This document shows, piece after piece, positions 1-64,000 of a DNA stretch of 64,000 bases. Position 1 is the first letter of the stretch, and every line of letters begins with the position of its first letter. Both the position numbers and the translations under genes were made by a program. This stretch comes from a virus. Its lineage: Duplodnaviria > Caudoviricetes. The stretch spans positions 1 to 64,000 of IMG/VR virus record IMGVR_UViG_2739368068_000001. One strand, given 5' to 3'. The notes beneath the pieces are model-generated. The model worked only from the letters and a program-made list of their open reading frames with translations, ran no database searches and had not been told where the DNA came from.

Positions 1-1358
1 TCGGTGGTGTAGATGCCGTACCGCAGCGCGTCCAGGCTGTGATCGTCGGCCTTGATCGGCACGTCGTCGCCTTTCTGCGCCTTCTTGTCGTCCCAGGCGT
101 AGCCGGGGAACTCGTCGATCAGCGCCCGGCATGACCGGTGGACCAGCAGCCGGCCCGTGGCCAGCAGTGACGCCACGGTTCGGATCCCGTCGAGCACCGA
201 GTTACGGGCCCGGGTCGGAAGGATCACCCCGCCGTCGTTCAGTTCGGTGATGAACGACGCGGCCGACGGGTCGACGCACGTCCATTCCGGACTGACGCCA
301 CGGTGTTGCCGGGGCCGGCCGGTCAGCGGATCCGGGCCCGGGCTCGCCCCGGGGATCGGCACGTCGGCGAGCCATGCGGTGAGCGCGTCGGCGTACTGCC
401 GGTCGGTCCGCTGCCGCAGCGTGCGGCGGGAGTCGTACCGGTACTCACTGACCACGTACAGCCGCCGGTCGACTCCCAGGCCGATCAGCACGGCAGCGAA
501 CGGGTTCGACGTGCCGTAGTCGACGCCGACGGACAGCCACCGCTCGATCAGCGGCAACTCGTGATCATCGACAATGTGCCGATCTTCGTCCCACATGTCA
601 TAGATCGCGCCTTCGGCGGCAACCCACAAGCCGAGAATGAACCGCTTATAGAACAAACCGGTAAATTGGGCTTTGTAGTTGGCCTTCTTCGCCGCCGACA
701 GCACCGGGTTGTCATCGATCGTGAAGTGCCAGTGCCGCAGGTTCATCGCCGGCTCGTCGGCCCGCAGCAGGTAGTCCCGCCGCAGGTAGTGAGCCGGGTT
801 GTCCGGGTTCGTCGTCGCAAAGATCTTCGCCGCGTCGACGCTCGTACGGCCGAGAAGCTGCACCCAGAACTCACGTGGGACTAGCGTCGCCTCGTCGACG
901 TACGCGCCGACACAGGTCAGGCCACGCAACCGCGACTCTGACCGGGCGTCGTTCGCGCCGATCACGTCGACGACCCGGCCGAGGATGACCGCGACGTTCG
1001 CGCCCGGCGTGTAGTGCACTTCCGACGCGAGCGCGCCGAAGATCGCCGGGTCGGTGAGCACCGAGAACACGTTGCGGTTGAGCGTGTCTTTCGTCCGGCC
1101 GATCATGACGAGCCGGCCACCGGTCGGCGCGGTGCGGATGTAGAGCAGCCACCGCAGCAGCGACGCCACAGTCTTGCCGGACCGGATCGCCCCGGTCCAC
1201 AGGTTGATCTGCGCCCGGGACTGGCGGATGGACGCGATCTGCGCCGGCGACAGCCGGGGCGCTTCGGCGGTAATCACCGGCTGGACGCGGGTGGTCGACC
1301 GGGGCCGGCCCGGTTGTACCGGGTGCCGGGCCGCCGCCGTGGTGGTGGCGGCCGTCAC
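1..1358 (-). CDS. terL: Terminase large subunit (PBSX-like), 3' end runs off the window
   Basis: Hand translation: Walker A WTGAIRSGKT, LRGLTCVGAYVDEA (Walker B), FATTNPDNP, nuclease-domain VGVDYGTSNPF and KADDHSLDALRY. The GTG at 1358 overlaps the upstream TGA (GTGA). Not in the ORF track because there is no stop codon in the window. Confidence 0.93.
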   Translation of the reverse strand, partial: MTAATTTAAARHPVQPGRPRSTTRVQPVITAEAPRLSPAQIASIRQSRAQINLWTGAIRSGKTVASLLRWLLYIRTAPTGGRLVMIGRTKDTLNRNVFSVLTDPAIFGALASEVHYTPGANVAVILGRVVDVIGANDARSESRLRGLTCVGAYVDEATLVPREFWVQLLGRTSVDAAKIFATTNPDNPAHYLRRDYLLRADEPAMNLRHWHFTIDDNPVLSAAKKANYKAQFTGLFYKRFILGLWVAAEGAIYDMWDEDRHIVDDHELPLIERWLSVGVDYGTSNPFAAVLIGLGVDRRLYVVSEYRYDSRRTLRQRTDRQYADALTAWLADVPIPGASPGPDPLTGRPRQHRGVSPEWTCVDPSAASFITELNDGGVILPTRARNSVLDGIRTVASLLATGRLLVHRSCRALIDEFPGYAWDDKKAQKGDDVPIKADDHSLDALRYGIYTT

Positions 1359-1966
1359 TGCCCGCCCCCGTCGATCGGCGGCGGGGTGTACCCGTCGTCG
1401 TCGCCCGGCTCGCCGGCGAGCTGCTCCGGCGTCGGCAGCGGCACCGGATAGCCGTCGTCGATGTCGGCCTCTCCGTCCGGGTGCAGACCGAGTCCGTAGA
1501 CCAGGGCGTCGACGAGACTCAGCGCGCGCTGGTCGGCACCGTCCTTCGTGTCGAACCGGATCAGCGCCATGTGCTTATCGGCGGCGATCCCGGCGGCGGT
1601 GAGCGCCTGCCGGACCTCGGACAGCGGCGGCTCGTCCAGCTCGACCCGGTGCACGTCGTCTTTCGTCGCGACGTAGTACACGTATCGGGCGGTCGCCCGG
1701 GCGGCGATGTGCTCGGCGAGGTCGAGCATCGTTTGCGCGAGCCGGCCGCGCTGCGCCGCCATGTCGGCGACCCTCGCCCGCGTCGCGTTTTTGGTCTGGG
1801 CACGTGCGAACGCGTCCGGCAGGCCGATGTCCTTGGCGATGCGGCGCACGGTGGACGGGCTGACGCCGTGGTCGGCGGCGATGCCGCGACAGGAGGCGGT
1901 GCCGTTGCCGTCGCGTATGGCCTGCTCGATCGCGGCGCGGCGGTCGGGGTCGAGTGCTGCGGGCAT
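1355..1966 (-). CDS. Probable terminase small subunit with N-terminal HTH
   Basis: Lies directly upstream of terL and is translationally coupled to it. HTH-like SCRGIAADHGVSPSTVRRIAK followed by a helical region. Confidence 0.7.
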   Translation of the reverse strand: MPAALDPDRRAAIEQAIRDGNGTASCRGIAADHGVSPSTVRRIAKDIGLPDAFARAQTKNATRARVADMAAQRGRLAQTMLDLAEHIAARATARYVYYVATKDDVHRVELDEPPLSEVRQALTAAGIAADKHMALIRFDTKDGADQRALSLVDALVYGLGLHPDGEADIDDGYPVPLPTPEQLAGEPGDDDGYTPPPIDGGGQ

Positions 1967-2173
1967 GACGGTTCCACCCCCTGTGCAGCGTTTGGGGGCA
2001 GCGTTGGCCGTCGAGGTCGTGTGGCTTCGTGGCGCGGCCCGGTGCCCGACCGGGACAGCTCCCCGGCGCCTGGCCGGGTGCCGGATACGACGCAGCGCCC
2101 GGTGGTCGTTGGACACACTGCGGGCGCTGCGGATGGCGTTGGATTGACAGTTTGGTACGTGCGTGCCAACCCG

Positions 2174-2518
2174 TCAAGCTGCTACGGGTTCGGGCGGGTC
2201 GTGTCGTGTGGTGCGGGGTTGGCGGCCTCGGTGGCGGCCGACGCGGGCGCGGCGGGTGGCGGTTTCGACGCGGACGACGTCGTGCCAGCGGTAGACGTTT
2301 TCCGGGCCGCTGGTGCCTCTGGCCCGGGCGGGCTGGTCGGGGTCGATGTCGGCGGGTACGTGGTAGCCGAGGGCGGCGGCGAGTTCCCCGACGGTGACGG
2401 GGCGGATCTTCTCGCTGGCGACCCAGGTTCGGAGTAGGCCGGGGGTGATGTCGCCGTAGCCGGGTTCGTGGCGGATTTCTGAGGCGGTGAGGTAGCGGAC
2501 GCCGTCGCGCTCGATCAT
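2174..2518 (-). CDS. MerR/Xis-like HTH DNA-binding protein
   Basis: YLTASEI...ITPGLLRTWVASEKIRP...NVYRWHDVVRVE resembles a winged HTH. RBS-like GGGGGA upstream. Confidence 0.55.
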   Translation of the reverse strand: MIERDGVRYLTASEIRHEPGYGDITPGLLRTWVASEKIRPVTVGELAAALGYHVPADIDPDQPARARGTSGPENVYRWHDVVRVETATRRARVGRHRGRQPRTTRHDPPEPVAA

Positions 2519-2659
2519 GTTGCTGTCCCCCGTTGTGACTGTGTGTTACGGGTTTGCGGGGTGGTGCGGTGTTGGGCCGGTGATCCCGGCATCGAAACTG
2601 AGCGGTAACCGTGCAGGTTTCATGTTTGGTGGCTGTGTGTTATATCGACGGTCACGGTT

Positions 2660-2944
2660 CTAGTCGTGGTTGGGTGGGACGAGCGAGATAGCGGCGACCG
2701 GGGCGACCGGCGGGCGGCTGCCGCGCTCCAGCCATTCGGCGAACTGTTCGGCGACCGCGATCACGGCGCTGACCTGGTCCCCGTCGCTGGCGATCGCTGG
2801 CGGCCGGGGCGGGGCGCCTCTGCCCGGGGTGTAGGTCGCGTACGGGGCGCTGGGCCCGTCAACGACGAGTGTGGTCGCCATCTCCAGGGCGTGCATGCGG
2901 ATGGCGAGGACCCGATCGGGCTGGTCGGTGGGGTGGTCGGTCAT
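2660..2944 (-). CDS. Hypothetical protein
   Basis: AGGAAGG RBS, and part of a closely packed minus-strand gene run. Confidence 0.5.
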   Translation of the reverse strand: MTDHPTDQPDRVLAIRMHALEMATTLVVDGPSAPYATYTPGRGAPPRPPAIASDGDQVSAVIAVAEQFAEWLERGSRPPVAPVAAISLVPPNHD

Positions 2945-2978
2945 GCGGGGGCCTTCCTGTACCTGCGGGGGTGGATGG

Positions 2979-3326
2979 TCAGCGGCGTCGGCGTCGGCGC
3001 CGGCGGTGTCGGCTGTGCTGGCGGGGCCGGTAGAGGCGGTGCGCGTCCTGGATCCGGGCGGCCCGGTCGCGTAGGTGTCGGGATCGGAGCGGCAGGCCGC
3101 ACAGGATCCGGATCGCGACGTGGGTCAGCAGGGATGCGCGGGTTACGCGGATCACGGCTCGGCGGCGGTAGAAGCCTCCCGGGGGCAGCTCGTCGGCCGG
3201 CGTCTCGGCGGGGAACCGCGGCCCGGGGTCGCCGGTGTATCCGACGTCGACGAACTCGCGGCCGACGTCGAGCGTCGTGGGCGGGTCGGCGCCGACGGGG
3301 CCGGCCCACACCCGGCCGGCGCTCAC
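2979..3326 (-). CDS. Hypothetical protein
   Basis: GTGA-coupled to the upstream ORF. The C-terminus is low complexity and its frame is uncertain. Confidence 0.3.
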   Translation of the reverse strand: MSAGRVWAGPVGADPPTTLDVGREFVDVGYTGDPGPRFPAETPADELPPGGFYRRRAVIRVTRASLLTHVAIRILCGLPLRSRHLRDRAARIQDAHRLYRPRQHSRHRRRRRRRR

Positions 3327-3874
3327 CGGTCGGCGCCGACGGTCGGCGCCGGCTCACCGGCGTGGAACCACGGCGGGCAGCACGGCCGCAGGTCCGGCAG
3401 CGCGGTAATCGCCTGCTCGGCCAGCCGGCGGATCCGGTCGGCCATCGGGTCGACGTCGGCGGCGGCGGCTTCGGTGACCAGTTCGTCGTATCCGGCTGTC
3501 GTGCGAACGTCGTACAGGGTCGGCTCCGCCCGTCCGGTGACCGACGCCGGCACCACCACCACGATCCGTACGGCGAAGTTGGGGAAGGTGAGGTTTACCG
3601 CCTGGAGGTTGTAGGCGGCGGCGGCGTCGCCGTCGAGGTGGTGCCCGCACGGGTGCAGGGTGAGCCGGTCGAGGTCCGGCGCACCGGCGACCGGACGCGG
3701 GGCGAGGCCGACGACGCCGGCAACCTGACTGGCCCGGGCGCGGAACCGGCCGACCGCCGGATCGGCACCGCCGAGCGGCTCATACTCGCCACCCTGGTCA
3801 AGGTCGGTCGTCTGGACCGGTCTTCCGCAGTCGGGACAGTCCGGAAATACATAGTTCGGGTTGCTCGATGTCAC
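3323..3874 (-). CDS. Hypothetical protein with CPDCG and PCGH motifs
   Basis: GTGA overlaps at both ends. Confidence 0.55.
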   Translation of the reverse strand: MTSSNPNYVFPDCPDCGRPVQTTDLDQGGEYEPLGGADPAVGRFRARASQVAGVVGLAPRPVAGAPDLDRLTLHPCGHHLDGDAAAAYNLQAVNLTFPNFAVRIVVVVPASVTGRAEPTLYDVRTTAGYDELVTEAAAADVDPMADRIRRLAEQAITALPDLRPCCPPWFHAGEPAPTVGADR

Positions 3875-5001
3875 TGGTTGGGGTCCTTTCTCCGACGGCG
3901 GCGCGGTGGCGTGGCCTGCGGTTTCTTGTCGAGTTCAGCGGCCCGCCGGTCGTAGTCCCGGTTCATGGCGTGCGCTTCGGCGAGCACCTTCGGCCAGTCC
4001 CAGCGGCGGGTACCGGGCAGGGTCACACCGAGTCGCGCGGCGAGCCCGTCGGGGCCGTCCCAGCGGCGGGCCGGCCACACGTGCCGCCGACCCTCGCGGC
4101 GGGCGGTGCCGATCCCGCACGGGCATCCCCAGCCCAGGCAGTAGCAGTCGGGGCCCAGGCAGCGGATCGACCACTCCCGGCGTTTCGGTGAAGACACTTC
4201 CGCGTGCAGTTCCCGCGATCCGCACACCGGGCACTCTGGCGGGGTCGGGCCCGGAATCTGCCGCCGGTCGCGGCCGGCACCGGCCGCCGCTTCCGCCCGG
4301 TCGGCGGCCTCGTTGAGGACCGTTTCGACACCGGCGGCGGTCTCGACGTTGACGACGTCGACCAGGCCGACGAGGAGATCCAGGGACAGGCCGACGAGGA
4401 GATCGGTACGGTCGCAGCCGCACCAGCCGGCGGCGTAGCAGCCCGGGCAGCGGTTGCCGGTCGGCACCCGTCCGAGGTAGCAGCGGGGGCAGGCCGGCGG
4501 GTCGGCTGGCCACTCCCAGGACCAGCCGGCCGGCCGCTGTGTCACACCGGTGCCGGCGCACCAGTCGCACGGGACCACGACCGCCCGGGCCCGGTCGATG
4601 TCGATGTCGACGATCGCTCGGGCCCGGGCGGCGTCACCGGCCGGGCCCGGCCCGTGAACGTGGGTCCACAGCCGGTGGGCCAGGGTGGTGATCGCGTCCG
4701 CGATCCGCTGCCGGGCCTCGATGGCGTGCAGACGGGCCGGCGGCGGCCGGTCCCGGCCGGGCGCCATCCGCATACGGATCGACGCGGCGGCGGCGGCCCG
4801 GTCGGCGGCGAGCTGCTCGGCGAGCTGGCCAGCACGGCGGGCGGCGTCACGCGGCGGCGGCCGGTCAGCGGCCGGGCCGACCGGGCCCGGGATCCGGGCG
4901 TCGCCGAGCCACGACCACGCGGCCCGGAACCGGCCAGCGGCGGCGTGGACGTCGTCGGCCAGCCCGTCGGAGTACCCCCGGTCGGCGGCCGGCGCGGTCA
5001 C
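3871..5001 (-). CDS. Multi zinc-finger protein
   Basis: Several CxxC pairs (CDWC, CPRC, CPGC, CGC, CPVC, CLGPDCYC, CPC). Start placed at the GTG overlapping the upstream stop. Confidence 0.6.
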   Translation of the reverse strand: MTAPAADRGYSDGLADDVHAAAGRFRAAWSWLGDARIPGPVGPAADRPPPRDAARRAGQLAEQLAADRAAAAASIRMRMAPGRDRPPPARLHAIEARQRIADAITTLAHRLWTHVHGPGPAGDAARARAIVDIDIDRARAVVVPCDWCAGTGVTQRPAGWSWEWPADPPACPRCYLGRVPTGNRCPGCYAAGWCGCDRTDLLVGLSLDLLVGLVDVVNVETAAGVETVLNEAADRAEAAAGAGRDRRQIPGPTPPECPVCGSRELHAEVSSPKRREWSIRCLGPDCYCLGWGCPCGIGTARREGRRHVWPARRWDGPDGLAARLGVTLPGTRRWDWPKVLAEAHAMNRDYDRRAAELDKKPQATPPRRRRRKDPNQ

Positions 5002-5375
5002 CGGTGCGTCCGACCGACACGGCGGCGAATCAGCAGGCCACCCGTTCGTACATGTGTCCACACGTCACCGCCGGCGGATCGGAGCCGGAGCAGCGTGTCG
5101 GGGTCCGGGGCGTACCACTCCCAGCCGGGGTCGACCGGTACCCACGCCGGCCAGTCGGCGGGCCGGCCGATGGACCGGGCCCGGCCCACCTGGTCGACCG
5201 GCACGGCGGCGCAGCAGTCGGCGCGGCAGCCGATGACGGCCGGTACCCGGCCCTGGTCGACGTCGACGGTGATGGTGTAGCCGCCGCCCCGGTCGCACCG
5301 GTACGCGTCCAGCCGGCCGGCCTGAGGGGTGCGGTAGTGGCGGGGGTTGCGGCGCAGCCGGATCCGGTTACCCAT
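4998..5375 (-). CDS. Hypothetical phage protein (YRC...VIGC...EWYAP)
   Basis: Overlaps both neighbouring genes at their ends. Confidence 0.55.
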   Translation of the reverse strand: MGNRIRLRRNPRHYRTPQAGRLDAYRCDRGGGYTITVDVDQGRVPAVIGCRADCCAAVPVDQVGRARSIGRPADWPAWVPVDPGWEWYAPDPDTLLRLRSAGGDVWTHVRTGGLLIRRRVGRTHR

Positions 5376-6072
5376 CGACGCGTCCGGTCGCGCGCTGCCC
5401 GGCGCCGTACAGGCTGGCGAGGTACTGCCGCATCTGCGGTGCCAGGTGGGCGATCATCGCGGCCAGGACGTCGTCGACGGCCGACGGTGCGTCGACGGGC
5501 CGCCCGCCGACGAACCGGGCCCGGGCGGCCGTCGGTGCCGTCTCCGGTGGGGTGCAGCCACGGTAGGACCGGGGGGTGATGTCCCGCGACGGGACCGGCA
5601 CCAGGCCGGCGGCCTTCGCCGCCGCGATCACCGCGGCGACTTCCTCCGGCCGGTCGTCCGGGTCGTACGCCAGGCCCCGAAACTGCTGGGCGATCACCTG
5701 CATGTCGGCGAGCAGGCCCGGGTTGATGTCGACCGGCGCCGGCGCCGGGGCGAGGTGGGCGGGGATGTCGCCGACCAGCAGCCCGGACAGGGTGTTGACG
5801 GTCTCAGCGAGCCGGATCCGGGTCTCCTCCTGGTCGACGCCGGCGTTACGCAGCGCGGCGTCGGCGACGGCCAGGACGTCGAGCAGCAGCAGCGCCGCAT
5901 CCCGGATCCGGCCCGCGTGCAGCTCGACCATGCCGGCGGCGGCGTGCCAGACGTTGGCGGCCGGGCCGGTGCTGTCGCCGGCGCGGTCGGCTTCGGCGCG
6001 CATCGCGGCGGCCAGGCCGGCGATCGCACGCGGACCGGTGGGAGTGGTGGGTGGGGCGATGGTGGCGGTCAC
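5368..6072 (-). CDS. Hypothetical protein
   Basis: GAGAGGA RBS before the GTG at 6072. Helical Ala-rich protein. Confidence 0.55.
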   Translation of the reverse strand: MTATIAPPTTPTGPRAIAGLAAAMRAEADRAGDSTGPAANVWHAAAGMVELHAGRIRDAALLLLDVLAVADAALRNAGVDQEETRIRLAETVNTLSGLLVGDIPAHLAPAPAPVDINPGLLADMQVIAQQFRGLAYDPDDRPEEVAAVIAAAKAAGLVPVPSRDITPRSYRGCTPPETAPTAARARFVGGRPVDAPSAVDDVLAAMIAHLAPQMRQYLASLYGAGQRATGRVDG

Positions 6073-6449
6073 GGCGACGTGTCCTCTCGGGAGGGTTGCG
6101 GGGGTACGGTGCAGCGCCGGCCGGGCCGGCGCGGTTCCTCGGTGCGGAAGGCGGGGCAGGCGCAGCAGGACCACACGAGCCGACCAGCCTGAATCGCGGC
6201 GTGCCAGTGGTGCCGGCACCAGGTGACGTCGACGAGTCCGGCCCATGCGGCGCGGACGATGCCGAACAGTACGGCGATCGCGGCGTGGCCGGCGACGGCC
6301 AGCGAAAAGATCCGCTGGCCGGGCCGGTGCTTCCTGTGTCGACCTGCGCCGCTACCGGTGGACACGGAACGACCCGCCACGCCGGTACGGCGGTGGCGGG
6401 TCGACGGGCCCGGACATGCGGGCCGGGTGGATGGTGCGGACAGCCTCAA
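6069..6449 (-). CDS. Hypothetical protein, start uncertain
   Basis: Cys/His cluster at the C-terminus. An RBS-led ATG upstream is in another frame and gives only a short peptide. Confidence 0.3.
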   Translation of the reverse strand: MRLSAPSTRPACPGPSTRHRRTGVAGRSVSTGSGAGRHRKHRPGQRIFSLAVAGHAAIAVLFGIVRAAWAGLVDVTWCRHHWHAAIQAGRLVWSCCACPAFRTEEPRRPGRRCTVPPQPSREDTSP

Positions 6450-6631
6450 CGGCGGCAGGGTGCATCGTGCGCTCCTGTAGGTAGTTCCCGATACCTACGA
6501 CCACCCCGGCGGGTCACCGGCCGGGGTTGTGCCTCCCCGACCGGAACGCCTGTGCGAGCGTTCACCCGGCGGCGCGGTGTTCGATCACTGTAGCGCGCAA
6601 CAGCCCGCCTGCCAGCGCGGAACCGGTGTGA

Positions 6632-7681
6632 TCAGATGACCGGACGGTCAGGACGGGTCGCCGCTTCGATCTGCAACCGTTCGGCGCGTATCAGGTAGCC
6701 GGTCAGGGTCGCCGAGTTCGTCGACAGGCCGGCCTCGTCGGCGAGTTGGTCGATCGGCAGCCCGTTGACGCGGTTGCGGACGATCCCAGCGATCCGCAGC
6801 GACCGGAACTGGAACCGGCCGGGGTCGGTCACGCCGGCGCGGACCAGCATCGCGAGCAGGACATCCCACAGGCTTGCCTCGTTCATGCGGCCGTCGTCGG
6901 GCATCCCGCCGGCGCAGCGGTCGATGCCGCCAACGTTGCCGTTGCGGTCGATACCGCGTACCAGCCACGCCGCCCCGCCCTCGCCGCGTTCCTTCAGGTA
7001 GCGGATCCATTCGGCGGCCGCTTCGACCGGGCAGAGTTCGGGTCGGTGCTCGCCGGCAATCGTCCAGTGCGGAACCGTCACGTCCCTGTCTGGTATGCCG
7101 GTGCGGTGGTGCGGCACCTGGACGATCGACACGCCCGACCGGCCGATCGAGATTTGCCGGAGGCGGATCGACACCAGTTGTTTCCCGGTGAGCATGCCGG
7201 CGTAGGCGAGCAGCAGCACACAGGCATCGCGGCGGCCTCGGACGGTCGCCCGGTCGAGAGAGGCCAGGATGTTGATCGCTTCGCCGAGCTGCAACGCGTC
7301 GACGCGTCGTGGTTTCCAGCCGGCTCGGGCGAGGCTAGCCTGATGATCCTGTAGCACAGCGAGCGCGGGCACACCGTCGGGAACCGGTTGCCCATGCAGG
7401 CGATGCCACGCCCGTACCGACGCGATTTCGCGTTTGATGGTCGCGGGTGCCTTGCCCTGTTGTGCCAGGTGGCCGGCGTACAGGGCGAGGGTTTCGGAGG
7501 TGGCGGGGATGGCGGTCCAGCCTTCACCAGCAGCCCACGCCCGGAACTTGCCCCACCCGTCGGCGTACTTCTCGGCCGTCGACGCTGACCAGCGGTCGAG
7601 GACTTTCCGGGCTCGGACCGGTGTCGTTAGCGACAGGTCCAGGACAGAGATCACTCGCGCGTGGCCCATCGGAGCGGGCAT
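6632..7681 (-). CDS. Cre-like tyrosine recombinase with a degenerate active site
   Basis: N-terminal core-binding domain (STAEKYADGWGKFRAW, KAPATIKREIASV), then GRRDACVLLLAY, LCPVEA, RSLR and TLTGY. GGAGG RBS. Confidence 0.85.
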   Translation of the reverse strand: MPAPMGHARVISVLDLSLTTPVRARKVLDRWSASTAEKYADGWGKFRAWAAGEGWTAIPATSETLALYAGHLAQQGKAPATIKREIASVRAWHRLHGQPVPDGVPALAVLQDHQASLARAGWKPRRVDALQLGEAINILASLDRATVRGRRDACVLLLAYAGMLTGKQLVSIRLRQISIGRSGVSIVQVPHHRTGIPDRDVTVPHWTIAGEHRPELCPVEAAAEWIRYLKERGEGGAAWLVRGIDRNGNVGGIDRCAGGMPDDGRMNEASLWDVLLAMLVRAGVTDPGRFQFRSLRIAGIVRNRVNGLPIDQLADEAGLSTNSATLTGYLIRAERLQIEAATRPDRPVI

Positions 7682-7713
7682 TCCGGTTACCTCCTGATGT
7701 TGACCGGGGCAGC

Positions 7714-7747
7714 CTAACCCGTGGGAATAGCGGTTCCTAGGGGTTAG
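7714..7747. promoter_or_regulatory. lox/dif-like 14-6-14 imperfect dyad upstream of the recombinase
   Basis: CTAACCCGTGGGAA-TAGCGG-TTCCTAGGGGTTAG, with 12 of 14 arm positions complementary. Overlaps a minus-strand TAGGCT -10-like box. Confidence 0.45.
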
Positions 7748-7855
7748 CGGCGACGGACACGCCTCCCGGCCTGCTGATATTTATTTTGGTGACTGGCTAT
7801 TTTCCATGCAGGGTCACTGCCTAGCTCCGATGACGGGAGGGGCCGTGACTGTGCG

Positions 7856-8044
7856 TTACGTCTGGTGTCGGTTCAGGCCGCGCTCGGCTGACCGACGCAC
7901 GATCAGTTCCGCCGTGGTGAGGAGCCAGCAGCCGCGACGGCTGCGGCGGAGCCAGCCGAAGCCGGTGGGGCGGCGGGCGATGGCGCAGAAATGGCACGTC
8001 GCGGGGTCATGTGATCGGCTGATGGCGTGGGCGGTGTCGATCAC
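7856..8044 (-). CDS. Small hypothetical protein
   Basis: AAGAGG RBS before the GTG. HDPATCHFC motif. Confidence 0.45.
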   Translation of the reverse strand: MIDTAHAISRSHDPATCHFCAIARRPTGFGWLRRSRRGCWLLTTAELIVRRSAERGLNRHQT

Positions 8045-8130
8045 GTGTGCCTCTTTGGCGGCGTGGGCCGCCGCCGCGTCCACTTCGGATGTTGACGGTC
8101 GGGCCGGTGGTGGCGTCCGTCTCTCGCGGG

Positions 8131-8409
8131 TCACTGTGCTGGTCCGGGTGGCGTGGCCGGGCCGGGGATCGGCACGGTGGGGACGGCCGGCGCTGGTGGC
8201 GGCGGTGTGACGGGGCCGCCGAGGTCGGGCAGGTAGTGGCGGCCGGGCTCGGGTGGGAGTTCGGCGGCCAGGGCGAGCACGCGGATACGCGCGGCGTCCT
8301 GTTCGGCCTGCTGGATCTGAGCGCCGATGGCTTCGCCGTACTCGCGTAGCGCGTTGGCGTGGGCCGCGTCTATGGCTGCTCGTAGTCGTTGGGGCCAGTC
8401 CCACAGCAT
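8131..8409 (-). CDS. Hypothetical protein
   Basis: AAGGGGAG RBS before the ATG at 8409. The ORF track extends the frame to 8679. Confidence 0.45.
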   Translation of the reverse strand: MLWDWPQRLRAAIDAAHANALREYGEAIGAQIQQAEQDAARIRVLALAAELPPEPGRHYLPDLGGPVTPPPPAPAVPTVPIPGPATPPGPAQ

Positions 8410-8760
8410 GTCGTCGACTCCCCTTGCCGGGCCGGTACCGGTGGGGCGGAGGGGGCGGCGGGCGAACACCACGAACGACGCCGCCGCTCCCCTCCGCGTC
8501 AGACTGCGGACGGTTCCGGCCGGCTCGTGGGGGGGCCTGGCCGGGACCGGCCGCAGCCAGTCTCGGGTGAGTGGCCGGGAGGGTGCCGCGCGGCTCGCAC
8601 GGGGGTGCTGGTATCCCGCTCGCTGCCTAGGGGCCGTACGACGCGCGGCACCTTCCCGGGGCTTGTCTGGCTTGGCCACTGGTGCGACTGATCAGCCAAG
8701 CCGTACGATGAGACTAGAGTCGATGTGACGCGCGCAACAAGCGTCGACACGCAATGTATT

Positions 8761-8774
8761 CTGGTACGTACCAG
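8761..8774. promoter_or_regulatory. Perfect palindrome, candidate GntR/HutC operator
   Basis: CTGGTACGTACCAG (TGGT-N4-ACCA) in the divergent promoter region upstream of the GntR gene. Confidence 0.5.
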
Positions 8775-8836
8775 GCGTACCGGGCAGACCATGCGAACCA
8801 GGCAGCCAGGCAGCCAGGGAGCCAGGGAGACCTACA

Positions 8837-9580
8837 GTGACTACTGCATTGCATGTCGATGTTGCTGATCAGCTCCGGCGCGCGATCGCCGACATGAAGC
8901 CGGGCGACCGGCTGCCGAGTGAGCCGGACCTCGCCGAGCGCCTCAAGGTGTCGCGGTACACGATCCGGACCGCGCTGACCACACTGGCCGACGAAGGGCT
9001 CATTCTGCCGCAGCCGGGTCGGGGTTGGCGGGTTCGTGAGCAGCACACGATGGTCTGGGTCGCCTCGCAGCCGGAACGTAACGAGGTCGTCGACGTCTCG
9101 CCGGCGGATGGCTGGTCGATGCAGATTCGGAGCCAGGGCGGCACGCCTCGGGAGGAGATCGCGGCAGAGCTGCTCCTCGCTGACGAACAGCACGCGGCGA
9201 TGTTCGATGTTCCGGTGGGTGAGCCGTTGATCGTGCGGCGACGTCGGCGGTACGCCGACGAGCGGCTGCACGCGACCGCTGACACTTTGTTTCGGCGCTC
9301 GGACGTGACCGGGTCGCCGATCGAGCTACCCGCCGACATCCTGCCCGGCACGTACGCGGTCCTGGAGGAACGCGGGATCGGGTGGCGTACCTACCGGGAC
9401 ACGATGCGGTGGCGGCCAGCGAGCGTCGCCGAGCGGAATCTCTACAAGTGCGGCCCGGGGGTGGCCGTCGTAAGGCATCTGCGGATCCGGAAGACCGCAG
9501 AGGATCGGGTGGTAGCGGTGACGATCACGACACTGCCCGGCGATCGGAACGAAATCATCTACGAGGGAGTGTGGCAGTGA
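8837..9580 (+). CDS. GntR/HutC-family regulator (wHTH plus UTRA), KorA/KorSA/TraR-like
   Basis: DRLPSEPDLAERLKVSRYTIRTALTTLADEGLILPQPGRGWRV followed by a UTRA-like domain. Confidence 0.9.
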   Translation: MTTALHVDVADQLRRAIADMKPGDRLPSEPDLAERLKVSRYTIRTALTTLADEGLILPQPGRGWRVREQHTMVWVASQPERNEVVDVSPADGWSMQIRSQGGTPREEIAAELLLADEQHAAMFDVPVGEPLIVRRRRRYADERLHATADTLFRRSDVTGSPIELPADILPGTYAVLEERGIGWRTYRDTMRWRPASVAERNLYKCGPGVAVVRHLRIRKTAEDRVVAVTITTLPGDRNEIIYEGVWQ

Positions 9581-9951
9581 GGACCGAAGCGCACACGGGG
9601 ACGCTGGTCGGCGAGTTAGTCACCGAATCGCACCGCACCGGCGACCACGCCGGTGACATCGGCTACGGGCTCCGGTTCGCGCCCGTGGGCCGGCCGGCCC
9701 GTAACGACGGGTGGAATCGGGCGTGGCTGAGTCGGGGCGAGGTGCGGCGGCTGGAGCACGACGGCACCGGCTGGCACATCACCGCCGATGGGTGGACCGA
9801 CGGGCACGTGTACCGGCTGGCGGAGCCGCTTGACGGGCAGCTCGTCGACACGCTCCCGACGGCGGACGGCGAGGTCAGGTTGGAGCGCGGGCGGGTGTAC
9901 GAGATCCGCGAGGTAGCGCCGATGGGCGAGTTTGGCCTCTACGTGCTCTGA
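9577..9951 (+). CDS. Hypothetical protein coupled to the GntR gene
   Basis: GTGA overlap with the GntR stop. Ends just before a terminator. Confidence 0.55.
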   Translation: MRTEAHTGTLVGELVTESHRTGDHAGDIGYGLRFAPVGRPARNDGWNRAWLSRGEVRRLEHDGTGWHITADGWTDGHVYRLAEPLDGQLVDTLPTADGEVRLERGRVYEIREVAPMGEFGLYVL

Positions 9952-9962
9952 CCAGTACAGAC

Positions 9963-10008
9963 AGACGGGCCCGGCCTGGGGAACGCCTCCCCCGGGCCGG
10001 GCCCGTCT
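9963..10008. terminator. Bidirectional hairpin terminator
   Basis: AGACGGGCCCGGCCTGGGGA...TCCCCCGGGCCGGGCCCGTCT between convergent genes. Confidence 0.75.
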
Positions 10009-10422
10009 CTACTGCTCGTCGCGGATCGTGATGATCTCGCGGGTCGGGTCGGTCGGGTCCGGGATGCGGATGAGCCGGTCGGGGTCGACCAGCCTTCCGG
10101 GGCCGAACTCTCCCGACTCGATCAGGTCCGCGATCCGCTGCGCGGCCGTCTCTTCTCCGCCGGCGACCGGTCGCTCTGCGACGTACTGCTCCATCTCGGC
10201 CACGGTGGCGGGCGTGATCCCGGCGGCGATCTGCGGCTCGGCCTCCTCCGGAAGGTAGCCGAGCCGGGCCCAAGCCGCCGCGACCGGTGCGGTGGCCTCG
10301 GGGCGTGTCAGCGACAGCAGGAACCAGCGAGCGCCGATGTCGGCGGTGCGGAGCTGGGTCGTGCTGGCGCGGTAGGTGTGCCAGTAGATGAGCCATTGTC
10401 GGGTGAGTGGCTGCTTGTCCAT
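10009..10422 (-). CDS. Hypothetical protein
   Basis: GGGAGA RBS. Stops at the terminator. Confidence 0.55.
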   Translation of the reverse strand: MDKQPLTRQWLIYWHTYRASTTQLRTADIGARWFLLSLTRPEATAPVAAAWARLGYLPEEAEPQIAAGITPATVAEMEQYVAERPVAGGEETAAQRIADLIESGEFGPGRLVDPDRLIRIPDPTDPTREIITIRDEQ

Positions 10423-10436
10423 GCGGTCTCTCCCGG

Positions 10437-11381
10437 TCAGCGGCGGCCGTCGCGGATCTGGTAGATCCGGGCCTCGGATAGGTCGGCGTCGTCGGCAAGG
10501 GCCGACACGGGCACGTCGACGGCGTACGCGCGGCGGATCAGGTCATCCCGTCGCTTCGGCAGAGCCGCGATCAGGGCCGTGACGCGGCGGATCTCGGCGC
10601 GGAGGGTGCTCGGCTGCGTCATCCATTCGGCGTGCTGCTCCAGGGCCCGGCGGGCCGCTTCCCGCAGCACCGGTACGCCGTTGTACGCCTCGTCGCGGGG
10701 GGTGTAGGTGCCGGTCACGGCTCCGAGGCCGACCTGTTCGGGGCGGCCGGATCCGGGGGTGGAGGTCGTCGACCGGTCCCAGCGGATCGTGTCGGCCGGC
10801 CACTCCATGCGCGGGAAGGTGCTTTCGGTGGCCACGGCGTCGGGCAGGTAGTCGGCTCCGGTACCGGTCATCGGCTGCCACAGCACGTGCACGCCGTCGT
10901 CGTCCACGGTGGCGTCGAGAATGAGCGCGTCGAGCTTCTGCGTGTGCCAGCCGCCGTCGGCGAGCTGGTACGTGGCGGTGATCTGGTGGATGGAGCCCGG
11001 TCGGGGCAGGGTGATCGTGCTGGTCATGTTGGGATCCTTAGTCTTCGTCGTCGAAGTCGGGTTCGGTTCGCAGCATCCGTCCGTGCAGGGCAGGGAGTCG
11101 CCGCCGACCGAGCGCGCGAAGCGGTCGCCCTGGTAGGTGCGATGCGCCTCGGGGGCGTGATAGATGGCGATCTCGGCGGCGGCGGCCTGGTAAAGCGCCG
11201 TCGCGTACCCGTTGCCCTGGTGCTCGGCGGGGGTCTCGACCTGCACGATTTCGCCGGTCGCGGTCGACACCCACAGCTCGGAGACGGTGACACCGTCGAT
11301 CGTGAGGGACCAGCGGTGACAGGGCTTGTCGTGGTCGCTGTATCGGGCGATGTCCCGGGTGATGGTGAACGTCTCCGCCAT
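10437..11381 (-). CDS. GNAT-like acetyltransferase domain fused to an unknown domain and a C-terminal HTH
   Basis: GEIVQVETPAEHQGNGYATALY (acetyl-CoA motif). C-terminal VSALADDADLSEARIYQIRDGRR. Internal AAGGA-ATG near 11027. Confidence 0.65.
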   Translation of the reverse strand: MAETFTITRDIARYSDHDKPCHRWSLTIDGVTVSELWVSTATGEIVQVETPAEHQGNGYATALYQAAAAEIAIYHAPEAHRTYQGDRFARSVGGDSLPCTDGCCEPNPTSTTKTKDPNMTSTITLPRPGSIHQITATYQLADGGWHTQKLDALILDATVDDDGVHVLWQPMTGTGADYLPDAVATESTFPRMEWPADTIRWDRSTTSTPGSGRPEQVGLGAVTGTYTPRDEAYNGVPVLREAARRALEQHAEWMTQPSTLRAEIRRVTALIAALPKRRDDLIRRAYAVDVPVSALADDADLSEARIYQIRDGRR

Positions 11382-11430
11382 ACACCCATCCTATAGCCCG
11401 CTATAGATTTGTCTCAAGCGCGCTATAGAG
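11382..11430 (-). promoter_or_regulatory. Leaderless promoter with three CTATAG boxes
   Basis: Minus strand TTGAGA-N18-TAGGAT, 6 nt before the ATG. CTATAG at 11391, 11401 and 11423. Confidence 0.5.
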
Positions 11431-11433
11431 TGG

Positions 11434-12123
11434 TCAGTCGCGATCTTTGCCGAGCACGGCGGCGGCCCGCTGGAGCCAGACCAGCCGATCGACCTGGTGG
11501 CCATACCAAGCCTGCGCGGCGGCCTGCTCGTCGAGGCCGATAGCCCGGGCCTGATCCCTGTAGAGCCGGTACGCGAGCGGCTCATGCTGTACGTCGATCC
11601 GATCCCGGTAGTCGTCGAGCATGCTGATAGCCCGCTGCACCGGGTCGGGCTCGTCGGGCGACACGCCGTGACTGGCGGTCAGGTGGACGGACAGCAGACC
11701 GATCCGGTACGCGGCCGTCGACACGCCGGCCGGGTCGATCCCAACCGCGATCGCGACCGCGTCCAGCAGAACCCGCCGGTTCGTCCGGTCGAACGCGGCG
11801 ACCACCCGGCCGAGCGTCACCGGACGTTCGTCGGCGAGGGAACAGGCGACGTCGACGACGTGCCCGGCTTCCGACTCAGCGGCCAGGCCGGCGGTCTCGG
11901 TGGCGAGATCCCGCCACTGGATATAGACACTGCCGCCCTTCCCGAACAGGTGCCGCCGGACCTGCGGCAGGTTGAGCAGGTCGCCGCGGTTGTAGCTGGT
12001 GAGGATGTGCACGGCCGCGCGGTGGCCGTCGTGGTCGTCCTGGACGGCTTCGCGGAGCAGCTCGGCGAGCTGGCCGGCCGGCAGGTCGCGTACGTCCTCC
12101 CGGCCGGTTGCCGGGGCGGTCAC
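11434..12123 (-). CDS. Hypothetical protein
   Basis: GTG coupled to the stop of the DUF6283-like gene. Confidence 0.55.
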   Translation of the reverse strand: MTAPATGREDVRDLPAGQLAELLREAVQDDHDGHRAAVHILTSYNRGDLLNLPQVRRHLFGKGGSVYIQWRDLATETAGLAAESEAGHVVDVACSLADERPVTLGRVVAAFDRTNRRVLLDAVAIAVGIDPAGVSTAAYRIGLLSVHLTASHGVSPDEPDPVQRAISMLDDYRDRIDVQHEPLAYRLYRDQARAIGLDEQAAAQAWYGHQVDRLVWLQRAAAVLGKDRD

Positions 12124-12566
12124 GGCTGCGCTCCGTCGCTCGGATCGTGTCGGCGGGCCTGCCGGGCGGCCATCTCGTCGTACGAGTCGAACAGCGGCGG
12201 CCAGTCCGGACCGGGTCGCATCGCCTCGCGTGGGAGTGCGCCGGTCGCAAGCATGAGGCGGATCCGTAGGTGATCGTTCGCGGCGCCGGACGCGAGCCAG
12301 CCGGCGCACGCGTACTCCGCCCCTTCCGGCGACTTGTGGCAGGCGAACATCGGCGTTTCCAGACCTGCATGCGTGATCTCGGCCGCCTGGGCGATCGCGG
12401 CCTCGGGGTCGGTGTGGTCGATCGGCGGCGGCCGGAACGGCGCGGACGTCGCGGCCAGGTGGTCGTACCGGTCGGCCGGGAACTGGCCGGGCTCGACGTC
12501 CTGCCGCCACGGACACTCGACGCACGGGCGGCGGGCCCGGGGCAGCTTCTCGGCCCGGCCGGTCAT
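12120..12566 (-). CDS. DUF6283-like Cys-rich protein
   Basis: RPCVECPWR...MFACHKS...ACAGWL...LFDSYDEM pattern recognised by eye. Confidence 0.7.
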   Translation of the reverse strand: MTGRAEKLPRARRPCVECPWRQDVEPGQFPADRYDHLAATSAPFRPPPIDHTDPEAAIAQAAEITHAGLETPMFACHKSPEGAEYACAGWLASGAANDHLRIRLMLATGALPREAMRPGPDWPPLFDSYDEMAARQARRHDPSDGAQP

Positions 12567-12913
12567 CGGGTCGGCTCCGGCCGAAGCTGCGCGGCGTCAC
12601 GGTCGCAGCCGTGGCACGGGCCGCCGACCGGGTAGCCGTGCCCGCAGTGGCCGGCGTCGACGGCGGCGGTGTGTAGCCGGGCGAGGACGGCGGCCAGGTC
12701 GACGCCGGCGCGGCGGATCTGGCCGGCGGCCCGCTGCGCTCGGAGGCCGTCGACGGGACGGGCCTGCCGGCGGAATGCGTCGCTGTCGTGCAGCGCGGTA
12801 ATCCGCTCGGCGACCTGGTGGGCGGCGACCGCGATCCGGTGCGCTTCGGCGAGGAAAGCCGTGGTGGTGGTGTCGTTGGTGACCGGCGTCAGGCCGAGCG
12901 CCGTGGTGGGCAT
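12563..12913 (-). CDS. Hypothetical protein with a C-terminal CGHG...CHGC motif
   Basis: GAGGAGA RBS, downstream of the dyad promoter at 12995. Confidence 0.55.
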   Translation of the reverse strand: MPTTALGLTPVTNDTTTTAFLAEAHRIAVAAHQVAERITALHDSDAFRRQARPVDGLRAQRAAGQIRRAGVDLAAVLARLHTAAVDAGHCGHGYPVGGPCHGCDRDAAQLRPEPTR

Positions 12914-12980
12914 GCGGGGTCTCCTCAGGGGTGCGGGGGTACAGCGGCCAGCGGACGGGCGCCTGACGGTCTGGTTCAGG

Positions 12981-13283
12981 CTAGGCGGTGGTCAATGTTT
13001 GGGCTACATGTTGTGTCGTCGGTGTGACAGCGATGGGGACCAGGTCGACGTACACCCGTTCCTCGCGGACGGCCAGGGGGCGGCCGTCGACGAGGTGGCC
13101 GGCGATGCTGGTGTGACCGGTGCTCGATCCGAGGATCGGTGAGACGGCGGTGACCCGGTACCGCTGGGCGGTACCGGTCAACCCGTTCTCGATGATCGGT
13201 GTCTCGCCGATCCGGGGTACGCGGCCGATCTGCGTGCACAGCTCGCCGCCGTCTACCCGATAGATGATCTCTGTCATGTCCAC
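12981..13283 (-). CDS. Hypothetical protein
   Basis: AAAGGA RBS. Last gene of the tra run. Confidence 0.55.
   Translation of the reverse strand: MDMTEIIYRVDGGELCTQIGRVPRIGETPIIENGLTGTAQRYRVTAVSPILGSSTGHTSIAGHLVDGRPLAVREERVYVDLVPIAVTPTTQHVAQTLTTA
12995..13025. promoter_or_regulatory. 31-bp dyad site 1 and minus-strand promoter
   Basis: ATGTTTGGGCTA-CATGTTG-TGTCGTCGGTGT. Minus strand TAGCCC-N17-TAGCCT. Confidence 0.65.
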
Positions 13284-13303
13284 GATGGGTGTCCTTTCCG
13301 GAC

Positions 13304-15598
13304 TTACCGCCAGTGGCGGGGGGTGTAGAGGAGAGCGCCGCGACCGCCGGCGGGGCGGACGAGTTGCCGCGCGTCTACCAGCTTGTTACACCATCCGTAC
13401 GTCGTCGCGCGGTCGGGCATCAGGTCGCGCTGCGCCAGCGCGGCGTTGATGCCGGGCACGTCGATTCCGGCGGGGCCGGCGGCGTCGACGATCTCGACGA
13501 TGGCCGGGGACACCGTCTCGAAGGTGATCGGGCGGCGGACCTCGACAATCGGGACCTGCGGCGCCGGCGGCGTGGTTCCGGTCGCCTCGCCGACGACCTG
13601 GGCGGCCCGGGCGGCGAGTTCCGCGCCGTTGACGTCGACGATCGCTTGGAACGCGGCGTCCGGGTCGACGGCGTCCTGTGCGAACGGGTTGTTTCGGAGG
13701 CGGTCGGTCAGGCCGAGGGTGTCGGCGGTCGTCTGTCGCGCCACGGTGGCCACCGGTGCGGCCGGTGCGGCCGGGGTGGCGGGTCGGTGGACGTACCAGC
13801 GGGTCAGCGGCCGGGCCGGGAGACGGCCGTACATCCACGCGGTGCGGTCGGGGTCGGTCCACCGGTCGCCGTAGCCGAATTGGGCGATCGCGGCGGCGGT
13901 GCCGGCGTCGCAGGTCGGCCGGTATTGGGTGTGCTCCCGCACCGCTTCCAGGATCAGGGCGTCGCGTTCCTCGTGCTTGCCGACGAACCAGATCTTGCCG
14001 GGCTCGCCGTCGCCGTAGCCGAATCCCTCGATGACGACGCTGCCGGGGTACTCCAGGGTGCCGGCCAGCGCGATGACCTCGGAGCTGGAGCCTTGGAGTA
14101 CCTCGCCGGCCTCCGACGTCGACGCGACCGGCAGGATGATCCGGCCGCCGAACTGGGCTTTGGCGTCACCCGACGCGCCTTGGGTGACGGTGCCGCGCTG
14201 GTTAGCGGTCCAGAACCACACTCCCTCGCCGCCGCCGAGGCAGACACCCTGCGTCAGCAGGTTGGAGAGCTGCCCCGAGGTGGGGTCGTGGTCGTTGGAC
14301 AGGGTGCTACCGGCGGCGTTCCCGACGACCTGCGACAGCTCGTCGGCGAAAACGAGGATCGCCGGGTGTTCGGGGGTGGCTCGCCACGACGAGCCGCCGA
14401 GGAGGCCGGGGCGGATCTTCGCGGCGTGGATCGCCGCCATCAGCATCCGCTCGTACTCGGTGCGCTCGATCGCCACCCAGTCGAACAGCGGCTTGGCGAG
14501 CGGCCGGCCGGTGTACGGGTCGGTGACCCGGTCGAGGTAGGGCCGCAGCCAGGATCGGACGGTTCGGCCGCCCTTGCCGTCGTACACCCACAGTAGGACG
14601 TCTTCACAGCGGGAAACCTGGTAGATCAGGACGTCGAGCAGGCTTGACTTGCCCTTACGGGTCTGCCCGACGATCATGGCGTGAATCTCGGCGAGGGTCA
14701 GGTAAATCAGGTCGCCGTCTGCGAATTCGCCAATCGGGAATGCATCGTGGATGGATAGCGGGCTGTGCTCGGCCGGGAGTTTGATCGTGTGCCGCAGAAT
14801 GTCCCGAACGTCGAGACTGATGAATACCTCGGTGGTGATTTCCCGGCCCTCGCGGGTACGGGCCCGCTTCACCCGGACAGCGCCGGGCCGCAGCCCCCGG
14901 CCCTTGACCTCTTGCAGCCGCCGCCCGAACACCACTTCCAGCTTTGCCACGCAACCGCGCACGGTGTCGAACGTCGACGAGCCGTCATCGGGCAGCCGGA
15001 AATGGAGGCTGAAGCCGGCCCGGGTCGGGATCCGGTCGATGAACTCCAGGTTCTTCGCACCGGCGAGCGCCAGCATTCCTTCCCACCGGGCCCGCTCGCG
15101 TTCTTCCTCGGTCGGCTCCGGCTCCGGCTCCGGCTCCGGCTCGGGTTCGGGGTCGGATCCGTACTGGATTTCGTATTCGTGGTCGATCTGCGTCTGGCGG
15201 GTGACCCACCACAGCACGGTGTAGACGCCGAGCAGGATCAGCCAGCACAGCCACGCGACCGGCCCCGACCACAGCCCGTCGACGCCGGTCACGACCGTGG
15301 TCCACACGCCGAGCAGGAACCCACAGGTCACCATGTAGCCGCGCGCCATCGGGCTGTAGAAACGGCCGGCGGTCACCGCGGCGCCGAGCCCGGCCAGCAG
15401 CAGCGTGACGACGGCGCCGACCAGCCAGAGCCAGCCGGCGGCGACGGTCAGCAGGCCGTACCGGCGGGCCTCGTGCGCGGCGACAGCGGCCACGGCGGCG
15501 GATGCCCAGGCGATGACCGGGGGCAGCCACGCGTGGGCCGTCCACGGCCGTCCAAGGACGGTCAGCGGTTCGTACGTGTCGTCGGTGTCGCGGGCCAT
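13304..15598 (-). CDS. traB: TraB-like FtsK/SpoIIIE DNA translocase
   Basis: N-terminal hydrophobic TM segments, Walker A GQTRKGKS, VYDGKGG, Walker B ILVFADE, and a C-terminal winged-helix-like domain. Confidence 0.88.
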   Translation of the reverse strand: MARDTDDTYEPLTVLGRPWTAHAWLPPVIAWASAAVAAVAAHEARRYGLLTVAAGWLWLVGAVVTLLLAGLGAAVTAGRFYSPMARGYMVTCGFLLGVWTTVVTGVDGLWSGPVAWLCWLILLGVYTVLWWVTRQTQIDHEYEIQYGSDPEPEPEPEPEPEPTEEERERARWEGMLALAGAKNLEFIDRIPTRAGFSLHFRLPDDGSSTFDTVRGCVAKLEVVFGRRLQEVKGRGLRPGAVRVKRARTREGREITTEVFISLDVRDILRHTIKLPAEHSPLSIHDAFPIGEFADGDLIYLTLAEIHAMIVGQTRKGKSSLLDVLIYQVSRCEDVLLWVYDGKGGRTVRSWLRPYLDRVTDPYTGRPLAKPLFDWVAIERTEYERMLMAAIHAAKIRPGLLGGSSWRATPEHPAILVFADELSQVVGNAAGSTLSNDHDPTSGQLSNLLTQGVCLGGGEGVWFWTANQRGTVTQGASGDAKAQFGGRIILPVASTSEAGEVLQGSSSEVIALAGTLEYPGSVVIEGFGYGDGEPGKIWFVGKHEERDALILEAVREHTQYRPTCDAGTAAAIAQFGYGDRWTDPDRTAWMYGRLPARPLTRWYVHRPATPAAPAAPVATVARQTTADTLGLTDRLRNNPFAQDAVDPDAAFQAIVDVNGAELAARAAQVVGEATGTTPPAPQVPIVEVRRPITFETVSPAIVEIVDAAGPAGIDVPGINAALAQRDLMPDRATTYGWCNKLVDARQLVRPAGGRGALLYTPRHWR

Positions 15599-15644
15599 GG
15601 CGGGGTGTCCTCCGTCAGCGGGGGGGGTGGCGGGGGTGGTCGGG

Positions 15645-17909
15645 TCAGACGTTGGTGACGTCGGCCCACTGCTCGTTTACGCGGGGCGCCCGGCGACGCA
15701 TGACGTCGTGCGGGTTACGGCGCTCGTAGCCGGCGGCCAGCTCGGCGGCCTGGTCGGCGAGGTGCGCGTACCGGCCGGCGAACGCGTAGTAGTAGTCATG
15801 GGTGCGGACGTCGATCGGGTAGGCGGTGACGAGGTGCTCGGCAAACGTCATCATGTGCTCTGCCCGTAGCACCATCGCGGGGCCGAGCGTCTCCAAGAAC
15901 GCCATGAGGTCGGCGACCGCGTCGTCATCGGCGGCGAAGTCGGCACCGGGGTCGTAGGCGCCGAAGTAGACGCGGTACGCCTCCGACATCGCGGCGTGGT
16001 GCTCGTGCATGACGTCGCCACCGTCGATGGTGGGGCCGGTGACGGCGCCGCGTCGGACGACGTCGGCCTTTTCCTCGTGCACGCGCGGGTTTTCGTGCCG
16101 GTCGATGTCGCCCTTGTGCAGGTCCCGGTACGCCTGGTGCAGCCCGTGGGCGGGTGCGGCCATCTCCCGGTAGGCGCGGGTGAAGTTGTGGAAGTACTCG
16201 TGCACCAGGACGGCGCCGGGGAACGACGCGGCGAGCCGGTCGGCCAGGCCGTCGATGATCTCGGCCCGGTTCGTCAGGGCGGCCGGCTGCGACCGTAGGT
16301 ACCGCTCCAGGTCCGGGATCGACCGGGGTTGGAAGCCGGCGACGTACACCGCTGAGATCTCGTTGACCCGGTCCAGGACCGGATGAAGGACGACGTTCGG
16401 GGACATGCGGGGTGCTCCTGTCTGTGCTGGCGCCGGCCGGGGCCGGGTGGTCGCCGGGGTGGGTCGGATGAGTCGGGACGGTTCCGGGCGGTGCAGGGTG
16501 CCGAGCGGCGGATCGGTGTCGCGCTCGTCGTCGTGCTCGTCGACGGGCGTGGTCGGCCGCCGTGGCGGGGCGGCGCGGTGGCGGGGCGCGGTGGCGGGTG
16601 CCCAGACCCAGCCAGCAAGTGTCGACCGGAAGAACGTGGCGACGGCGGCGACCGCGGCGACCCAGAACGCGGCCCAGGCGGCCCGCTGGCCGTGCGCGAC
16701 CGCCAGGCGGCGCAGCTCGCGGTACCAGCCGGGGGTGAGTCGTGCGAGCAGGGCCCGCCATGCGGCGGGGGCGCCGTACGCGGCCAGCCAGCGGCGGCGG
16801 ATGTACGCCCAGCGGGCGATCCGGCGGCCGGGAAGCACGATGGTGCGGTGGTACAGCCAGTCGATCGGCCGGATCGTGAGCGTGTAGGTGAGGTTCGCGA
16901 CCCGCTGTGCGAGGTTGGACCACCACACGTCGAGCTGCCAGGTGTCGCGGCCGACCGCGCGGGCCGCCCGGCCGGCGGCGGCGGCGCCGCGTCCCATGGC
17001 GACGGCGCCGCGACCGGTGACCCGGGCGGCCCGGCCCAGGCCACGGGCGGCGCGGCGGATGCGGCCGGGGCTCGTCGACTGGCCGTGGCCGTGCATGGCT
17101 GCGCGGCGGGCTGCTGCCCGGGCCTGTCCGGGCGTGCGGCGGCCGAACAGGCCGCCGAGCAGGCCGCCGACGCGGCGGGGCCGACCGCCGCCGAAGACGG
17201 CGCCACCGGAGCGGGCGCGGCCAGCTCGCGGCAGACCGGTCCCGCCGGCACGGCGGCCGGTGCCGCCGCGTCCGGTCTTCGGAAGGCCGCCGGACCGGGC
17301 GGCGGCGACGCGTCGGCCGCCGCCGGCGGACAGGCCGCGTCGGCCGCCGCCGGTGCCGCCGAGTTTCGGTAGCCGGAGCCCGCCGCCCCGGCCGGGGCGG
17401 CGGCCGGTGCTGGAGAGGCCGCCCCGGCCGCCCCGGCCGCCCCGGCCGCTGCCGAGCCGGCGGCCGGGGCGGTCGGTGCGGAGGATTCGGCGGCCGGCGA
17501 GGTACAGCACGACGCCGCCGGCGGTGGACACCGCGAGGACGATCGGGCCGAGGAAGTGCAGGACGACGCCGGCGCCGAGGCCGCCGAGGACCAGGGTGGT
17601 CGCGCGTTGGGTGGCGCGGCCGGCCGGGGCGGGCTGCTCCGGCCGGGGCGGCTCGTCGACGTCGTCCAGGTCGTCGACGTCGGCGGGGTCGACGTCGACG
17701 GCCGGGGCGGGGCGGGGCGCGGCCGGGGCGGCCGGGGTGGGGCGTTCGACGGCCGGGCGGGCGGCCGGGGCGGCCCGGCCGCTGCTCCGGCCGGGGCGGC
17801 GGCCGGGCGCGGGTTCGGGGCGCGGTGGTGGAGTCACCGCGACCCGCTCGGCCGCGCCGTCGTACGTCACCGCGTACGCGTCCTCTTTGATGTCGGGGCG
17901 GTTCATCAC
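15645..17909 (-). CDS. Membrane-anchored protein with two C-terminal TraA-like repeats
   Basis: The repeats end HKGDIDRHENPRVHEEKADV and NPHDVMRRRAPRVNEQWADV, as in actinomycete plasmid TraA proteins. Gly/Arg-rich middle. Directly upstream of traB. Confidence 0.6.
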   Translation of the reverse strand: MMNRPDIKEDAYAVTYDGAAERVAVTPPPRPEPAPGRRPGRSSGRAAPAARPAVERPTPAAPAAPRPAPAVDVDPADVDDLDDVDEPPRPEQPAPAGRATQRATTLVLGGLGAGVVLHFLGPIVLAVSTAGGVVLYLAGRRILRTDRPGRRLGSGRGGRGGRGGLSSTGRRPGRGGGLRLPKLGGTGGGRRGLSAGGGRRVAAARSGGLPKTGRGGTGRRAGGTGLPRAGRARSGGAVFGGGRPRRVGGLLGGLFGRRTPGQARAAARRAAMHGHGQSTSPGRIRRAARGLGRAARVTGRGAVAMGRGAAAAGRAARAVGRDTWQLDVWWSNLAQRVANLTYTLTIRPIDWLYHRTIVLPGRRIARWAYIRRRWLAAYGAPAAWRALLARLTPGWYRELRRLAVAHGQRAAWAAFWVAAVAAVATFFRSTLAGWVWAPATAPRHRAAPPRRPTTPVDEHDDERDTDPPLGTLHRPEPSRLIRPTPATTRPRPAPAQTGAPRMSPNVVLHPVLDRVNEISAVYVAGFQPRSIPDLERYLRSQPAALTNRAEIIDGLADRLAASFPGAVLVHEYFHNFTRAYREMAAPAHGLHQAYRDLHKGDIDRHENPRVHEEKADVVRRGAVTGPTIDGGDVMHEHHAAMSEAYRVYFGAYDPGADFAADDDAVADLMAFLETLGPAMVLRAEHMMTFAEHLVTAYPIDVRTHDYYYAFAGRYAHLADQAAELAAGYERRNPHDVMRRRAPRVNEQWADVTNV

Positions 17910-19441
17910 GCCTCCCGGGCGTCGTCGGTCGGGGCGGCGCTGGTGGCCGTCCACGGCACCGTGTCGGGGCCTTCAAGCGCTGCCTTGATCGTTTCCCGGC
18001 GGGTGCCGGTGGCTTGCTCGATCTTTCGGAGGCTGAGCCGGCGATCCTGGAGTGCCTGCCGGAACTCCTCCCATGAGGCGTAGGTGGTGCGGTACTGCTC
18101 GACGATCTTTGTCAGGGCGGCGATCCGGGCCCGGCGGGCTTGCGTGATCTGGGAGACGTTCGACCGCTCGACCGGGGCGGGGCGGGGCGGGGCCGACCGG
18201 GGCGGGGCGGGGCGGACCGGGGCGGGACGGACCGGGGCGGGACGCTCGGCCGGAGCGGACCGGGGCGGGGCGGGGCGCTCGACCACCGGGGCGGGGTGCT
18301 CGGCCACCGGGGCAGCCGGGGCGACCGGGGCGGGGTGCTCGGCCACCGGGGCAGCCGGGGCGGCCGGGGCAGCCGGGGCGGCCGGGGCGAGGTGCGCGGG
18401 CAGCAGGCCGGGCAGGACGTAGTCCCCGATGCCGGACAGCGCGCGATCCTGCGCAGCCCGGACGGGGCCGCGTACCGACCAGCGGCGCCACCAGCCACGG
18501 TCGCGGGTCAGGGTCCGGTACGCCCACCGGGCGTCGTCGCTGATCTCGATACCGAGCAGGCCACCGACCCGCCATGCACCGAACGTCTCTTGCGGGCTAC
18601 CGATGATCGGCAGCCAGTCGACCAGCGGGAACACGGGCCGGCGGCTGCCGTCGCCGGCGGCGCCGCGCACGAGCCGCTCTGCCCACTTGAGCGCGCTGTG
18701 CAGGATCATCGGGCCGATCAGGGACATGACCGGCAGGAACCAGGCCGCGTCACCGGGGGCGCCCGGGCGGCTGCCGTATGAATGGGTGGCGTACGCCGTG
18801 GCGCCGGCGAACAGCCACACGTAAAGCCGGAAAACTCCGGCCTTGGTGTGCGTGACAGCGCTGTAGACGCAGATCAGGACGCAGACGGCGGCCGACGCGT
18901 CCAGGGCGAGGAATGCGAACCAGGCCCATCCGGCGGAGAGGCCCAGGCCGGCGGCAGGGCTGTCCGTCCGGGCCCAGGCGATGACCTCGTGGGCGGAGAG
19001 CGCCGGCGGGGCTGCGATCACGAAGGCGAGGCCGACCCCCACGGTGACGAGCAGGGCCCCGAGTGCGAAGCGAGCGACCGGGCCGCGGTTCAGGGTGAGC
19101 TTGCCCCACTGTTCCGCGACGCCGGGGCGGGGCGGGGCGGGGCGCTCGACCACCGGGGCGACCGGGGCGGCCGGGGCGGGGCGCTCGACCGGGGCGGCCG
19201 GGGCGGGGCGCTCGACCGGGGCGGCCGGGGCGGGGCGCTCGACCGGTGCGACCGGGGCGGGGCGGCGAGTCCGGGGAAGCCACTGCCGGAGAAACAGCCG
19301 CCCCGGGGCGGGGCGCTCGACCGGGGCGGGGCGCTCGACCGGGGCGCGCTCGACCGGGGCGGGGCGCTCGGCCACCGGGGCGGCCGGGCGAAGCGGCGAC
19401 ACGGCCGGCTCGCGACGCGCGGGCGGGGCGAGGTTATCCAC
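17906..19441 (-). CDS. DUF2637/Spd-like membrane protein with PVERPA repeats and a C-terminal HTH
   Basis: Four hydrophobic segments (LSAHEVIAWA, WFAFLALDASA), Pro-rich repeats, and SLRKIEQATGTRRETIKAAL. Confidence 0.7.
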   Translation of the reverse strand: MDNLAPPARREPAVSPLRPAAPVAERPAPVERAPVERPAPVERPAPGRLFLRQWLPRTRRPAPVAPVERPAPAAPVERPAPAAPVERPAPAAPVAPVVERPAPPRPGVAEQWGKLTLNRGPVARFALGALLVTVGVGLAFVIAAPPALSAHEVIAWARTDSPAAGLGLSAGWAWFAFLALDASAAVCVLICVYSAVTHTKAGVFRLYVWLFAGATAYATHSYGSRPGAPGDAAWFLPVMSLIGPMILHSALKWAERLVRGAAGDGSRRPVFPLVDWLPIIGSPQETFGAWRVGGLLGIEISDDARWAYRTLTRDRGWWRRWSVRGPVRAAQDRALSGIGDYVLPGLLPAHLAPAAPAAPAAPAAPVAEHPAPVAPAAPVAEHPAPVVERPAPPRSAPAERPAPVRPAPVRPAPPRSAPPRPAPVERSNVSQITQARRARIAALTKIVEQYRTTYASWEEFRQALQDRRLSLRKIEQATGTRRETIKAALEGPDTVPWTATSAAPTDDAREA

Positions 19442-19512
19442 GGTGCTTCTCTCCTTCTGGACGTCCAGGGCGCCAGCACGCCCGGGAGTGAGTACACGCT
19501 ACACCGCTGACA

Positions 19513-19543
19513 ATCTTTGGGCTACATGTTGTGTACCAGGCGG
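19513..19543. promoter_or_regulatory. 31-bp dyad site 2 and tra operon promoter
   Basis: ATCTTTGGGCTA-CATGTTG-TGTACCAGGCGG. Minus strand TAGCCC-N17-TAGCGT. Confidence 0.7.
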
Positions 19544-19655
19544 GCCGGGGCGGCGAGCGTGAATGGCCTTTCGGCGTGCCGAGCGAGTCACCCGGTACGG
19601 GCCCGACGGGCCGGATGGCGACCCCGCGCGCCGCCTACTGAGCGTGAGATCGGTC

Positions 19656-19759
19656 GTTGTTGTCGTCGTTGTTGTTGTCGCGGTAGATGGGGTGCCGAAT
19701 CGCCTTATGCAGGTTGGATAGGGCCCGTAGGGAGTGGCAACAACAACGACAACAACAAC
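19656..19759. repeat. 22-bp inverted repeat of GTT/GTC triplets with a spacer of about 60 bp
   Basis: GTTGTTGTCGTCGTTGTTGTTG ... CAACAACAACGACAACAACAAC, one mismatch. Confidence 0.85.
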
Positions 19760-19852
19760 CAGTTACGTGACTGTCAGTGTTGTTCGTCTGGCGCCCGGAC
19801 AGCACTCCGCCCCCCGACCATCGGCCGGGGGGCGAAAGTTCGGGGCGGTGAG

Positions 19853-21328
19853 CTACCGGCGGGCCGCCGCGTGCCCGTCGCGGTCGTCCTGCTCGGCCAG
19901 GCAGCGCGGGCAGGTCACGACGGCACGGTCACTCTCTACCGGCCCGGACGGGACGTGCACCGGCAGTCCGCATGCGGTCACGCCCTCGCCGGGGTGGCGC
20001 GCGTAGTGCGTCGGCTCGCCGCAGTCCGTGTCGGCGCCGTCGCCCTCGATCTGCCGCACGACATCGGCGAACGTCGCGTAACCCCGCTCCGGCACGATCG
20101 GGCCGCCGTGGCGGCGGGTGCCGCGCCAGCCGTAGCCGTCGCACTCGGCGGCCAAGCCGAGGTAGTCGCCGGCGTCGTTGTAGACGCGGATCGTCGCTGC
20201 GGCGCTGCGGCGGCTGTGGCTGAGGCGGTACCGGGTGCAGTTGTCGTCAATGCTCAGGCCCATGGCGCGGGCCAGGATGCGGCCGGCGATCGCGCCGGTC
20301 GGGTCGGACGTGGCGGAGACCTGCGACCAGGTGGGCGCGATGGTGATCGAGTGGCGCCGCTCCCAGCCGCAGCCGCTCCGCTGCTCCGCCTCCCAGGTGT
20401 ACCGGCTGGCTTCGACGTAGATCTCCCCGTCGGACCGGACGGTGATCGAGAAGGCGTAGCGGTTGCCGTTGATCGTCCGAGTCCATGACCGGGTCTGCGC
20501 GTGGCCGCGAAGCTTGAGCCAGGATCCGCCGGCAACGGTGCCCCGGGGCCCGACGGTGAACCGGACGGCCTGTGCCTGCTGGTCGGGGTGGGCCGGGGCG
20601 GCCTGCTCGACGAGCGGGGCGACCGGGGCGGGACGGTTGCGGGGACGCTGCGGGCATGCCTGGCAGAACACGCCGTAGATCGAGCGCTCGACCTTCGCCG
20701 CCGTGAGCTGAGGACTGCCGCCCAGCGGAATCGATCGACGGCACGCCGCGTGCGGGGCGTCGGCCGGACCGGCAACCAGGTGGTACGTCAGGCTGTACGT
20801 CCCCGCCTTGCGGGCGTACATCGCCGGCGCCTGCTCGACCGGGGCGGCCTGCTCGACCGGGGCGGCCTGCTCGACCGGGGCGGCCTGCTCGACCGGGGCG
20901 GCCTGCTCGACCGGGGCGGCCTGCTCGACCGGGGCGGCCTGCTCGACCGGGGCGGCCTGCTCGACCGGGGCGGCCTGCTCGACCGGGGCGGCCTGCTCGA
21001 CCGGGGCGGCCGGGGCCGGCGCCTGGCCGTCAATCTCGGCCAGCGCGGAACGACCCTCGTTGGTGATTCGCACTCGCTGGAAGCAGGGCTCCGTCCCACG
21101 CCGCCCGGCCAGAGGTCGCGCGCACGTCACAGGCTGCCCGTATTCAGCGGTTGCGCACGGCTCACACCGCGCGACCCTTTCCAGCATTCCGGACCGCACG
21201 AGCGCGTCTGCGCTGTGCGGGTGGAAGCCGCCGCCCTGGCCCGCGTGGCCGTTCGCCTCGCCGCCCTTGGCGACTACGAATCGGAGCGTGTTGACCTGTG
21301 CGGGGGACAGCTTGCGGCTGCTCGGCAT
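19853..21328 (-). CDS. Multidomain protein: wHTH-like N-terminus, (VEQAAP)10 linker, Cys-containing domains
   Basis: LSPAQVNTLRF...ADALVRSGML. AGGAGG RBS. Downstream of dyad promoter 3. Confidence 0.65.
   Translation of the reverse strand: MPSSRKLSPAQVNTLRFVVAKGGEANGHAGQGGGFHPHSADALVRSGMLERVARCEPCATAEYGQPVTCARPLAGRRGTEPCFQRVRITNEGRSALAEIDGQAPAPAAPVEQAAPVEQAAPVEQAAPVEQAAPVEQAAPVEQAAPVEQAAPVEQAAPVEQAAPVEQAPAMYARKAGTYSLTYHLVAGPADAPHAACRRSIPLGGSPQLTAAKVERSIYGVFCQACPQRPRNRPAPVAPLVEQAAPAHPDQQAQAVRFTVGPRGTVAGGSWLKLRGHAQTRSWTRTINGNRYAFSITVRSDGEIYVEASRYTWEAEQRSGCGWERRHSITIAPTWSQVSATSDPTGAIAGRILARAMGLSIDDNCTRYRLSHSRRSAAATIRVYNDAGDYLGLAAECDGYGWRGTRRHGGPIVPERGYATFADVVRQIEGDGADTDCGEPTHYARHPGEGVTACGLPVHVPSGPVESDRAVVTCPRCLAEQDDRDGHAAARR
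20829..21008. repeat. Perfect 18-bp tandem repeat, 10 copies
   Basis: GCCTGCTCGACCGGGGCG repeated in frame, no spacers. Confidence 0.95.
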
Positions 21329-21380
21329 CGGTGCCTCCTGTGTCGTCGTTCCGTGGTGTCATCAGACTAGACCGATCACA

Positions 21381-21411
21381 ATCTTTGGTCAACATGATGT
21401 TGCGCAAAGAT
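21381..21411. promoter_or_regulatory. 31-bp dyad site 3 and minus-strand promoter
   Basis: ATCTTTGGTCAA-CATGATG-TTGCGCAAAGAT. Minus strand TTGACC-N17-TAGTCT. Confidence 0.8.
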
Positions 21412-21464
21412 TCGGGGCGGGTGGAAACCCGCAGGTCCCCACCCGCCCCCCCGGGGCGAACGAT

Positions 21465-22091
21465 CTATCGGCGCCGGCGGAGCCGCTGCCGGTCCGCGTG
21501 CGCGGCCACCATCACCGCGACCAGCACGACGACACCGGCGGCGAGCAGCGACAGCAGCGACCACTGTTGAGCCCGCGCGAGTTCGCCGGACAGCATCACG
21601 GCCGGGACGATCGCCAACGCGGCGGCGATGAACCGCCGCCGTAGCCGCCGGTCCAGGTCGCGCGGGTCGATCGGTTCCGGGACGATCGTCGGCAGGCTCT
21701 CCGGCAGCGGCCCGTACCGGTTGACCCACCACCCGGTAAGCAGCGCGAAGTCACGCGGGTCCAGCAGGTCGACCACCAGAACCGCGAAGCCGATATCGGT
21801 AGCCGACGCAGGCAGAAGGCGCCGCACCGACCGACCCGGCCCGTCGACGCCGACCACCTGATCGTCTCCGTTGCCTCGCTCCAGTACCCGGCCCGTGCCG
21901 TAGGCGAGCGCCATTGCGTACGCGGCGACTCGCCGGTACCGGCCGGACTGTGCCCGTAGGTAGCCGGTGCGCATGACGTCGCGCTGCACCTCGTCGAGCG
22001 CGGCGGCCTGGTCGACCAGCTCGATATAGGCGGCGAGGATCGCGGCCGGTGCCGGCGCTGGCCGGTGCTCGTCGATCCGGCGGTTACGCAT
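21465..22091 (-). CDS. Hypothetical membrane protein
   Basis: Two C-terminal hydrophobic helices. Overlaps the upstream gene. Confidence 0.55.
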   Translation of the reverse strand: MRNRRIDEHRPAPAPAAILAAYIELVDQAAALDEVQRDVMRTGYLRAQSGRYRRVAAYAMALAYGTGRVLERGNGDDQVVGVDGPGRSVRRLLPASATDIGFAVLVVDLLDPRDFALLTGWWVNRYGPLPESLPTIVPEPIDPRDLDRRLRRRFIAAALAIVPAVMLSGELARAQQWSLLSLLAAGVVVLVAVMVAAHADRQRLRRRR

Positions 22092-22347
22092 CGCGCGGCC
22101 CCCGCCGGGCGGTGCTGCACAACGCGGCGGCGAGCGCGACCGCAGCGGCGGCCACCGTGGCGATGATCGCGGCGAGCTGGACCGTGCCGACGGTGCGGAA
22201 CACGACGGCCAGGCCGACCGGGACGGGCGCGACGGCGGCGGCGGCGGATCGGAGCAAGGTCTGTCGCCAGCGGTCGGCGGGCGGGGCGGCGACCGCTACG
22301 GCGGAGGGGCGCCGGACGAGCGTGCCCGGCGGGTTGACGGACGGCAT
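22084..22347 (-). CDS. Small membrane protein (Spd-like candidate)
   Basis: Two hydrophobic helices. AAGGGA RBS. Downstream of dyad promoter 4. Confidence 0.5.
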   Translation of the reverse strand: MPSVNPPGTLVRRPSAVAVAAPPADRWRQTLLRSAAAAVAPVPVGLAVVFRTVGTVQLAAIIATVAAAAVALAAALCSTARRGPRDA

Positions 22348-22421
22348 AGGGGGTGTCCCTTCTGGTATCGCCCGGGTGCCAGCACACCCGGGCAGGTTGG
22401 AACCAGAGTAGACACCATGCC

Positions 22422-22452
22422 GTAATTGGTCTACATGTTGTTCACTTATCTA
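22422..22452. promoter_or_regulatory. Degenerate dyad site 4 and minus-strand promoter
   Basis: GTAATTGGTCTA-CATGTTG-TTCACTTATCTA. Minus strand TAGACC-N17-TACTCT. Confidence 0.6.
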
Positions 22453-23213
22453 TGTGCGGTGTTCGGTTCGGTCAGGTCGGCGGCGGTGGCCGGATCGGCG
22501 GCGTCGGCGATGCCGGTCAACCAGGGCAGCACCACCGGTGCCCGGATGGTGTGTTCGGCGCCGGCGGCGCGTAGCCGGTAGGCGCGGGCCCGGGCCGCTT
22601 CGGTCGCGTCGAGCGGGGCGAGCAGCTCGACTAGACCTCGCTCGTGTGCCAGGGCGACAGCGCGAACCCGAGTGATGCCGGCGGGCTCGGGTGGGGCGTG
22701 TGCCGGCGGGGCGACCGGGGCGCCTTCCCGGTCGACGGCGGGCACGCTGCGGACGTCCCAGCGACGGCCGAGCCCGGCCATCATCTGATCTGCCATCTTG
22801 AGCGATAGCGAGCCAGCCCGGCCGAACCGGAGCGCCGCGGCGATCGCGCCACGGGTGCGGCCGGTTCGTTCGGCGAGCTTGACGACGCCGATCCCGGCCT
22901 GCTCCATGGCGTACCGAATCTGCATCCGGCATTGATCCTCCAGCGACGGTGTAACCAGGACTGACCGGATGTCGGCGAGCTGGTCGGCGTCGCCGGCCGG
23001 CCGGGGTTGCTCGGCGAGCTGGCGGCCGATGGTGTAGCCGTCGTGCCATGCCTGCATCCCGTCGAGTGGGTACACGCGGCGGTGGCGGGTGGTCTCGACG
23101 ACGTACCCGGATCCGTCGCCGGCCTGCCCGTGGTACCGGTAGGCGCCGGCGTTGTCGTCGGCGGTCAGTGCCCGCACAAGCCGAGTTGCCGGCGGCTCGG
23201 CGGTGCCTGTCAT
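22446..23213 (-). CDS. Protein with a central XRE-type HTH
   Basis: QIRYAMEQAGIGVVKLAERTGRTRGAIAAALRFGRAGSLSLKMADQMMAGLG. Start codon uncertain. Confidence 0.65.
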   Translation of the reverse strand: MTGTAEPPATRLVRALTADDNAGAYRYHGQAGDGSGYVVETTRHRRVYPLDGMQAWHDGYTIGRQLAEQPRPAGDADQLADIRSVLVTPSLEDQCRMQIRYAMEQAGIGVVKLAERTGRTRGAIAAALRFGRAGSLSLKMADQMMAGLGRRWDVRSVPAVDREGAPVAPPAHAPPEPAGITRVRAVALAHERGLVELLAPLDATEAARARAYRLRAAGAEHTIRAPVVLPWLTGIADAADPATAADLTEPNTAHR

Positions 23214-23511
23214 CTGGCCACCGATGGGGTTGGCGGGGCGGTGGTGGACCGTTCGGGCGTGGGAAGCGCCGACTTGATCACGGATTGCACCCTCTCTAGC
23301 TGTCGTTCGTGGCTCGCTCACATTACGGCCCTGCCCTGGTCAGGACATGAATGGTGCGCCGAAACGTCGCCTACCAGCGGTAAACGATGGTCTGCGGCTT
23401 CGTGACGCGCGGTGACTGTCGGCGGGGTGGGTGGACCGGGCGTGGCCTGGTCAAGGACGATGCGCGCAGGAAATCTGTTCACCCCCGCGCAGGTACGAAA
23501 GGACGTAGCTA

Positions 23512-24168
23512 ATGAAATTGACCATTGGCGGCCTAAAGGGTGGTATCGGTAAAACCACCTCTGCCGCCTTCATCGCCTCGGTGCTGGCCGAGGATGGGCC
23601 GACGCTCGCGATCGACGCCGACCCGCAGTCACAATCGCTGTGGGACTGGTACAACCTCGCGACCAACGCCGGCGAGGAGATCGCGTGGCAGTGTCAGCCG
23701 TGGTCGACGAACGACCTTGCCGACCGGGTCCGCGCCGTCGAGTCGCAATATCGACACATTGTGATCGATGTCGGCGGTGAGACGGCAAGGATGTTCCGGA
23801 CGGCACTCACGGTCGCAAACGAGTTGATCATCCCGTCCAGGCCAAACAGGATCGAGATTCGGCGTCTGCCGGGCACCTTGGACGCGGCGGCCGAGGTGCA
23901 GCAGTTGACGCAGCGGCCGGTGTATCCCCGGGTCATGCTCGTGTCCGTCAACTCGGCCGCATCGGACGAGGCGGAGGTACGAAAGGCGTTCGACCAGGGG
24001 ATTCCGAACGATAACGGCGACCTGGTGCAGATTCCTTGCATGAAGGCTCACATCCGTCAGGGTGTGCTGTACTCCCGCGCGTTCGGTCATGATCCACGGC
24101 CGGAGTTCGGGGATTACGTTGCTGCGGTCGCGGAGATCCGAGCGGACGTCGAGGAAGCGGCGGCATGA
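23512..24168 (+). CDS. parA: ParA partition ATPase
   Basis: Deviant Walker [24 protein letters not shown]. Short type Ib size. Confidence 0.93.
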
Positions 24169-25052
24169 GCACTGGGAAGGCGTCGAGGTCGAAGCCGAGG
24201 CGGGCCAGCGCGGCGGACTTCACGTTTCGACAGTCAACACCGGTCTACCGCGACACTCCCCCGGGCCCCGTCGCAGACCCGGCCGCAGACCCGGGCACGG
24301 ACGCCGGCACCGGCACGGACGCCGGCACCGGCACGGACGCCGGCACCGGCACGGACGCCGGCACCGGCACGGGCACCGGCACCGGCCCGGGCACGGACGC
24401 CGGCACCGGCACCGGCACGGGCACGGACGCCGGCACCGGCACGGGCACTGGCACGGACGCCGGCACCGGCACGGGCACTGGCCCGGGCACGGGCACTGGC
24501 ACGGGCACCGGCACCGGCCCGGGCACGGACGCCGGCACCGGCACGGACGCCGGCACCGGCACGGGCACTGGCACGGACGCCGGCACCGGCACGGGCACGG
24601 GCACTGGCACTGGCACGGGCACCGGCACCGGCCCGGGCACGGACGCCGGCACCGGCACCGGCACGGGCACTGGCACGGACGCCGGCACCGGCACGGGCAC
24701 AGGCACGGGCACGGGCACGGGCACGGGCACGGACGCCGGCACCGGCACGGGCACAGGCACGGGCGCGCGCCCGGGCGCGCGCGCGTATACGCGCCCGAGC
24801 CGGCGCGCGCAACGCGGCGCGCAGCCCGGCGACGGCCCGGACCCGGACGTGATCGCGGCTGCCAACCGCGACGTCGACCTAGCCGCACGCGGGTACGCCG
24901 CGATCGCCGGGAAGGTCGCAGAGCGACTCGGCGAGCTGGCCGCCGCCGTGTCGGCAGCGCGAAAAGTCGGCGTTGACGGACGGCAGCTCCACGCCGCGCT
25001 GATCATCGCGGGTGTCGACGACGCGACGATCACGGAGGTGCTCGCCGAGTAG
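24165..25052 (+). CDS. ParA partner (putative centromere-binding protein) with a long Thr-Gly repeat
   Basis: ATGA-coupled to parA. Basic N-terminus, about 160 aa of TG/TDAG repeats, helical C-terminal domain. Confidence 0.6.
24290..24765. repeat. GGCACG/GGCACC hexamer and GGCACGGACGCCGGCACC repeat array
   Basis: Directly visible tandem array. Confidence 0.95.
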
Positions 25053-25182
25053 CCCGGCCCCGACCAACAGCACGGCCCGGCTTCCCGTCGCTTGTGGCGA
25101 GTGGGAAGCCGGGCCGGGTGCTGTCTGCGCGGGGTGGGCGCGGCCGACGAAAGGAACGACCGTCAAACCCTACCATCGACCG

Positions 25183-25677
25183 TCATTGGTCAACATGCAT
25201 GGCCCGCCGAAGCGCGGGCTGCCAGCGGGCGACGGCCTCCGACATGCAGCCGGGGCACAGCGGCGACCCGCCGGGGCCGAAGCGGTCCGGGTGGTAGCTC
25301 CAGCACTTCGCGCACCGGCCGGCCTGTGTGTCCTGCCGGATCGGTGGCAGTTCGGCCCGGGGGTCGGCCCGGGCCTTGACGTCGACGTACAGGCCGGGGT
25401 TGGGGCAGGTCGTCCAGTGGACGTCGTACCGGGGCCGGTCGGCCCGGTCGCGGCCGGGCACGTACGCCCGGGCCGACCAGGTGCCGTCACGCGGGGCGCG
25501 GTCGAGCACCACCAGCCCGTCGGGGTTCCGGGCGGCGTTGACCGGGATCCGGACACCGGCGTACGACGGCACCCACCGGATCCCACCCTGGCAGCCGTAC
25601 GCGTTGCAGCCCTGCACCAGGTAGAGCGGTTCGGCGCCGACCGTGCCGGGCGGCCGGGGTACCGGGGCGGCGGTCAT
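25183..25677 (-). CDS. Zn-finger hypothetical protein
   Basis: CNAYGC, HWTTCP, CAKC and CPGC motifs. Coupled to the Rep stop. Confidence 0.55.
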   Translation of the reverse strand: MTAAPVPRPPGTVGAEPLYLVQGCNAYGCQGGIRWVPSYAGVRIPVNAARNPDGLVVLDRAPRDGTWSARAYVPGRDRADRPRYDVHWTTCPNPGLYVDVKARADPRAELPPIRQDTQAGRCAKCWSYHPDRFGPGGSPLCPGCMSEAVARWQPALRRAMHVDQ

Positions 25678-27065
25678 GACGCGGAAGCCAGGTCAGCGCC
25701 GGCCAGCTCTGCCGGCGGGGGTACGGCCGGCGCCGGGTGGGCGAGTTCGGCGACGGCCTGATTCAGCGCGGCGAGTCCCCGACGGCCGGGCTTGACGTCG
25801 CGTCGGTTGCGGCTCGCCGCTGCCCGGGCGACGGCGCGGGCGACGGCTTGCGGGTCAACGGCCCGGCCGGGAGCTTCCGGGGCGTCGGCGACGTCGGCCA
25901 CGTCGGCCACGTCGGCCGCGTCGGCGGCGTCGAGCGGCGTCGCGAGTCGGGCGGCTTCGCCGTCGTCGACGGGCCGGCCGGGGACGTACGGCGGCGGGGC
26001 CGGCGGGCGAGGGCGCGGCGGCGGCGGCGGAGCGCCGAGATTGGTGATCCGATGCCGGAGGGTGCCGTACACCGTGTCGACGTCCTCCATGGATGGCGAC
26101 AGCGCGTCGACCAGGTGCGCGCGGTGCCATCCGGCGTCGAGGCGTTCGACGACCAGGGCGACGAGCCGCTGTCGCAGCTTGCCGCCGACGCGTCGGGCCG
26201 GCCGAACGTGGGCGGCGGCCTGGACCTCGTCCAGGACCCGCCCCGCGATCGCCTCGGATGATTCGCCGGCCGAGTCGTCGAGGAGATCAGCGGAGTGGCT
26301 CCGTTGACCGGCCTCAGGCGTCGCTGGAGCGCCCGGCGGGGGTTCTTGAGGGGTTCCGGATGGGTCCGAGAATTCTCCCCCTCCTCCGTCCACCGTGCCG
26401 GGGTTGTCGGGTGACTGCCGGTCGGGCCCTGGGTGGTGGTGTTTCTGATCTTCTGGTTCTTCTAAAAGCTGGTTCTTCTCTTCCTTATATAGGAGCCCTG
26501 AATCACCAAGCCCTGGTTCACCAAGCCCTGAATCACCATGCCCTGAGTGACCGGGCCCTGAAAATCCGGGCGTGGTCTGACCTGCGGTTTTCCTGGAACC
26601 TCGTCCATGCCCTGAAAATCCGGGCGTGGTCTGACCTGCGGTTTTCTTGGCTTCGCGAGGTTTCTTCGGTTGCAGTCGGTCGCGTTCCTCCGGCGGCAGC
26701 GGGTCGTGGTAGAACCCGATTTCGTAGAAGAGTTGACCGCCGATCGACCGGCCGTCGTCGTCGAAGGTGCCGGCCGGGTAGTGGCTCTGCTCCATGGTCA
26801 TGAAACCGCGCTCGCGCAGCTCACGGCGAATCGCCTCGTGCTTGTCGCGGCCGACCTCGGACAGCCACCCCTCGATCTTGTCCAGGGTGGTATCCCATGC
26901 GTCCTTACACCCGAGACCGGCACCGAGGATGAGCCGCGAGTATCCGCTCAGTCCCGCATAGACGCCCGTGCCTCGGTGCAGGTCTTGCGACAGGATCGTG
27001 TACCGGTCTTCGAGGTTGCGCCGGTGCACACGTACGCGGACGGAACTAGGGGTTTTCCTGCCCAT
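25674..27065 (-). CDS. Replication initiator (HTH, replisome-organiser type)
   Basis: N-terminal RYTILSQDL...LSGYSRLILG...RELRERGF, internal iteron block, then LYKEEKNQLLE, the layout of lambda O-like initiators. Confidence 0.7.
   Translation of the reverse strand: MGRKTPSSVRVRVHRRNLEDRYTILSQDLHRGTGVYAGLSGYSRLILGAGLGCKDAWDTTLDKIEGWLSEVGRDKHEAIRRELRERGFMTMEQSHYPAGTFDDDGRSIGGQLFYEIGFYHDPLPPEERDRLQPKKPREAKKTAGQTTPGFSGHGRGSRKTAGQTTPGFSGPGHSGHGDSGLGEPGLGDSGLLYKEEKNQLLEEPEDQKHHHPGPDRQSPDNPGTVDGGGGEFSDPSGTPQEPPPGAPATPEAGQRSHSADLLDDSAGESSEAIAGRVLDEVQAAAHVRPARRVGGKLRQRLVALVVERLDAGWHRAHLVDALSPSMEDVDTVYGTLRHRITNLGAPPPPPRPRPPAPPPYVPGRPVDDGEAARLATPLDAADAADVADVADVADAPEAPGRAVDPQAVARAVARAAASRNRRDVKPGRRGLAALNQAVAELAHPAPAVPPPAELAGADLASAS
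26440..26650. other. Putative replication origin within the Rep gene
   Basis: AT-rich tract 26440-26494, five 15-bp-period GCCCTG repeats at 26495-26569, and a 38-bp direct repeat at 26555 and 26609. Confidence 0.6.
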
Positions 27066-27221
27066 GATGTTGTTGCCTCGCTCGCTCGGTGCGTGGCGAG
27101 CGGGCCAGGCGGTACACTGACCGCAGGACCCGCGCGCATAAGTGTTTGCCTCACTCGTGGTGCTGGTTTCGACGCTGCCGGCTGGTTAGCCCCGTGACCG
27201 GTCGTCGATGGTGGTCCGTAT

Positions 27222-27260
27222 CGGCCCGTCGCGCGGGAACGCGGCGGGCCGAGGTCTTTC
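27222..27260 (+). terminator. Hairpin antisense to the Rep leader
   Basis: CGGCCCGTCGCG-CGGGAA-CGCGGCGGGCCG followed by AGGTCTTT. The single mismatch is a G-U pair only on the plus strand. Confidence 0.45.
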
Positions 27261-27264
27261 CCGG

Positions 27265-27489
27265 CTAGGACGCGCGGGCGAGCTGGTCGGCGTCGGGGAT
27301 CCCCTCGCGGCTCGCGGCCTCCAGGATCAGCGTTCGGAGCACCGCGGCATCGGATAGCCCACGACCACGGCGGTTGAGGTACGCCGTCCACAGGTCGTGC
27401 TCGTCAGGGCTGAGAGTCGTCTTGGCCTCGTGGATTCGGCGGGGGCGGGTTGACCGCCGCGAGCGCTTCGGCCGAGGTGCTGCGTCCAT
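27265..27489 (-). CDS. Small ribbon-helix-helix-like DNA-binding protein
   Basis: EAKTTLSPDEHDLWTAYLNRRGRGLSDAAVLRTLILEA, a beta-helix-helix pattern. GGAGGG RBS. Confidence 0.55.
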   Translation of the reverse strand: MDAAPRPKRSRRSTRPRRIHEAKTTLSPDEHDLWTAYLNRRGRGLSDAAVLRTLILEAASREGIPDADQLARAS

Positions 27490-27750
27490 GGGGGTGATCC
27501 CTCCCGGGATTGATCACGTATAACTTGGCCCAACTTAGCCGTTCGGTGTCCTGCTGTCGATCTTCCCGGCGTCGTCGGCGTGTCGGCTGTGCCGGTATGC
27601 TCGACCGTGCCCCGTGCGATCGTGCCGACGCTCGCCGTGGCGTGTTGGTGTGCGCTTGCTCGTTGTGCCAGTTAGCGCCCTTTACGCGGCCGGTGGTTCC
27701 CAAACCTGACCCGGTCTGCGGCACGCCTGGTGAGATCCACAGTCGCCGGA

Positions 27751-27789
27751 ACCGGGCCCGGCCGATCGATCTGATCGGCCGGGCCCGGT
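27751..27789. terminator. Hairpin terminator after the recombination genes
   Basis: 17-bp perfect stem ACCGGGCCCGGCCGATC. Confidence 0.75.
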
Positions 27790-27841
27790 GCCTTTCCGGG
27801 GTGCCTACTCGCCGCCGGCGGCGGGGAGCTGGGCCGGCTGG

Positions 27842-28945
27842 TCAGCCACGACGGCCACCCTCCGGACGCGTCTCGGTCGGCGTCGACCGGCCGGGCGCCT
27901 CGTCGGCGGCGACCACCACGGCGTCGGCCGGCGGCGTCGCCTGGTACGCGGCCGGCGGCGGCCCGTCCGGCTCGGCGCCGGCGCGCGGTTCGACGACGGA
28001 CGACACCCGGGCGGTCGCCGGGTCGAACTTCATCACGTGCGTGAGCAGCCATTCCAGGTCGAATTCCCGGCCGAAACGCTCCGGGGTGACCTCGACGGCC
28101 CGGCCGCCGCCCCGACCGTTCGGGCCCGGCGGCTGGATCCCGCCCCCCACCCGCCGCAGGCCGGTGATCGTCGGGTGGTGGTCGACGGAGAGCCGAACCG
28201 TCGCCGTCGTCGAGTACGGCAACATCCGTTGACACTCGATCTTGTAGATGCGGTTCTTCGTCGGCTGCCCGTTGACCATCTCGACGACGTCCTTTGCCCG
28301 GGCGGTCGCGACGACGACGGCCGGCATCGTGACGCACCGGGTGACCAGCCGTTGATGCCGCTTGTTCGCCGGCGTCCAGTACACGGGGTGCGTGTCGGGC
28401 TCGTCGTTCGGGTCCTGCTCCAGCTTGGCCCGGTTCGCCGGCGCCGACCGGGCCCGGTTCTCGGCCCACTCGGACAGCAGCTCCCAAATCTTCGTCATGG
28501 ACTCGATGATGAACAGGATCGGCTTTTCGCCGGCGTCGATCGCGGCCTGGGCCTGCTCGGCCGCATACTCGACGCATCCCCAGATCTGGTGCCACGTCCC
28601 GTCGTGCGGCAGCACCTCGAAGTCCGGGTTCAGTGCGCCGAACTCGTCGACGTCCTCCCCGACGGCCAGGACCAGCACGCGGGAGAACATCGACGACGCG
28701 GACAGATTGAACACGGCCGTCGACTTGCCGGAGTACTCGCCGCCCTCGACGAGGATGAACGGCCAGCGGGTGCCGCCGAGCGGCTTACGCGGCACCGGCC
28801 GATACTGCGGCAGCGGATCGCGGCGGGCCAGGGCCCGGCGGGCCGGCGTCTCGCCGGCGGGCGGCTCGCTGGCCCCGTGCAGCCAGTCGTCGTCAGCGAC
28901 CGGCCGGGCCTTCGCCGGGGCGGGTGCGGTTGCGGTAGAGGTCAT
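27842..28945 (-). CDS. AAA ATPase, Sak4-like recombination protein
   Basis: ILVEGGEYSGKS, FIIESMTKIW. Adjacent to the exonuclease gene. Confidence 0.75.
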   Translation of the reverse strand: MTSTATAPAPAKARPVADDDWLHGASEPPAGETPARRALARRDPLPQYRPVPRKPLGGTRWPFILVEGGEYSGKSTAVFNLSASSMFSRVLVLAVGEDVDEFGALNPDFEVLPHDGTWHQIWGCVEYAAEQAQAAIDAGEKPILFIIESMTKIWELLSEWAENRARSAPANRAKLEQDPNDEPDTHPVYWTPANKRHQRLVTRCVTMPAVVVATARAKDVVEMVNGQPTKNRIYKIECQRMLPYSTTATVRLSVDHHPTITGLRRVGGGIQPPGPNGRGGGRAVEVTPERFGREFDLEWLLTHVMKFDPATARVSSVVEPRAGAEPDGPPPAAYQATPPADAVVVAADEAPGRSTPTETRPEGGRRG

Positions 28946-28947
28946 GA

Positions 28948-29952
28948 TCAGTCCTTCGGTGGTTTGCCGAAACGTCGGTGCTTCTGGTCTCCGTAGGGCG
29001 TCCACGCCAGCACGGGCACGCCCTGGTCGGTTGCGGTCACCGCGCCGAGCAGGCCGGCGCGGAACTCGTTTTCAATCAAGTTGATCTCTTCTTGCGGCTC
29101 CTTCGTCAGCTTGTTGATCTCCGAGATTCGGGCCTTCAACTCGGCCCGGCGGGCGGCGAGCTTCGCCGACCCGGGAATCTCGGCCGTCTTCGCGAGCTGG
29201 CCGGCCGGCCGGCTCGAAGCCTTGAGCGCCTTCGTGGTGGCGTCGGACGCGTCGACGTCCGGCGGCATCCCTTCGGCGACGTGCCACCACCACCAGCGGG
29301 CCGCCCGGGTGACGATCCACGACAGCCGCGCCTCATGGCGGTCGACCCGCCACCAGCGAAGCCCGTCAGTGCAGCCGTCGGCGACGACGTACCAGTGCGG
29401 GCAGCCGGTCACGGCCATGCACCATTCGGCTTGGACGACGGCGTGCACGGCCGGCCCGTACTTCCAGTGCTCGCCCCAGTCGTCGGGGTCGGGCGCTTTG
29501 AACTCGACGCCGCCGCCGTCGCTGGTGAACCGGTCCGGGTTGCAGCGCATCCAACCCGGCACCGTTGAGTCGGTCACCGGGTCGTACTCGGGTACCGCCC
29601 ACGTACCTGTCTTGCGCAGTGCAAGGCCGGTTTCGTCGGCGAACCACTGCGCGAGCATCAGCTCTGCGTACCGGCCCCGGGTCATCATCGGCGTCTCGTC
29701 GACCGGCGGCCGGGCGCCCGTCTTGGTCAGCCACAACCCGTACTCCGTCTCCCAGTTGACGAGTCCGAGGATCGCCGCGATGTCCGACCCGCCGATCCCG
29801 TCGAGCCGGGCATCCCGCCACCGGTCATACATCGTTCGGGCCGCGTCGGCCGGCAGGATCTCCACCGCGTCGACCGGCACAGGCCAGCCACCGTCAGCGA
29901 CGGTCGCCAGCGCAGCCGGTGACGGGGTATGGTGTCCGGTCAAGAGGTTCAT
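28948..29952 (-). CDS. YqaJ-like (lambda exonuclease family) viral recombinase nuclease
   Basis: WRDARLDGIGGSDIAAILG, MTRGRYAE, MRCNPDR, VEFKA, VVQAEWCMAVTG. Confidence 0.88.
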   Translation of the reverse strand: MNLLTGHHTPSPAALATVADGGWPVPVDAVEILPADAARTMYDRWRDARLDGIGGSDIAAILGLVNWETEYGLWLTKTGARPPVDETPMMTRGRYAELMLAQWFADETGLALRKTGTWAVPEYDPVTDSTVPGWMRCNPDRFTSDGGGVEFKAPDPDDWGEHWKYGPAVHAVVQAEWCMAVTGCPHWYVVADGCTDGLRWWRVDRHEARLSWIVTRAARWWWWHVAEGMPPDVDASDATTKALKASSRPAGQLAKTAEIPGSAKLAARRAELKARISEINKLTKEPQEEINLIENEFRAGLLGAVTATDQGVPVLAWTPYGDQKHRRFGKPPKD

Positions 29953-30100
29953 TGACGTGACTCTCCGCGCTCGTCGTGGGTGTCCTGTCGGTGTTTCCTT
30001 CTGGTAGATGCGCCTCCGGTCCAAGGCACGCACCCTTCGCGGGTGCAGACGTCCAGCAACGTCGCCGCGGATACCGGGGGCGTGTCGTTTCTCAGACCGC

Positions 30101-30610
30101 CTATCCCGCGTCCGTGTCGGCCGGCTTCGGCATACGCGGGCCGAGCTTGCCCGGGCCGGGCTTCGGCCGGCCGCCGGGCGTGGGAAAGAAATCCTCGTCG
30201 GTGCGACCCCACCGGGCGAGCCAGCGGCGGACGTCACCGGCGCGATAGAGCGGCTGGTCGGACCCGCGACCGCCGGTGTCACCGGGCCGCTTGACGTCGG
30301 CGGTCGCCTCGTTCGCCGGCGGGATCATCGTCATGGGGCCCTGAGGCTGGCCGTTGAGGTAGTTGTTTCGGAGCCGGTTGTACGCGGCCCGGGACGGGTA
30401 GCCGCCAGCCTTGATGACCTTCGCTGCGCTCCACAGCGCGTCGTCGCCGGCGAGCCGGTCGCGGCGGAGCTGGCGCGACCGTTCCGGCAGGGCGGCGACG
30501 GCTACACGGGACATGTCCGCGAGCTGCGCAAGCGACGCCTGCTGGATCCGGTCGTGCACCTCCTCCGTGCTCATGTCGCCGATCTGATCGGCGGTCAGCG
30601 TGGCTGTCAC
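30101..30610 (-). CDS. AlpA/Xis-like DNA-binding protein
   Basis: LWSAAKVIKAGG...PLYRAGDVRRWLARWGR. GGAGGA RBS. First gene after dyad promoter 6. Confidence 0.55.
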   Translation of the reverse strand: MTATLTADQIGDMSTEEVHDRIQQASLAQLADMSRVAVAALPERSRQLRRDRLAGDDALWSAAKVIKAGGYPSRAAYNRLRNNYLNGQPQGPMTMIPPANEATADVKRPGDTGGRGSDQPLYRAGDVRRWLARWGRTDEDFFPTPGGRPKPGPGKLGPRMPKPADTDAG

Positions 30611-30674
30611 TGGTCTACTCCTCCGGTTGTTGACGGGTGATGCCGTCGGATGCGTTCACGGTAGGCAGACCACA

Positions 30675-30705
30675 AACTTTAGTCAACATGTTGTTGCGCA
30701 TGTGT
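30675..30705. promoter_or_regulatory. 31-bp dyad site 6 and minus-strand promoter
   Basis: AACTTTAGTCAA-CATGTTG-TTGCGCATGTGT. Minus strand TTGACT-N17-TACCGT. Confidence 0.75.
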
Positions 30706-30751
30706 TGGCCGCCGACGGAACCGGCTGTGTCCCGCCGGCGGCCCCTTGCGA

Positions 30752-30946
30752 CTACCGGGTCAGTACGGCGGCGCCGACCACCGCGCCGACAACGAGCGCG
30801 GCGAGCACGACCAGGCCGACCGCGCGGGCGAGCGCGTCGACGACCTCGCCGAGCCACTCGACCACGTCTTGCCAGAACAGGCCGACACCGAGGCCGGCGG
30901 CTGTGCCCGCGACGGCGACCGCGACCCATTCGACGGTGCCCATCAC
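30752..30946 (-). CDS. Small membrane protein
   Basis: Two hydrophobic helices. Coupled to the upstream stop. Confidence 0.5.
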   Translation of the reverse strand: MMGTVEWVAVAVAGTAAGLGVGLFWQDVVEWLGEVVDALARAVGLVVLAALVVGAVVGAAVLTR

Positions 30947-31485
30947 CGCAGGCCCGTAGCGGTCGGGTCCAGCACCGTCACGATGACGACGACCAGGCCG
31001 CCGGGCCCGTACCGGGGGCGGGCGACCGGCTCGCCGATCGTGATGTGTTCCCCGTCCAGGTGCTCATCCGAGTCGTCGACCAGCAGCCCGTACCCGGGTG
31101 CGATCCCGGCCGGTACGGTCCGCCGGCCGCCGCCCGGCGCCGACCGCATGATCGGCTTCGGCGGGCCGAGCCCGTCAACGACCGGCTTGGTCGTGGCCCG
31201 GTAGTTCAGCCGGTCGCGGTGCGCCCGGTCGCAGAAGTGGAGCACGATGTCGATCCGGACTCGTAGCAGCCCTTTCGGGAGTCGGGTCGGCCGGCCGCCG
31301 GGCGTCGAGGCCGGGCCGCGCCATGCCTGCGCGGCCTGGCAGGCAGCGGCCCGCCATGCCCGTTTCTGAGACCAGTGCCCGGCCTGGTTCATCGACAGGA
31401 TCGGCACCCCTGGTGGAGGGATCCGCAGTTCGTATCGGGTGCCCGGCGGCGGCTGTGTCGCTGGCCGAGAGGGTGACGTACCCAT
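30943..31485 (-). CDS. RusA-like Holliday junction resolvase
   Basis: ILSMNQAGHW...RDRLNYRATTKPVVDGL...LLVDDS pattern. Confidence 0.75.
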   Translation of the reverse strand: MGTSPSRPATQPPPGTRYELRIPPPGVPILSMNQAGHWSQKRAWRAAACQAAQAWRGPASTPGGRPTRLPKGLLRVRIDIVLHFCDRAHRDRLNYRATTKPVVDGLGPPKPIMRSAPGGGRRTVPAGIAPGYGLLVDDSDEHLDGEHITIGEPVARPRYGPGGLVVVIVTVLDPTATGLR

Positions 31486-31520
31486 GGTGACCTTTCGCAG
31501 CAGGGAAGGCTGTCCACGTG

Positions 31521-31571
31521 GGGCGGCGACCGCCTACCCCGCCGGTCGGGCGGGGTAGGCGGTCGCCGCCC
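31521..31571. terminator. Hairpin terminator
   Basis: 23-bp perfect stem GGGCGGCGACCGCCTACCCCGCC. Confidence 0.8.
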
Positions 31572-31577
31572 GATTCG

Positions 31578-31724
31578 CTACCGGGACTCCGGCCGGCGCT
31601 CGCCGGCGCGGTCCGCTGCGCGGGCCAGCTCGCTTCGCTCGAAGTCGTCCGAGAGGCGGCGAAGCTGCGCGGTCATCAGGTCGGGTACGGGCGCGTGCGG
31701 CGGCGGTGTGGGGTTGCTGTCCAT
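31578..31724 (-). CDS. 48-aa hypothetical protein
   Basis: CAGGAGGA RBS. Has its own dyad promoter and terminator. Confidence 0.55.
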   Translation of the reverse strand: MDSNPTPPPHAPVPDLMTAQLRRLSDDFERSELARAADRAGERRPESR

Positions 31725-31794
31725 CGGTCCTCCTGGCTGTCGCGGCCCAGCAGCCACGACGATTGATCGGAAAGTCCACGCTACCCCTACCCAA

Positions 31795-31825
31795 ATCTTT
31801 GGGCAACATGTTGTTGCTTGTTCCG
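31795..31825. promoter_or_regulatory. 31-bp dyad site 7 and minus-strand promoter
   Basis: ATCTTTGGGCAA-CATGTTG-TTGCTTGTTCCG. Minus strand TTGCCC-N17-TAGCGT. Confidence 0.75.
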
Positions 31826-31914
31826 TCGCCATTCGGCCGCCGACGGAACGCGGAACGGCGGAAGAACGGAACGGCGGAAGAACGGCGACCGGCGACGAAA
31901 GCGCGGAACAACGA

Positions 31915-31949
31915 ACGGGCCCCGACCGGGTGTACCGGTCGGGGCCCGT
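31915..31949. terminator. Hairpin terminator
   Basis: 15-bp perfect stem ACGGGCCCCGACCGG. Confidence 0.75.
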
Positions 31950-31964
31950 CAGGCGTCCGAAACT

Positions 31965-32663
31965 CTACTCTCGGCAGCAGGTAAGGCAGCAGTCGACGTC
32001 GCCGGACCCTCCGCACCGGTCGCCACCGGTCGGCAACGCCACCTCTGCGCACCGGTTGTACGGCCGGTGCCCGCACTCGGCCGGCTCCGGCAGCCCGCAA
32101 AACCTGTGCCGGGCCGGGTCCGGGCACGGCTGGCCGATCATCCCCTGCCCGTACGTGTAGCACTCCGCGCACACGTCCAGGTGGCCGAGCCGGCCCGTCG
32201 ACGTCACCACGGCGATTACACCACCGCAGACGCAACGGGCGTCGGCGTCGTCGCCCAGGCCGAGCCCGGCGAGCCGCATGTGGATGGCAAGCAACCGCTG
32301 TCCCTCGCCCCGCTCGACGATCGGGCCCCACGCCGCCGCGTACGCGGCGGTCCGGAACCGGGCCAGCAGCCCGCCGGCCGTCTGCCGCCGCGCGTCGTCG
32401 AGGCGGCCGGTCAGCATGGTCTGACCGGTCGGGATCAGCTCGATCGTCCACGTGGTGCCGTCGTCATCGTTGCGGACGTAGCGCCACAACCCGTCGGCGC
32501 TGGTCGCCTCCCAGACCTCCGGCCGGGTGACGCCGCCGGGGTCGGTGACCGGCCGGACGTACGTGGGGCGGTTGGTGGTGGTCCCGAGCGGTGTCAACGG
32601 TCCCAGCGGGCGAGGTGCAGGCAGCCGGGCGCCGCGCGGCAGCACGGTGTACGTGGTCGTCAC
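31965..32663 (-). CDS. Hypothetical protein with a Cys/His-rich C-terminus
   Basis: CVCGG, HLDVCAEC, HRFC, CGH and CCLTCC motifs. CAGGAGGA RBS. Confidence 0.6.
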   Translation of the reverse strand: MTTTYTVLPRGARLPAPRPLGPLTPLGTTTNRPTYVRPVTDPGGVTRPEVWEATSADGLWRYVRNDDDGTTWTIELIPTGQTMLTGRLDDARRQTAGGLLARFRTAAYAAAWGPIVERGEGQRLLAIHMRLAGLGLGDDADARCVCGGVIAVVTSTGRLGHLDVCAECYTYGQGMIGQPCPDPARHRFCGLPEPAECGHRPYNRCAEVALPTGGDRCGGSGDVDCCLTCCRE

Positions 32664-32725
32664 GGTGGTTTCCTCCTGGTCTGTCGGGCCCAGCAGCCCG
32701 ACGTGATCAACCTAACCCGCCCCAA

Positions 32726-32756
32726 ATCTTTACGCAACATGTTGTTGATTAAACCC
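32726..32756. promoter_or_regulatory. 31-bp dyad site 8 with divergent promoters
   Basis: ATCTTTACGCAA-CATGTTG-TTGATTAAACCC. Minus strand TTGCGT-N17-TAGGTT, plus strand TTGATT-N17-TAGCGT. Confidence 0.8.
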
Positions 32757-32796
32757 ATGCCTCGGGTTAGCGTGATGGCATCTGTTCCCGCAGAGA

Positions 32797-33819
32797 GTGA
32801 GGCAACCCTTGACCGAAACGATCATTGGCGGTGTGCGCGCGTACGGCGACGAGGCGCCACGCCCCGAGCGGTGGGCGGCAGTCATCACGATGCCTGTCGA
32901 TCCGGATCCGACCGTGCCCGCGCTGGTGCGCCGCGTCGGCCCGTACAGCAACAGCGTCACCGCGCACAACGCCTGTTACCGGCTCGCCTGGCTGGCCGGC
33001 ACCGCCGCGCCGGCCGGGACGACCATCGAACTCGCCTTGTACGACCCGACGCAGCCGCACCTGTCGCCCCGGCCGGCGCTGGCTACCGAGGAACTCGCCG
33101 AGGAACTGCGCCGAGAGCCGGCATCGGATGGCTTCTACAACTTCCCGTCCCTGTATCACCGGCTGCTGCTCACCCACGGGGAGTCGGCCGCCGAGGAGGC
33201 GTGGCGGGCGGTGCGCAGCTACGTCAGCGCCGAGGAGGAGGCGGCGGCGGAACGGCGGAAAAAGGCCGACAGCGAAGCGGTGCGGCTCGCCCCGTACCGG
33301 GCCGAGATCGCCCGGGCGGCGGCGGCCCGCCGTACGCTGGTCGCCGCGCCGATCCTCAACGCCGCCGCCGCCATGTTCGCCGACCTGCTCGACGTCTCCG
33401 ACCGGCACGGCGCGGCCCGGGACCTCTGGCCGCGCGTGGCGAATCTGCCGATGGCCTGCCTCATGCTGGCCGAAGACGCGATCGTGGGCGGCAGCGGCCC
33501 GGACGGCGCCGACCCGGCGGCGATCCGGCTGGTAACCGAGGTGGTCGAGAGGTGCCACGCACGGGGTATCCGGGTCCGGTGGAGCGGCTCCAGCGCGTTG
33601 ATCGCCCGGCCGGGTGGTGGGCATCAGCCCGGCCCGACCGGGCCCCTGGCGCTCGCGCTCGGTACGCGAGGCTGGCGGTTGAGCCTGCACGAGTCGTCGG
33701 CGGAGCCGGCCGCGATCCTGGCGACGTACGACGAGGCGGGCGCCGCCGCCGTCGTCGACGTCCTGGCGGCCCTGCTCGCCGGAGAGGTCCCCGACCCGTT
33801 CGGCGGCCGACTCGGCTGA
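32797..33819 (+). CDS. Hypothetical protein
   Basis: Lies between dyad promoter 8 and a terminator. The start may be the TTG a few codons in. Confidence 0.6.
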   Translation: MRQPLTETIIGGVRAYGDEAPRPERWAAVITMPVDPDPTVPALVRRVGPYSNSVTAHNACYRLAWLAGTAAPAGTTIELALYDPTQPHLSPRPALATEELAEELRREPASDGFYNFPSLYHRLLLTHGESAAEEAWRAVRSYVSAEEEAAAERRKKADSEAVRLAPYRAEIARAAAARRTLVAAPILNAAAAMFADLLDVSDRHGAARDLWPRVANLPMACLMLAEDAIVGGSGPDGADPAAIRLVTEVVERCHARGIRVRWSGSSALIARPGGGHQPGPTGPLALALGTRGWRLSLHESSAEPAAILATYDEAGAAAVVDVLAALLAGEVPDPFGGRLG

Positions 33820-33830
33820 GCAGCAGTCTC

Positions 33831-33863
33831 GGGGCCCCGGTCGATTCGCTCGACCGGGGCCCC
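33831..33863. terminator. Hairpin terminator abutting dyad site 9
   Basis: 14-bp perfect stem GGGGCCCCGGTCGA. Confidence 0.75.
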
Positions 33864-33864
33864 A

Positions 33865-33895
33865 ATCTTTGGGCAACATGTTGTTGACTAAAGAT
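33865..33895. promoter_or_regulatory. 31-bp dyad site 9 and plus-strand promoter
   Basis: ATCTTTGGGCAA-CATGTTG-TTGACTAAAGAT. Plus strand TTGACT-N17-TAGTCT. Confidence 0.85.
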
Positions 33896-33961
33896 GCTGT
33901 GAAGGTTAGTCTGATCTCGTTCGGGGCGACGCTGGCGCCCCAACGGACCAGGGGAGACGCC

Positions 33962-34318
33962 ATGAAGGTTGAAATGAGCGAAGCGCAGTACGACGCGATG
34001 ACGGCGGTACTCAACCGCCGGGGTAACACCGTGATCCGGTACACCGACGCGACCGTCTCCACCATGCTCGCCATGAAGCGGCGCAACTGGGTCGACCTCG
34101 TGTGGATCACGACGGACGGAAAGCGCCGGATCCTCTCGGCCAAGGTCCGCCCGCAGGGCCTCGCCGCCTACGACCGCGAGACCGTGCGCCGCGAGGCCGA
34201 GGAGAAGCGCCGGGCCCGTCTGGCGGCGGTGCTGGCCACGACCGGCAAGCCGTCGCTGACCGCGCAGGTCGACGCGTTCTCGCTGGTCAAGACGCGCGAA
34301 CTCGCAATCCCGTTCTGA
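33962..34318 (+). CDS. Small wHTH-like early protein
   Basis: MSEAQYDAMTAV...TVSTMLAMKRRNWVDL. AGGGGAG RBS. Confidence 0.6.
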   Translation: MKVEMSEAQYDAMTAVLNRRGNTVIRYTDATVSTMLAMKRRNWVDLVWITTDGKRRILSAKVRPQGLAAYDRETVRREAEEKRRARLAAVLATTGKPSLTAQVDAFSLVKTRELAIPF

Positions 34319-34325
34319 TCGGCGA

Positions 34326-34362
34326 GACAGTGCGGCCGGGGTGACACCCCGGCCGCACTGTC
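34326..34362 (+). terminator. Hairpin terminator
   Basis: 17-bp perfect stem GACAGTGCGGCCGGGGT. Confidence 0.8.
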
Positions 34363-34960
34363 GTTTCTGGCCTGACCCCCGAACGGCCTACAAGCCCCGT
34401 CGGCGGGACCGGGCTAAAAGTTGGGTTAAGTTTGGCGCCGACCAGCGCGGAAGCGCCGTTCGTGGGGGGTACGCTCACGCCACGCGGCCGGGCGCCGCCG
34501 ACTCCCATGGCGGCTGGACCGCCGGGCCAAGGTGGTACCGCTCGCGTTACCCGTTCGACGTCGATGTCACGTGGACCGCTGTCGTAGCCCCGGCAGCGGA
34601 GGCCGCGCGCTGGTGCGCGCGGCCTCCGGCCCCCCGGGCGATCGCGACAGCCCGTCTCGCGGCCGGTGTCGCGATCGACGGCGGCGGGGGCGAGGTTGCC
34701 GTTAGCCCCGTGCGCCTGCCCCCGCCGCCTGCCCCCTCAAACCGTCTGTGGTCGGCTCGGCCGGCTGTCCGCCCGCCGGTCGCCTGTGCGCGCCACGAAC
34801 GCTAACCCGCCGGCCGGCCGGCTCGTTAGTGTCTGTCTGGTCACTACTCGATCATCCCAAACGTCGTCATATCGGCGATTGCGCATCGTCTATGACGGTC
34901 TGCGCAGGTACCGGCCCGTGCCGGCCGACACTGTTTCACCCGGATGGATCGCTGGAAGGC
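34363..34960. other. Hairpin-rich apparently non-coding segment
   Basis: No convincing RBS-led ORF. At least three stems: about 34598-34629, 34640-34677 and 34680-34730. Confidence 0.35.
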
Positions 34961-34983
34961 CCGTTGCCGCAACAACTATTTTC

Positions 34984-35014
34984 AACTTTGGTACACAACA
35001 TGTTGCCTAAAGAT
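34984..35014. promoter_or_regulatory. 31-bp dyad site 10 (inverted spacer) and plus-strand promoter
   Basis: AACTTTGGTACA-CAACATG-TTGCCTAAAGAT. Plus strand TTGCCT-N17-TAGGCT. Confidence 0.8.
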
Positions 35015-35069
35015 GGGTTGGCGGTTAGGCTCAATACAACACCACGGACACGAGCAAGGGAGCAGCGAC

Positions 35070-35294
35070 ATGCAGGCGATGCAGGCGAACATCTTCGGCG
35101 AGCTGACCGACGTCACCCCGGCCGCCCGGCCGGCGAAGCCCGTCAAGCCGGCCCGGCCCGCCGCCGAACCGCTGACCCTGTTCGCGCTCGAAGGCGACCA
35201 GTTCGCCGGCCAGACCGTCGCACTCGGCCACGGCTGGGATATGGCGATCGCCGCCCCCGGAACCGAGGTCCGCAGCAACGTCACCGCCATCTGA
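35070..35294 (+). CDS. Small hypothetical protein
   Basis: AAGGGAG RBS. Confidence 0.6.
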   Translation: MQAMQANIFGELTDVTPAARPAKPVKPARPAAEPLTLFALEGDQFAGQTVALGHGWDMAIAAPGTEVRSNVTAI

Positions 35295-35442
35295 GCGGTA
35301 CCAACCCACCGAGAGGAGGTGCACGCCAACAAGACGGGCGCGGCCAGCGGTCCACATCCGCCAGCCGCGCCCGCCGCCTACCAACACCCGGGACCGCCGC
35401 CGCAAACGGCATCCCGGGCCGATCGGAAGTGGAGCCCCGATC

Positions 35443-35634
35443 ATGTCCAGTTTCCCAGACCTCGCCGCACGCTGGCGGGCAGCCACCGAAGCGGCCCGCA
35501 CCGGCAGCCGCGACGCCCAACGCGAAGCCGAGCAACTCGCCCGCGAGCTGCACGACTCGCCCGAGGTAGCACACGCACGGCGCGTCATCGCGAGCGCCGG
35601 CAACGGCGGCCGACCCCCGGCCGGACTGTCCTAA
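35443..35634 (+). CDS. Small hypothetical protein
   Basis: GGAG RBS. Helical. Confidence 0.5.
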   Translation: MSSFPDLAARWRAATEAARTGSRDAQREAEQLARELHDSPEVAHARRVIASAGNGGRPPAGLS

Positions 35635-35756
35635 CCCGACCCGCACCACCCCGCCCCGCTGGTCACCACGCCAGCGGGGCGCACTCTTTTCGCCGTCCGG
35701 CCGCTACCGTGTGCCGCAGACACATACGAGCGCGTACCGCTGGGAAAGGGCAGACC

Positions 35757-35927
35757 ATGACCACCGACACCCCGACGGCCGGTACCCGCCGGCACGCTGC
35801 CGGCGCACTGTACCGACCAGGCCGGGCACGCCGGCTGTCCCTGCTCGGCCACGGCCTACGCGGCGCCGCGGTGCTCCTCGCCGCTACAGCCGCACTCGTC
35901 ATCGCGTGGGTACTGACCATCCGGTGA
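35757..35927 (+). CDS. Small membrane protein
   Basis: GAAAGGG RBS. C-terminal hydrophobic helix. Confidence 0.5.
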   Translation: MTTDTPTAGTRRHAAGALYRPGRARRLSLLGHGLRGAAVLLAATAALVIAWVLTIR

Positions 35928-35957
35928 CAGCCGGCGACGGAGTCTGAAACGACGGAA

Positions 35958-35995
35958 GGATGCCCGCACCCCCCGGCGGGGAGGTACGGGCATCC
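35958..35995. terminator. Hairpin between the convergent early and lysis genes
   Basis: GGATGCCCG...CGGGCATCC stem. Confidence 0.6.
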
Positions 35996-36076
35996 GAGGC
36001 GAACAGTCCGGGGAGACATTCGGGGTGGGGCGGACCGTCCACCACGCCACCCGCTAGGGGTCGGGCGGCGAGCTGC

Positions 36077-36463
36077 TCATTCCGTGCGGATACCGCCGCC
36101 CGGCAGCAGCACCCGTACCGCCTCGTCCGGCGCCGCGTACACCGGCCGGCCCTTGACCAGGCCGAGCGCCAGCAGCAGCCGGCCGACGCGCGGCCACCGC
36201 CGCTCGACGAGCCGGACCAGCGTGTAATAGCCGGCGATCGCGGCACCGGTGGCGAGCACAACCAGGGTGCTCGACGCATCCTCGGGGATCACGATGTTCC
36301 AGTTCGCCGCCGCCCACGCGATCGCGGCACCGACAGCGACCGGCACCCACGTACGGATCGTCGACTCGGCGACACCGGGCGGCAGGAACCGGGACAGCAG
36401 CCGCACGAGGAACCCGCGCGGGTCCTGCGACGGGTCAGGAGCATCTAGATACGGGTCGGACAT
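36077..36463 (-). CDS. Holin
   Basis: STIRTWVPVAVGAAIAW...AAIAGYYTLVRLVERRWPRVGRLLL, the typical actinophage holin pattern. GGAGG RBS. Confidence 0.8.
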   Translation of the reverse strand: MSDPYLDAPDPSQDPRGFLVRLLSRFLPPGVAESTIRTWVPVAVGAAIAWAAANWNIVIPEDASSTLVVLATGAAIAGYYTLVRLVERRWPRVGRLLLALGLVKGRPVYAAPDEAVRVLLPGGGIRTE

Positions 36464-36515
36464 GGGGAGACCTCCAGTCACGCGTTTCCGGCCACCAGCG
36501 CGGCGGCCAGCAGGG

Positions 36516-37118
36516 TTAGAGCACGCATCCGAGTAGCGGCAGGCACAGATCCACGCCGCCGGGTGGCGATGACGCCGGCGGCCCGGTCGGACCGGGCGGC
36601 CCGGTCGGACCCGGCCGGCCCGGTGGCCCGGGCCGACCCGCCGCCGGCGGCCGTGGCGCCGGCGGCGGCCTGGTCGTCGTCGACGAGCTGCCCGGCCGCC
36701 GCTGCGTCGGCGACGTCGACGACGGCCCACCACCGTCCGCCGGCGACGTCGACGACGGACGGGGCGCGGGTGGGGCGGTGCAGCCGTACCGGGCGCGGAG
36801 CTGCTCGACCACCGCGTCACGCGGCACCCGGTCGGCCAGCACGCACACGTCACGCCGCTGGCCGGCGTCGACCTCTGCCCGGGCGGCCCGCCGCTCCGCT
36901 AGGTCGGCCTCCAGCGCGCCGATCCGCCGCTCGGTGTGCGCGTTAGCGGCCGTCTCGGCGAGCGTGTACGCGATCCACGCACCGGCAGCAGCGCAGATCA
37001 GCGGCAGCAGCGCGTACAGCGCCAGGATCCGCGAGAGCTGCCGTCGCGGCCGGTGGATCAAGAGTCCCGGCTCATCGGACAGCACGGGGTATGGGGTGGT
37101 GGGCGGGTCACTTGGCAC
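36516..37118 (-). CDS. Lysis-cassette membrane protein with a coiled coil and collagen-like Gly-Pro repeats
   Basis: Single TM segment, coiled coil, (GPP/GRP)n and a terminal LCLPLLGC. Confidence 0.6.
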   Translation of the reverse strand: MPSDPPTTPYPVLSDEPGLLIHRPRRQLSRILALYALLPLICAAAGAWIAYTLAETAANAHTERRIGALEADLAERRAARAEVDAGQRRDVCVLADRVPRDAVVEQLRARYGCTAPPAPRPSSTSPADGGGPSSTSPTQRRPGSSSTTTRPPPAPRPPAAGRPGPPGRPGPTGPPGPTGPPASSPPGGVDLCLPLLGCVL

Positions 37119-37431
37119 GGGGTTTCTCCGGTTGCAGGTCGTCAGGGTCGAGGCCCTTACCGATGACGGCCAGGCGCAGAAGGTGGTACATCTCTCGATA
37201 CCTGTCCCGCTCCGCCGTCATCGCGTCGAGCCGCGTCTCAGCGGCGGTTAGCCGCTCGTCGATCCGTCGGTCGAAATCGGCCTCTCGCTGCGCGTCGGCC
37301 GACCGGAGTACGCCACGCGAGCCGAGCCACGCGGCGATGGCCGACGAGACCAGGGCGATGACGGCGGCGACAATCGTGGACGTTGGTATCTGCTCGCCGG
37401 CCCCCGCCGCGATCCAGTCCGCCAGCCACAC
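37108..37431 (-). CDS. Lysis-cassette membrane protein (TM plus coiled coil)
   Basis: N-terminal TM segment, then a coiled coil. Lies between the lysin and the holin. Confidence 0.65.
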   Translation of the reverse strand: MWLADWIAAGAGEQIPTSTIVAAVIALVSSAIAAWLGSRGVLRSADAQREADFDRRIDERLTAAETRLDAMTAERDRYREMYHLLRLAVIGKGLDPDDLQPEKPRAK

Positions 37432-37482
37432 CCGATGTACCTCCTACCGGTACCGACGGCGGGCCCCCGTGGCCACGCCGCG

Positions 37483-38475
37483 TCAGGCCGGATCCGGCCC
37501 GGCCTGCACCCCGGCCGCACCGGCCGCACCGGCCGCCGCGTACATGGCCAGCTCGCGGGCGATCGCCTCGCCGATCTGGTCGGCCTGCGCCTCGGGTCCG
37601 AGGTGCTCGACAACGCTCGCGGCGAGCCCGGGCGCGATCTCGCCGAGGTGCGCCAGCAGCGCCGCCCGGGTCTGGTCACCCTGAGCCCGGATCTCGGCCA
37701 TGACCGCCTCGTGATCGCCGCCGGCGTTGACGGCGGCGAGGATCGCCGCCTGCCCGGTCCGGATCTCGCCGAGCAGCGCGGCCAGACGGCTGACCTGCTC
37801 CCATGTGTACTCGGCGAGCGCCCGCTGACTCACGTTGCCCCAACCGCCGGACTTGGCCCACGCGCCGACTCCCGCCGACTGGAACGGCTGCGCGGTCCGC
37901 AGACCGTCGACTACCTGCTCTTTACTCACACCGGGCCCCTTACTGATCATGTCGGCGACGTCGCGCCGGAAGGTGTTCATATTGAAACTGGGATCGGTTT
38001 TCACTGATGCGTGGCCGTAGCCGCCCGGCTGGTGTTCCTTGTGGCCGGCGACGCCCCACCCGGTGCGCTTCTTCAAGGCCGCGACGCCGCGCACGTAGGA
38101 GTCGTACTGCCGATCGGTCCACGGCTCGCCTAGGGCGTGCTGCGCCTCGATCCCGAGCAGGCCAGTGTTGCCGACCCCCTTGAACGGGCCGGCCCAGCCG
38201 GTACGGACGTGGTTGCACCGCCCGGCCGCGATCACGTGCCAATGACCCGTCCTAGACAGGTAGAGCTGCGCGATTGGCGGCGGTGCCGTTTGCGACCCGT
38301 TCAGCAGTACGTGGATCTCACCGGCGTCAGTCGAGCGGATCGACCCCCGCGTCTCGTGACACATGATGCCGCGCGGCTCGAACGTCGCCGACCCGCGCGT
38401 CTTCCACCCGCTGACCTCGTGCACGGTCAGCCCGGCGGCCCGCAGGCAGTCAGCCAGCCACGTCTGTCGGCCCAT
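37483..38475 (-). CDS. Endolysin, N-acetylmuramoyl-L-alanine amidase
   Basis: GIMCHET, AQLYLSRTG, CNHV, GIEA and GHKE...KTDP Amidase_2 motifs. Confidence 0.9.
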   Translation of the reverse strand: MGRQTWLADCLRAAGLTVHEVSGWKTRGSATFEPRGIMCHETRGSIRSTDAGEIHVLLNGSQTAPPPIAQLYLSRTGHWHVIAAGRCNHVRTGWAGPFKGVGNTGLLGIEAQHALGEPWTDRQYDSYVRGVAALKKRTGWGVAGHKEHQPGGYGHASVKTDPSFNMNTFRRDVADMISKGPGVSKEQVVDGLRTAQPFQSAGVGAWAKSGGWGNVSQRALAEYTWEQVSRLAALLGEIRTGQAAILAAVNAGGDHEAVMAEIRAQGDQTRAALLAHLGEIAPGLAASVVEHLGPEAQADQIGEAIARELAMYAAAGAAGAAGVQAGPDPA

Positions 38476-38785
38476 CGCCGCCTCCCCCCATGATCGGTGT
38501 CGCGGTGTACCGCGACGGGTCGCCCGGGTCCTGGACGACGTCGTACCCCTCCGGACCGGTGACCGGCCCGTACGTGATGTGCGGGGCGACCTGCGTTGAC
38601 GCCTGCCAGGTAATCGGGGTGGCCAGCGCCGTCAGGGAGCCCGAGAACGTCACCGGCCGTTGCTCCGTGCCCGGTCCGGTGACCTGCACCTGCAACCCGA
38701 TGACCTCATGCGGCAAATAGACAGATTTGTCGAAAACGATGAGTACGTTCACGTGCGGGTCCTGTTCCGGGATCGATACGGGCAT
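38450..38785 (-). CDS. Small tail-associated hypothetical protein
   Basis: TGATG overlap with the tail-spike stop. Confidence 0.5.
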   Translation of the reverse strand: MPVSIPEQDPHVNVLIVFDKSVYLPHEVIGLQVQVTGPGTEQRPVTFSGSLTALATPITWQASTQVAPHITYGPVTGPEGYDVVQDPGDPSRYTATPIMGGGGDGPTDVAG

Positions 38786-40932
38786 CAGGGAGCGACCGCC
38801 GCCCAGAACGCGAACCCAATCGTCGCGTTGCTGCCCGGAGTGAGCGGGCTAGGCAGACTCGTCCGCCCGGTTCCGTTCGTCGCGAACCGGTAGCGGCCCG
38901 GCGTCGACAGTCCGAGGTTGGCCAGCGGCCCGGTCAGTTCGCTGCTCCGGTAGATCGTCGGCGGCGTGCTGGCGTTGAACAGGAACGCGACCCAGTACAT
39001 GCCCCGGGTCAAGACGACCTCGGTAAACGAGGTCGTCTTGACGCCGGTCGTCGTGATCACCGAGTCGACACCGACCGCCGCGAGTCGCACCCCGGCCGAG
39101 TTGTACAGGCCGACGAAGTTCTGCCCAGCGGTCACCCCGGCGGCGGCGGTGAAAACCCCCCAGTAGATGCGTGTGCACGGCGCCGCGTCGTCGGGCACGT
39201 ACACCGCCGCCAGGTACAGAGTCCCGCCGACCGTCACCCGACCGGCGCCGATCAGCGCCGGATCGCAGGTCCACGCGATCACGTCATGCGCCGCCCGTGG
39301 GGTCGGCACCCCGACCACCGGCCCCGACAGAGCGAGCCCGGCCCGGGACTCCGACACCGGAGCGTTGAACGGGCCCGACACCAGCGTCACCGCCGAGCCC
39401 CGATGTACCAGCCCCAGCGTGCCCGTCTGCGCCCACGGCTGCACCGCAGAATGGATGTAGCCGGACGCCACGACCACATGGCCCGCGTCGGCGATGTCGA
39501 CGCCACGCTCAGGGCTGAGTACTCCCGTGCCGTCGTCCTCCACCCCGGGCAGCACCGTCAGCCCGTCGACCAGCACAGGGCTTTCTCCCCACACGGTCAG
39601 CGCCGCCAGCTCGTTACCGCCAACGCCGCCGTACAGACCGTCGCGGCGTAGCGTCACGTTCGACAGGTGGATCGGTGCGTTCCCCTCGCTGTCGATCGAT
39701 ATGCCGTACGTGAAGCTGCCGTCGGTTGAGCATCCCGACAGCGACAGCCCGGCGCCGCCGTACGTGCCGGTGACCTCGAAGCCGTAGCCGCCGGACCGTT
39801 CGGCGTGACACCCGACCAGCCGCGAGCCGACCGAGTCCAGCAGGTAAAAGCCCGTGTTGTCCGGCCGGACCGCCCGACAGTTGATCAACGTCATGGCGGA
39901 GGTGCTGCCGAGGTTGAACCCGTCCATTTCGGCGTCGATGACCGTGCAGTTCGTGATGGTCCAGCGCGACGGCTGGTGCACAGAGTCGTCGATCCGCGTG
40001 TGCTGGCCGAAGTAGAACCCGTCATAGGCCGTGCCCACCACGGTGACCGAGTCGATGACGACGCCGGTCACAGAACCCCGGCCGGTGATGCCGTCGCAGT
40101 TCGCCGCCGACGCGTTGAGCGTCACGTCGACCAGCCGCGCCCCCGTGTGCTCGACGGCGTACCCGCCGATCTCCCGGTCGACGAGCGCGACCATGCCCCG
40201 CGAGTCGGATCCGTCCGAGTCGTCCCAGGAGGCCAGGGCGACGATGACGGACGGCGTCCCGTCGACGGCGGAGCCGCCGACGTGCGAGCCCCGCAGCGTG
40301 ACCGACGGCGGCAACAGCAGCGGCTCCGTGACCGCGTACCGGCCCGGCGGCAGGAACACCACCCCGCCGGCCGAACACGCGTTCAGCGCCGCCTGGATCG
40401 CTCCGGCGTCGTCGGTGACCCCGTCACCGGCGGCACCGAAAGCGCGGACGGACAGCCAGCCGAGCGCCGTCCCGGTCACCCCGCCGACCGTCAGCGGCCC
40501 CGGCATGCTCACCGCATCGCCGAACGTTGCCGGCCCGCCGACGTCGAGCGACCCATTGACTTGCAGCGGCCCGTCGATGATCTCCTCGGACGACACCACG
40601 GCGATCGCCGTCAGCAGCACCCGGGGCCCGCCCTGCGCCGAAATCCAGAGTTCCTTGACCCAGTCAGGGCCGGCGAACCGGGGAATCTGGCCGTACGCGT
40701 CGTCGCCGGTCTCGTCGGCCGAAACAATCTCGGTGACCGGTGCGCCCGTGTCGTCGAGCAGGTCAACGATCTGCGTACCGCCGACCTTCGCCGTGTACGC
40801 CCTGATGGTGATGCCGCCGACGACGACCGCCGCCCGGCCGGTGATCTGGTTGGGCACCTCGCCGACCACCACGTTCGCGCCATGCGCGAGCGTCCAATCG
40901 GCGGGCCCTCCGCCGAACCAATACCGCGTCAC
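38785..40932 (-). CDS. Tail spike/fibre with a pectate-lyase-like beta-helix
   Basis: SVRAFGAAGDGVTDDAGAIQAALN...VFLPPGRY followed by parallel beta-helix repeats. Confidence 0.85.
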   Translation of the reverse strand: MTRYWFGGGPADWTLAHGANVVVGEVPNQITGRAAVVVGGITIRAYTAKVGGTQIVDLLDDTGAPVTEIVSADETGDDAYGQIPRFAGPDWVKELWISAQGGPRVLLTAIAVVSSEEIIDGPLQVNGSLDVGGPATFGDAVSMPGPLTVGGVTGTALGWLSVRAFGAAGDGVTDDAGAIQAALNACSAGGVVFLPPGRYAVTEPLLLPPSVTLRGSHVGGSAVDGTPSVIVALASWDDSDGSDSRGMVALVDREIGGYAVEHTGARLVDVTLNASAANCDGITGRGSVTGVVIDSVTVVGTAYDGFYFGQHTRIDDSVHQPSRWTITNCTVIDAEMDGFNLGSTSAMTLINCRAVRPDNTGFYLLDSVGSRLVGCHAERSGGYGFEVTGTYGGAGLSLSGCSTDGSFTYGISIDSEGNAPIHLSNVTLRRDGLYGGVGGNELAALTVWGESPVLVDGLTVLPGVEDDGTGVLSPERGVDIADAGHVVVASGYIHSAVQPWAQTGTLGLVHRGSAVTLVSGPFNAPVSESRAGLALSGPVVGVPTPRAAHDVIAWTCDPALIGAGRVTVGGTLYLAAVYVPDDAAPCTRIYWGVFTAAAGVTAGQNFVGLYNSAGVRLAAVGVDSVITTTGVKTTSFTEVVLTRGMYWVAFLFNASTPPTIYRSSELTGPLANLGLSTPGRYRFATNGTGRTSLPSPLTPGSNATIGFAFWAAVAP

Positions 40933-40944
40933 AGATCCCCCTGG

Positions 40945-41886
40945 TCAGCCGTTGGTCGGGTACGTAATCGCGGCGAGCATCACGTGTTTTCCGTACGCAA
41001 CACCGGTTGCGAAGTTCCCGTGAATGACACCGTTTGTGTGGATAGTGACGTCGCAGGTTCCGCCGCCCTGGACGACACCGACCGTCCACGTCTGTTGAGT
41101 CGGCCGGTACCCGGCCGGAATCACACCGACCTGCACCGACGAGCCGGCGGGAAGGTTGATCGTCGGGCGAGAGAACGTCAGCGTCAGGGCCGCGAAACCG
41201 TTGCGGCGATAGACCCGGTTGATGATCCCTTCCCAGTTCGTGCCGAGCGCGACGTTTGCCGGTCCGACGTCCTCCCCGATCGTCAGCCAGCGGGTACCGT
41301 CCGACACCGACACCCGTTGCGCGGTCGGCGTATCCGGGTTGACCTCGATCGCGATCAGGGCAGGCTGCGGCGGCGGCAGCGACCCGTACGGCACCACCAC
41401 CGGCGGCCGGCCGGCGTACCGGGCCACCGGCTTGACGTCCGACGGCAGGATCGTCGACACGCCGCTCCCGACTCGGACCTCCGCGATCGGGATCTCCCAA
41501 ATCCCGTCGCCGGCGGCCTCCGAATCCGGCTGCTGGACCGGCGTCGGCGCCGCGCCGCCCGGGCTACCGGCCCGGACCTTCATCGTGGCCGACCAGTCGG
41601 ACCGATCGAGCCGCAGCACCACCAGATCGACCCGGGTAGCGCCCGAGTTCGCGCCGATCGACAGAGTCAGCCCGTTCTCGTCGGTGCGCCAGCCGTGGCC
41701 GCGCACCGCGCCGGCGACGTTCGGCCGTACCTTGACGTGCATCCCGGTCGCGTCGGCGTACACCGGCGTCGTCGACGTCGGATAGCCGTACAGCCCGTCA
41801 CCGGTGAGCGTCGCCATGAGCTGCTCAAACTGGATATCGTCGACCGCGCGCCCGGTGGCCGGTAGCGGCCAAGACGTTTCACCCAT
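40945..41886 (-). CDS. Minor tail protein
   Basis: RVDLVVLRLD...WEIPIAEVRV. Position after the baseplate genes. Confidence 0.8.
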   Translation of the reverse strand: MGETSWPLPATGRAVDDIQFEQLMATLTGDGLYGYPTSTTPVYADATGMHVKVRPNVAGAVRGHGWRTDENGLTLSIGANSGATRVDLVVLRLDRSDWSATMKVRAGSPGGAAPTPVQQPDSEAAGDGIWEIPIAEVRVGSGVSTILPSDVKPVARYAGRPPVVVPYGSLPPPQPALIAIEVNPDTPTAQRVSVSDGTRWLTIGEDVGPANVALGTNWEGIINRVYRRNGFAALTLTFSRPTINLPAGSSVQVGVIPAGYRPTQQTWTVGVVQGGGTCDVTIHTNGVIHGNFATGVAYGKHVMLAAITYPTNG

Positions 41887-41889
41887 GGG

Positions 41890-43050
41890 TTAGTTCCTCT
41901 CCTGCCGGCCGAGCCGGCGCATCAGTTCGCGGACCAGCGCGACGAGCGTGGTATCGGTGGTCGGCTCGCCGGCGCCGATCGTCGGCGTCACCACCGCCCC
42001 CTCATTCGGGGTTGCCTGCACCCGGACGGCCGTGACCCGGTCGACGAGCGTCACGCCGCTGGCCAGCTCGACCGGGACCAGGTCGCCGAGTTCGTAATGG
42101 AGCCCGTACCGGACGCCGCCGGCGTCGATCGCCGTCGCGGTCAGCCCGGTCTTGGCCGCCTTGTCGGCGAGCGCCTCATCGCCGTACAGCTCCAGCCCGG
42201 CCGCGGAGTCGACCCCGGACTGGTTGACGAACATCTCCATTCGCCGGTACGGGCTGGTCGCGGCCCGCTCGACGAGCAGCCGGCCGGCGCCCTCACCCGC
42301 GCCGCCGACGATTGCGACCGTCGCGACCGGGGCGGTCGGATCCGTCGACAGGGCCCGCAGGTTCCCGCGCGACCGCCCAAACCGGGCATTGTTGCGGACC
42401 AGCGGCGCCGCGACCTCGAACAGCAGCGACCCGGCCCCGGTGTCCCGGATCCGGAACGTCAGGTCACCGCCGACAGTCGCGCAGTACCGCAGCACGTCCA
42501 GCAGCGGATCGAAGCGAGTGGTGACGTCGATGAGCCCGCCGACGCCGGCGGCCGGGCCGAGCGCCAGCTCTTGCACCCGCCGTACCGGCAGCGCGCCCGG
42601 ACCGGCGTTCAGGTTGACGAGCTGCCGCATCACGGTCTCGGCGTTGATGCTCGTGACCGTGTACGCGTCGACGTCCTGGTCGGCCGCGTCCGTCGCCGGG
42701 TCCGGGTAGGTGATCCGCTCGCCGAGATAGGCGAGGTTGTCGGCAAACCCGATATTGACCATGCCCGGGCCGGCGTCCTCGCCCGGCTCGGCTGACCACC
42801 GGTACGCGCCCGGCCGCTCGATTGGTCCGGAGATCAGCACCCGCCCCGGGGCGAGTGGTGTTGGCTGCTGCACCACCTGGATCCGGTGGTTGGGCTCGGC
42901 TACTGCGGTGAGGATGTCGCGGCGGGCCGGTAGTTGCACCACTCCGGACCCGACCGCGTTGTGCCGCAGGACGACGTCGAGACTTGTCCACGGCAGCGGG
43001 TGGGTAGCCGGCCGCAGGTCCGGCGCAGTGATCAGGACGACGTACGACAC
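41890..43050 (-). CDS. Minor tail protein (siphovirus Gp37-like baseplate hub)
   Basis: GGAGEGAGR and YGLHYELGDLV motifs. Position after Dit. Confidence 0.8.
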   Translation of the reverse strand: MSYVVLITAPDLRPATHPLPWTSLDVVLRHNAVGSGVVQLPARRDILTAVAEPNHRIQVVQQPTPLAPGRVLISGPIERPGAYRWSAEPGEDAGPGMVNIGFADNLAYLGERITYPDPATDAADQDVDAYTVTSINAETVMRQLVNLNAGPGALPVRRVQELALGPAAGVGGLIDVTTRFDPLLDVLRYCATVGGDLTFRIRDTGAGSLLFEVAAPLVRNNARFGRSRGNLRALSTDPTAPVATVAIVGGAGEGAGRLLVERAATSPYRRMEMFVNQSGVDSAAGLELYGDEALADKAAKTGLTATAIDAGGVRYGLHYELGDLVPVELASGVTLVDRVTAVRVQATPNEGAVVTPTIGAGEPTTDTTLVALVRELMRRLGRQERN

Positions 43051-43058
43051 CGGCCCCC

Positions 43059-44021
43059 CTACGCGGTCTCATAGAGGCCGTAAAACTCGGCGTACAGGCT
43101 GGTCTGGCCGGGCTCGGCGCCGGTGACGGTGAACGCGACTTGTGACGGGCCCGGGTCGAGCGGCCACAGCACCGACGTGGTCCAGTCGACGGCGCCCGCC
43201 CACGTCGAGCCGTCCGGGCCGATCACCGCCCCGGTCTCGGTCTCGATCACGATGGTCTCGCCGGCGCCAAGCGCCGCGCCGTGGTGGGCGAAGATGTCGA
43301 GCGTCCACGACTCGCCGCGCCGGTGGTTGACCGCGATGACCTCGGTCGCCGGGCCGGTGACCGTCCAGACTGGCCACGCCAGCACCCCGCCGGGGTTGAC
43401 CACCACCGTGCTTCCGAGGCTCTGCGAGCTGGACACGGTCGGGAACGGGGCCAGGAACGATGACGGTTCTTCCGACGCCGACCGGATGATCGGTGTCGGG
43501 GACGGGTCGCGCCAGTACCCGTCAGGGCACCACAGGGTCAACGCGGCCAGGTCCCACCGGATCCCGGCCGCCGGCTGGCCCTCGTACCCGTCTTGGAAGA
43601 AGGCGAGGATCTCCCGAGCGGTTCCGTCCGGGCGACCGACCCGAAACCGGCCGGGCCGGCCGCTGTGAAACGTGCTTTTGAACGCGTCGGCGAGCCGCCG
43701 CCACCTGCCGAGAAACTCGGCATGGTTACGACCTTCCACGAACAGCGGAAGGATGATCACCTTCGGTTCCGCCTGCTGGTGGTGCAGGTCGGCGCCGCCC
43801 CGAGCCCTGGGCAGTGTGACCAGGGAGATCGGGGCGGCGCCGAGCCCGGACGGGCCTGGTGATGGCGAGAACCAGCCGGCGTCGAGCCGCGTAAGGGGAA
43901 TCTCCTCGTTGTACGGCGTGATCCACGACAGCGACGGATAGTCGGCCGGTACCACCGGTGGCGGCGGCGGGCCGGGCGGGATTTCCGGGATCGACAACAA
44001 CGAGCCGATAGCGACCGGCAT
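43059..44021 (-). CDS. Distal tail protein (Dit)
   Basis: Follows the tape measure gene. NPGGVLAWPVWTVTGP and LWPLDPG motifs. Confidence 0.8.
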   Translation of the reverse strand: MPVAIGSLLSIPEIPPGPPPPPVVPADYPSLSWITPYNEEIPLTRLDAGWFSPSPGPSGLGAAPISLVTLPRARGGADLHHQQAEPKVIILPLFVEGRNHAEFLGRWRRLADAFKSTFHSGRPGRFRVGRPDGTAREILAFFQDGYEGQPAAGIRWDLAALTLWCPDGYWRDPSPTPIIRSASEEPSSFLAPFPTVSSSQSLGSTVVVNPGGVLAWPVWTVTGPATEVIAVNHRRGESWTLDIFAHHGAALGAGETIVIETETGAVIGPDGSTWAGAVDWTTSVLWPLDPGPSQVAFTVTGAEPGQTSLYAEFYGLYETA

Positions 44022-47000
44022 CTATTCCTGCCTTCCGATTCGCGACAGCATGTCGTGCTTCGCGGTGATGCCCTGTAGCTGCCGCTCGTCCAGCGTCGCC
44101 ACCCGGGGATAGATGTTGTACGTCGTCGACGAGCCTGCCGACCCGCCGCCGCCGGACAGCCGGGCCTGGATCCGATCCCAGTCCGGACCGGTCAGGATCC
44201 GCTCAGGCCGGCCGGTGCCGTTGTAGGCGACCGTCAGACCCGGCAGCAACCAGCCGCCGGAGTCGTACACCGCGTGACCCATCCGGGCGAAGTCGCCGAC
44301 CGGCGTGGCGTCCCGGCCGACGACCACCCCGTCACTACCCCGCGACTCGAAGCCGAGCCCGGCGAGGTTCGCTGCGGTGTGCCCCACCGACCCGCCGCCG
44401 CGCTCGCCGGCGTGCGCCCACCCGGCGGTGAGCAGTCCCCACCCCGGGCCGGGGAAGAATGGCGCCTGGTTGTGGGTGGTGAACACCCGCGAGTGCGGCG
44501 ACCGGCCCCTCATCAGGTTGTAGACGGCGCCGACCATGCCGGAGCAGTCGTAGCCGCCCGGGCCGACACCGGCCCACACGTACGGTTTCCCGTCCTGCTG
44601 CCGGATCCACTGCTGGATCCCGGCCGTCCGCTCCGACACCGGCCCCTGGTAGCCACCCGAGAAGACATCGGTGACCTTCTCGCGGATCGCGTCGATCACC
44701 GTGCCGAGCGCCGACCGGGCGAACCCGGTCACGACGTCGCGTAGCGCCCCGCCGCCGGGGATCTTCCCGATCAGGTCGACGACCTGCGACCGCACCCAGC
44801 CGATCGGGTCGGTAAGCGTGTTCCACACACTGGAGATCCGGCCGACGAACCCGCCATCGGCGAAGGCGAGCCCTTCGGAGCCGTCACCCGGCCGGCCGAC
44901 CTGCGGCCCGGCTGTCCGCGTCTTGCCGATCAGCCAGTCGAAGAACGAGACACCCATCCGGGCCACGATGTGCGCCGGGATGACGTACTCCCCGTTGGAC
45001 AGCCGGGCCAAGATCGAATCTGTGCGCGGCCCGCCCGGGCCGGTGACGAACCCACCAGTCGCGAACCCCTGCGGCAGCGGAATCTGTACGTTGTCGGGCT
45101 TGACCCCGAACATGCTGGCGATCTTGTTATAGGCGGCGAGCAAGCCCTGATTCAGTACCGTCTGCACGACGAACCTGACGGGAACCTTGGCGACGTCCTG
45201 CACCGCCCGCCAAGCGGTCTCGATGGCCGAGACACCACGGCGGAACGCCGGCGCCACCCAGGTTTCGATGAATCCGCCGAACGCCTCGAACACCGGCCGG
45301 ATCAGGCTTTCCCACACGAACGACACCACCGAGGCGATGCCCCGAAACGCCGGTTCGATCGCGTTCCGCCATAGCCAGCTCGCGACGGCGCCGACCGCCC
45401 GGAACGCGATTTGCCACAGGCCGAAGATCACTTGCACGGCGGCCCACGCAATCGAAATCGCGAGTTGGATCCCCTGAAACGCGGGGACGACGACACTCCG
45501 CCACAGCGCCATGATCACCGGCATGACAAAGTTCGTGATCACGGCCGAGACGGCGTTGAAGACCGGCTCAGTGACGTTGGTCCACCACCACATCACGACG
45601 GCGGCAATCGCGTTGAATGCCGGCATCCAGACCTCGACCCACAGCCACGTCACCACGGCGGCGACGGCCGCGATCGCCGCGGCGATCGCGGTGAACGTCG
45701 GCATCAAGATCGTTTGCCAGAGCCAGACGGCCGCGACTCCCACGGCGTCGAGCGCCGTCGTGACGACCTGCCGGAAGCCCTCGAACCGGTTCCACGCGAA
45801 CACCACGGCGGCGACCAGGGCGACGACGCCGGCGACGATCAGCGCCAGCGGCCCGCCGGCCGCCAGGGCCAGCGCGGCACCGATCGCACCGATCCCGCCG
45901 ACGATCAGCGCCAGCCACGACGGGTCGAGCGCCGCCAGCCATGACAGCGTGGCGTTGGCGATATCGAGGATGATCGCTCCGAGTGGGGCGAACACGATCC
46001 CGAGCCGGATAGCGAACAAGATCAGGTTGCCGATCAAGGCCAGGACGTCGGGCCCGGTCTCGATCACGTAGTCGATGAAGGACTCGAAGCCCTCACTACC
46101 GGCGAGCCCGGCGGCCCACTCGGCGAAGCTGTCCGCCATGTCGGCCAGCCCGTCGCCCATCTGCTGCGACAGCGGCATGAAGGCAACCATCAGCGACGCG
46201 AACCCACGCGCCAGCCCACCGATGATGTCGCCGAAGGTCTGGAACGCCGGCCCGGCGAACCGGCCGAGCAGGTCGAAGAAGTCGACCCAGAACGGCGCGG
46301 TCAGCGCGGCCCCGGCCCGGGCGAACAGGTCACCGATCGCGGTAGACACCCGACTGACGAACAAGATCACAAGCGGGAGCACAGGTAGGAAGGCTTCGAT
46401 GCCCTCCTGGACGCCGGGCAGTAGCCCGGCCTCCGCCGCCTGCCGCACAAGCCGGAACTCATCACGGAGCCCGACCAGGAACAACGCGAACTCGCGACCC
46501 GCCGGCGACAGCCCGGAAAGCGCTTCCTTCACCCGGTCGACGGCGGCGACACCGGCCGCCCCCGTCTGCTGGTGCGCCTGCGCCATCGACCGCTGAGCGT
46601 TGATCACGGCCTGCTGCGCCTGCGCGATCGAAAACGCCGCTTGCCGCTCCTGCGTCGCCTGGTTCGCCCGGGCCTCCGCAACGGCCCGCTGCGCGGCGGC
46701 GACCCGCTCGTCAGCCTCGGCGATCCGCTCCCGGGCCGCCCGTACCTGCTCCGACCCCTCGATCCCGGCCCGGTTCGCCGCCTCCTGCTCGGCGGTCAGC
46801 CGCTCCTGCCGGATCCGGAGATCCTCGACCTGCTGCACCGCCTGGTCGTAGTTGAGCTGCGCCCGCTCCCGCTCCAGATCCGTCGCCGTCGGGTCGGCGA
46901 GCACGTCGTCGAGCCGGGCCCGCGCCTCCTCCAGGTTGAGCAGCGCCCCCCGCTGCGCGAGCGCACCGTTAGCGACCGCCGACGCGAGATCCTCTTGAGC

Positions 47001-48200
47001 CCGGCGGGCGTCTTCCTGCGCCCGGGTCAGGTCCGCCCGGGCCCGGGCCGCCGCCTCCTCCGCATCGCGTAGCTGGTCGACCGCCTGCCGCACCTGCTCC
47101 GCCGACCGGCGGACCTGGTCGGCCGCGTTCGCCCGCGTGTTCGCCAACGACCTTTCGGCGGATTCGACCTGCGACGCCGCCGACGCTATCCGGGCCTGCT
47201 GGCCGGCCAGACTGGCCGCTGACCGGCCCGCCTGCCCCTGCGCCTGGTTGAGCGCTTGTACCGCCCCGAGCACGCCGGAGAACGCCAGCACGAGCACGCC
47301 GATACCGGCGACGCCGGCGATCGCGGCCGGGCCGATCGCGGCGAGGCCGGCCGCCGCCGCTGCCGCAGCCGGAACGATGACCGGTCCGATCAGCGCGGCG
47401 ACGGAGAGTAGGACCTGAATCCCGCCGGCGGACGCGACCGACGCCGCACCCATCGCGGCGAGGTTCGCCATCGCACCCTGAGTATTTACATCGACGTCGA
47501 TCTCAACGTCTTGTGCTCCGACAGCCCGGGCAGTGGCCGCGACCGTCGTCAGCCCGGTCTGCGCCGCCGTGGTGTCGGCGGTGACCCGCACGTTCGCGTC
47601 GGTGCGGGCCAGGGCCGCCGCCTCCCGCTGCAATCCCTGAATCTCAGTCTTGAGACGTGTGATCTGGGCACCGGCGGCGATCGCGTCGACGTGGAGCGGA
47701 ATTTCCCCGCCCGCCTCCCGCACCCGCTCAACCTCGCGGGCCAGGGTGGAGAGCTGCTGCCGCAACACCTGGATACGGCCGAGCGCCTCCTCATCGGCGA
47801 CGTCGATGTCTATGTTCTGGTCGCGTAGCTCGACGAGCTGGGCCCGGATCGCCGCGACCTTGCGATCCAACGCCGACGAGTCGGCGTCGATCTCGACGTC
47901 GGGCATGTTCGCGAGCGCGGCCTCAACCCGGGTACGGAGGCTACGGCCGAGCGCGGCGCCGATGTCCTGCCCGGTCCGGACGGCGGCGGCCTGCGCCGGC
48001 CGGCCGCCGGCCTGGACGCCGTCGCGGGCGGCGCCGGTCATCTGAGTGACGACCGGCGCCGCCATCTGCCGGCCGATGTCCCGGCCCACCGCGTCGGCGG
48101 CCGGGAGCACCTGCGCCCGCAGACGCGGATAGAAATCGCGGGCGTCGGGCTCGACGTCGAGCGCGACAGCACCGGCGATCGCCACGTCGGGACTGGTCAT
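44022..48200 (-). CDS. Tape measure protein with a C-terminal NlpC/P60-like domain
   Basis: 1392 aa, Ala-rich helical and W/F-periodic repeats, KPYVWAGVGPGGYDCSG. Confidence 0.93.
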   Translation of the reverse strand: MTSPDVAIAGAVALDVEPDARDFYPRLRAQVLPAADAVGRDIGRQMAAPVVTQMTGAARDGVQAGGRPAQAAAVRTGQDIGAALGRSLRTRVEAALANMPDVEIDADSSALDRKVAAIRAQLVELRDQNIDIDVADEEALGRIQVLRQQLSTLAREVERVREAGGEIPLHVDAIAAGAQITRLKTEIQGLQREAAALARTDANVRVTADTTAAQTGLTTVAATARAVGAQDVEIDVDVNTQGAMANLAAMGAASVASAGGIQVLLSVAALIGPVIVPAAAAAAAGLAAIGPAAIAGVAGIGVLVLAFSGVLGAVQALNQAQGQAGRSAASLAGQQARIASAASQVESAERSLANTRANAADQVRRSAEQVRQAVDQLRDAEEAAARARADLTRAQEDARRAQEDLASAVANGALAQRGALLNLEEARARLDDVLADPTATDLERERAQLNYDQAVQQVEDLRIRQERLTAEQEAANRAGIEGSEQVRAARERIAEADERVAAAQRAVAEARANQATQERQAAFSIAQAQQAVINAQRSMAQAHQQTGAAGVAAVDRVKEALSGLSPAGREFALFLVGLRDEFRLVRQAAEAGLLPGVQEGIEAFLPVLPLVILFVSRVSTAIGDLFARAGAALTAPFWVDFFDLLGRFAGPAFQTFGDIIGGLARGFASLMVAFMPLSQQMGDGLADMADSFAEWAAGLAGSEGFESFIDYVIETGPDVLALIGNLILFAIRLGIVFAPLGAIILDIANATLSWLAALDPSWLALIVGGIGAIGAALALAAGGPLALIVAGVVALVAAVVFAWNRFEGFRQVVTTALDAVGVAAVWLWQTILMPTFTAIAAAIAAVAAVVTWLWVEVWMPAFNAIAAVVMWWWTNVTEPVFNAVSAVITNFVMPVIMALWRSVVVPAFQGIQLAISIAWAAVQVIFGLWQIAFRAVGAVASWLWRNAIEPAFRGIASVVSFVWESLIRPVFEAFGGFIETWVAPAFRRGVSAIETAWRAVQDVAKVPVRFVVQTVLNQGLLAAYNKIASMFGVKPDNVQIPLPQGFATGGFVTGPGGPRTDSILARLSNGEYVIPAHIVARMGVSFFDWLIGKTRTAGPQVGRPGDGSEGLAFADGGFVGRISSVWNTLTDPIGWVRSQVVDLIGKIPGGGALRDVVTGFARSALGTVIDAIREKVTDVFSGGYQGPVSERTAGIQQWIRQQDGKPYVWAGVGPGGYDCSGMVGAVYNLMRGRSPHSRVFTTHNQAPFFPGPGWGLLTAGWAHAGERGGGSVGHTAANLAGLGFESRGSDGVVVGRDATPVGDFARMGHAVYDSGGWLLPGLTVAYNGTGRPERILTGPDWDRIQARLSGGGGSAGSSTTYNIYPRVATLDERQLQGITAKHDMLSRIGRQE

Positions 48201-48235
48201 AGTGCCTTCTCCCCCGAGTGGCGTTGTGGAGTTGT

Positions 48236-49362
48236 TCAGCGCTGCTGTTTCGCCTGGCGGCGGCGGGCCTCACGTTCGGCCCGCTCGGCCTCCAGATCGG
48301 CGACGACCGGGGCGGACACCTCGGCCTCTATCTCGGCGATGTCGCCGGCCCCGAGCACCCCGGGCCGACGCCACCGCGCCGGCTCTTTCGGGCTCCCACC
48401 GGCGGCCTTCCCGACCACATAGATCAACTGGTCGAGCCGCTCGCCGATCTCGGCGAGCATCTCGTGAGTGCGGGAGTGTGGCCCCCACCCCCGCACCGGC
48501 GCCGCTTCCATCGCGGCGGCGAGGGTGCGGGGGTCGATCTCGTCGCGCTGCGCCGTCTTCGTCCGCGACTCCGGCGGTAGCTGCTCGATCAGGTTCAGCA
48601 GCCGCCGGTGGGTGAGCCAGCCCGGGCCGCCGCCGGGCAGGTACAGGTCTCGGACGTCGATCTGCCGGTCGGCTAGGTCCGCTTCGACCTGCGGGCCATA
48701 TCTCTGTAGGAGCGCATCGACCGCCCGGATTTTCCCTGGTCCTGCCCGGTGACCCGCCGGTACTCGTTGAACATGTCGTTCACGTTGCCCATGGTCGGGG
48801 CGAGCCGTACCCAGACCTCGTCATAGTCCGGCTCGACCAGGCACCCTTGCGCCCACGACTCGTAGTCGCCGACCCGAAGATCCGCGTTCGCGTCGGTGGG
48901 CCAGTCACGCGGATCCAAGATGTGGACCACGTCGGTGCCGTTCTTCCCGGTCAGCCGTACCGCGACCGCGCCATCGGGAAGCACCCGCTCCGGCGGCACG
49001 TCCTCGATCGGATGCGGCTCGCCGACGTACCCCGCACCGTCCCAGTACCGTCGGATGGTCGGATCGGCCGGGTCGGGGTACCAGCCGGGCGGCGGGCCGG
49101 CCAGGCTCACCGGGGACGGCTGGACGAGCTGCTGCCGCTGGCCGGCTTCGGCCTGGACGTCGTCGACCCACTCGCCGTCGTCGCCGTCGTCGCCGGCGTC
49201 GGCCTGGGCGTCGTCGCCGGCCGGCGGCGGCGGGGCGGCGAGCCGGTCGGCCTGCTGCGCGGCGGCGGTCTGCTGGTAGATGTCCGGCGGCACCTCCCGG
49301 TACCGGACGGGGCCCGGTTCGGTGTCGACGGGCTGGCCGTGGGCGGGCACGGGCACAGTCAT
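48236..49362 (-). CDS. Tail assembly chaperone pair (48673-49362 plus a -1 frameshift extension to 48236)
   Basis: Slippery GGGAAAA at 48730-48736. The -1 frame is open to 48236. Lies between the major tail and tape measure genes. Confidence 0.85.
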
Positions 49363-49395
49363 GGTTGGTTCCTTCCTAGGTTGGGGTTACGGGTC

Positions 49396-50004
49396 TTACG
49401 GGCCTTCCGGGTCTTCCGGGTCGGCGAGCGCGGCCAGGACGTAATGCCAGGTGATAGCCACGTTGTCGGAGCCGGGGTAGGCGGTCAGGGTGACGCCGTA
49501 CGTGACCGGATCCGACTTCTTGATCGCGAACTCGCGGCGGCCGGTGACTTCCATCTGCGGGACCACGGCCCGGATCCGGTTCGGTCCGTCCACCAGGTCG
49601 AAAACCCCGCTGATGATCTCGACTCGTGGCTCACCTTCGTCGATGGAGAATGCGCCGGTCGCGTCCGGCTCGATCGAGCCGAGCGGCAGCCGGTGGTATA
49701 CCTCCAGCGGCGTCGGCCCGGACTCCAGAAAGACGATCTCGAATGTGACTTCGGACGACGTCACGAGCTTGCGTACCGGCGAGTTCGACCCGAACGCGTT
49801 GATCGTCGCGGTGGCCTCGTCGACGGCCTTTTTCAGACCGTCCTCGGAGCACCAGCCGGCGTCGGCGAAGGCGGCATCGAGGTTGGAGCCGGTGCCGGTC
49901 GCGGCGGTCGGCAGCGTCGTCCCGGTCGGGGCGAACATCGCCAGCGCGGATCCGCCGGAGCCGCCGCCCTTCACACCGGCCAAGATCAAATCACGGTTGC
50001 CCAC
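49396..50004 (-). CDS. Major tail protein
   Basis: FAPTGTTLPT, DAGWCSEDG and YGVTLTAYP, actinophage tail-tube motifs. Confidence 0.9.
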   Translation of the reverse strand: MGNRDLILAGVKGGGSGGSALAMFAPTGTTLPTAATGTGSNLDAAFADAGWCSEDGLKKAVDEATATINAFGSNSPVRKLVTSSEVTFEIVFLESGPTPLEVYHRLPLGSIEPDATGAFSIDEGEPRVEIISGVFDLVDGPNRIRAVVPQMEVTGRREFAIKKSDPVTYGVTLTAYPGSDNVAITWHYVLAALADPEDPEGP

Positions 50005-50100
50005 GGTTGCGGGATCCTTCCTACGGGTACGGCAAAGGGCCCCAACCGGACTGGTTGAGGCCCTGGGGAACGGGTCACGCGGGGCGGGCGCGCTACCGAC

Positions 50101-50577
50101 CTAGTGAGACTTGATGACGAGTTGATAGGCGGCACCGATCCGCCGCACCGTCGGATTGACGTCGTACGGGCGCGGCGACGGCCGAGAGAACGTCGACACC
50201 TCCGACACCGTGGCGTCAGCGGTCGACCAGCCAGGCAGCCGGAACAGCAACGCGGCCCGGATCAGCCGGGCGAAGTCCTGCGCGCCTTCGCGGTCCGGGT
50301 TCCCGTCCGCGTCGCCCGGCCAGTACAGGTCAACGTCGATGTTCACCTGGTCCTGTGCCGGGTTCCTCTCAGTGCCACCGAATCCCTCGACGTGCACGAA
50401 CGGCCGGCGGCTGTCGAGCAGGGCTTGCAGCTCGTCGGCCTGCGGCAGCTCGTTCGCGACCAGTAGATCGGCGATCCCGGCGAACGACCCGGCCAGCCAG
50501 TCGATCAACAGCGCTTCGGCGTCGGCGTACCGCAGAGCGGCCAACTCGTCGACGTCGAGCGGCGGCACCGTCGCCAC
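50101..50577 (-). CDS. Tail terminator
   Basis: YADAEALLIDWL...SRPSPRPYDVNPTVRRIGAAY. Position before the major tail gene. Confidence 0.75.
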   Translation of the reverse strand: MATVPPLDVDELAALRYADAEALLIDWLAGSFAGIADLLVANELPQADELQALLDSRRPFVHVEGFGGTERNPAQDQVNIDVDLYWPGDADGNPDREGAQDFARLIRAALLFRLPGWSTADATVSEVSTFSRPSPRPYDVNPTVRRIGAAYQLVIKSH

Positions 50578-50585
50578 GGCCGGCC

Positions 50586-50966
50586 CTACGGGGCGAGCGT
50601 GTCGTCGCCGGGCGGGGTGTACGGGCCAAGCGGCGTGTTCGGCGGCATGATCTTGACTCGGTTCTCCCGCGCCAGCTCTCGCGCCTGCCGCGACGGCATG
50701 TCGACCACCGTCCCGACCAACTCCGGCTCGGCCGGGTTGAACAGCCACAGCGCCCGGACGTAGCCCGGCGGCGGCGGCGAGACGCTCTGCGCCCCGACGT
50801 CGCCGGCCTGCTCGACGGCGGCCTGCCGACCTGCCGGCTCGGCCTGCTTCTGGACGCTCTGCGCCCCGACGTCGCCGGCCTGCTCGACGGCGGCCTGCCG
50901 ACCTGCCGGCTCGGCCTGCTTCTGCTGCTTATCGGCCACTCTGGGCCCCCTTCTCTCCATGATCAC
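50586..50966 (-). CDS. Hypothetical neck-region protein
   Basis: Contains an exact 24-aa duplication. Confidence 0.5.
   Translation of the reverse strand: MIMERRGPRVADKQQKQAEPAGRQAAVEQAGDVGAQSVQKQAEPAGRQAAVEQAGDVGAQSVSPPPPGYVRALWLFNPAEPELVGTVVDMPSRQARELARENRVKIMPPNTPLGPYTPPGDDTLAP
50781..50924. repeat. Exact 72-bp tandem duplication
   Basis: Units at 50781-50852 and 50853-50924. Confidence 0.9.
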
Positions 50967-51307
50967 CTGTTGAGCGCGTCAGCGACCCGGCCAAGAATCC
51001 GCTGACGTTTGATCTCCCTCGCGGCGCCGGTCCGCTTGTCGATCCACCGGCGGCCGAACTCCAGCGCGACGGCATAGGGATAGCCGGCCTCACTGGTCGC
51101 GTCGTTGATCAGCCGCGCGTACGCACGACCGTTACGGACACCGGCGACGACCCGAAACCGCCGTTTGTAGTTCCCGGTCCGCTCCGGAGCGATGACCAGC
51201 GCGTACGCGTGTCCCTGCTCCATCCGGTCGCGGAGCGCCTGCACCATCGGCGGCGCCGACAACGCCACGTCAAGCCCGGACTGATAGGCGACGAGCCGGG
51301 ACGGCAT
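50963..51307 (-). CDS. HK97 gp10-like neck protein
   Basis: APERTGNYKRRF...YAVALEFG...RILGR. Confidence 0.75.
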   Translation of the reverse strand: MPSRLVAYQSGLDVALSAPPMVQALRDRMEQGHAYALVIAPERTGNYKRRFRVVAGVRNGRAYARLINDATSEAGYPYAVALEFGRRWIDKRTGAAREIKRQRILGRVADALNR

Positions 51308-51969
51308 CAGCCGGCGACCCTGTGCGCGATGACCCGCACCCCACCTTCGGCGCCGGTCATCGGATCCCGCTCGGCCTTCGGCCGCCCGTCGACCTCGTAC
51401 GTCAGTCCCCGGACCTGTAGCCGGTCCAGCGCGGTGACCTCCGTACCGGGCGGCAACATGACCTCGATCGAGTCGGTGATGGTCGACCCGCCCGACTCGG
51501 CCCGCTCGTCGCTGGACAGGACCCGCACCGCAGCTCCGCCTACCTCGACCGACTCGGTCCGGTACCGGGTGTTGTTGTACCGGTCCGTCCCGTCCGGGAT
51601 CCGGTGCAGGATCACGACCAGTTCACCGCCGAGTGGGGCCCCGTACGACGGGGCGGGGACGGCTAGACCGATCTCGGTGTGGTCCGGTGTCGGTAGCCCG
51701 CCGCTGGTGTGCTTCGCGACGGCCTGGGCGAACCCCTTGCGCCCGTCGGGCAGCGTGATCAGCGACCCCTCGGGGCAGTGCACGCTGAGCTGCGTCACGA
51801 TCGTGACGGTCACGTACCGGCCGGTCCCGGCCTGCGTCCGGCCGCCTGACAGCTTCTCGGCGATCGCGCACCGCACCCCGGGCACCGGCGGCCCGTAGAC
51901 GCCCCACACGCCCGCGTACGGCTCGATCGTGATCCGGTGGCGCAGCAGGAACGACGGTATGCGGCCCAT
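51307..51969 (-). CDS. Head-closure (stopper) protein, apparently two domains
   Basis: First half ends LPDGR...GGLPTPDHTE. Second half is GTDRYNN...PPGTEV...YEVDGRP...TG. Confidence 0.65.
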   Translation of the reverse strand: MGRIPSFLLRHRITIEPYAGVWGVYGPPVPGVRCAIAEKLSGGRTQAGTGRYVTVTIVTQLSVHCPEGSLITLPDGRKGFAQAVAKHTSGGLPTPDHTEIGLAVPAPSYGAPLGGELVVILHRIPDGTDRYNNTRYRTESVEVGGAAVRVLSSDERAESGGSTITDSIEVMLPPGTEVTALDRLQVRGLTYEVDGRPKAERDPMTGAEGGVRVIAHRVAG

Positions 51970-52367
51970 CAGTGGTAGGGCCCCATCCCGAGCAGACCGG
52001 CGTCACGAAGGTGCCGCCGCGCCTGGTGGCCCCACCGGTCCGGCTCCGAGCCCTTGTTACCGGAGCTACGCCAGCCGAGCGAGACACCGGCGATGCTCGC
52101 CGACTGCAACATACGGGCGCCGTCGGTGCCGGTCTCCTCCCACCAGCCGACGACGGCGCACGTCGCGAGCGCGAGCGCCCGTTGCACCTTGGATTCGGTC
52201 GGCATTCCGTCGTCGTCGACGTCGTACACCGCGCATTCGAGCAGGTCATCGACGGCGGCGGACGCGTCGGCCAGGAGGCGGGGTATCTCGGACTCGTCGG
52301 CGACGTCGACGGGGTAGGCGGCGAGATCCTCGGCTGTCGCGTACGTGTGCCGGGTGTACGGCGGCAT
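51969..52367 (-). CDS. Head-to-tail adaptor
   Basis: YATAEDL...RLLADASAAVD...ATCAVVGWW...SASIAGVSL. Confidence 0.8.
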   Translation of the reverse strand: MPPYTRHTYATAEDLAAYPVDVADESEIPRLLADASAAVDDLLECAVYDVDDDGMPTESKVQRALALATCAVVGWWEETGTDGARMLQSASIAGVSLGWRSSGNKGSEPDRWGHQARRHLRDAGLLGMGPYH

Positions 52368-52470
52368 CCATGCCCCCTTTCGAGTGACCAGAACTCGAGT
52401 TCTGGGTGGGTGAGGTGGGGCCGGCCGGCCCCCCGCCGGGTCCAGCCGACCCCACGCCATACCGCCCCGG

Positions 52471-52863
52471 TCAGGCCGGGGCGTTGTACTCGACGTCGAC
52501 TTGGATCGACACGTACGTCGGCGTACCCGAGACGGCGGCGAGTTCCAACGTCAGCGACCCGCCGGCGGCGATCGCCGTGTTCTGGAGCGTCGTGCTGCTC
52601 GCCCACGACGCGTTACCGGCCGGCAGGTCGCTAGCCAGCACGTCACCGCCGGCCGTGGCCGCGTTGACTGACGCCGTCGTGCCGCCGGCCCGGTAGCCAC
52701 GGACCGCGGTGACGGTCGCCGCCCGGGGTGCCCGCCACACCACGAACGAGCCGGCGGCCGTCGGGCCGGGCAGCGTCAGGTTGACCGTGTGAGTGCGGTA
52801 CGGGGCGCCTGGCACCTCGCCGGCCTGCCCGTCGAACGTGTGGACCTTGTATCCGGATCCCAT
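52471..52863 (-). CDS. Hypothetical beta-rich virion protein
   Basis: Inside the head operon. GAGGGGG RBS. Confidence 0.55.
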   Translation of the reverse strand: MGSGYKVHTFDGQAGEVPGAPYRTHTVNLTLPGPTAAGSFVVWRAPRAATVTAVRGYRAGGTTASVNAATAGGDVLASDLPAGNASWASSTTLQNTAIAAGGSLTLELAAVSGTPTYVSIQVDVEYNAPA

Positions 52864-52874
52864 GTCGTGCCCCC

Positions 52875-53711
52875 TCAGCTACCCGAGCCCGCGCGGCGGC
52901 CGGTGGTCTTCCGCCCGGCCGCCTTGCCCGGCTTCGTCTGCCCGTCCTGTTCGCTGCTGGCGGCCGGGGCCGGGCTGCTCTTGTCGTCCTGCCCGTCCGC
53001 GCCGTCCTGCTCGCCGCTGGCCGGGTTTCCGGCGTCGCCCTGCCCGCTGTCCTGCTCCCGGCTGTCGCCGCCGCTCTGCGTGCCGCTGGTGCCCTTCTGC
53101 GGGTCGCCCTGGTCCTGGCCGCCGTCGGAGTCGTCGGCGTCGCCCTGGTCCTGCTCGGCCGGCGTCGGCTCGGCCGGGTCCTGCGGCGGCGTCCGCCCCT
53201 CCCGGATCGCGGCGAGCTGCTCCGGACTGCCCGCTACCCGGTTCGGGTCGAGCACCCCGCGCGGGTCCGGGTGCTGCGCCTCGTACGCGGCGACCGCCGC
53301 CAGCTCCGCATCCGTGCGCGGGTGGATCTTCGGATCGTCGCCGATCTGGATGTCGCGCACGCCGTGGCGGGACAGGACCCCGACCCCGCCGTTTTCGCCG
53401 GCGAGCCGCATCCGCTCGTTGACCACGAATCCGGCCGGTGACTCGGTCGACGTCGCCGCCACGCCGGCGGCCCGTGCCGCTTCCTCGCCGGATACCTCGG
53501 TGCGGCGTGCGTGGATCCGCGCGGACGCCTCGACGGCCTCCTGTGCGGCCCGCGCCTGCCGGGCCTGGTCGATCATGTGCGGCGGCACCTGGTCGACCTC
53601 GACACGGACGAAGTTCGGCCGGGCTTCCAGGTCCGGCGACGGACCCGACAAGACGTACAGCTCTCCGGTGTTGCTGTTGCGATACGCGGCGAACCCGCTG
53701 GTATCGGTCAT
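52875..53711 (-). CDS. Hypothetical protein with an acidic low-complexity tail
   Basis: Follows the major capsid gene. GGGAG RBS. Confidence 0.6.
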   Translation of the reverse strand: MTDTSGFAAYRNSNTGELYVLSGPSPDLEARPNFVRVEVDQVPPHMIDQARQARAAQEAVEASARIHARRTEVSGEEAARAAGVAATSTESPAGFVVNERMRLAGENGGVGVLSRHGVRDIQIGDDPKIHPRTDAELAAVAAYEAQHPDPRGVLDPNRVAGSPEQLAAIREGRTPPQDPAEPTPAEQDQGDADDSDGGQDQGDPQKGTSGTQSGGDSREQDSGQGDAGNPASGEQDGADGQDDKSSPAPAASSEQDGQTKPGKAAGRKTTGRRAGSGS

Positions 53712-53754
53712 GATCGCTCCCTGATCTCGATCTTGGGGGTGGGGGTGGGACAGG

Positions 53755-53789
53755 ACCGCGCGGCCAACCCGACCGGCTGGCCGCGCGGT
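53755..53789 (-). terminator. Hairpin after the major capsid gene
   Basis: 12-bp stem ACCGCGCGGCCA. Confidence 0.6.
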
Positions 53790-53797
53790 GGTCGGGA

Positions 53798-54703
53798 TCA
53801 GGAACCGAGCGGGCCCCGGATCAGTACGGCGCGGTTCGCGTCGAGCGTCTTGCAGCCGTACAGCACGTCGATCGACACGACATCCTGCTTCTTGTCCATG
53901 TCGTACCCGTAGATCACCCGCAGGCCGTACCCCTTGTAGGACGCGATCGCGGCGTTCGACGCGCCACGCGGCAGCGCCAGGGGCCGCACCGCGAGCGCGA
54001 ACGCGGTCCGGTGGAACGCCACCCCGACCTCGGTGGTCGGAATCCCCGTGCCCGGCGTCGGGATCGTGATGTTATTCGTCTCGTACGGGTCGAACCCGTA
54101 CAGGCGACGGCCGAGCGACGCCTCTTGCAACCCCTGGGTGTCGCCCCGGGCGTCGGCCCGGCTGAGCAGGTCATTCTTGAGCCACTCCGCGGCCATCGTG
54201 GGGCCGACGACGGCGTACCGCTGCGACGGCGGAACGGACTGCTTCGTCAGTTCCCGGCCGGCGGCGACCATCGCCCGGGGGTCGTTCCACAACTCGCCGG
54301 AGGTGGTGCCGACGGTCGTCACGATGTCGGACCGCAGCGCCAGCAGGTCGCGATCGATCTTCTGCGAGATCGCTTCCATCGCCGGCGCGAGAAGCCGCTC
54401 AGAAAAGTCGGTGATCTTGAGCGTGAGATCTTCCGACGTCACCGCGAAAGAAACGTCGGCGAAGTGGTTGAGCGTCATCGGGATACCGGACTCGGTCGCG
54501 TCCTGGACCGTGATTCCGGCCGCCCGGTTGTACTCGTGCGCGACGAACCTCGCCGGCTTCCGGATCGTGATCGTGTCACCGACCGCGCCCGCAAAGGTGT
54601 CTTCGTAGTCGCGGTGCACGAGCGACGCCATGATGGTCGTCTCGTACAGGTTCGCCAGCGCAGCCTGAGCGATGACGTCAGGCGTGAGCAGGGTGTTTGC
54701 CAT
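53798..54703 (-). CDS. Major capsid protein (P22 coat-like family)
   Basis: MANTLLTPDVIA...RDYEDTF...GDTITIRKP...SIDVLYGCKTL. Confidence 0.9.
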   Translation of the reverse strand: MANTLLTPDVIAQAALANLYETTIMASLVHRDYEDTFAGAVGDTITIRKPARFVAHEYNRAAGITVQDATESGIPMTLNHFADVSFAVTSEDLTLKITDFSERLLAPAMEAISQKIDRDLLALRSDIVTTVGTTSGELWNDPRAMVAAGRELTKQSVPPSQRYAVVGPTMAAEWLKNDLLSRADARGDTQGLQEASLGRRLYGFDPYETNNITIPTPGTGIPTTEVGVAFHRTAFALAVRPLALPRGASNAAIASYKGYGLRVIYGYDMDKKQDVVSIDVLYGCKTLDANRAVLIRGPLGS

Positions 54704-54723
54704 GGTTGATTGCTCCTGGGCGG

Positions 54724-55659
54724 TCAGCCCGGGCTGTCACTGCGTCGCTTGCGAAACTCAGCCCGGAAATCGTCGACGGTTGACGGTTCGGTGCTTTCCG
54801 CGCTGCTCCCGGCTGCGAAGTCGCCACCACTCGGGACCGGCGGCAGCACCGGGGGCGCCTGGCCCGCCGGCTGTTCCGCCTTGAAGTACGAATCGGTCTC
54901 GACAGCCGTCCCGATGGCTGCCGCGACCTTGGCCGCGAAATCCGGCGCGCTCGGGTCGAGCGAGTCGATTCCGCGCATGAATTGACGGCTGTCCGTCAGC
55001 CGTTTCGGATTCGCGCCGTGCTCCGACGCGTTCTGCCAAATCGCCAACTCCCGGGCCATCGCGACCCGGTCGGCGGTCTGGCTCGTGAGTTGATCCGTCA
55101 GGATCCGAATCTGTTCCTCCGGCGCCGGGCCGCTCTCGCCGTCGGTGTCGTCCGGCACGTCCGGCATGAGCCCGGTCGCCTTGAGCAGCGACGCGACCCA
55201 CTCCTGTCGCTGCTCCTCGAACCGCTGCGCGGCCCGCTCCTCGGCCGTCTTGGCCTCGACGCGACGGTCTCCGTTCTCGGTCCGCAACTGCTTGATGTAG
55301 TCGCGGATCTCGGCCGGGAACTCGTCGAGCGACCGCTCTGCCGGTGGCTTCGTGCCCCCGGCCGGCTGCGCGCCCGGTGGCGGCGTCACCGGTGCCTGGT
55401 TCGGTGCTGGCTCCTGAAAGAACGGCTGGAACACGCCGTCACCGGTGCCGGCCGGCGCGGATCCGGCCGCCCCGCCATCACCGCCGCCGCCGGTGCCGCT
55501 GGTGCCGCCGTCGCCGCCGGTGCCGCCGCCCGCGTCGCCGGCGGCCGGAGCCGGGGCGGCCGGGGCGGCCGGGGCGGAGTCGAGCGGCGGCGTCGCGAGC
55601 GGACACAGGTACGAGGCGACCGTGAGCCGGAGCAGCCGGGGACGCGTCAAGGTCTTCAT
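54724..55659 (-). CDS. Capsid scaffolding protein
   Basis: DYIKQLRTENGDRRV coiled coil and a C-terminal SGGDFAAG. Directly upstream of the capsid gene. Confidence 0.75.
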   Translation of the reverse strand: MKTLTRPRLLRLTVASYLCPLATPPLDSAPAAPAAPAPAAGDAGGGTGGDGGTSGTGGGGDGGAAGSAPAGTGDGVFQPFFQEPAPNQAPVTPPPGAQPAGGTKPPAERSLDEFPAEIRDYIKQLRTENGDRRVEAKTAEERAAQRFEEQRQEWVASLLKATGLMPDVPDDTDGESGPAPEEQIRILTDQLTSQTADRVAMARELAIWQNASEHGANPKRLTDSRQFMRGIDSLDPSAPDFAAKVAAAIGTAVETDSYFKAEQPAGQAPPVLPPVPSGGDFAAGSSAESTEPSTVDDFRAEFRKRRSDSPG

Positions 55660-55854
55660 GTGGAGTGCCCTCCCGGGGCGGATGGGCCGCGGCTCCCGGC
55701 CGGCGGCGTGCGGATACGACACAGCCCCGACCGGCCCGAATCGGGCCCGTCAGGGCTGTGTGTGCTCTTCCAGGGGTCGCAGGCCGGTGACCTGCGGATA
55801 TAAGTGACCTACCGGCCCGGAACCGGCCGTGACCGGCCGGGCCGCTCTACCCGG

Positions 55855-56085
55855 CTACTCGTCGACGTCGACCAGCTCGTCGAAATCGGTCTCCGGTGGC
55901 CGCCAATGGTGGTAGCCGCGTACCCACGCCGACGCGCGTAACCGCTCGGCCGGGTCACTGCTGGCCGGGTCGTACGGGCACGCCGTCAGCGGCAGTTGCC
56001 GGCGGGCGGCGTACCCGCCGGCGAGCCGGGCCGCTTCGGCCGTCAACGCGGCCGGCCTGGCCGGACCGGTCGGACCGATCGTCAT
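55855..56085 (-). CDS. Rmf/CrpP-like small protein
   Basis: GGYAARRQLPLTACPYD...AWVRGY resembles the G..A...CPY...W..GW/Y motif of ribosome modulation factor. Confidence 0.55.
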   Translation of the reverse strand: MTIGPTGPARPAALTAEAARLAGGYAARRQLPLTACPYDPASSDPAERLRASAWVRGYHHWRPPETDFDELVDVDE

Positions 56086-58493
56086 ACGAAGTCCCTTCCG
56101 GCCCCGGCGGCCAACCGTTCGTTACGAGCCCGACGGGCGCCGCCGGTGAGCTGCGCCTTGAACTCGGTGTAGGTCATGCGCGGGTGAGTCTCCCACCAGC
56201 GCAACAACTCCTCCGACGCGTACCGGCGTACCCGGTTGATCCCGCCGGAGAACAGGGCCCGGGGGTCGAACGCCTGAGCCCGGCCAGCAGGGGAGAGCAG
56301 GTGCCCCCGCGTCGCTGTCTCCGCCTCCAGGTATTGCAGGCTGACCCACTCGTCGTACTGGCGCCGGATCGCCGCGTCGGACAGCCGCCGGCCGCCGCTG
56401 CCGGCGGCGGCCTGCTCACGCTGCAACGTCTCGATGTCGAGATCATGCACCTCGGCGTACGCGTCCAGGTAGTCGCGGCCCTGGGCGAGCAGTTCGTTTA
56501 GCCGCTTGTCCTGCTCGGGAGTCGACTCCCGCCACTGCGTCGCGTGTTTCTTCTGGCGCGACGTCGTCCGGTCCGGCGGCCCGTACCGTTTATGGTCGTC
56601 CGGGTCGACGCCGTCCTCTTTCGCGAGCTGCCGAAACTCGGCGATCAGCGCGGGCGTCTTCAACGCGTCGGGGCGCTTGTCACCCCGGGACGCCGCGCCG
56701 GCCTCTCGCTGCAAGGTGGAATCCTCAATCTCGTCGGTGTAGGAGACGCCGTAGGCTCGCAGCATCGCCCGATAGACCCGGCGGGCGCTGGCCCGGTCCC
56801 CGTTCTCTGCGTCCTTTCGCGCCTGTTCCAGGATGATCGCCCACGCCTGGGCAGGCTTAGCGACGTCCGCAGGCGGTAGGGGACGCCGCATCGGCCCGAC
56901 CGACGGGTCATCCTCCGGCCCTCGTGCAATCGTTGACGGTGTCGGACCAAGGTCGGCGAATTCGCCAAGGTGGCGATACCACGCCAGATAAAGGGCGACC
57001 CGCTCAACCAGCGCCCGGGGATCGGCTTTCTCCGCTGCCCGAATCGCCTTCTCGTCGGCGTCGGCTGGTAACCCGAGGACCCGGCGCCGGGACTCGTCGA
57101 GCCGGCCGCGCATCTCTCCGTCTCGGGCCCCCGTCGGCCGGGCGGTGTAGAGCAGCAGCGTGTCAAACCACTCCATCGGGTTCCGCACCCGGACGGGCCC
57201 GCCCGGACCGGCGTTGCGGCGTGCCTCTCGGTCCGCTGCTATCGCGTTGCGGCGGTCCAGTTCGCCGCGCAACTGCGCCAGCCGCGTCGTCCGGTATTCC
57301 TCCTCATCCGGCGCAAGGTCGCGCTCCTCGACGGTCCGGATCGCGGCCGGGAGTTCGTCGTCGGCCAGGTCCCGCGCGGGTATGAACAGGGCCCGTCGGA
57401 GCCGCGCCTGTTCCGTTGCCCGGGCTTCCTCGGCCTCTCGGGCGGCCCGCCGGCGCTCAATCTCGTAGTTGACGTCTTTGGCCTCCTGGTCGCGCTCCCG
57501 CTGCGCCTGCGCGTATCCCTCCGGCCCCAACTCCCGGTAAAGCTGGCTCGGAAGGCTGCGATGCACGTACAAATTCGCGAATCGTGAATTCAGCTCGCGG
57601 TCGGTCAAATCCCGGAACCGGCGTTCACTCTGGGCGTCGCGGGCTTCCTTCTCACGACGGGCGTGCTCCGCGTACGCCTCCTCCTCCTCCTCCGCCGCCG
57701 CCCGCGCCGCCGCCTCGGCCGCCGCCCGCGCCCGGGCCTCTTCGGCCTCGGCGACCGCCCGCGCCTGCCGCTCGGCCTCCTCCCTCTCGGCCCGCTCGGC
57801 GGCCTCCCGGTCGCGGCGTTCCCACTCGACGTAGATCCGTTCCATCGCGGCCTCGTCGCCGAGCGTGGACGCCGCGTCAAGTCGCCGCTCCATGTCGGCG
57901 TCGTCGGTGGTCTCGTCGAACGGCCGATCGATGATCGCCCGTAGCCGCGCGTTCTGCGCGGCCCGTTCGGCGTCGCGGCGCCCCAGCTCGCCATCGAGTC
58001 GCATCAAGGCCGGCTCGTCGAGGTTGTTCATCCGCGACACGTCGGAGAACAGGGCCAACAGGTCGTCATCGCTGACCCCGGTCAGGTCGGCCGGGATCCG
58101 GGCGAGCACCGCGGCATCGTCGCGGCGACCCAGCTCGTCGGCGAGCCGGGCTAACGTCCGCTCGTCGACGGGGCCCGGCCGGTTCGTGACCTCCGATATC
58201 AGGGCTTGCACCCGCTCGTCGGACAGGCCGGTCAAGTCGTCAGGTACCCGGGGCGACTCGACCTGCGAGGCGACCACCCGCACCGGGTGTTCCCGGCGTT
58301 GCGCCGGCGTCGACGCCTCGGGGCGTACGTCGCGGCCGTCACGGCGCGCGGTCGATACCTGTACCTCCGCCATCCGGCTGACCCGGGAGCGCCGGTTGTG
58401 CCGGGCCGCGATTCCGTGCATCGCCCCCCGACACGCACAGGTACAGATCTCGTCGGTGGCTTCTGCGCATATCTTGCTGTGTTCCTCGGCCAC
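56082..58493 (-). CDS. Head-region protein C: Cys/His header, helical repeats and a conserved C-terminal domain
   Basis: HSKICAEATDEICTCACRGAMHGI. C-terminal TRGHLLSPAG...LFSG...ASEELLRWW. Confidence 0.75.
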   Translation of the reverse strand: MAEEHSKICAEATDEICTCACRGAMHGIAARHNRRSRVSRMAEVQVSTARRDGRDVRPEASTPAQRREHPVRVVASQVESPRVPDDLTGLSDERVQALISEVTNRPGPVDERTLARLADELGRRDDAAVLARIPADLTGVSDDDLLALFSDVSRMNNLDEPALMRLDGELGRRDAERAAQNARLRAIIDRPFDETTDDADMERRLDAASTLGDEAAMERIYVEWERRDREAAERAEREEAERQARAVAEAEEARARAAAEAAARAAAEEEEEAYAEHARREKEARDAQSERRFRDLTDRELNSRFANLYVHRSLPSQLYRELGPEGYAQAQRERDQEAKDVNYEIERRRAAREAEEARATEQARLRRALFIPARDLADDELPAAIRTVEERDLAPDEEEYRTTRLAQLRGELDRRNAIAADREARRNAGPGGPVRVRNPMEWFDTLLLYTARPTGARDGEMRGRLDESRRRVLGLPADADEKAIRAAEKADPRALVERVALYLAWYRHLGEFADLGPTPSTIARGPEDDPSVGPMRRPLPPADVAKPAQAWAIILEQARKDAENGDRASARRVYRAMLRAYGVSYTDEIEDSTLQREAGAASRGDKRPDALKTPALIAEFRQLAKEDGVDPDDHKRYGPPDRTTSRQKKHATQWRESTPEQDKRLNELLAQGRDYLDAYAEVHDLDIETLQREQAAAGSGGRRLSDAAIRRQYDEWVSLQYLEAETATRGHLLSPAGRAQAFDPRALFSGGINRVRRYASEELLRWWETHPRMTYTEFKAQLTGGARRARNERLAAGAGRDFV

Positions 58494-58499
58494 CGCCCG

Positions 58500-59870
58500 T
58501 TACCCCCCCGTTGTGCGATGCCGACGCCCGACGGGCGTCGGCATGATCGCGGCCTTACCTGTCAGGTCCGCGAGGACCGTCATCTGCGAGCCTCCAAGCC
58601 CGTCCGGGTATTCCGAGAGCTGGACTGATATCCGCCGGTCGAGGACCCGGCCACGGCGGCGGAGACTGACTTTCGATACGCCCTGGACGTAGCCGGTACC
58701 GCGCGTCGGTACCCCGTGCTGGTTGATGCCGCTGACGCGTACGTACATGCCCGGCGTCAGGTTGGTGACAGCTACCCGCTCCGGCTTCGGTAGACCCCCC
58801 GGCGGGGGTTTCCAGACCGTCACCGTCCGGTACCCGTAGGCCACTCCGGACACTGACGGCACGTTGGTGTCGACGCGGATCCAGCCGCCGGCGGCGAGTT
58901 GCTCGGGAGACACGGTGGACGACACACGGCCGATCAGGCGGCCCTGGTTGTCCGTGACTCGGCCGTCGGCGTCGACGTCGCCCCACCGGAACCCGAACGC
59001 GTCGTGCGTTATGTTTTCCCGGGCCTCCCGGGGTATCCCGCTCCCCTCCAGCCGCTTCGGGATCATGATCGATCCATTGGCGATGGCGCGGGCGACATCG
59101 GGATGCGTGTCGGGCACCGCCGCCCGCTCGGTCGCCTGCCGTGCGTCGTCCCGCTGCCCGATGTCGTCGAGCAGGGCCCGCCGCCGCGTCTCGCTCCGGA
59201 GAGCACGTAGCCGGCGAGCGATGTCCGGCACCGTGTCACGGCTCTCCAGCCCCGTCAGCCCCAGCGCGCCGACCTCCGCCGACGTGATGTCTCCCAGTTC
59301 TGGGTAGCGCGTCCGCAGCAGCGCCGCGAGGGAGTGATTCCCGGTCAGGTTGTCGTACTGCGCCTGCGTCTCGTCGACGAGCTGGCGGGCCCATCCGGCG
59401 CGGCTGTCGCCATCGGCCTGCCGGAGTGCCCGCATCAGCTCCACCGCGCCGTTACGGGCCCCGTTCCGGTCGCCCTGCTCCAGCGCGGCGGCCCAACGCC
59501 GGGCAGCGGCCTTCGTACCGGTCGGGAACCGCTCTGCGATCATGGCCCGCAACCGGGCTGCGCCTTCCGCCGGCAGCCGTGGCGCCGGGTCGTCGACAAC
59601 GGCCGGCGTCTCCGCCGGCTGCTGCCCTCCGGTGCTGGCCTTCCGCTGCTCGGTCTTCGTGCCGCCGCCCGGCGGCCGGCCGGTGCTGGCCCGCTCGACC
59701 CGGTGGTACCGCTTCCCGTCGCGGTTGACGGCCGTGACCCTGACGTCGTCCATGTTTCGGATCCGGCCGCCCTTGGTTCGGATCCCGTGCATCGTGCCGC
59801 CACAGTCGCAGTAGCAGTCGCCACCGTCTGCCTCTGCGCACTCGCGGCTGTGCGCTCCCTTGTCGGCCAC
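58500..59870 (-). CDS. Head-region protein B: Cys/His header and unknown domains
   Basis: HSRECAEADGGDCYCDCGGTMHGI. GAGGAGG RBS. Confidence 0.75.
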   Translation of the reverse strand: MADKGAHSRECAEADGGDCYCDCGGTMHGIRTKGGRIRNMDDVRVTAVNRDGKRYHRVERASTGRPPGGGTKTEQRKASTGGQQPAETPAVVDDPAPRLPAEGAARLRAMIAERFPTGTKAAARRWAAALEQGDRNGARNGAVELMRALRQADGDSRAGWARQLVDETQAQYDNLTGNHSLAALLRTRYPELGDITSAEVGALGLTGLESRDTVPDIARRLRALRSETRRRALLDDIGQRDDARQATERAAVPDTHPDVARAIANGSIMIPKRLEGSGIPREARENITHDAFGFRWGDVDADGRVTDNQGRLIGRVSSTVSPEQLAAGGWIRVDTNVPSVSGVAYGYRTVTVWKPPPGGLPKPERVAVTNLTPGMYVRVSGINQHGVPTRGTGYVQGVSKVSLRRRGRVLDRRISVQLSEYPDGLGGSQMTVLADLTGKAAIMPTPVGRRHRTTGG

Positions 59871-59905
59871 CGCCGGCCTCCTCGTGCTGTTGTCGGCGCA
59901 CGCGG

Positions 59906-59940
59906 AACAGCCGCCCCGCGCGGTGCGGGACGGCTGTTCG
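59906..59940. terminator. Hairpin within the head operon
   Basis: GAACAGCCG...CGGCTGTTC stem. Confidence 0.55.
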
Positions 59941-59957
59941 TGTGGTGGTACGGGCGC

Positions 59958-60239
59958 CTAGTGGACGACGGCCGCCCCGGCGGCGACCGGTGGTACCGGG
60001 ACCGGCGGCGGGGTGCCGGTCACGGTCAGCGGGCCGGGGATCAGGTGCCGGCCGGCGAGGTACAGCCACGTCTGGTCGTTGCTGCCCGTCGCGTCGTACT
60101 GCGGGCCGAGCGGTGTCATCGGTGCGGGGACCTGGTCGACGAGCCAGCCGGTAACCTCGGCGCCGGTCGTGGTGTCGGCATCCCACCGGCCGCCCCGGAA
60201 ATCGAGCCAACGACCGTCGCTGCCCTCAATTCGCCACAT
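59958..60239 (-). CDS. Small protein downstream of the peptidase-domain gene (immunity candidate)
   Basis: 93 aa. Overlaps the stop of protein A. Confidence 0.55.
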   Translation of the reverse strand: MWRIEGSDGRWLDFRGGRWDADTTTGAEVTGWLVDQVPAPMTPLGPQYDATGSNDQTWLYLAGRHLIPGPLTVTGTPPPVPVPPVAAGAAVVH

Positions 60240-61872
60240 GAGACGAATTGTATCCGAGTGTGAGTAGAGCGCCGATAACAAACTGCTGCAAATCATCGGA
60301 TCGGTCGAAATCGCGACGACGTGACCAGAGATCTTGCATGCCTACCTGGAATAGCTCCCACGGCACGTCGGCCGGATGGTCGGGTTTCCACCGTTCGTAC
60401 GTCTTACCTGCGTACGCGTTTGCCCATGTGTCCCTGAACCCGACTTCACGGTCTCCACTGTAAATCGGCGTCTGTCGTTCCAGTGTGACGCCGTCAGGGG
60501 CGGTCGACCTGCGACGAACCATTGTGAATTCAAGGTGCGTCAGACCAGGAATCGTCGCTTCCATCCGGTGCCCGAGTTCGTGCACGGTCACATCCCGCGC
60601 GTACCCGTCCGCGCCGGCGCCGTGCGCGCCGGCGTACCAACCGCCGACCCCCTGCGCCGGTACCCCCATCGTGTCGATCCCGGCGGAGTAGAACGCCCGT
60701 TCGGAGGCCACCAACCGCAACGGCCGCCGCGCGGCGGCCTGTAGCCACTCCGACGGGTAGAACTGTTCGGCGTCGGCCAGCGTGACCAGCGCGGTGACAC
60801 GTGCCCCGGTAGTCGGGACTCCGTCGACGTCCGTGATCCGCGACGCCTCTTCGTCCGTGGCCAGGGTTGCGCGGTGCCCCGGCCCGCCGAACGTCCGCGC
60901 AGACCCGAGCAACGCGGCCAAAATCTCCTGTTCCCGGCGTAGCGGAGCGAGTTTCGCTGCCTTCCACCGCTGGTGAGCGGCCGTCACATCAGGATGATCG
61001 GCCGGCAGCGTCTCCGACAGCCGCGACCAGGTGGCCCACGACTCCTCGTCGGCACGGCGGAGTCGCTGCCACTCAGGGTCGTTGTGCCATACCTTCCGCG
61101 CTTCGTCGAGGACCAGGCGGCCGACGTCGAGGACCGCATCGAGGTGCCGCTCATACTCTTCTGGCGGCAGCCGCACCGACAGTCCCGACGCGTCGTCACG
61201 ACCGGTCCGGTAGTGGTAGCTGGTCCGGTCGGCGGCCCGTTCCTCCTCCGTCCGCAGATAGTTACGGTTGTTCCTCAACGCCTCTTCGAGCGCTTCTATC
61301 CGCTGCTCGTACGGGCCGACCGACTGGGCAAACCAGCGTTCCCGGTCGGCCTTGCGAAGCCGCTGCCCCCGCCACTCGGCCTTGAACGCGGCGGCGGCCT
61401 GATCCCGGCGGGCCCGCTCGGCCGCGATCGCCGTCTCCAGCTCGGCGATCGCGGCGCGCAGCTCGGCGGCCCGCGCGACCGCCCGCCGGTCGACCCGCAG
61501 CGGCGCATCCCATTCGCCGCTAGTCTTCGGCAGGCCGGCCCGGACGCGGGCGATCGTTTCCCGCACCCCGTCCGGCAGCGTCGGCGCTTCCGGCGTCGTC
61601 GACCGGCTGACGGTCACCGAGGGTGCCCGGCGAAGCGCCTGCCGCCGCTCGGTCAGGGTGCCGCCGCCGGGCGGTAGCCCGTCGTCCCGGCGGACTCGCC
61701 ACCGCCGGCGGGTACCGGTTCCGATCGCGATGATCTGTACGTCCGCCATGCGGCGGAGCCGGCCGGACAGGTGTCGAATGCCGTGCATGGTGCCCTTGCA
61801 CTGGCAGTGACACACCCCGCCATCGGCGTTGGCGCACTCCTCGCTGTGCGGTCCGGCATCGGCCACGTCCAC
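60226..61872 (-). CDS. Head-region protein A: Cys/His header and a C-terminal zincin-like (HExxH) domain
   Basis: HSEECANADGGVCHCQCKGTMHGI. VTVHELGHRME...YAGKTY...WELFQVG. Confidence 0.75.
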   Translation of the reverse strand: MDVADAGPHSEECANADGGVCHCQCKGTMHGIRHLSGRLRRMADVQIIAIGTGTRRRWRVRRDDGLPPGGGTLTERRQALRRAPSVTVSRSTTPEAPTLPDGVRETIARVRAGLPKTSGEWDAPLRVDRRAVARAAELRAAIAELETAIAAERARRDQAAAAFKAEWRGQRLRKADRERWFAQSVGPYEQRIEALEEALRNNRNYLRTEEERAADRTSYHYRTGRDDASGLSVRLPPEEYERHLDAVLDVGRLVLDEARKVWHNDPEWQRLRRADEESWATWSRLSETLPADHPDVTAAHQRWKAAKLAPLRREQEILAALLGSARTFGGPGHRATLATDEEASRITDVDGVPTTGARVTALVTLADAEQFYPSEWLQAAARRPLRLVASERAFYSAGIDTMGVPAQGVGGWYAGAHGAGADGYARDVTVHELGHRMEATIPGLTHLEFTMVRRRSTAPDGVTLERQTPIYSGDREVGFRDTWANAYAGKTYERWKPDHPADVPWELFQVGMQDLWSRRRDFDRSDDLQQFVIGALLTLGYNSSHVAN

Positions 61873-61881
61873 CGCCCCCTG

Positions 61882-63039
61882 TCATGATCGGCTCGCCGGG
61901 ACGGCGGCCGGTGGAATGTGTCCGGCGCCGATCTCCTCTCGGTACCGGAGCCGGGTCAACTGGTGCTCGTCGACGTGCCGCACGATCGCGGCCGTCCACT
62001 CGGCGACCCGGGCCGCCGCCGCCCGCCGGCCCTGCTCGGTCAGCGCCGAGACTTCGCGCTCCCGCCAGTGCCGTATGTGGCGCTCGATCTCTCGCTGCCG
62101 GGTCCGGGCCGCCTCGCCGGCCGGGTCCGCGGTCCGGCCGGTCCGGAGCAGGATCGACACCCCGGGCAGGTAGCGGCGGATCGTGTGCCGGCATCGCGGG
62201 TGCAGCAGCCCAGCGGCGGTCGCCTCGTCGAGCGTGGCCACGACGTTGACGGGCACCAGGGCGCCGGTACGGGCGTGCGGTGCCATCTGCTGGCCGGTGG
62301 GGCCCCACAGCGCGAGAATCCGATGCTCGTAGGGGCGGCAGCGCCAGCATTCGCCGGGCTGGTCGTCGACGGACACGAGCCGGATCCCGGCGGCGGTGAT
62401 CTCGTCGGCCTGGCCAAGCACGGTCGCGCGGTGTACGGCGGTCTGCGCGGCCATCTCGACGTACGTGTGGAGGCGCCAGCGGCGGCCGGCGGTGTCGGTG
62501 TAGCCGGTGACGCCCCGGTCGACCAGCTCGGCCCATGCGGCCTGGGCGGCCTCGCGTTGGGTGGTGGCGCCGGTCAGCCTGCGGGCCGCCGCGTTGGTGA
62601 TCGCCCGCCGGTACGCGGTGTCGACCTGCGGCAGGATCGCCGCGTGCAGCGGCCGGAGTTCGCTGACCATGGCGTCGGCAAGGGCTTGGATTGCTTGCGC
62701 GGCGCGGCGTTCGGCCTGCCCGGCGGGGCGGGGCGCGGTGCGGTCGGTGAGGTGCTCGGCGAGGTCCGCGACGGCGTCAGCGCGGCCGGCGCGGTAGCCG
62801 GCGGCGATCGCTGCCCGGGCCCGGGCGGCGCCGGCGGCGGCGAGCTGCGCGGCGATCGCCGTGGTGGCGCGGTGTAGCGCGCCGATGCTTTCCAGTCGGC
62901 GGGCCTGCCAGTCGGTGCGGTCGAGTCCGACAGCGAGTCGGGCCCGGATCGTTTGCAGGAGCGCCGTTTCACCTTCGCGGTAGACGTGGGCGACGGCGGC
63001 GGCGAGCTGGTCGACGCGGCGTGGGTCGACCGCCACCAC
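61882..63039 (-). CDS. Phage minor capsid protein (MuF-like)
   Basis: GYTDTAGRRWRLHTYVEMA, ECWRCRPYE, GLLHPRCRH and QREIERHIRHW. No C-terminal extension. Confidence 0.88.
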   Translation of the reverse strand: MVAVDPRRVDQLAAAVAHVYREGETALLQTIRARLAVGLDRTDWQARRLESIGALHRATTAIAAQLAAAGAARARAAIAAGYRAGRADAVADLAEHLTDRTAPRPAGQAERRAAQAIQALADAMVSELRPLHAAILPQVDTAYRRAITNAAARRLTGATTQREAAQAAWAELVDRGVTGYTDTAGRRWRLHTYVEMAAQTAVHRATVLGQADEITAAGIRLVSVDDQPGECWRCRPYEHRILALWGPTGQQMAPHARTGALVPVNVVATLDEATAAGLLHPRCRHTIRRYLPGVSILLRTGRTADPAGEAARTRQREIERHIRHWREREVSALTEQGRRAAAARVAEWTAAIVRHVDEHQLTRLRYREEIGAGHIPPAAVPASRS

Positions 63040-63048
63040 AACCCCCTA

Positions 63049-63079
63049 AACTTTGGTAAACATGATGTTGACTAAAGAT
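63049..63079. promoter_or_regulatory. 31-bp dyad site 11 and plus-strand moron promoter
   Basis: AACTTTGGTAAA-CATGATG-TTGACTAAAGAT. Plus strand TTGACT-N17-TAGTTT. Confidence 0.85.
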
Positions 63080-63145
63080 GTTTGGGCGGCTAGTTTGATC
63101 TCTGGTCGGGTTGCTGGATCCGACCCCCGAACCGGAGGAACCCCG

Positions 63146-64000
63146 ATGCCGCACACCGCCCCGGCCGCACCCGCCGCCCGCGCCACCTGGAAGAACCACG
63201 GCCGCCCGGCCGCCGGCTTCTACTTCGGCAACGGCGCTGCCCCGGTCGGCTCAGGCCGGCTGGTGACGGTGCGGGCGGTCGGCTCCGTCGAGATCTTCGA
63301 CGCGACCACCGGCGAGCGGATCGCCGAGCACAGCACCCGGGCGATGTGGTGGTACGCCCCGGCCGCCGAGATCACCGGCGGGGACCTGGACCGCGCCCGG
63401 GTCGGCGCCGCGCACACCGAAGCGCGGCACATCGCCGAGTATCGGCGGATCACCAGCGACCGCACCGACCCGACCGACTCCCTGCTGTACCTCTCCCTCG
63501 TCGCCGACCAGCACCAGGCCGCGCAGCGTGGACACGGCGCGCTGGCGCTCGCGCTCGCCGAGCGAGTCGCCGCGCTCCGGCCGGCGCACGAGGCCGACGA
63601 GGCCGAGCGGGCCCGGGCGCTGGCCGAGCAGCGGGCCCGGGTCATCGCCACGCGGGCCGCTGAGGCCGGGCCGGACGAGGTTGTGATCGTGCCGTGCGGC
63701 GGGAAGAAGCTCGACGAGGCGGCGCCGGCCGGGGAGATCTACACCGGCAGCTACCACGCCGCGTGCCGGCGGGCCGCCGCCGCCCGGGGCGGCCGGCTGT
63801 TCATCCTCTCCGCCCTCCACGGGCTGCTCGACCCCGCCACGGTGATCGAGCCGTACGACCTGCGGATGGGTCAGCCCGGAAGCGTCACCCCGCGCCAGGT
63901 GCGCGACCAGGCCGGCGCGCTCGGCATCCTCGGCGCCCGGGTGACCGTGCTAGCCGGACGCGCGTACGCGGACGTCGTCCGGGCGGTCTGGCCGGACGCC
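63146..64000 (+). CDS. Moron gene with a DUF6884 (YaaA-like) C-terminal domain, runs off the window
   Basis: GGAGG RBS. Hand translation gives VIVPCGGKK...AGEIYTGSYH...LFILSALHGLL...IEPYDLRM. Confidence 0.75.
   Translation, partial: MPHTAPAAPAARATWKNHGRPAAGFYFGNGAAPVGSGRLVTVRAVGSVEIFDATTGERIAEHSTRAMWWYAPAAEITGGDLDRARVGAAHTEARHIAEYRRITSDRTDPTDSLLYLSLVADQHQAAQRGHGALALALAERVAALRPAHEADEAERARALAEQRARVIATRAAEAGPDEVVIVPCGGKKLDEAAPAGEIYTGSYHAACRRAAAARGGRLFILSALHGLLDPATVIEPYDLRMGQPGSVTPRQVRDQAGALGILGARVTVLAGRAYADVVRAVWPDA

Follow-up and report, generated by a model that had tools for sequence, protein, structure and literature searches.

The phage-plasmid P1 encodes a single repressor, C1, that acts at a dozen or more dispersed, asymmetric operators, many of which overlap the promoters of unrelated early genes, and in the Streptomyces phage phiC31 inverted-repeat sites lie within a family of near-identical early promoters. 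Cluster A mycobacteriophages such as L5 and Bxb1 have operator/stoperator regulons (PMC6550527, PMC9283540), in which many copies of one short site are spread across the genome of a temperate actinophage and oriented with transcription; some of the sites are inside early promoters, the consensus is group-specific and tracks the repressor, and the cluster includes extrachromosomal members that carry parA. These sites are 13 bp long, asymmetric and bound by a monomeric repressor, and they lie mostly outside promoters, where they block elongation. For plasmid pSVH1, purified TraR binds 14-bp repeats, TTTGGTACACAACT (PMC4447253).

The element considered here is an actinobacterial phage-plasmid with a virus record of 83,115 bp (~83 kb), of which the first 64,000 nucleotides are the window analysed. 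As in Cluster A, one short site recurs across the genome, is oriented with transcription and has a phage-specific sequence; in contrast to Cluster A, the site is palindromic, 31 bp long and joined to a -35 box in all its copies, and the repressor is represented by candidates. The site sequence is unrelated to those of P1 C1 and phiC31. Together these sites probably constitute a family of housekeeping-sigma promoters (HrdB/sigma-70 type; TTGACY/17 bp/TAGnnT) that share a phage-specific palindromic operator bound by a dimeric phage-encoded repressor.

A family of promoter-embedded sites

The first-pass annotation had listed ten 31-bp sites in the window, all of which are found at their coordinates with matching sequences (Table 1), and the arm variants that it saw recurring are also correct (TTGCGCA at 21381 and 30675, TTGACTAAAGAT at 33865 and 63049, TGTACCA at 19513 and 34984). 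With up to three mismatches allowed, the full consensus matches three sites where 0.00 would be expected, and the 13-bp core CAACATGWTGTTG matches six where 0.02 would be. All 11 promoters proposed from a -35 hexamer, a 17-bp spacer and a TAnnnT -10 box are recovered once sites are oriented by promoter; ten sites give 11 promoters because site 32726 is bidirectional. The window promoters score 42-61 bits with a 38-column position weight matrix (PWM); the highest score among 20 shuffles is 7.3 bits. Beyond the window, the PWM scan of the whole record finds 73268(+) at 38 bits, 64178(+) at 21.5 bits and a doubtful extra member at 64980(+), and the family comprises at least 12-13 promoters. The same scan finds no family site in the structural operon (~35.1 to 63 kb). 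The arrangement is as expected for an immunity-type regulon: a single site in multiple copies, far above chance, overlying promoter elements.

The geometry is that expected for housekeeping sigma factors, in that the 11 window promoters and 73268 have a 17-bp spacer and a TA(G/C)nnT -10 box. The -35 hexamers range from TTGACY to TAGCCC; the near-consensus TTGACY is paired with a good -10 box at four sites, and poor hexamers are found at 12995 and 19513 (TAGCCC), 22422 (TAGACC) and 32726 (TTGCGT). A ribosome site and start codon lie 30-60 nt downstream of every window promoter (11/11). An E. coli-tuned promoter scan recovers none of the family promoters because it requires four of six matches to TATAAT. 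Just downstream of the -35 box, the hexamer AAAGAT is conserved among the sites; sigma-70 promoters do not need a hexamer in this position.

Table 1. Predicted family promoters, candidate regulators and leader hairpins (G003, closest relative found)
Feature	Coordinates	Strand	Bits	Description
Family promoter, half dyad (site 12995)	12978..13025	-	47	-10 TAGCCT at 12978-12983, -35-like TAGCCC; heads operon 12913 to 10009, DUF6283 gene included
Family promoter, half dyad (site 19513)	19496..19543	-	55	Heads transfer-like operon: 511-aa and 769-aa proteins, then FtsK/TraB-like gene 13304-15598
Family promoter, full palindrome (site 21381)	21364..21411	-	61	13/15 mirrored pairs; heads 491-aa gene 19853-21328
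Weakest window family promoter (site 22422)	22405..22452	-	43	TAGACC-17-TACTCT; overlaps stop codon of XRE-fold gene; upstream of a pair of small membrane-like genes (22347 to 21465)
Family promoter, half dyad (site 30675)	30658..30705	-	55	Syntenic with G003 site 6998; heads recombination operon: 169-aa gene, YqaJ exonuclease 28948-30282, 367-aa gene 27842-28945 (weak AAA_24 match)
Family promoter, half dyad (site 31795)	31778..31825	-	56	Heads small genes 31724 to 30752
Bidirectional site (site 32726)	32709..32773	both	55 and 42	Both arms predicted to act as -35 boxes; minus -10 at 32709-32714, upstream of Cys-rich gene 31965-32663; plus -10 at 32768-32773, upstream of gene 32833-33819; syntenic with divergent pair 12151/12225 in G003
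Best palindrome (site 33865)	33865..33912	+	54	0 mismatches to earlier consensus; right after perfect hairpin terminator; precedes winged-helix gene; syntenic with G003 site 13476
Family promoter, full palindrome (site 34984)	34984..35031	+	52	Precedes 74-aa gene 35070-35294
Family promoter, full palindrome (site 63049)	63049..63096	+	57	Between minor capsid gene (61882-63039, minus) and portal gene; heads two-gene plus-strand insertion, first gene a DUF6884 protein; syntenic with G003 site 43098
GntR/UTRA (HutC-type) regulator	8837..9580	+		Beside transfer module
Candidate regulator, XRE-fold	22446..23213	-		255 aa, central XRE-type helix-turn-helix domain; predicted structure, pLDDT 75
Candidate regulator, winged-helix	33962..34318	+		118 aa, long C-terminal helix; predicted structure, pLDDT 88.5
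5' leader hairpin	33919..33945	+		GGGGCG-ACGCUGG-CGCCCC
Equivalent hairpins	19463-19488, 22369-22394, 31737-31762, 32680-32705	-		UGCUGG loop
Equivalent hairpin	63102-63127	+		UGCUGG loop

Structure of the palindrome

The sites had been described as 12-7-12 dyads. The symmetry is present, but it is better read as a single imperfect 31-bp palindrome, with 12-13 of 15 pairs mirrored at the best sites. The supposedly asymmetric 7-bp spacer is itself largely palindromic (CAACAT-G-ATGTTG at 21381); the centres at 63049 and 73268 are near-palindromic, and CATGTTG is identical at the centre of most sites. The palindrome is centred ~4 bp upstream of the -35 hexamer, at roughly -40, and all arms open with a related TTTGG or TTTAG motif.

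The dyad description implies both arms at every site. This holds at 21381, 32726, 33865, 34984 and 63049, and the promoter-distal arm is conserved too at 73268, outside the window, but 12995, 19513, 22422, 30675 and 31795 keep only the proximal arm and centre. The full palindrome is found at 6 of 12 promoters, the others having a half site plus centre; since the distal arm is absent at five of the ten window sites, a dimer would find only a half site there. The distal arm has CTTT at the exact mirror position in 6/12 promoters, with no -10 box following it, a retention whose chance per site is ~1e-3 as estimated from base composition. The inversion reported at 34984 depends on how the sites are oriented: promoter direction explains spacer orientation as well as strand does, and under either convention a single site is an independent exception (33865 if promoter direction is used, 34984 if strand is used).

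Conservation in related phages

G003, whose portal is 57% identical, is syntenic with this phage (G000). At least 12 of its promoters occupy corresponding positions, among them the ones ahead of the homologs of genes 30101, 31965 and 33962 and the one that separates the minor capsid gene from the portal gene. An AT-rich mirrored distal arm is present in G003, where GATTTA(A/C)C consistently takes the place of AAAGAT; the site sequence differs between the two phages and the positions are kept. Such a concerted motif change at syntenic positions is the pattern expected of a regulator and operator paired specifically in each phage, of the kind known from phage immunity. The more distant relatives G006 and Hiyaa have their own, different motif families. 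Part of the core, ACATGTT followed by TTGAC, is common to G000, G003 and G006; it may belong to the promoter and not to the operator. Scans for the exact pattern in viral, genome and metagenome collections found no other multi-copy element, which indicates that the sequence is specific to this phage.

Shared genes and promoters have the same order and orientation in G003, an outcome that the first-pass annotation had itself named as refuting shuffling, and one that argues against an integron-like process. The genes behind three syntenic promoters are non-homologous between G000 and G003, which makes promoter-headed cassettes units of replacement; the earlier cassette idea stands to this extent, but nothing points to site-specific recombination.

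Candidate binding proteins

Two proteins common to this phage and G003, both with predicted DNA-binding folds, are the best binder candidates: an XRE-fold protein and a PadR/MarR-like winged-helix protein. They are tied to the sites by co-occurrence and position. Among the Foldseek matches listed for the winged-helix protein nearly all are PadR/MarR-type regulators, at weak E values (~0.01); its gene lies behind the best dyad (33865), and in G003 too the homologous gene comes immediately after a family promoter. The XRE-fold protein is 44% identical to its G003 counterpart and structurally matches HipB, ClgR and C.Esp1396I over ~64 residues (target-normalised TM 0.55-0.78; Foldseek E weak, ~0.01). 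Its gene is not behind a family promoter and is divergent from parA. Of the master-operator regulon first proposed, the promoter-embedded position, the palindromy and the concerted change in a syntenic relative are borne out, but the cognate binder is still a candidate.

Other explanations for the family

The palindrome might be an activator site, at which a phage or host dimer recruits RNA polymerase (class II) and turns the units on together. A centre near -40 is also typical of class II activators, several sites have the poor -35 hexamers noted above, and the winged-helix gene behind the best site would suit a positive feedback loop. Activation is nonetheless unlikely: the four near-consensus TTGACY sites with a good -10 box would probably fire unaided, and the conserved arm reaches downstream of -35 into the spacer, so a protein bound there would clash with sigma region 4 and repress.

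The GntR/UTRA protein could be a family-wide TraR/KorA-type kill-override repressor, the regulon having spread from the transfer operon to other units. Like TraR of pSVH1 (PMC4447253), it is a GntR/HutC regulator adjoining an FtsK/TraB-type transfer operon, and it shows 31-35% identity to GntR genes adjoining traA/traB on small Streptomyces plasmids. The pSVH1 box is nearly exact in the distal arm of 34984 (TTTGGTACACAAC, 13/14) and partial on the distal side of 19513, which bears the TraR-box-like half site GTTGTGTACCA (11/14), and the related TTTGG/TTTAG openings of the arms would fit; taken together, however, the family does not fit the box, and box-like matches are at chance level except at these two sites. 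The GntR gene has a different, perfect palindrome of its own (CTGGTACGTACCAG at 8761-8774, 60 bp upstream), and G003 has homologous syntenic promoters and no GntR domain. The protein, earlier named as a possible binder, is for these reasons quite unlikely to bind the whole family; its probable role is that of a TraR/Kor-like transfer-operon repressor, and it more likely places 19513, and perhaps 34984 as well, under a second control.

It is very unlikely that the family has no dedicated trans factor and arose as copies of one strong promoter, spread by duplication and homogenised by gene conversion, with palindromy as a relic of a bidirectional ancestor like 32726. Either arm can be a -35 box, both being used at 32726; the leader hairpin and ribosome site are repeated too, and in G006 a module of promoter plus leader, with no obvious dyad, occurs ~20 times. 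Yet the spacer and the leader stems between the conserved blocks are not conserved among copies, which implies that block-by-block selection, not recent copying, keeps the similarity. Distal arms are kept even where they are non-promoter, and the hexamer downstream of -35, for which no function in promoters is known, does not vary within a phage yet changes from one phage to another.

A host (probably Micromonosporaceae) transcription factor that binds the palindrome and tunes the phage promoters to a host signal is highly improbable. In a low-GC island of its chromosome, Plantactinospora endophytica has the dyad complete over 31 bp (ATCTTTAGTCAACATGTTGTGTACTAAAGAC), and a 501-aa gene lies downstream of it; this genome lacks a portal homolog of the phage group and no related prophage was detected in it, which leaves room for a host factor. 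The dyad occurs just once, however, in the 9.7 Mb of this genome, its island seems to have been acquired, and the motif is different in every related phage, so phage-encoded specificity fits better.

There is next to no likelihood that the sites are tyrosine-recombinase cores through which cassettes are excised, inverted or captured in the integron-like way first suggested: the 12-7-12 layout and identical centres resemble such cores, three syntenic promoters precede unrelated genes, and the element encodes a degenerate Cre-like protein (6632-7681) and, behind a family promoter, what its Phage_integrase domain (Pfam E 1e-28) indicates is a bona fide tyrosine recombinase (78008-79048), but half of the sites are one-armed, at 21381, 63049 and 73268 the centre is fully or almost palindromic whereas recombinase overlaps are asymmetric, shared genes and promoters keep their order and orientation in G003, ten active sites in direct repeat would cost the phage essential regions, and the copies of the motif change together under a strictly fixed promoter spacing, as transcription signals would.

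Leader hairpins and cassette heads

In phage lambda, each nut/boxB site forms a small hairpin shortly after an early promoter, conserved in its loop and variable in its stem. Downstream of many promoters of the present kind, in three related phages, there is a 5' leader hairpin with a CUGG loop (Table 1); it matches no Rfam family, and is conserved and undescribed. Its likeness to nut/boxB is one of function only, in the placement of the hairpin and the separation of units by terminators; the CUGG loop is unrelated, any N-like protein would be putative, and a hairpin placed right at the 5' terminus of the transcript might do no more than stabilise the mRNA.

The operator would be one layer of a repeated cassette head, arranged as an upstream terminator hairpin, the operator/promoter, the CUGG-loop leader hairpin and a ACCAGGAGG ribosome site. 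A speculative and rather doubtful extension is that this head is the plug-in expression platform of widespread 80-100-kb actinobacterial phage-plasmids, with genes swapped behind conserved heads, as at the three syntenic positions that differ between G000 and G003, and the hairpin with its invariant CUGG loop serving as the RNA target of a nut/boxB-like factor that allows read-through of inter-cassette terminators.

A probable phage control circuit

The favoured reading, a shared operator under a phage-encoded repressor, is an ordinary kind of phage control circuit, not a gene-shuffling device. The operator would span the -35 box and the sequence upstream, where a dimeric phage-encoded protein would occlude the -35 region, binding full palindromes tightly and half sites more weakly. 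The units under common control would be the transfer-like operon, the recombination operon, the single-gene cassettes, the head-region moron and the integrase operon. Early and accessory units would thereby be silent together in the plasmid-prophage state and released together.

A promoter family with a putative palindromic operator

All ten 31-bp dyads listed in the first-pass annotation are present in the sequence (coordinates are collected in the table) and lie far above chance, with counts of the consensus and of its 13-bp core exceeding expectation. Their reading as promoters also holds: in all 11 cases a -35 box is predicted 17 bp from an actinobacterial -10 box, and 32726 apparently serves both directions. 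Oriented toward the gene faced, the sites read ACAACATGTTG(A/C)CYAAAGAT, followed by 11 bp and then TAGnnTG; a ribosome site and start codon lie 30-60 nt downstream of each promoter. A position weight matrix gives the family 42-61 bits, whereas no shuffle exceeds 7.3 bits, and it adds two members from the full record; the same scan finds no family member in the structural operon (~35.1-63 kb). Judged by sequence, the sites are a real, well-defined family of putative promoter-operators, familiar in kind; the phage-plasmid lineage that carries them is undescribed.

The palindrome over the -35 box has a central element, CAACATGTTG, flanked by a proximal arm (near the -10 box) and a distal arm. 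At every site the proximal arm consists of the -35 box and AAAGAT, a hexamer not needed by sigma-70 promoters. In 6 of 12 promoters the distal arm has CTTT precisely where the mirror image would put it, with no -10 box after it there; base composition predicts this at ~1e-3 per site, which argues that the palindrome as such is selected at about half of the sites, the remainder being putative half sites. Complementary mirrored pairs number 12 of 15 at 33865 and 13 of 15 at 21381. The proposed "12-7-12" layout overstates the asymmetry: the centre at 21381 is the palindrome CAACAT-G-ATGTTG, and it is near-palindromic at 63049 and 73268. The inverted spacer described at 34984 is explained just as well by promoter direction.

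The virus record and its group

The record (G000; 83,115 bp, 71.6% G+C, bases 1-64000 forming the window) encodes the head, transfer, and regulatory functions listed in the table. Portal homologs with 45-63% identity are found on many 80-100-kb contigs and plasmids of Nonomuraea, Streptosporangium, Micromonospora, and Microtetraspora, as well as in Streptomyces phages Hiyaa, Spocter, Keanu, and Galactica; on this similarity the record is assigned to a large actinobacterial phage-plasmid group. The 73268 promoter precedes a 14-gene operon ending in the small XRE-like gene and the tyrosine integrase; the Cre-like gene in the window has a weak Pfam match, to the N-terminal SAM-like domain only. 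A megablast search of the phage collection with 48 kb from the window gives no match, Pfam and PHROGs give nothing for most early proteins, and literature searches turned up no paper about Hiyaa-like phages or these repeats. Next to parA, a long (PV)n/PASV repeat ORF may reflect a GC-rich tandem repeat (iteron-like DNA) and not a true gene.

Features of the record and its relatives (window numbering, except where the full record or another genome is named)
Feature	Position	Strand	Remark
31-bp dyads (start)	12995, 19513, 21381, 22422, 30675, 31795, 32726, 33865, 34984, 63049
Further family promoters	73268, 64178 (record)	+	from position weight matrix
Cre-like gene	6632-7681
14-bp palindrome CTGGTACGTACCAG	8761-8774		60 bp upstream of GntR/UTRA gene
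FtsK/TraB-like translocase	13304-15598
XRE-fold candidate regulator	22446-23213		adjoins parA
(PV)n/PASV repeat ORF	24245-25033	-
Winged-helix candidate regulator	33962-34318
P22-type coat protein	53798-54703
Minor capsid protein 2	61882-63039
Head-region insertion	63146-64000 (to 64922 in record)	+	two genes
SPP1-type portal	65047-66672 (record)
Small XRE-like gene	77688-78011 (record)		overlaps integrase start
Bona fide tyrosine integrase	78008-79048 (record)
GntR/UTRA regulator and ParA ATPase			both encoded in record
YqaJ exonuclease			encoded in record
ECF sigma factor			encoded in record
Leader hairpins, G000	19463-19488, 22369-22394, 31737-31762, 32680-32705	-
Leader hairpins, G000	33919-33945, 63102-63127	+
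Leader hairpins, G003	L150-L154
Leader hairpins, G006	L160-L161

Concerted change of the putative operator among relatives

The closest relative compared whole is G003 (95.9 kb; portal 57% identical); the portal relatives P0002-P0005 are closer, at 62-63% identity. G003 is syntenic with G000 and carries no fewer than 12 similarly built promoters at corresponding positions: they precede homologs of 30101, 31965, and 33962 and a transfer-like operon, form a divergent pair at the place equivalent to 32726, and occur between the minor capsid and portal genes. Common to both is a core of ACATGTT, 0-3 bases, and TTGAC. The arm sequence is AAAGAT in G000 versus GATTTAAC in G003; throughout G003, GATTTA(A/C)C stands in place of AAAGAT, and the distal arm has become an AT-rich mirror of GATTTA(A/C)C. 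This change of operator in concert at fixed positions fits a phage-specific regulator with its own operators, for which the Cluster A mycobacteriophages are the documented model (PMC6550527).

More distant relatives have families of their own. G006 has ~20 copies of TGTTGACAT...GTGTTTACT with a conserved leader, and phage Hiyaa has, at 57-80 kb between small genes, at least 13 copies of ACTTGCGC-N7-GCAAG-N4-GTG(A/G)TTTAATTGAATTA, each with a GC-rich hairpin after it; these are a repeated promoter-like family particular to Hiyaa. G280, a 92.8-kb contig with a winged-helix homolog, carries three related promoters and no large family. The G000 motif does not occur in five related virus records, and exact-pattern scans of viral, genome, and metagenome collections reveal no other element with multiple copies. 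Scans of the same collections for CAACATGTTGNCNAAAGAT return single matches only, mostly chance ones in AT-richer DNA; the sole exception is one complete 31-bp dyad in a low-GC chromosomal island of Plantactinospora endophytica (NZ_BONW01000019.1; L013:4766-4796), ~290 bp upstream of a 501-aa gene without a Pfam domain, in a genome with no portal homolog of this phage group. A match in Hamadaea is not a dyad and was rejected.

The alternative proposed for these sites, integron-like cassette shuffling, is contradicted by the order and orientation of shared genes and promoters, which are the same in G000 and G003. Gene content between sites does vary: the genes behind three syntenic promoters, at 32737(+), 34995(+), and 63060(+), the last a head-region insertion, have no homolog in G003, and promoter-headed cassettes are therefore replaced as units. 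The head operon runs on the minus strand, and the head-region insertion interrupts it between the minor capsid and portal genes with two plus-strand genes, the first for a DUF6884 protein and the second for 210 aa; at this position G003 carries another insertion, likewise headed by a family promoter of G003's own. Homologous exchange at conserved heads is enough to explain such replacement; nothing points to site-specific recombination. The recombination reading is very unlikely.

Candidate regulators

The putative master regulator, whether acting by repression or activation, is narrowed to two candidates, both with DNA-binding folds and common to G003. In G000 the 33962-34318 gene follows the most perfect palindrome, and in G003 its homolog follows a top-scoring site. 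The G000 product is modelled (pLDDT 88.5) as a winged helix whose C-terminal helix is long; the Foldseek matches listed are nearly all PadR/MarR-type regulators, at weak E-values near 0.01, and in the ESM Atlas it has TM scores of 0.56-0.63 to PadR/MarR-type and related winged-helix regulators. In its family alignment a low-confidence linker leads to a conserved C-terminal tail, DPFA...(E/D)(I/L)PF, which resembles a short motif for docking to a partner protein. The proteins at 33899, 19853, and 64290 were considered as winged-helix paralogs and rejected, BLASTP showing no similarity. The 22446-23213 product has a central XRE-type domain, matched by HipB, ClgR, and C.Esp1396I at ~2 Å rmsd over ~64 residues; no family promoter precedes its gene in G000. 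PDB sequence searches with three candidate regulators gave no match.

The GntR regulator (8837-9580), also suggested as a binder, does not suit the whole family: G003 has the family without any GntR domain, and the GntR gene has a separate, perfect palindrome upstream, CTGGTACGTACCAG, which is probably its own operator. The 19513 and 34984 dyads carry half sites related to that palindrome, (C/T)TGGTAC, in their distal parts. The purified pSVH1 protein TraR binds TTTGGTACACAACT (PMC4447253), matched at 13 of 14 bases by the 34984 distal arm and at 11 of 14 by the transfer-operon promoter 19513. GntR is therefore read only as a second, putatively TraR-like, control on the transfer operon.

A hairpin in the 5' leader

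In 6 of 12 G000 leaders a hairpin comes immediately after the predicted transcription start; it has a 5-10-bp stem, differing from copy to copy, and the loop UGCUGG (ACGCUGG in one copy), and is followed by a ACCAGGAGG-type ribosome site. The same kind of hairpin occurs in 7 of 12 leaders in G003 (loop mostly CUGGAA) and in 17 of 21 in G006 (loop (G)CUGGAG); across the three phages the stems vary with compensating changes and CUGG in the loop is invariant. Because the G000 loop sets the stem in a different register from those of G003 and G006, significance was assessed by a background-rate test in place of a pair count on one alignment: such hairpins occur in ~3% of 56-nt windows, giving ~17-fold enrichment and P ~6e-7 for G000. 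No Rfam family matches. The hairpin persists in relatives whose portals are only 43-57% identical to that of G000, and is conserved more deeply than the operator. Two roles can be suggested speculatively: stabilisation of the 5' end, or recognition by an RNA-binding factor, for instance an antiterminator. It is the most original by-product of the analysis and the only piece for which no described counterpart was found here.

Implications

For an uncultured actinobacterial phage-plasmid of 83 kb, the sites map the early and accessory transcription units and provide a two-protein short list to test for its master regulator. The promoter, operator, and hairpin modules could become orthogonal co-regulated expression parts for high-GC actinomycetes. 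Comparison of G000 with G003 provides a clear case from nature of an operator that changes in concert at a dozen syntenic promoters, the route by which new immunity specificities arise.

Follow-up and report, generated by a model that had tools for sequence, protein, structure and literature searches.

A Cys/His header shared by three neighbouring phage head genes is probably a detachable tag for loading proteins into the capsid

We analysed a window of 64,000 nucleotides from an uncultured high-GC phage, part of a virus record of 83,115 bp. The head module runs in the order portal, antisense cassette, MuF, A, A', B, C, small gene, scaffold and coat, and the same order was found in L013, L077, L078, G002 and L023. 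All genes described below lie on the minus strand. The MuF-type minor capsid gene (61882-63039) is short, at 385 aa. It matches Pfam Phage_min_cap2 (PF06152; E 2.2e-54) over its full length, at 185.2 bits against a cut-off of 26.3 and across profile positions 2-366 of 366. It covers only positions 3-376 of the 745-position phrog_12049; the gene had been described as lacking a C-terminal extension, and this was correct.

From their translations, genes A, B and C each open with a Cys/His header. In gene A (60226-61872) the header takes up about residues 1-83; a long stretch that is helical or a coiled coil follows, and the C-terminus is a zincin-like domain with its HExxH motif at residues 431-435 (60568-60582). 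The start of A is most likely the second GTG, at 61866, which gives MADAGPHS, parallel to the MADKGAHS of B. The header of A then occupies 61627-61866. The small gene A' (59958-60239, 93 aa) overlaps the stop of A by 14 nt. A GC-rich 13-bp hairpin was read between A' and B (59907-59937); it lacks a T tract and therefore escaped the consensus-based terminator scan. Gene B (58500-59870) carries a type-1 header (59631-59870) on an orphan body. Gene C (56082-58493) combines a type-2 header (about 58323-58493), helical repeats and a C-terminal domain that we call C-dom (about 56085-56576). The stop of C is overlapped by a conserved 76-aa gene (55855-56085), a homologue of SV1 gp5 (E 3e-8) that falls in phrog_13106; its score against Pfam RMF, 18.7 bits, is under the 27.9-bit cut-off. 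The scaffold-like gene (54724-55722) matches phrog_8952 (E 1.2e-26) and, weakly, the scaffolding family phrog_233, and is syntenic in L013, L023, L077 and L080. The major capsid protein (53798-54703) is of the P22-coat type (Pfam P22_CoatProtein, E 3.9e-37). No prohead protease was recognisable in this module with Pfam or PHROGs.

The original prediction held that A, B and C share one header on unrelated C-termini, and this was confirmed. The reading frames translate as claimed, and the motif H-x3-C-x2-A-x4-C-x-C-x-C-x-G-x2-H-G lies inside residues 1-30 of all three. When the first 80 aa of A were used as the query, B was recovered at E 2.8e-25 and C at E 4.3e-9. In all-against-all BLAST, the bodies of A and B matched neither each other nor C beyond the header. 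The stretch PPGGGT.TE.R.A is confined to A and B, as proposed. A conserved stretch does follow the motif in each protein, but its spacing had been misread as R..M; the correct form is R-x3-M-x-[DE]-V-x-[VI]. The back-translated motif matched three times in the window and never in 100 dinucleotide-preserving shuffles, and A, B and C hold the only header copies in the whole virus record. The mean column identity of the header DNA copies is about 70%, and many third positions differ. Therefore, the header is a conserved protein module, and a recent DNA repeat was ruled out as its origin.

We considered whether A, B and C are genes in their own right. They could instead be alternative C-termini of MuF, reached by stop-codon read-through, or orphan cassettes able to enter the MuF gene through recombination. 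The junctions from MuF to A (TGA), A' to B (TAG) and B to C (TAA) are all in frame in the window, which is what such a scheme would need, but three in-frame junctions are expected by chance about once in 27 cases and one of the stops is TAA. In L013, the closest relative, the frames differ and an extra 71-aa gene lies between MuF and the A-type gene. Each of A, B and C is preceded by a G-rich ribosome-binding site of its own, every header gene has its own start codon, and the 3' end of MuF contains no header-like sequence. The divergence of the header DNA copies also speaks against this explanation. We regard this explanation as very improbable and treat A, B and C as separate genes.

A profile search (E <= 1e-3) identified 35 further protein clusters that carry the header. 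It starts at residues 1-13 in all 35, in proteins of 47 to 1503 aa, and BLAST clustering placed it on at least nine body groups. Across the family (38 sequences), one His, four Cys and a second His, together with one Ala and two Gly, are invariant or nearly so. The compact domain thus offers the candidate ligands H, C, C, C, C and H, where a zinc knuckle calls for at least four invariant Cys or His residues. The header of A consists of the Cys4His2 knuckle, a basic hairpin, PPGGGT and a helix, and its AlphaFold2 model has a mean pLDDT of 75 (moderate confidence). The 30-50 residues past the knuckle are rich in Arg and Lys. The model had no fold match in the PDB (best Foldseek E 2.2, VIA Z 2.2) or in BFVD (best E 0.54), and no Pfam family matched the header in the scanned proteins. 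The header is a domain family without prior description.

Most header genes lie in head modules directly behind a short MuF, and consecutive runs of them are common. Together with the strict N-terminal position and the range of bodies, this bears out the claim that the header is reusable. Header arrays directly behind MuF were found in six independent contigs. Where header genes follow, MuF measures about 385-399 aa (G000, L013, L077 and L078, and by alignment also G002 and L023); the header-free relatives SV1, Vondra and L080 have a long MuF and no header motif. Further copies lie in the terminase-portal interval or just past the portal, in phages whose portals are 58-63% identical to that of this phage.

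We compared the bodies with proteins from other phages. Residues 84-539 of A match residues 401-826 of an 826-aa MuF fusion, the Streptomyces althioticus 'phage minor capsid protein' (P0047; E 7e-51), whose residues 1-367 are 37% identical to the MuF of this phage. In Streptomyces prophages, the A body, accompanied by its small partner gene, is thus fused to the C-terminal side of a Phage_min_cap2 MuF domain. In A, HELGHRME and its flanking residues, among them H431, E432 and H435, are invariant in an alignment of five relatives, and conserved Glu residues lie downstream. The domain gave no Pfam or PDB sequence match to zincin families and no profile match to the ATLF-type group. The partner A' is 54% identical to a 94-aa gene that follows the A-type gene in L013, and it also matches a 91-aa gene in L077 and a 68-aa gene after the MuF-zincin fusion. 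Hence A' accompanies the zincin body in split and in fused forms. Gene B has no such partner, and a search for relatives of its body found none; the B slot is filled by other header proteins in L013 and L014, of 1144 and 1503 aa.

Gene C can be compared with the long MuF of Streptomyces phage SV1 (gp4). Only the first 57 or so residues of C are header; the protein then continues with STPAQRREHPVRV..., which is homologous to the post-MuF linker of SV1 gp4. The linker (E 1e-5) and C-dom (E 3e-17) both match the part after the SV1 MuF domain, and C-dom matches phrog_12049 at positions 619-730 (E 2.8e-16). C-dom forms the C-terminus of long MuF proteins in Streptomyces, Mycobacterium and Microbacterium phages; 187 phage records match it, in MuF-like genes for the matches listed. 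SV1 gp5, the homologue of the 76-aa gene after C, follows the long MuF of SV1; the small gene behind C also follows long MuFs that are non-toxic. A third case comes from the header family itself, where Pfam identified ADPrib_exo_Tox (E 2.1e-27), a VIP2-like ADP-ribosyltransferase, and ATLF (E 1.8e-9), a lethal-factor-like zincin. The body of the header-ADP-ribosyltransferase protein (P0030) matches fusions of MuF or other head proteins to VIP2 in 119 actinophage records. Each of these three bodies is carried by a MuF or head protein in some phages and by a header in others. A constant N-terminal carrier is thus joined to variable C-terminal toxin or enzyme domains, with at least nine bodies and an HExxH motif invariant in the A type.

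The presence of three bodies on MuF or head proteins elsewhere, and of a short MuF where header genes follow, indicates that the header stands in the place of the covalent MuF. Since the header replaces the MuF domain on the same bodies, it probably serves as a detachable tag for loading proteins into the capsid. Our best explanation is a MuF head-cargo or polymorphic-toxin system with its 'cargo in trans', and we put its chance at roughly 55%. In related actinophages, MuF and a variable C-terminal extension form one polypeptide. In this clade MuF is reduced to its core, and the former extensions are genes of their own: the zincin with its small partner, the C-dom tail and, in relatives, the VIP2-like ADP-ribosyltransferase and the lethal-factor-like zincin. 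Each separate gene opens with the header of 55-80 residues, a Cys4His2 knuckle followed by a predicted basic beta-hairpin. The header would most likely be a metal-stabilised N-terminal adaptor, a non-covalent equivalent of the MuF link. It would bring its protein to the portal, MuF or scaffold region while the procapsid assembles, which would allow several different proteins to be incorporated and later exit with the DNA. We infer here that the header binds metal and docks in that region, and that the proteins enter the virion and are delivered to the next host.

The original prediction, which is borne out in part, also described A, B and C as effectors made as separate proteins. Bodies known as MuF cargo do occur here in genes of their own; the label does not suit C, which is rather the conserved C-terminal half of a long MuF. 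Neither C-dom nor B has a known function, and the label 'effector' is therefore putative for two of the three genes in the window. The predicted zincin of A could alternatively act as a protease in morphogenesis rather than be injected as an effector.

Self-association is a frequent role of small metal-dependent domains. The header might therefore be a module for oligomerisation or control, for example one that keeps toxic bodies inactive or assembles a complex. It would then do no targeting, and its position behind MuF would reflect a history of gene fission. The header is N-terminal without exception, also on would-be toxic enzymes such as the ADP-ribosyltransferase and the zincins, as this explanation would have it. 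However, the header is also borne by orphan bodies and by C-dom, which is helical, conserved and non-enzymatic; in A', gene A already possesses a dedicated partner as a candidate for control or immunity; and self-association is without evidence. We consider a control module improbable.

The distribution of the header beyond MuF operons bears on its docking partner and on what it binds. The complete 106-kb phage G001 has a header-C-dom protein at the MuF position, and no MuF was detected in it by PF06152, PF04233 or similarity to the MuF studied here. Therefore, MuF is not an obligatory dock, and the header is not simply a peg for docking on MuF; it may be a MuF substitute or bind something else. 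A 24-residue core of the header is also found at the N-terminus of a helical family of 260-312 aa, which actinobacterial chromosomes encode at sites with no conserved neighbours and no head genes nearby. The core further heads a 164-aa protein of another phage, whose gene lies in a DNA-metabolism region next to those of a methyltransferase and an HNH endonuclease, and a Bacteroidota plasmid protein with a P-loop NTPase motif. The original prediction would have been undermined by a header found mostly outside head operons on one fixed architecture. That is the situation of the 24-residue core, for which 40 of about 48 longer genome matches belong to the fixed 260-312-aa architecture outside head operons, but not of the full 55-80-aa header.

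Such a distribution would also suit a general small zinc knuckle for nucleic acid or another generic ligand. In place of serving as a capsid address, it would bind phage or host DNA or RNA, either in the producing cell or once co-packaged merely by sticking to DNA. The core is N-terminal on many non-head proteins (the 40-locus chromosomal family, the plasmid P-loop protein and the small phage protein), one complete phage has a header without MuF, and nucleic-acid binding fits the strongly basic region past the knuckle equally well. This explanation leaves the alternation of header and MuF on three bodies and the clustering directly behind a short MuF in six contigs unaccounted for, and the header matched no known nucleic-acid-binding fold. 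DNA binding and packaging are also compatible with each other. We judge the generic knuckle unlikely, though a stronger contender than the control module, and retain the capsid-loading tag as the preferred reading.

The T4 capsid targeting sequence of the internal proteins and Alt (reviewed in PMC3012670) has about 10 residues and is cleaved off by the prohead protease. Like the proposed tag, it is a portable N-terminal element on unrelated proteins that lie inside the capsid and are injected. The header differs from it as a Cys/His domain of 55-80 residues with no sequence similarity to the T4 tag, in a module with no recognisable prohead protease.

The closest known systems are the MuF polymorphic toxins of temperate phages (Jamet et al. 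2017, PMC5576092), including the MuF-VIP2 fusions in Microbacterium phages Percival and Goodman (PMC7302621). They share with the genes described here a location near the portal within the head module, similar variable bodies (ADP-ribosyltransferase, metallopeptidase) and, in the case of A, a small downstream ORF. The A body, the C tail and the ADP-ribosyltransferase body all have direct homologues that are C-terminal MuF fusions. The conserved A' alongside the zincin body matches the small ORFs, for putative immunity proteins, reported downstream of MuF toxins (PMC5576092). In contrast to MuF toxins, the bodies here are separate genes with a non-Pfam Cys4His2 header, and several such genes stand in tandem behind one short MuF; neither Pfam nor PHROGs placed a MuF domain in A, B or C. 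SPP1 gp7, a MuF-family protein that binds the portal at 1-2 copies per capsid (as cited in PMC5576092), is the reference for the role that the header would take over or plug into. Unlike the header proteins, it has neither cargo nor a Cys/His header. The polyvalent proteins of phages and conjugative elements carry effector domains, zincin peptidases and ADP-ribosyltransferases among them, and are frequently joined to MuF or portal; they have been proposed to travel in the head and to be delivered together with the DNA (Iyer et al. 2017, PMC5512222). The logic of head-packaged effectors is the same as proposed here, but they hold many domains per polypeptide, whereas the header genes have one body each and a common N-terminal module. 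No Pfam match to 'MPTase-PolyVal' or other polyvalent-protein families of that study was found among the scanned proteins.

A bolder version of our reading can be drawn from the sequences, and we hold it only tentatively, as less probable than the main one. In this version, the header would act as an N-terminal address that is portable and depends on zinc, and it would suffice by itself to load any fused protein into the capsids of these siphophages for injection. Such a natural multi-cargo system would have evolved by replacement of the covalent MuF carrier. The 24-residue core would represent an ancient N-terminal docking knuckle that proteins encoded on chromosomes and plasmids of several phyla have taken up again.

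MuF-borne toxins and polyvalent proteins have so far been understood as cargo covalently attached to head proteins. Were a small detachable header to perform this task as well, one phage could load several different proteins together and exchange each of them as a single gene; the arrays compared here do show such swapping in the B slot. Whatever the mechanism, the header is an undescribed domain family with a core motif that extends far beyond phages. If the proposal is true, the addressing of non-structural proteins to siphophage capsids, a long-standing question, would become testable through a defined element of 55-80 residues, and the header would be a compact tag for placing foreign proteins in phage heads in actinobacterial systems.

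The products of genes A, B and C, three tandem minus-strand head genes, each start with H-x3-C-x2-A-x4-C-x-C-x-C-x-G-x2-H-G, a 24-residue Cys4His2 knuckle, followed by R-x3-M-x-[DE]-V-x-[VI]. In A and B the header continues with PPGGGT.TE.R.A. A query with the first 80 residues of A retrieved B (E 2.8e-25) and C (E 4.3e-9), and no further header copy elsewhere in the phage. Motif and query thus bore out the common Cys/His header of the original prediction, and the sequence confirmed the PPGGGT part that it had assigned to A and B. The back-translated motif occurred three times in the window and in none of 100 shuffles; the recurrence of the header exceeds chance. The DNA copies had a mean column identity of only ~70%, indicating selection on the protein motif rather than a recent repeat.

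We searched 1.84 billion representative proteins with a profile of the three headers and obtained 35 matches at E ≤ 1e-3. The header started at residues 1–13 in all 35 of these proteins, which ranged from 47 to 1503 aa. Both His, the four Cys, one Ala and two Gly were invariant or nearly so. Two types were distinguished: in type 1 (A and B) the knuckle is followed by a basic hairpin, PPGGGT and a helix, and in type 2 (C) by RM.EV.V. The AlphaFold2 header model (18-row alignment, mean pLDDT 75) consists of a short helix, the knuckle, a hairpin and a helix; it had no fold match in the PDB (Foldseek and VIA-wide) or BFVD. Within the model of a C-type protein, the type-2 header reached a pLDDT of only ~40. 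No Pfam family covers the header, which is a previously undescribed N-terminal domain family. Its relatives were found by exhaustive profile searching and with a manually built DNA pattern. A degenerate-pattern search of viral contigs (3-row header alignment) and a word-index search with the header region of A returned only the window's own protein, and four of the five matches to an earlier, shorter DNA pattern were spurious short ORFs.

The source record (83,115 bp, 96% complete) contributes its first 64 kb to the window, with ~71% G+C. The gene order is portal, plus-strand cassette, MuF (the minor capsid protein), A, A', B, C, a 76-aa gene, a scaffold-like gene and a P22-type coat gene. All except the cassette are on the minus strand. 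The portal gene (phrog_533, E 3.9e-98) lies just past the window end. The MuF-type gene encodes 385 aa (Pfam Phage_min_cap2, E 2.2e-54), and A, B and C encode 548, 456 and 803 aa, respectively. A' (59958–60239, 93 aa) overlaps the stop of A by 14 nt at its start, and the 76-aa gene (55855–56085) overlaps the stop of C. The placement of A to C between the minor capsid and scaffold genes was therefore correctly predicted. Between the portal and MuF genes, both on the minus strand, lie plus-strand genes (window 63040–64000 and L016:1–2000), and antisense gene blocks are also dispersed over the terminase–portal–MuF region in relatives L012, L015 and L078.

The junctions MuF/A (61870–61884), A'/B (59958–59870) and B/C (58491–58502) lie in one reading frame, with the stops TGA, TAG and TAA, as a read-through fusion would have it. 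In the relative L013, however, the junctions have different frames, and an additional gene lies in between. The in-frame arrangement is probably due to chance, as it is not kept in the closest relative. A G-rich ribosome-binding site precedes A, B and C separately. Given the L013 frames and extra gene, the TAA stop and the start signals of each gene, we rejected both read-through fusion and orphan-cassette recombination of A to C. A split intein was also rejected, since, as read from the sequence, the end of MuF does not resemble an N-intein and the header lacks a C-intein motif.

A survey of gene neighbourhoods placed header genes directly after a short MuF (385–399 aa) in six independent contigs, including that of the window phage. 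In L013 the MuF gene is followed by a 71-aa gene, an A-type gene, a 94-aa gene, a gene for a 1144-aa header protein, a C-type gene, a small gene, scaffold and coat. L077 carries MuF, an A-type gene, a 91-aa gene, a 1079-aa C-type gene and a small gene; L078 carries MuF and a header-ATLF gene; G002 carries MuF and a C-type gene. The order in L023 is MuF, C-type gene, scaffold and coat. The L023 contig was binned as a Burkholderiaceae MAG and its coat is 74% identical to that of the window; it is probably mis-binned actinophage DNA. Header copies also occur between terminase and portal (G002) and shortly after the portal amid antisense genes (L012), in phages whose portals are 58–63% identical to the window's. 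Header genes are frequently in tandem. Two consecutive ones lie at L014:140–6551 (1503 aa, then an A-like protein), and second header genes were seen upstream of the portal at L012:24–55 and at the contig end at L078:6607–6638.

The header profile and the accompanying survey of C-terminal partners yielded at least nine unrelated body groups behind the header (BLAST clustering of the post-header parts). These are the A-type zincin, B standing alone, a C-dom group (the conserved C-terminal domain of C) with a second C-terminal module linked to it, a group with a lethal-factor-like zincin (Pfam ATLF, E 1.8e-9), a single protein with ADPrib_exo_Tox (E 2.1e-27) and four further singletons. A has a long helical or coiled-coil region and then a domain with an invariant HELGHRME. 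No zincin family was assignable to A by Pfam, PDB sequence search or ATLF profile comparison; the PDB returned only coiled-coil noise, and the body did not align to ATLF-type zincins. A might act as an effector that is injected or as a protease associated with the head. The body of B had no relatives in phage genomes, a 5.8-billion-protein index or the ESM Atlas, and its slot varies most, with an orphan in the window phage and proteins of 1144 and 1503 aa in relatives. None of A, A', B, C and the 76-aa gene matched a PADLOC defence family.

The same bodies were found behind a covalent MuF. An alignment of A-type proteins retrieved four Streptomyces 'phage minor capsid proteins' of 821–836 aa. 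In P0047 (Streptomyces althioticus), residues 1–367 match the window MuF (37% identity, E 1e-64) and residues 401–826 match A residues 84–539 (35% identity, E 7e-51). Its locus comprises terminase, portal, MuF-zincin, a 68-aa gene, scaffold-like and coat-like genes, with the coat 52% and the portal 42% identical to those of the window. The final ~150 residues of C are matched by the C-terminal ends of MuF-like proteins from 187 phage records (Mycobacterium, Streptomyces and Microbacterium). C also matches gp4 of phage SV1 (665 aa) in C-dom (E 3e-17), and a linker match joins gp4 residues 375–496 to C residues 58–175 (E 1e-5); this linker starts exactly at the end of the MuF domain. The ADP-ribosyltransferase body of header protein P0030 matches the corresponding region of proteins from 119 actinophage records in which VIP2 is fused to MuF or a head protein; such fusions have been described (PMC7302621). 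No Cys/His header was found in SV1 gp4 or Vondra gp5, nor the motif in the SV1, Vondra and S. althioticus loci. Thus, three bodies sit behind either a covalent MuF or the header. Judged from these matches, C is the C-terminal half of a long MuF in detached form. The C-dom model is a confident all-helical domain (pLDDT above 90), and fold searches with the C-type model gave helical-hairpin matches only (Z ≤ 5.1) and nothing informative. C-dom is probably morphogenetic rather than an effector. The view of A to C as effectors made as separate proteins therefore held in part: the bodies are separate from MuF and enzyme-like ones exist in the family, but C probably does not belong among the effectors. 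MuF polymorphic toxins and polyvalent cargo systems are defined by a MuF domain in the same polypeptide; A to C lack one and so fall outside the strict class.

A' is kept beside the zincin body in the split and MuF-fused forms alike. Small ORFs of a similar kind have been reported to follow MuF toxins (PMC5576092); A' may serve as an immunity protein, inhibitor or chaperone. A 13-bp GC-rich hairpin follows A' on the minus strand (59907–59937). Scanning the block for consensus promoters and terminators gave no informative signal. The 76-aa gene is homologous to SV1 gp5 and to the small genes that follow the C-type genes in L013 and L077. Annotating it as a ribosome modulation factor is unwarranted (Pfam RMF 18.7 bits against a cut-off of 27.9 bits).

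We scanned 185,579 species genomes with a DNA pattern of the core motif and obtained 55 matches; a few fall in ORFs that are short or interrupted by stops and look fortuitous. The motif lay within ~25 residues of the predicted N-terminus in nearly all matches. A single helical family of 260–312 aa accounted for 40 of the ~48 longer matches, in 40 actinobacterial genomes, mainly of Actinomadura, Spirillospora, Streptosporangium and Microbacterium. Four members scanned had no Pfam match; the family lacked a conserved neighbour, and no head genes lay within 8 kb of it. In common with the phage headers it has just the 24-residue core, and it lacks the hairpin and the PPGGGT part. Aligning the two sets by hhalign gave a probability of 97%, which is circular and no independent evidence of homology, since both were picked by the motif. 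In these genomes the core occurs mostly outside head operons on one fixed architecture, but the full header of 55–80 aa does not. In several loci of this family (L017–L068, e.g. L024:901–1830), third-position G+C is below that of the flanking genes. At L061:3808–7986 (Lapillicoccus), the gene immediately upstream of a family gene encodes a 1105-aa helicase with a match to the Mokosh component MkoC (PADLOC, E 7e-52). The core also heads a Persicobacter (Bacteroidota) plasmid protein with a P-loop NTPase motif in its sequence (L070), 510-aa proteins in Lentisphaerae and Verrucomicrobia MAGs (L046/L069) and small archaeal ORFs; in a complete 45-kb phage (L076) it begins a 164-aa protein encoded next to methyltransferase and HNH endonuclease genes. 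The stretch after the knuckle is basic and would suit nucleic-acid binding, which fits the main rival, a generic nucleic-acid-binding zinc knuckle. We consider this rival rather unlikely.

The complete phage G001 (106 kb, with terminal repeats) carries a short header-C-dom gene where MuF usually lies, between the portal gene and the protease/scaffold-like and coat genes. Two Pfam models and a similarity search detected no MuF in it, indicating that the header is independent of MuF in this phage; the header may either stand in functionally for MuF or bind a different component. The C-type header gene of G001 has an in-frame TAG (L007:7026–7028) where all relatives have Trp (TGG), and the frame past it runs on into the conserved C-dom. 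This TAG may reflect a nonsense mutation or a sequencing error, or it may be suppressed.

The original prediction had proposed a zinc-binding tag for packaging or docking; the partner, metal and packaging of the header are each steps that we infer. With a probability of roughly 0.55, the sequence comparisons favour a header that would act in trans as a substitute for the covalent MuF carrier, an adaptor by which multiple cargo proteins would be incorporated into the head.
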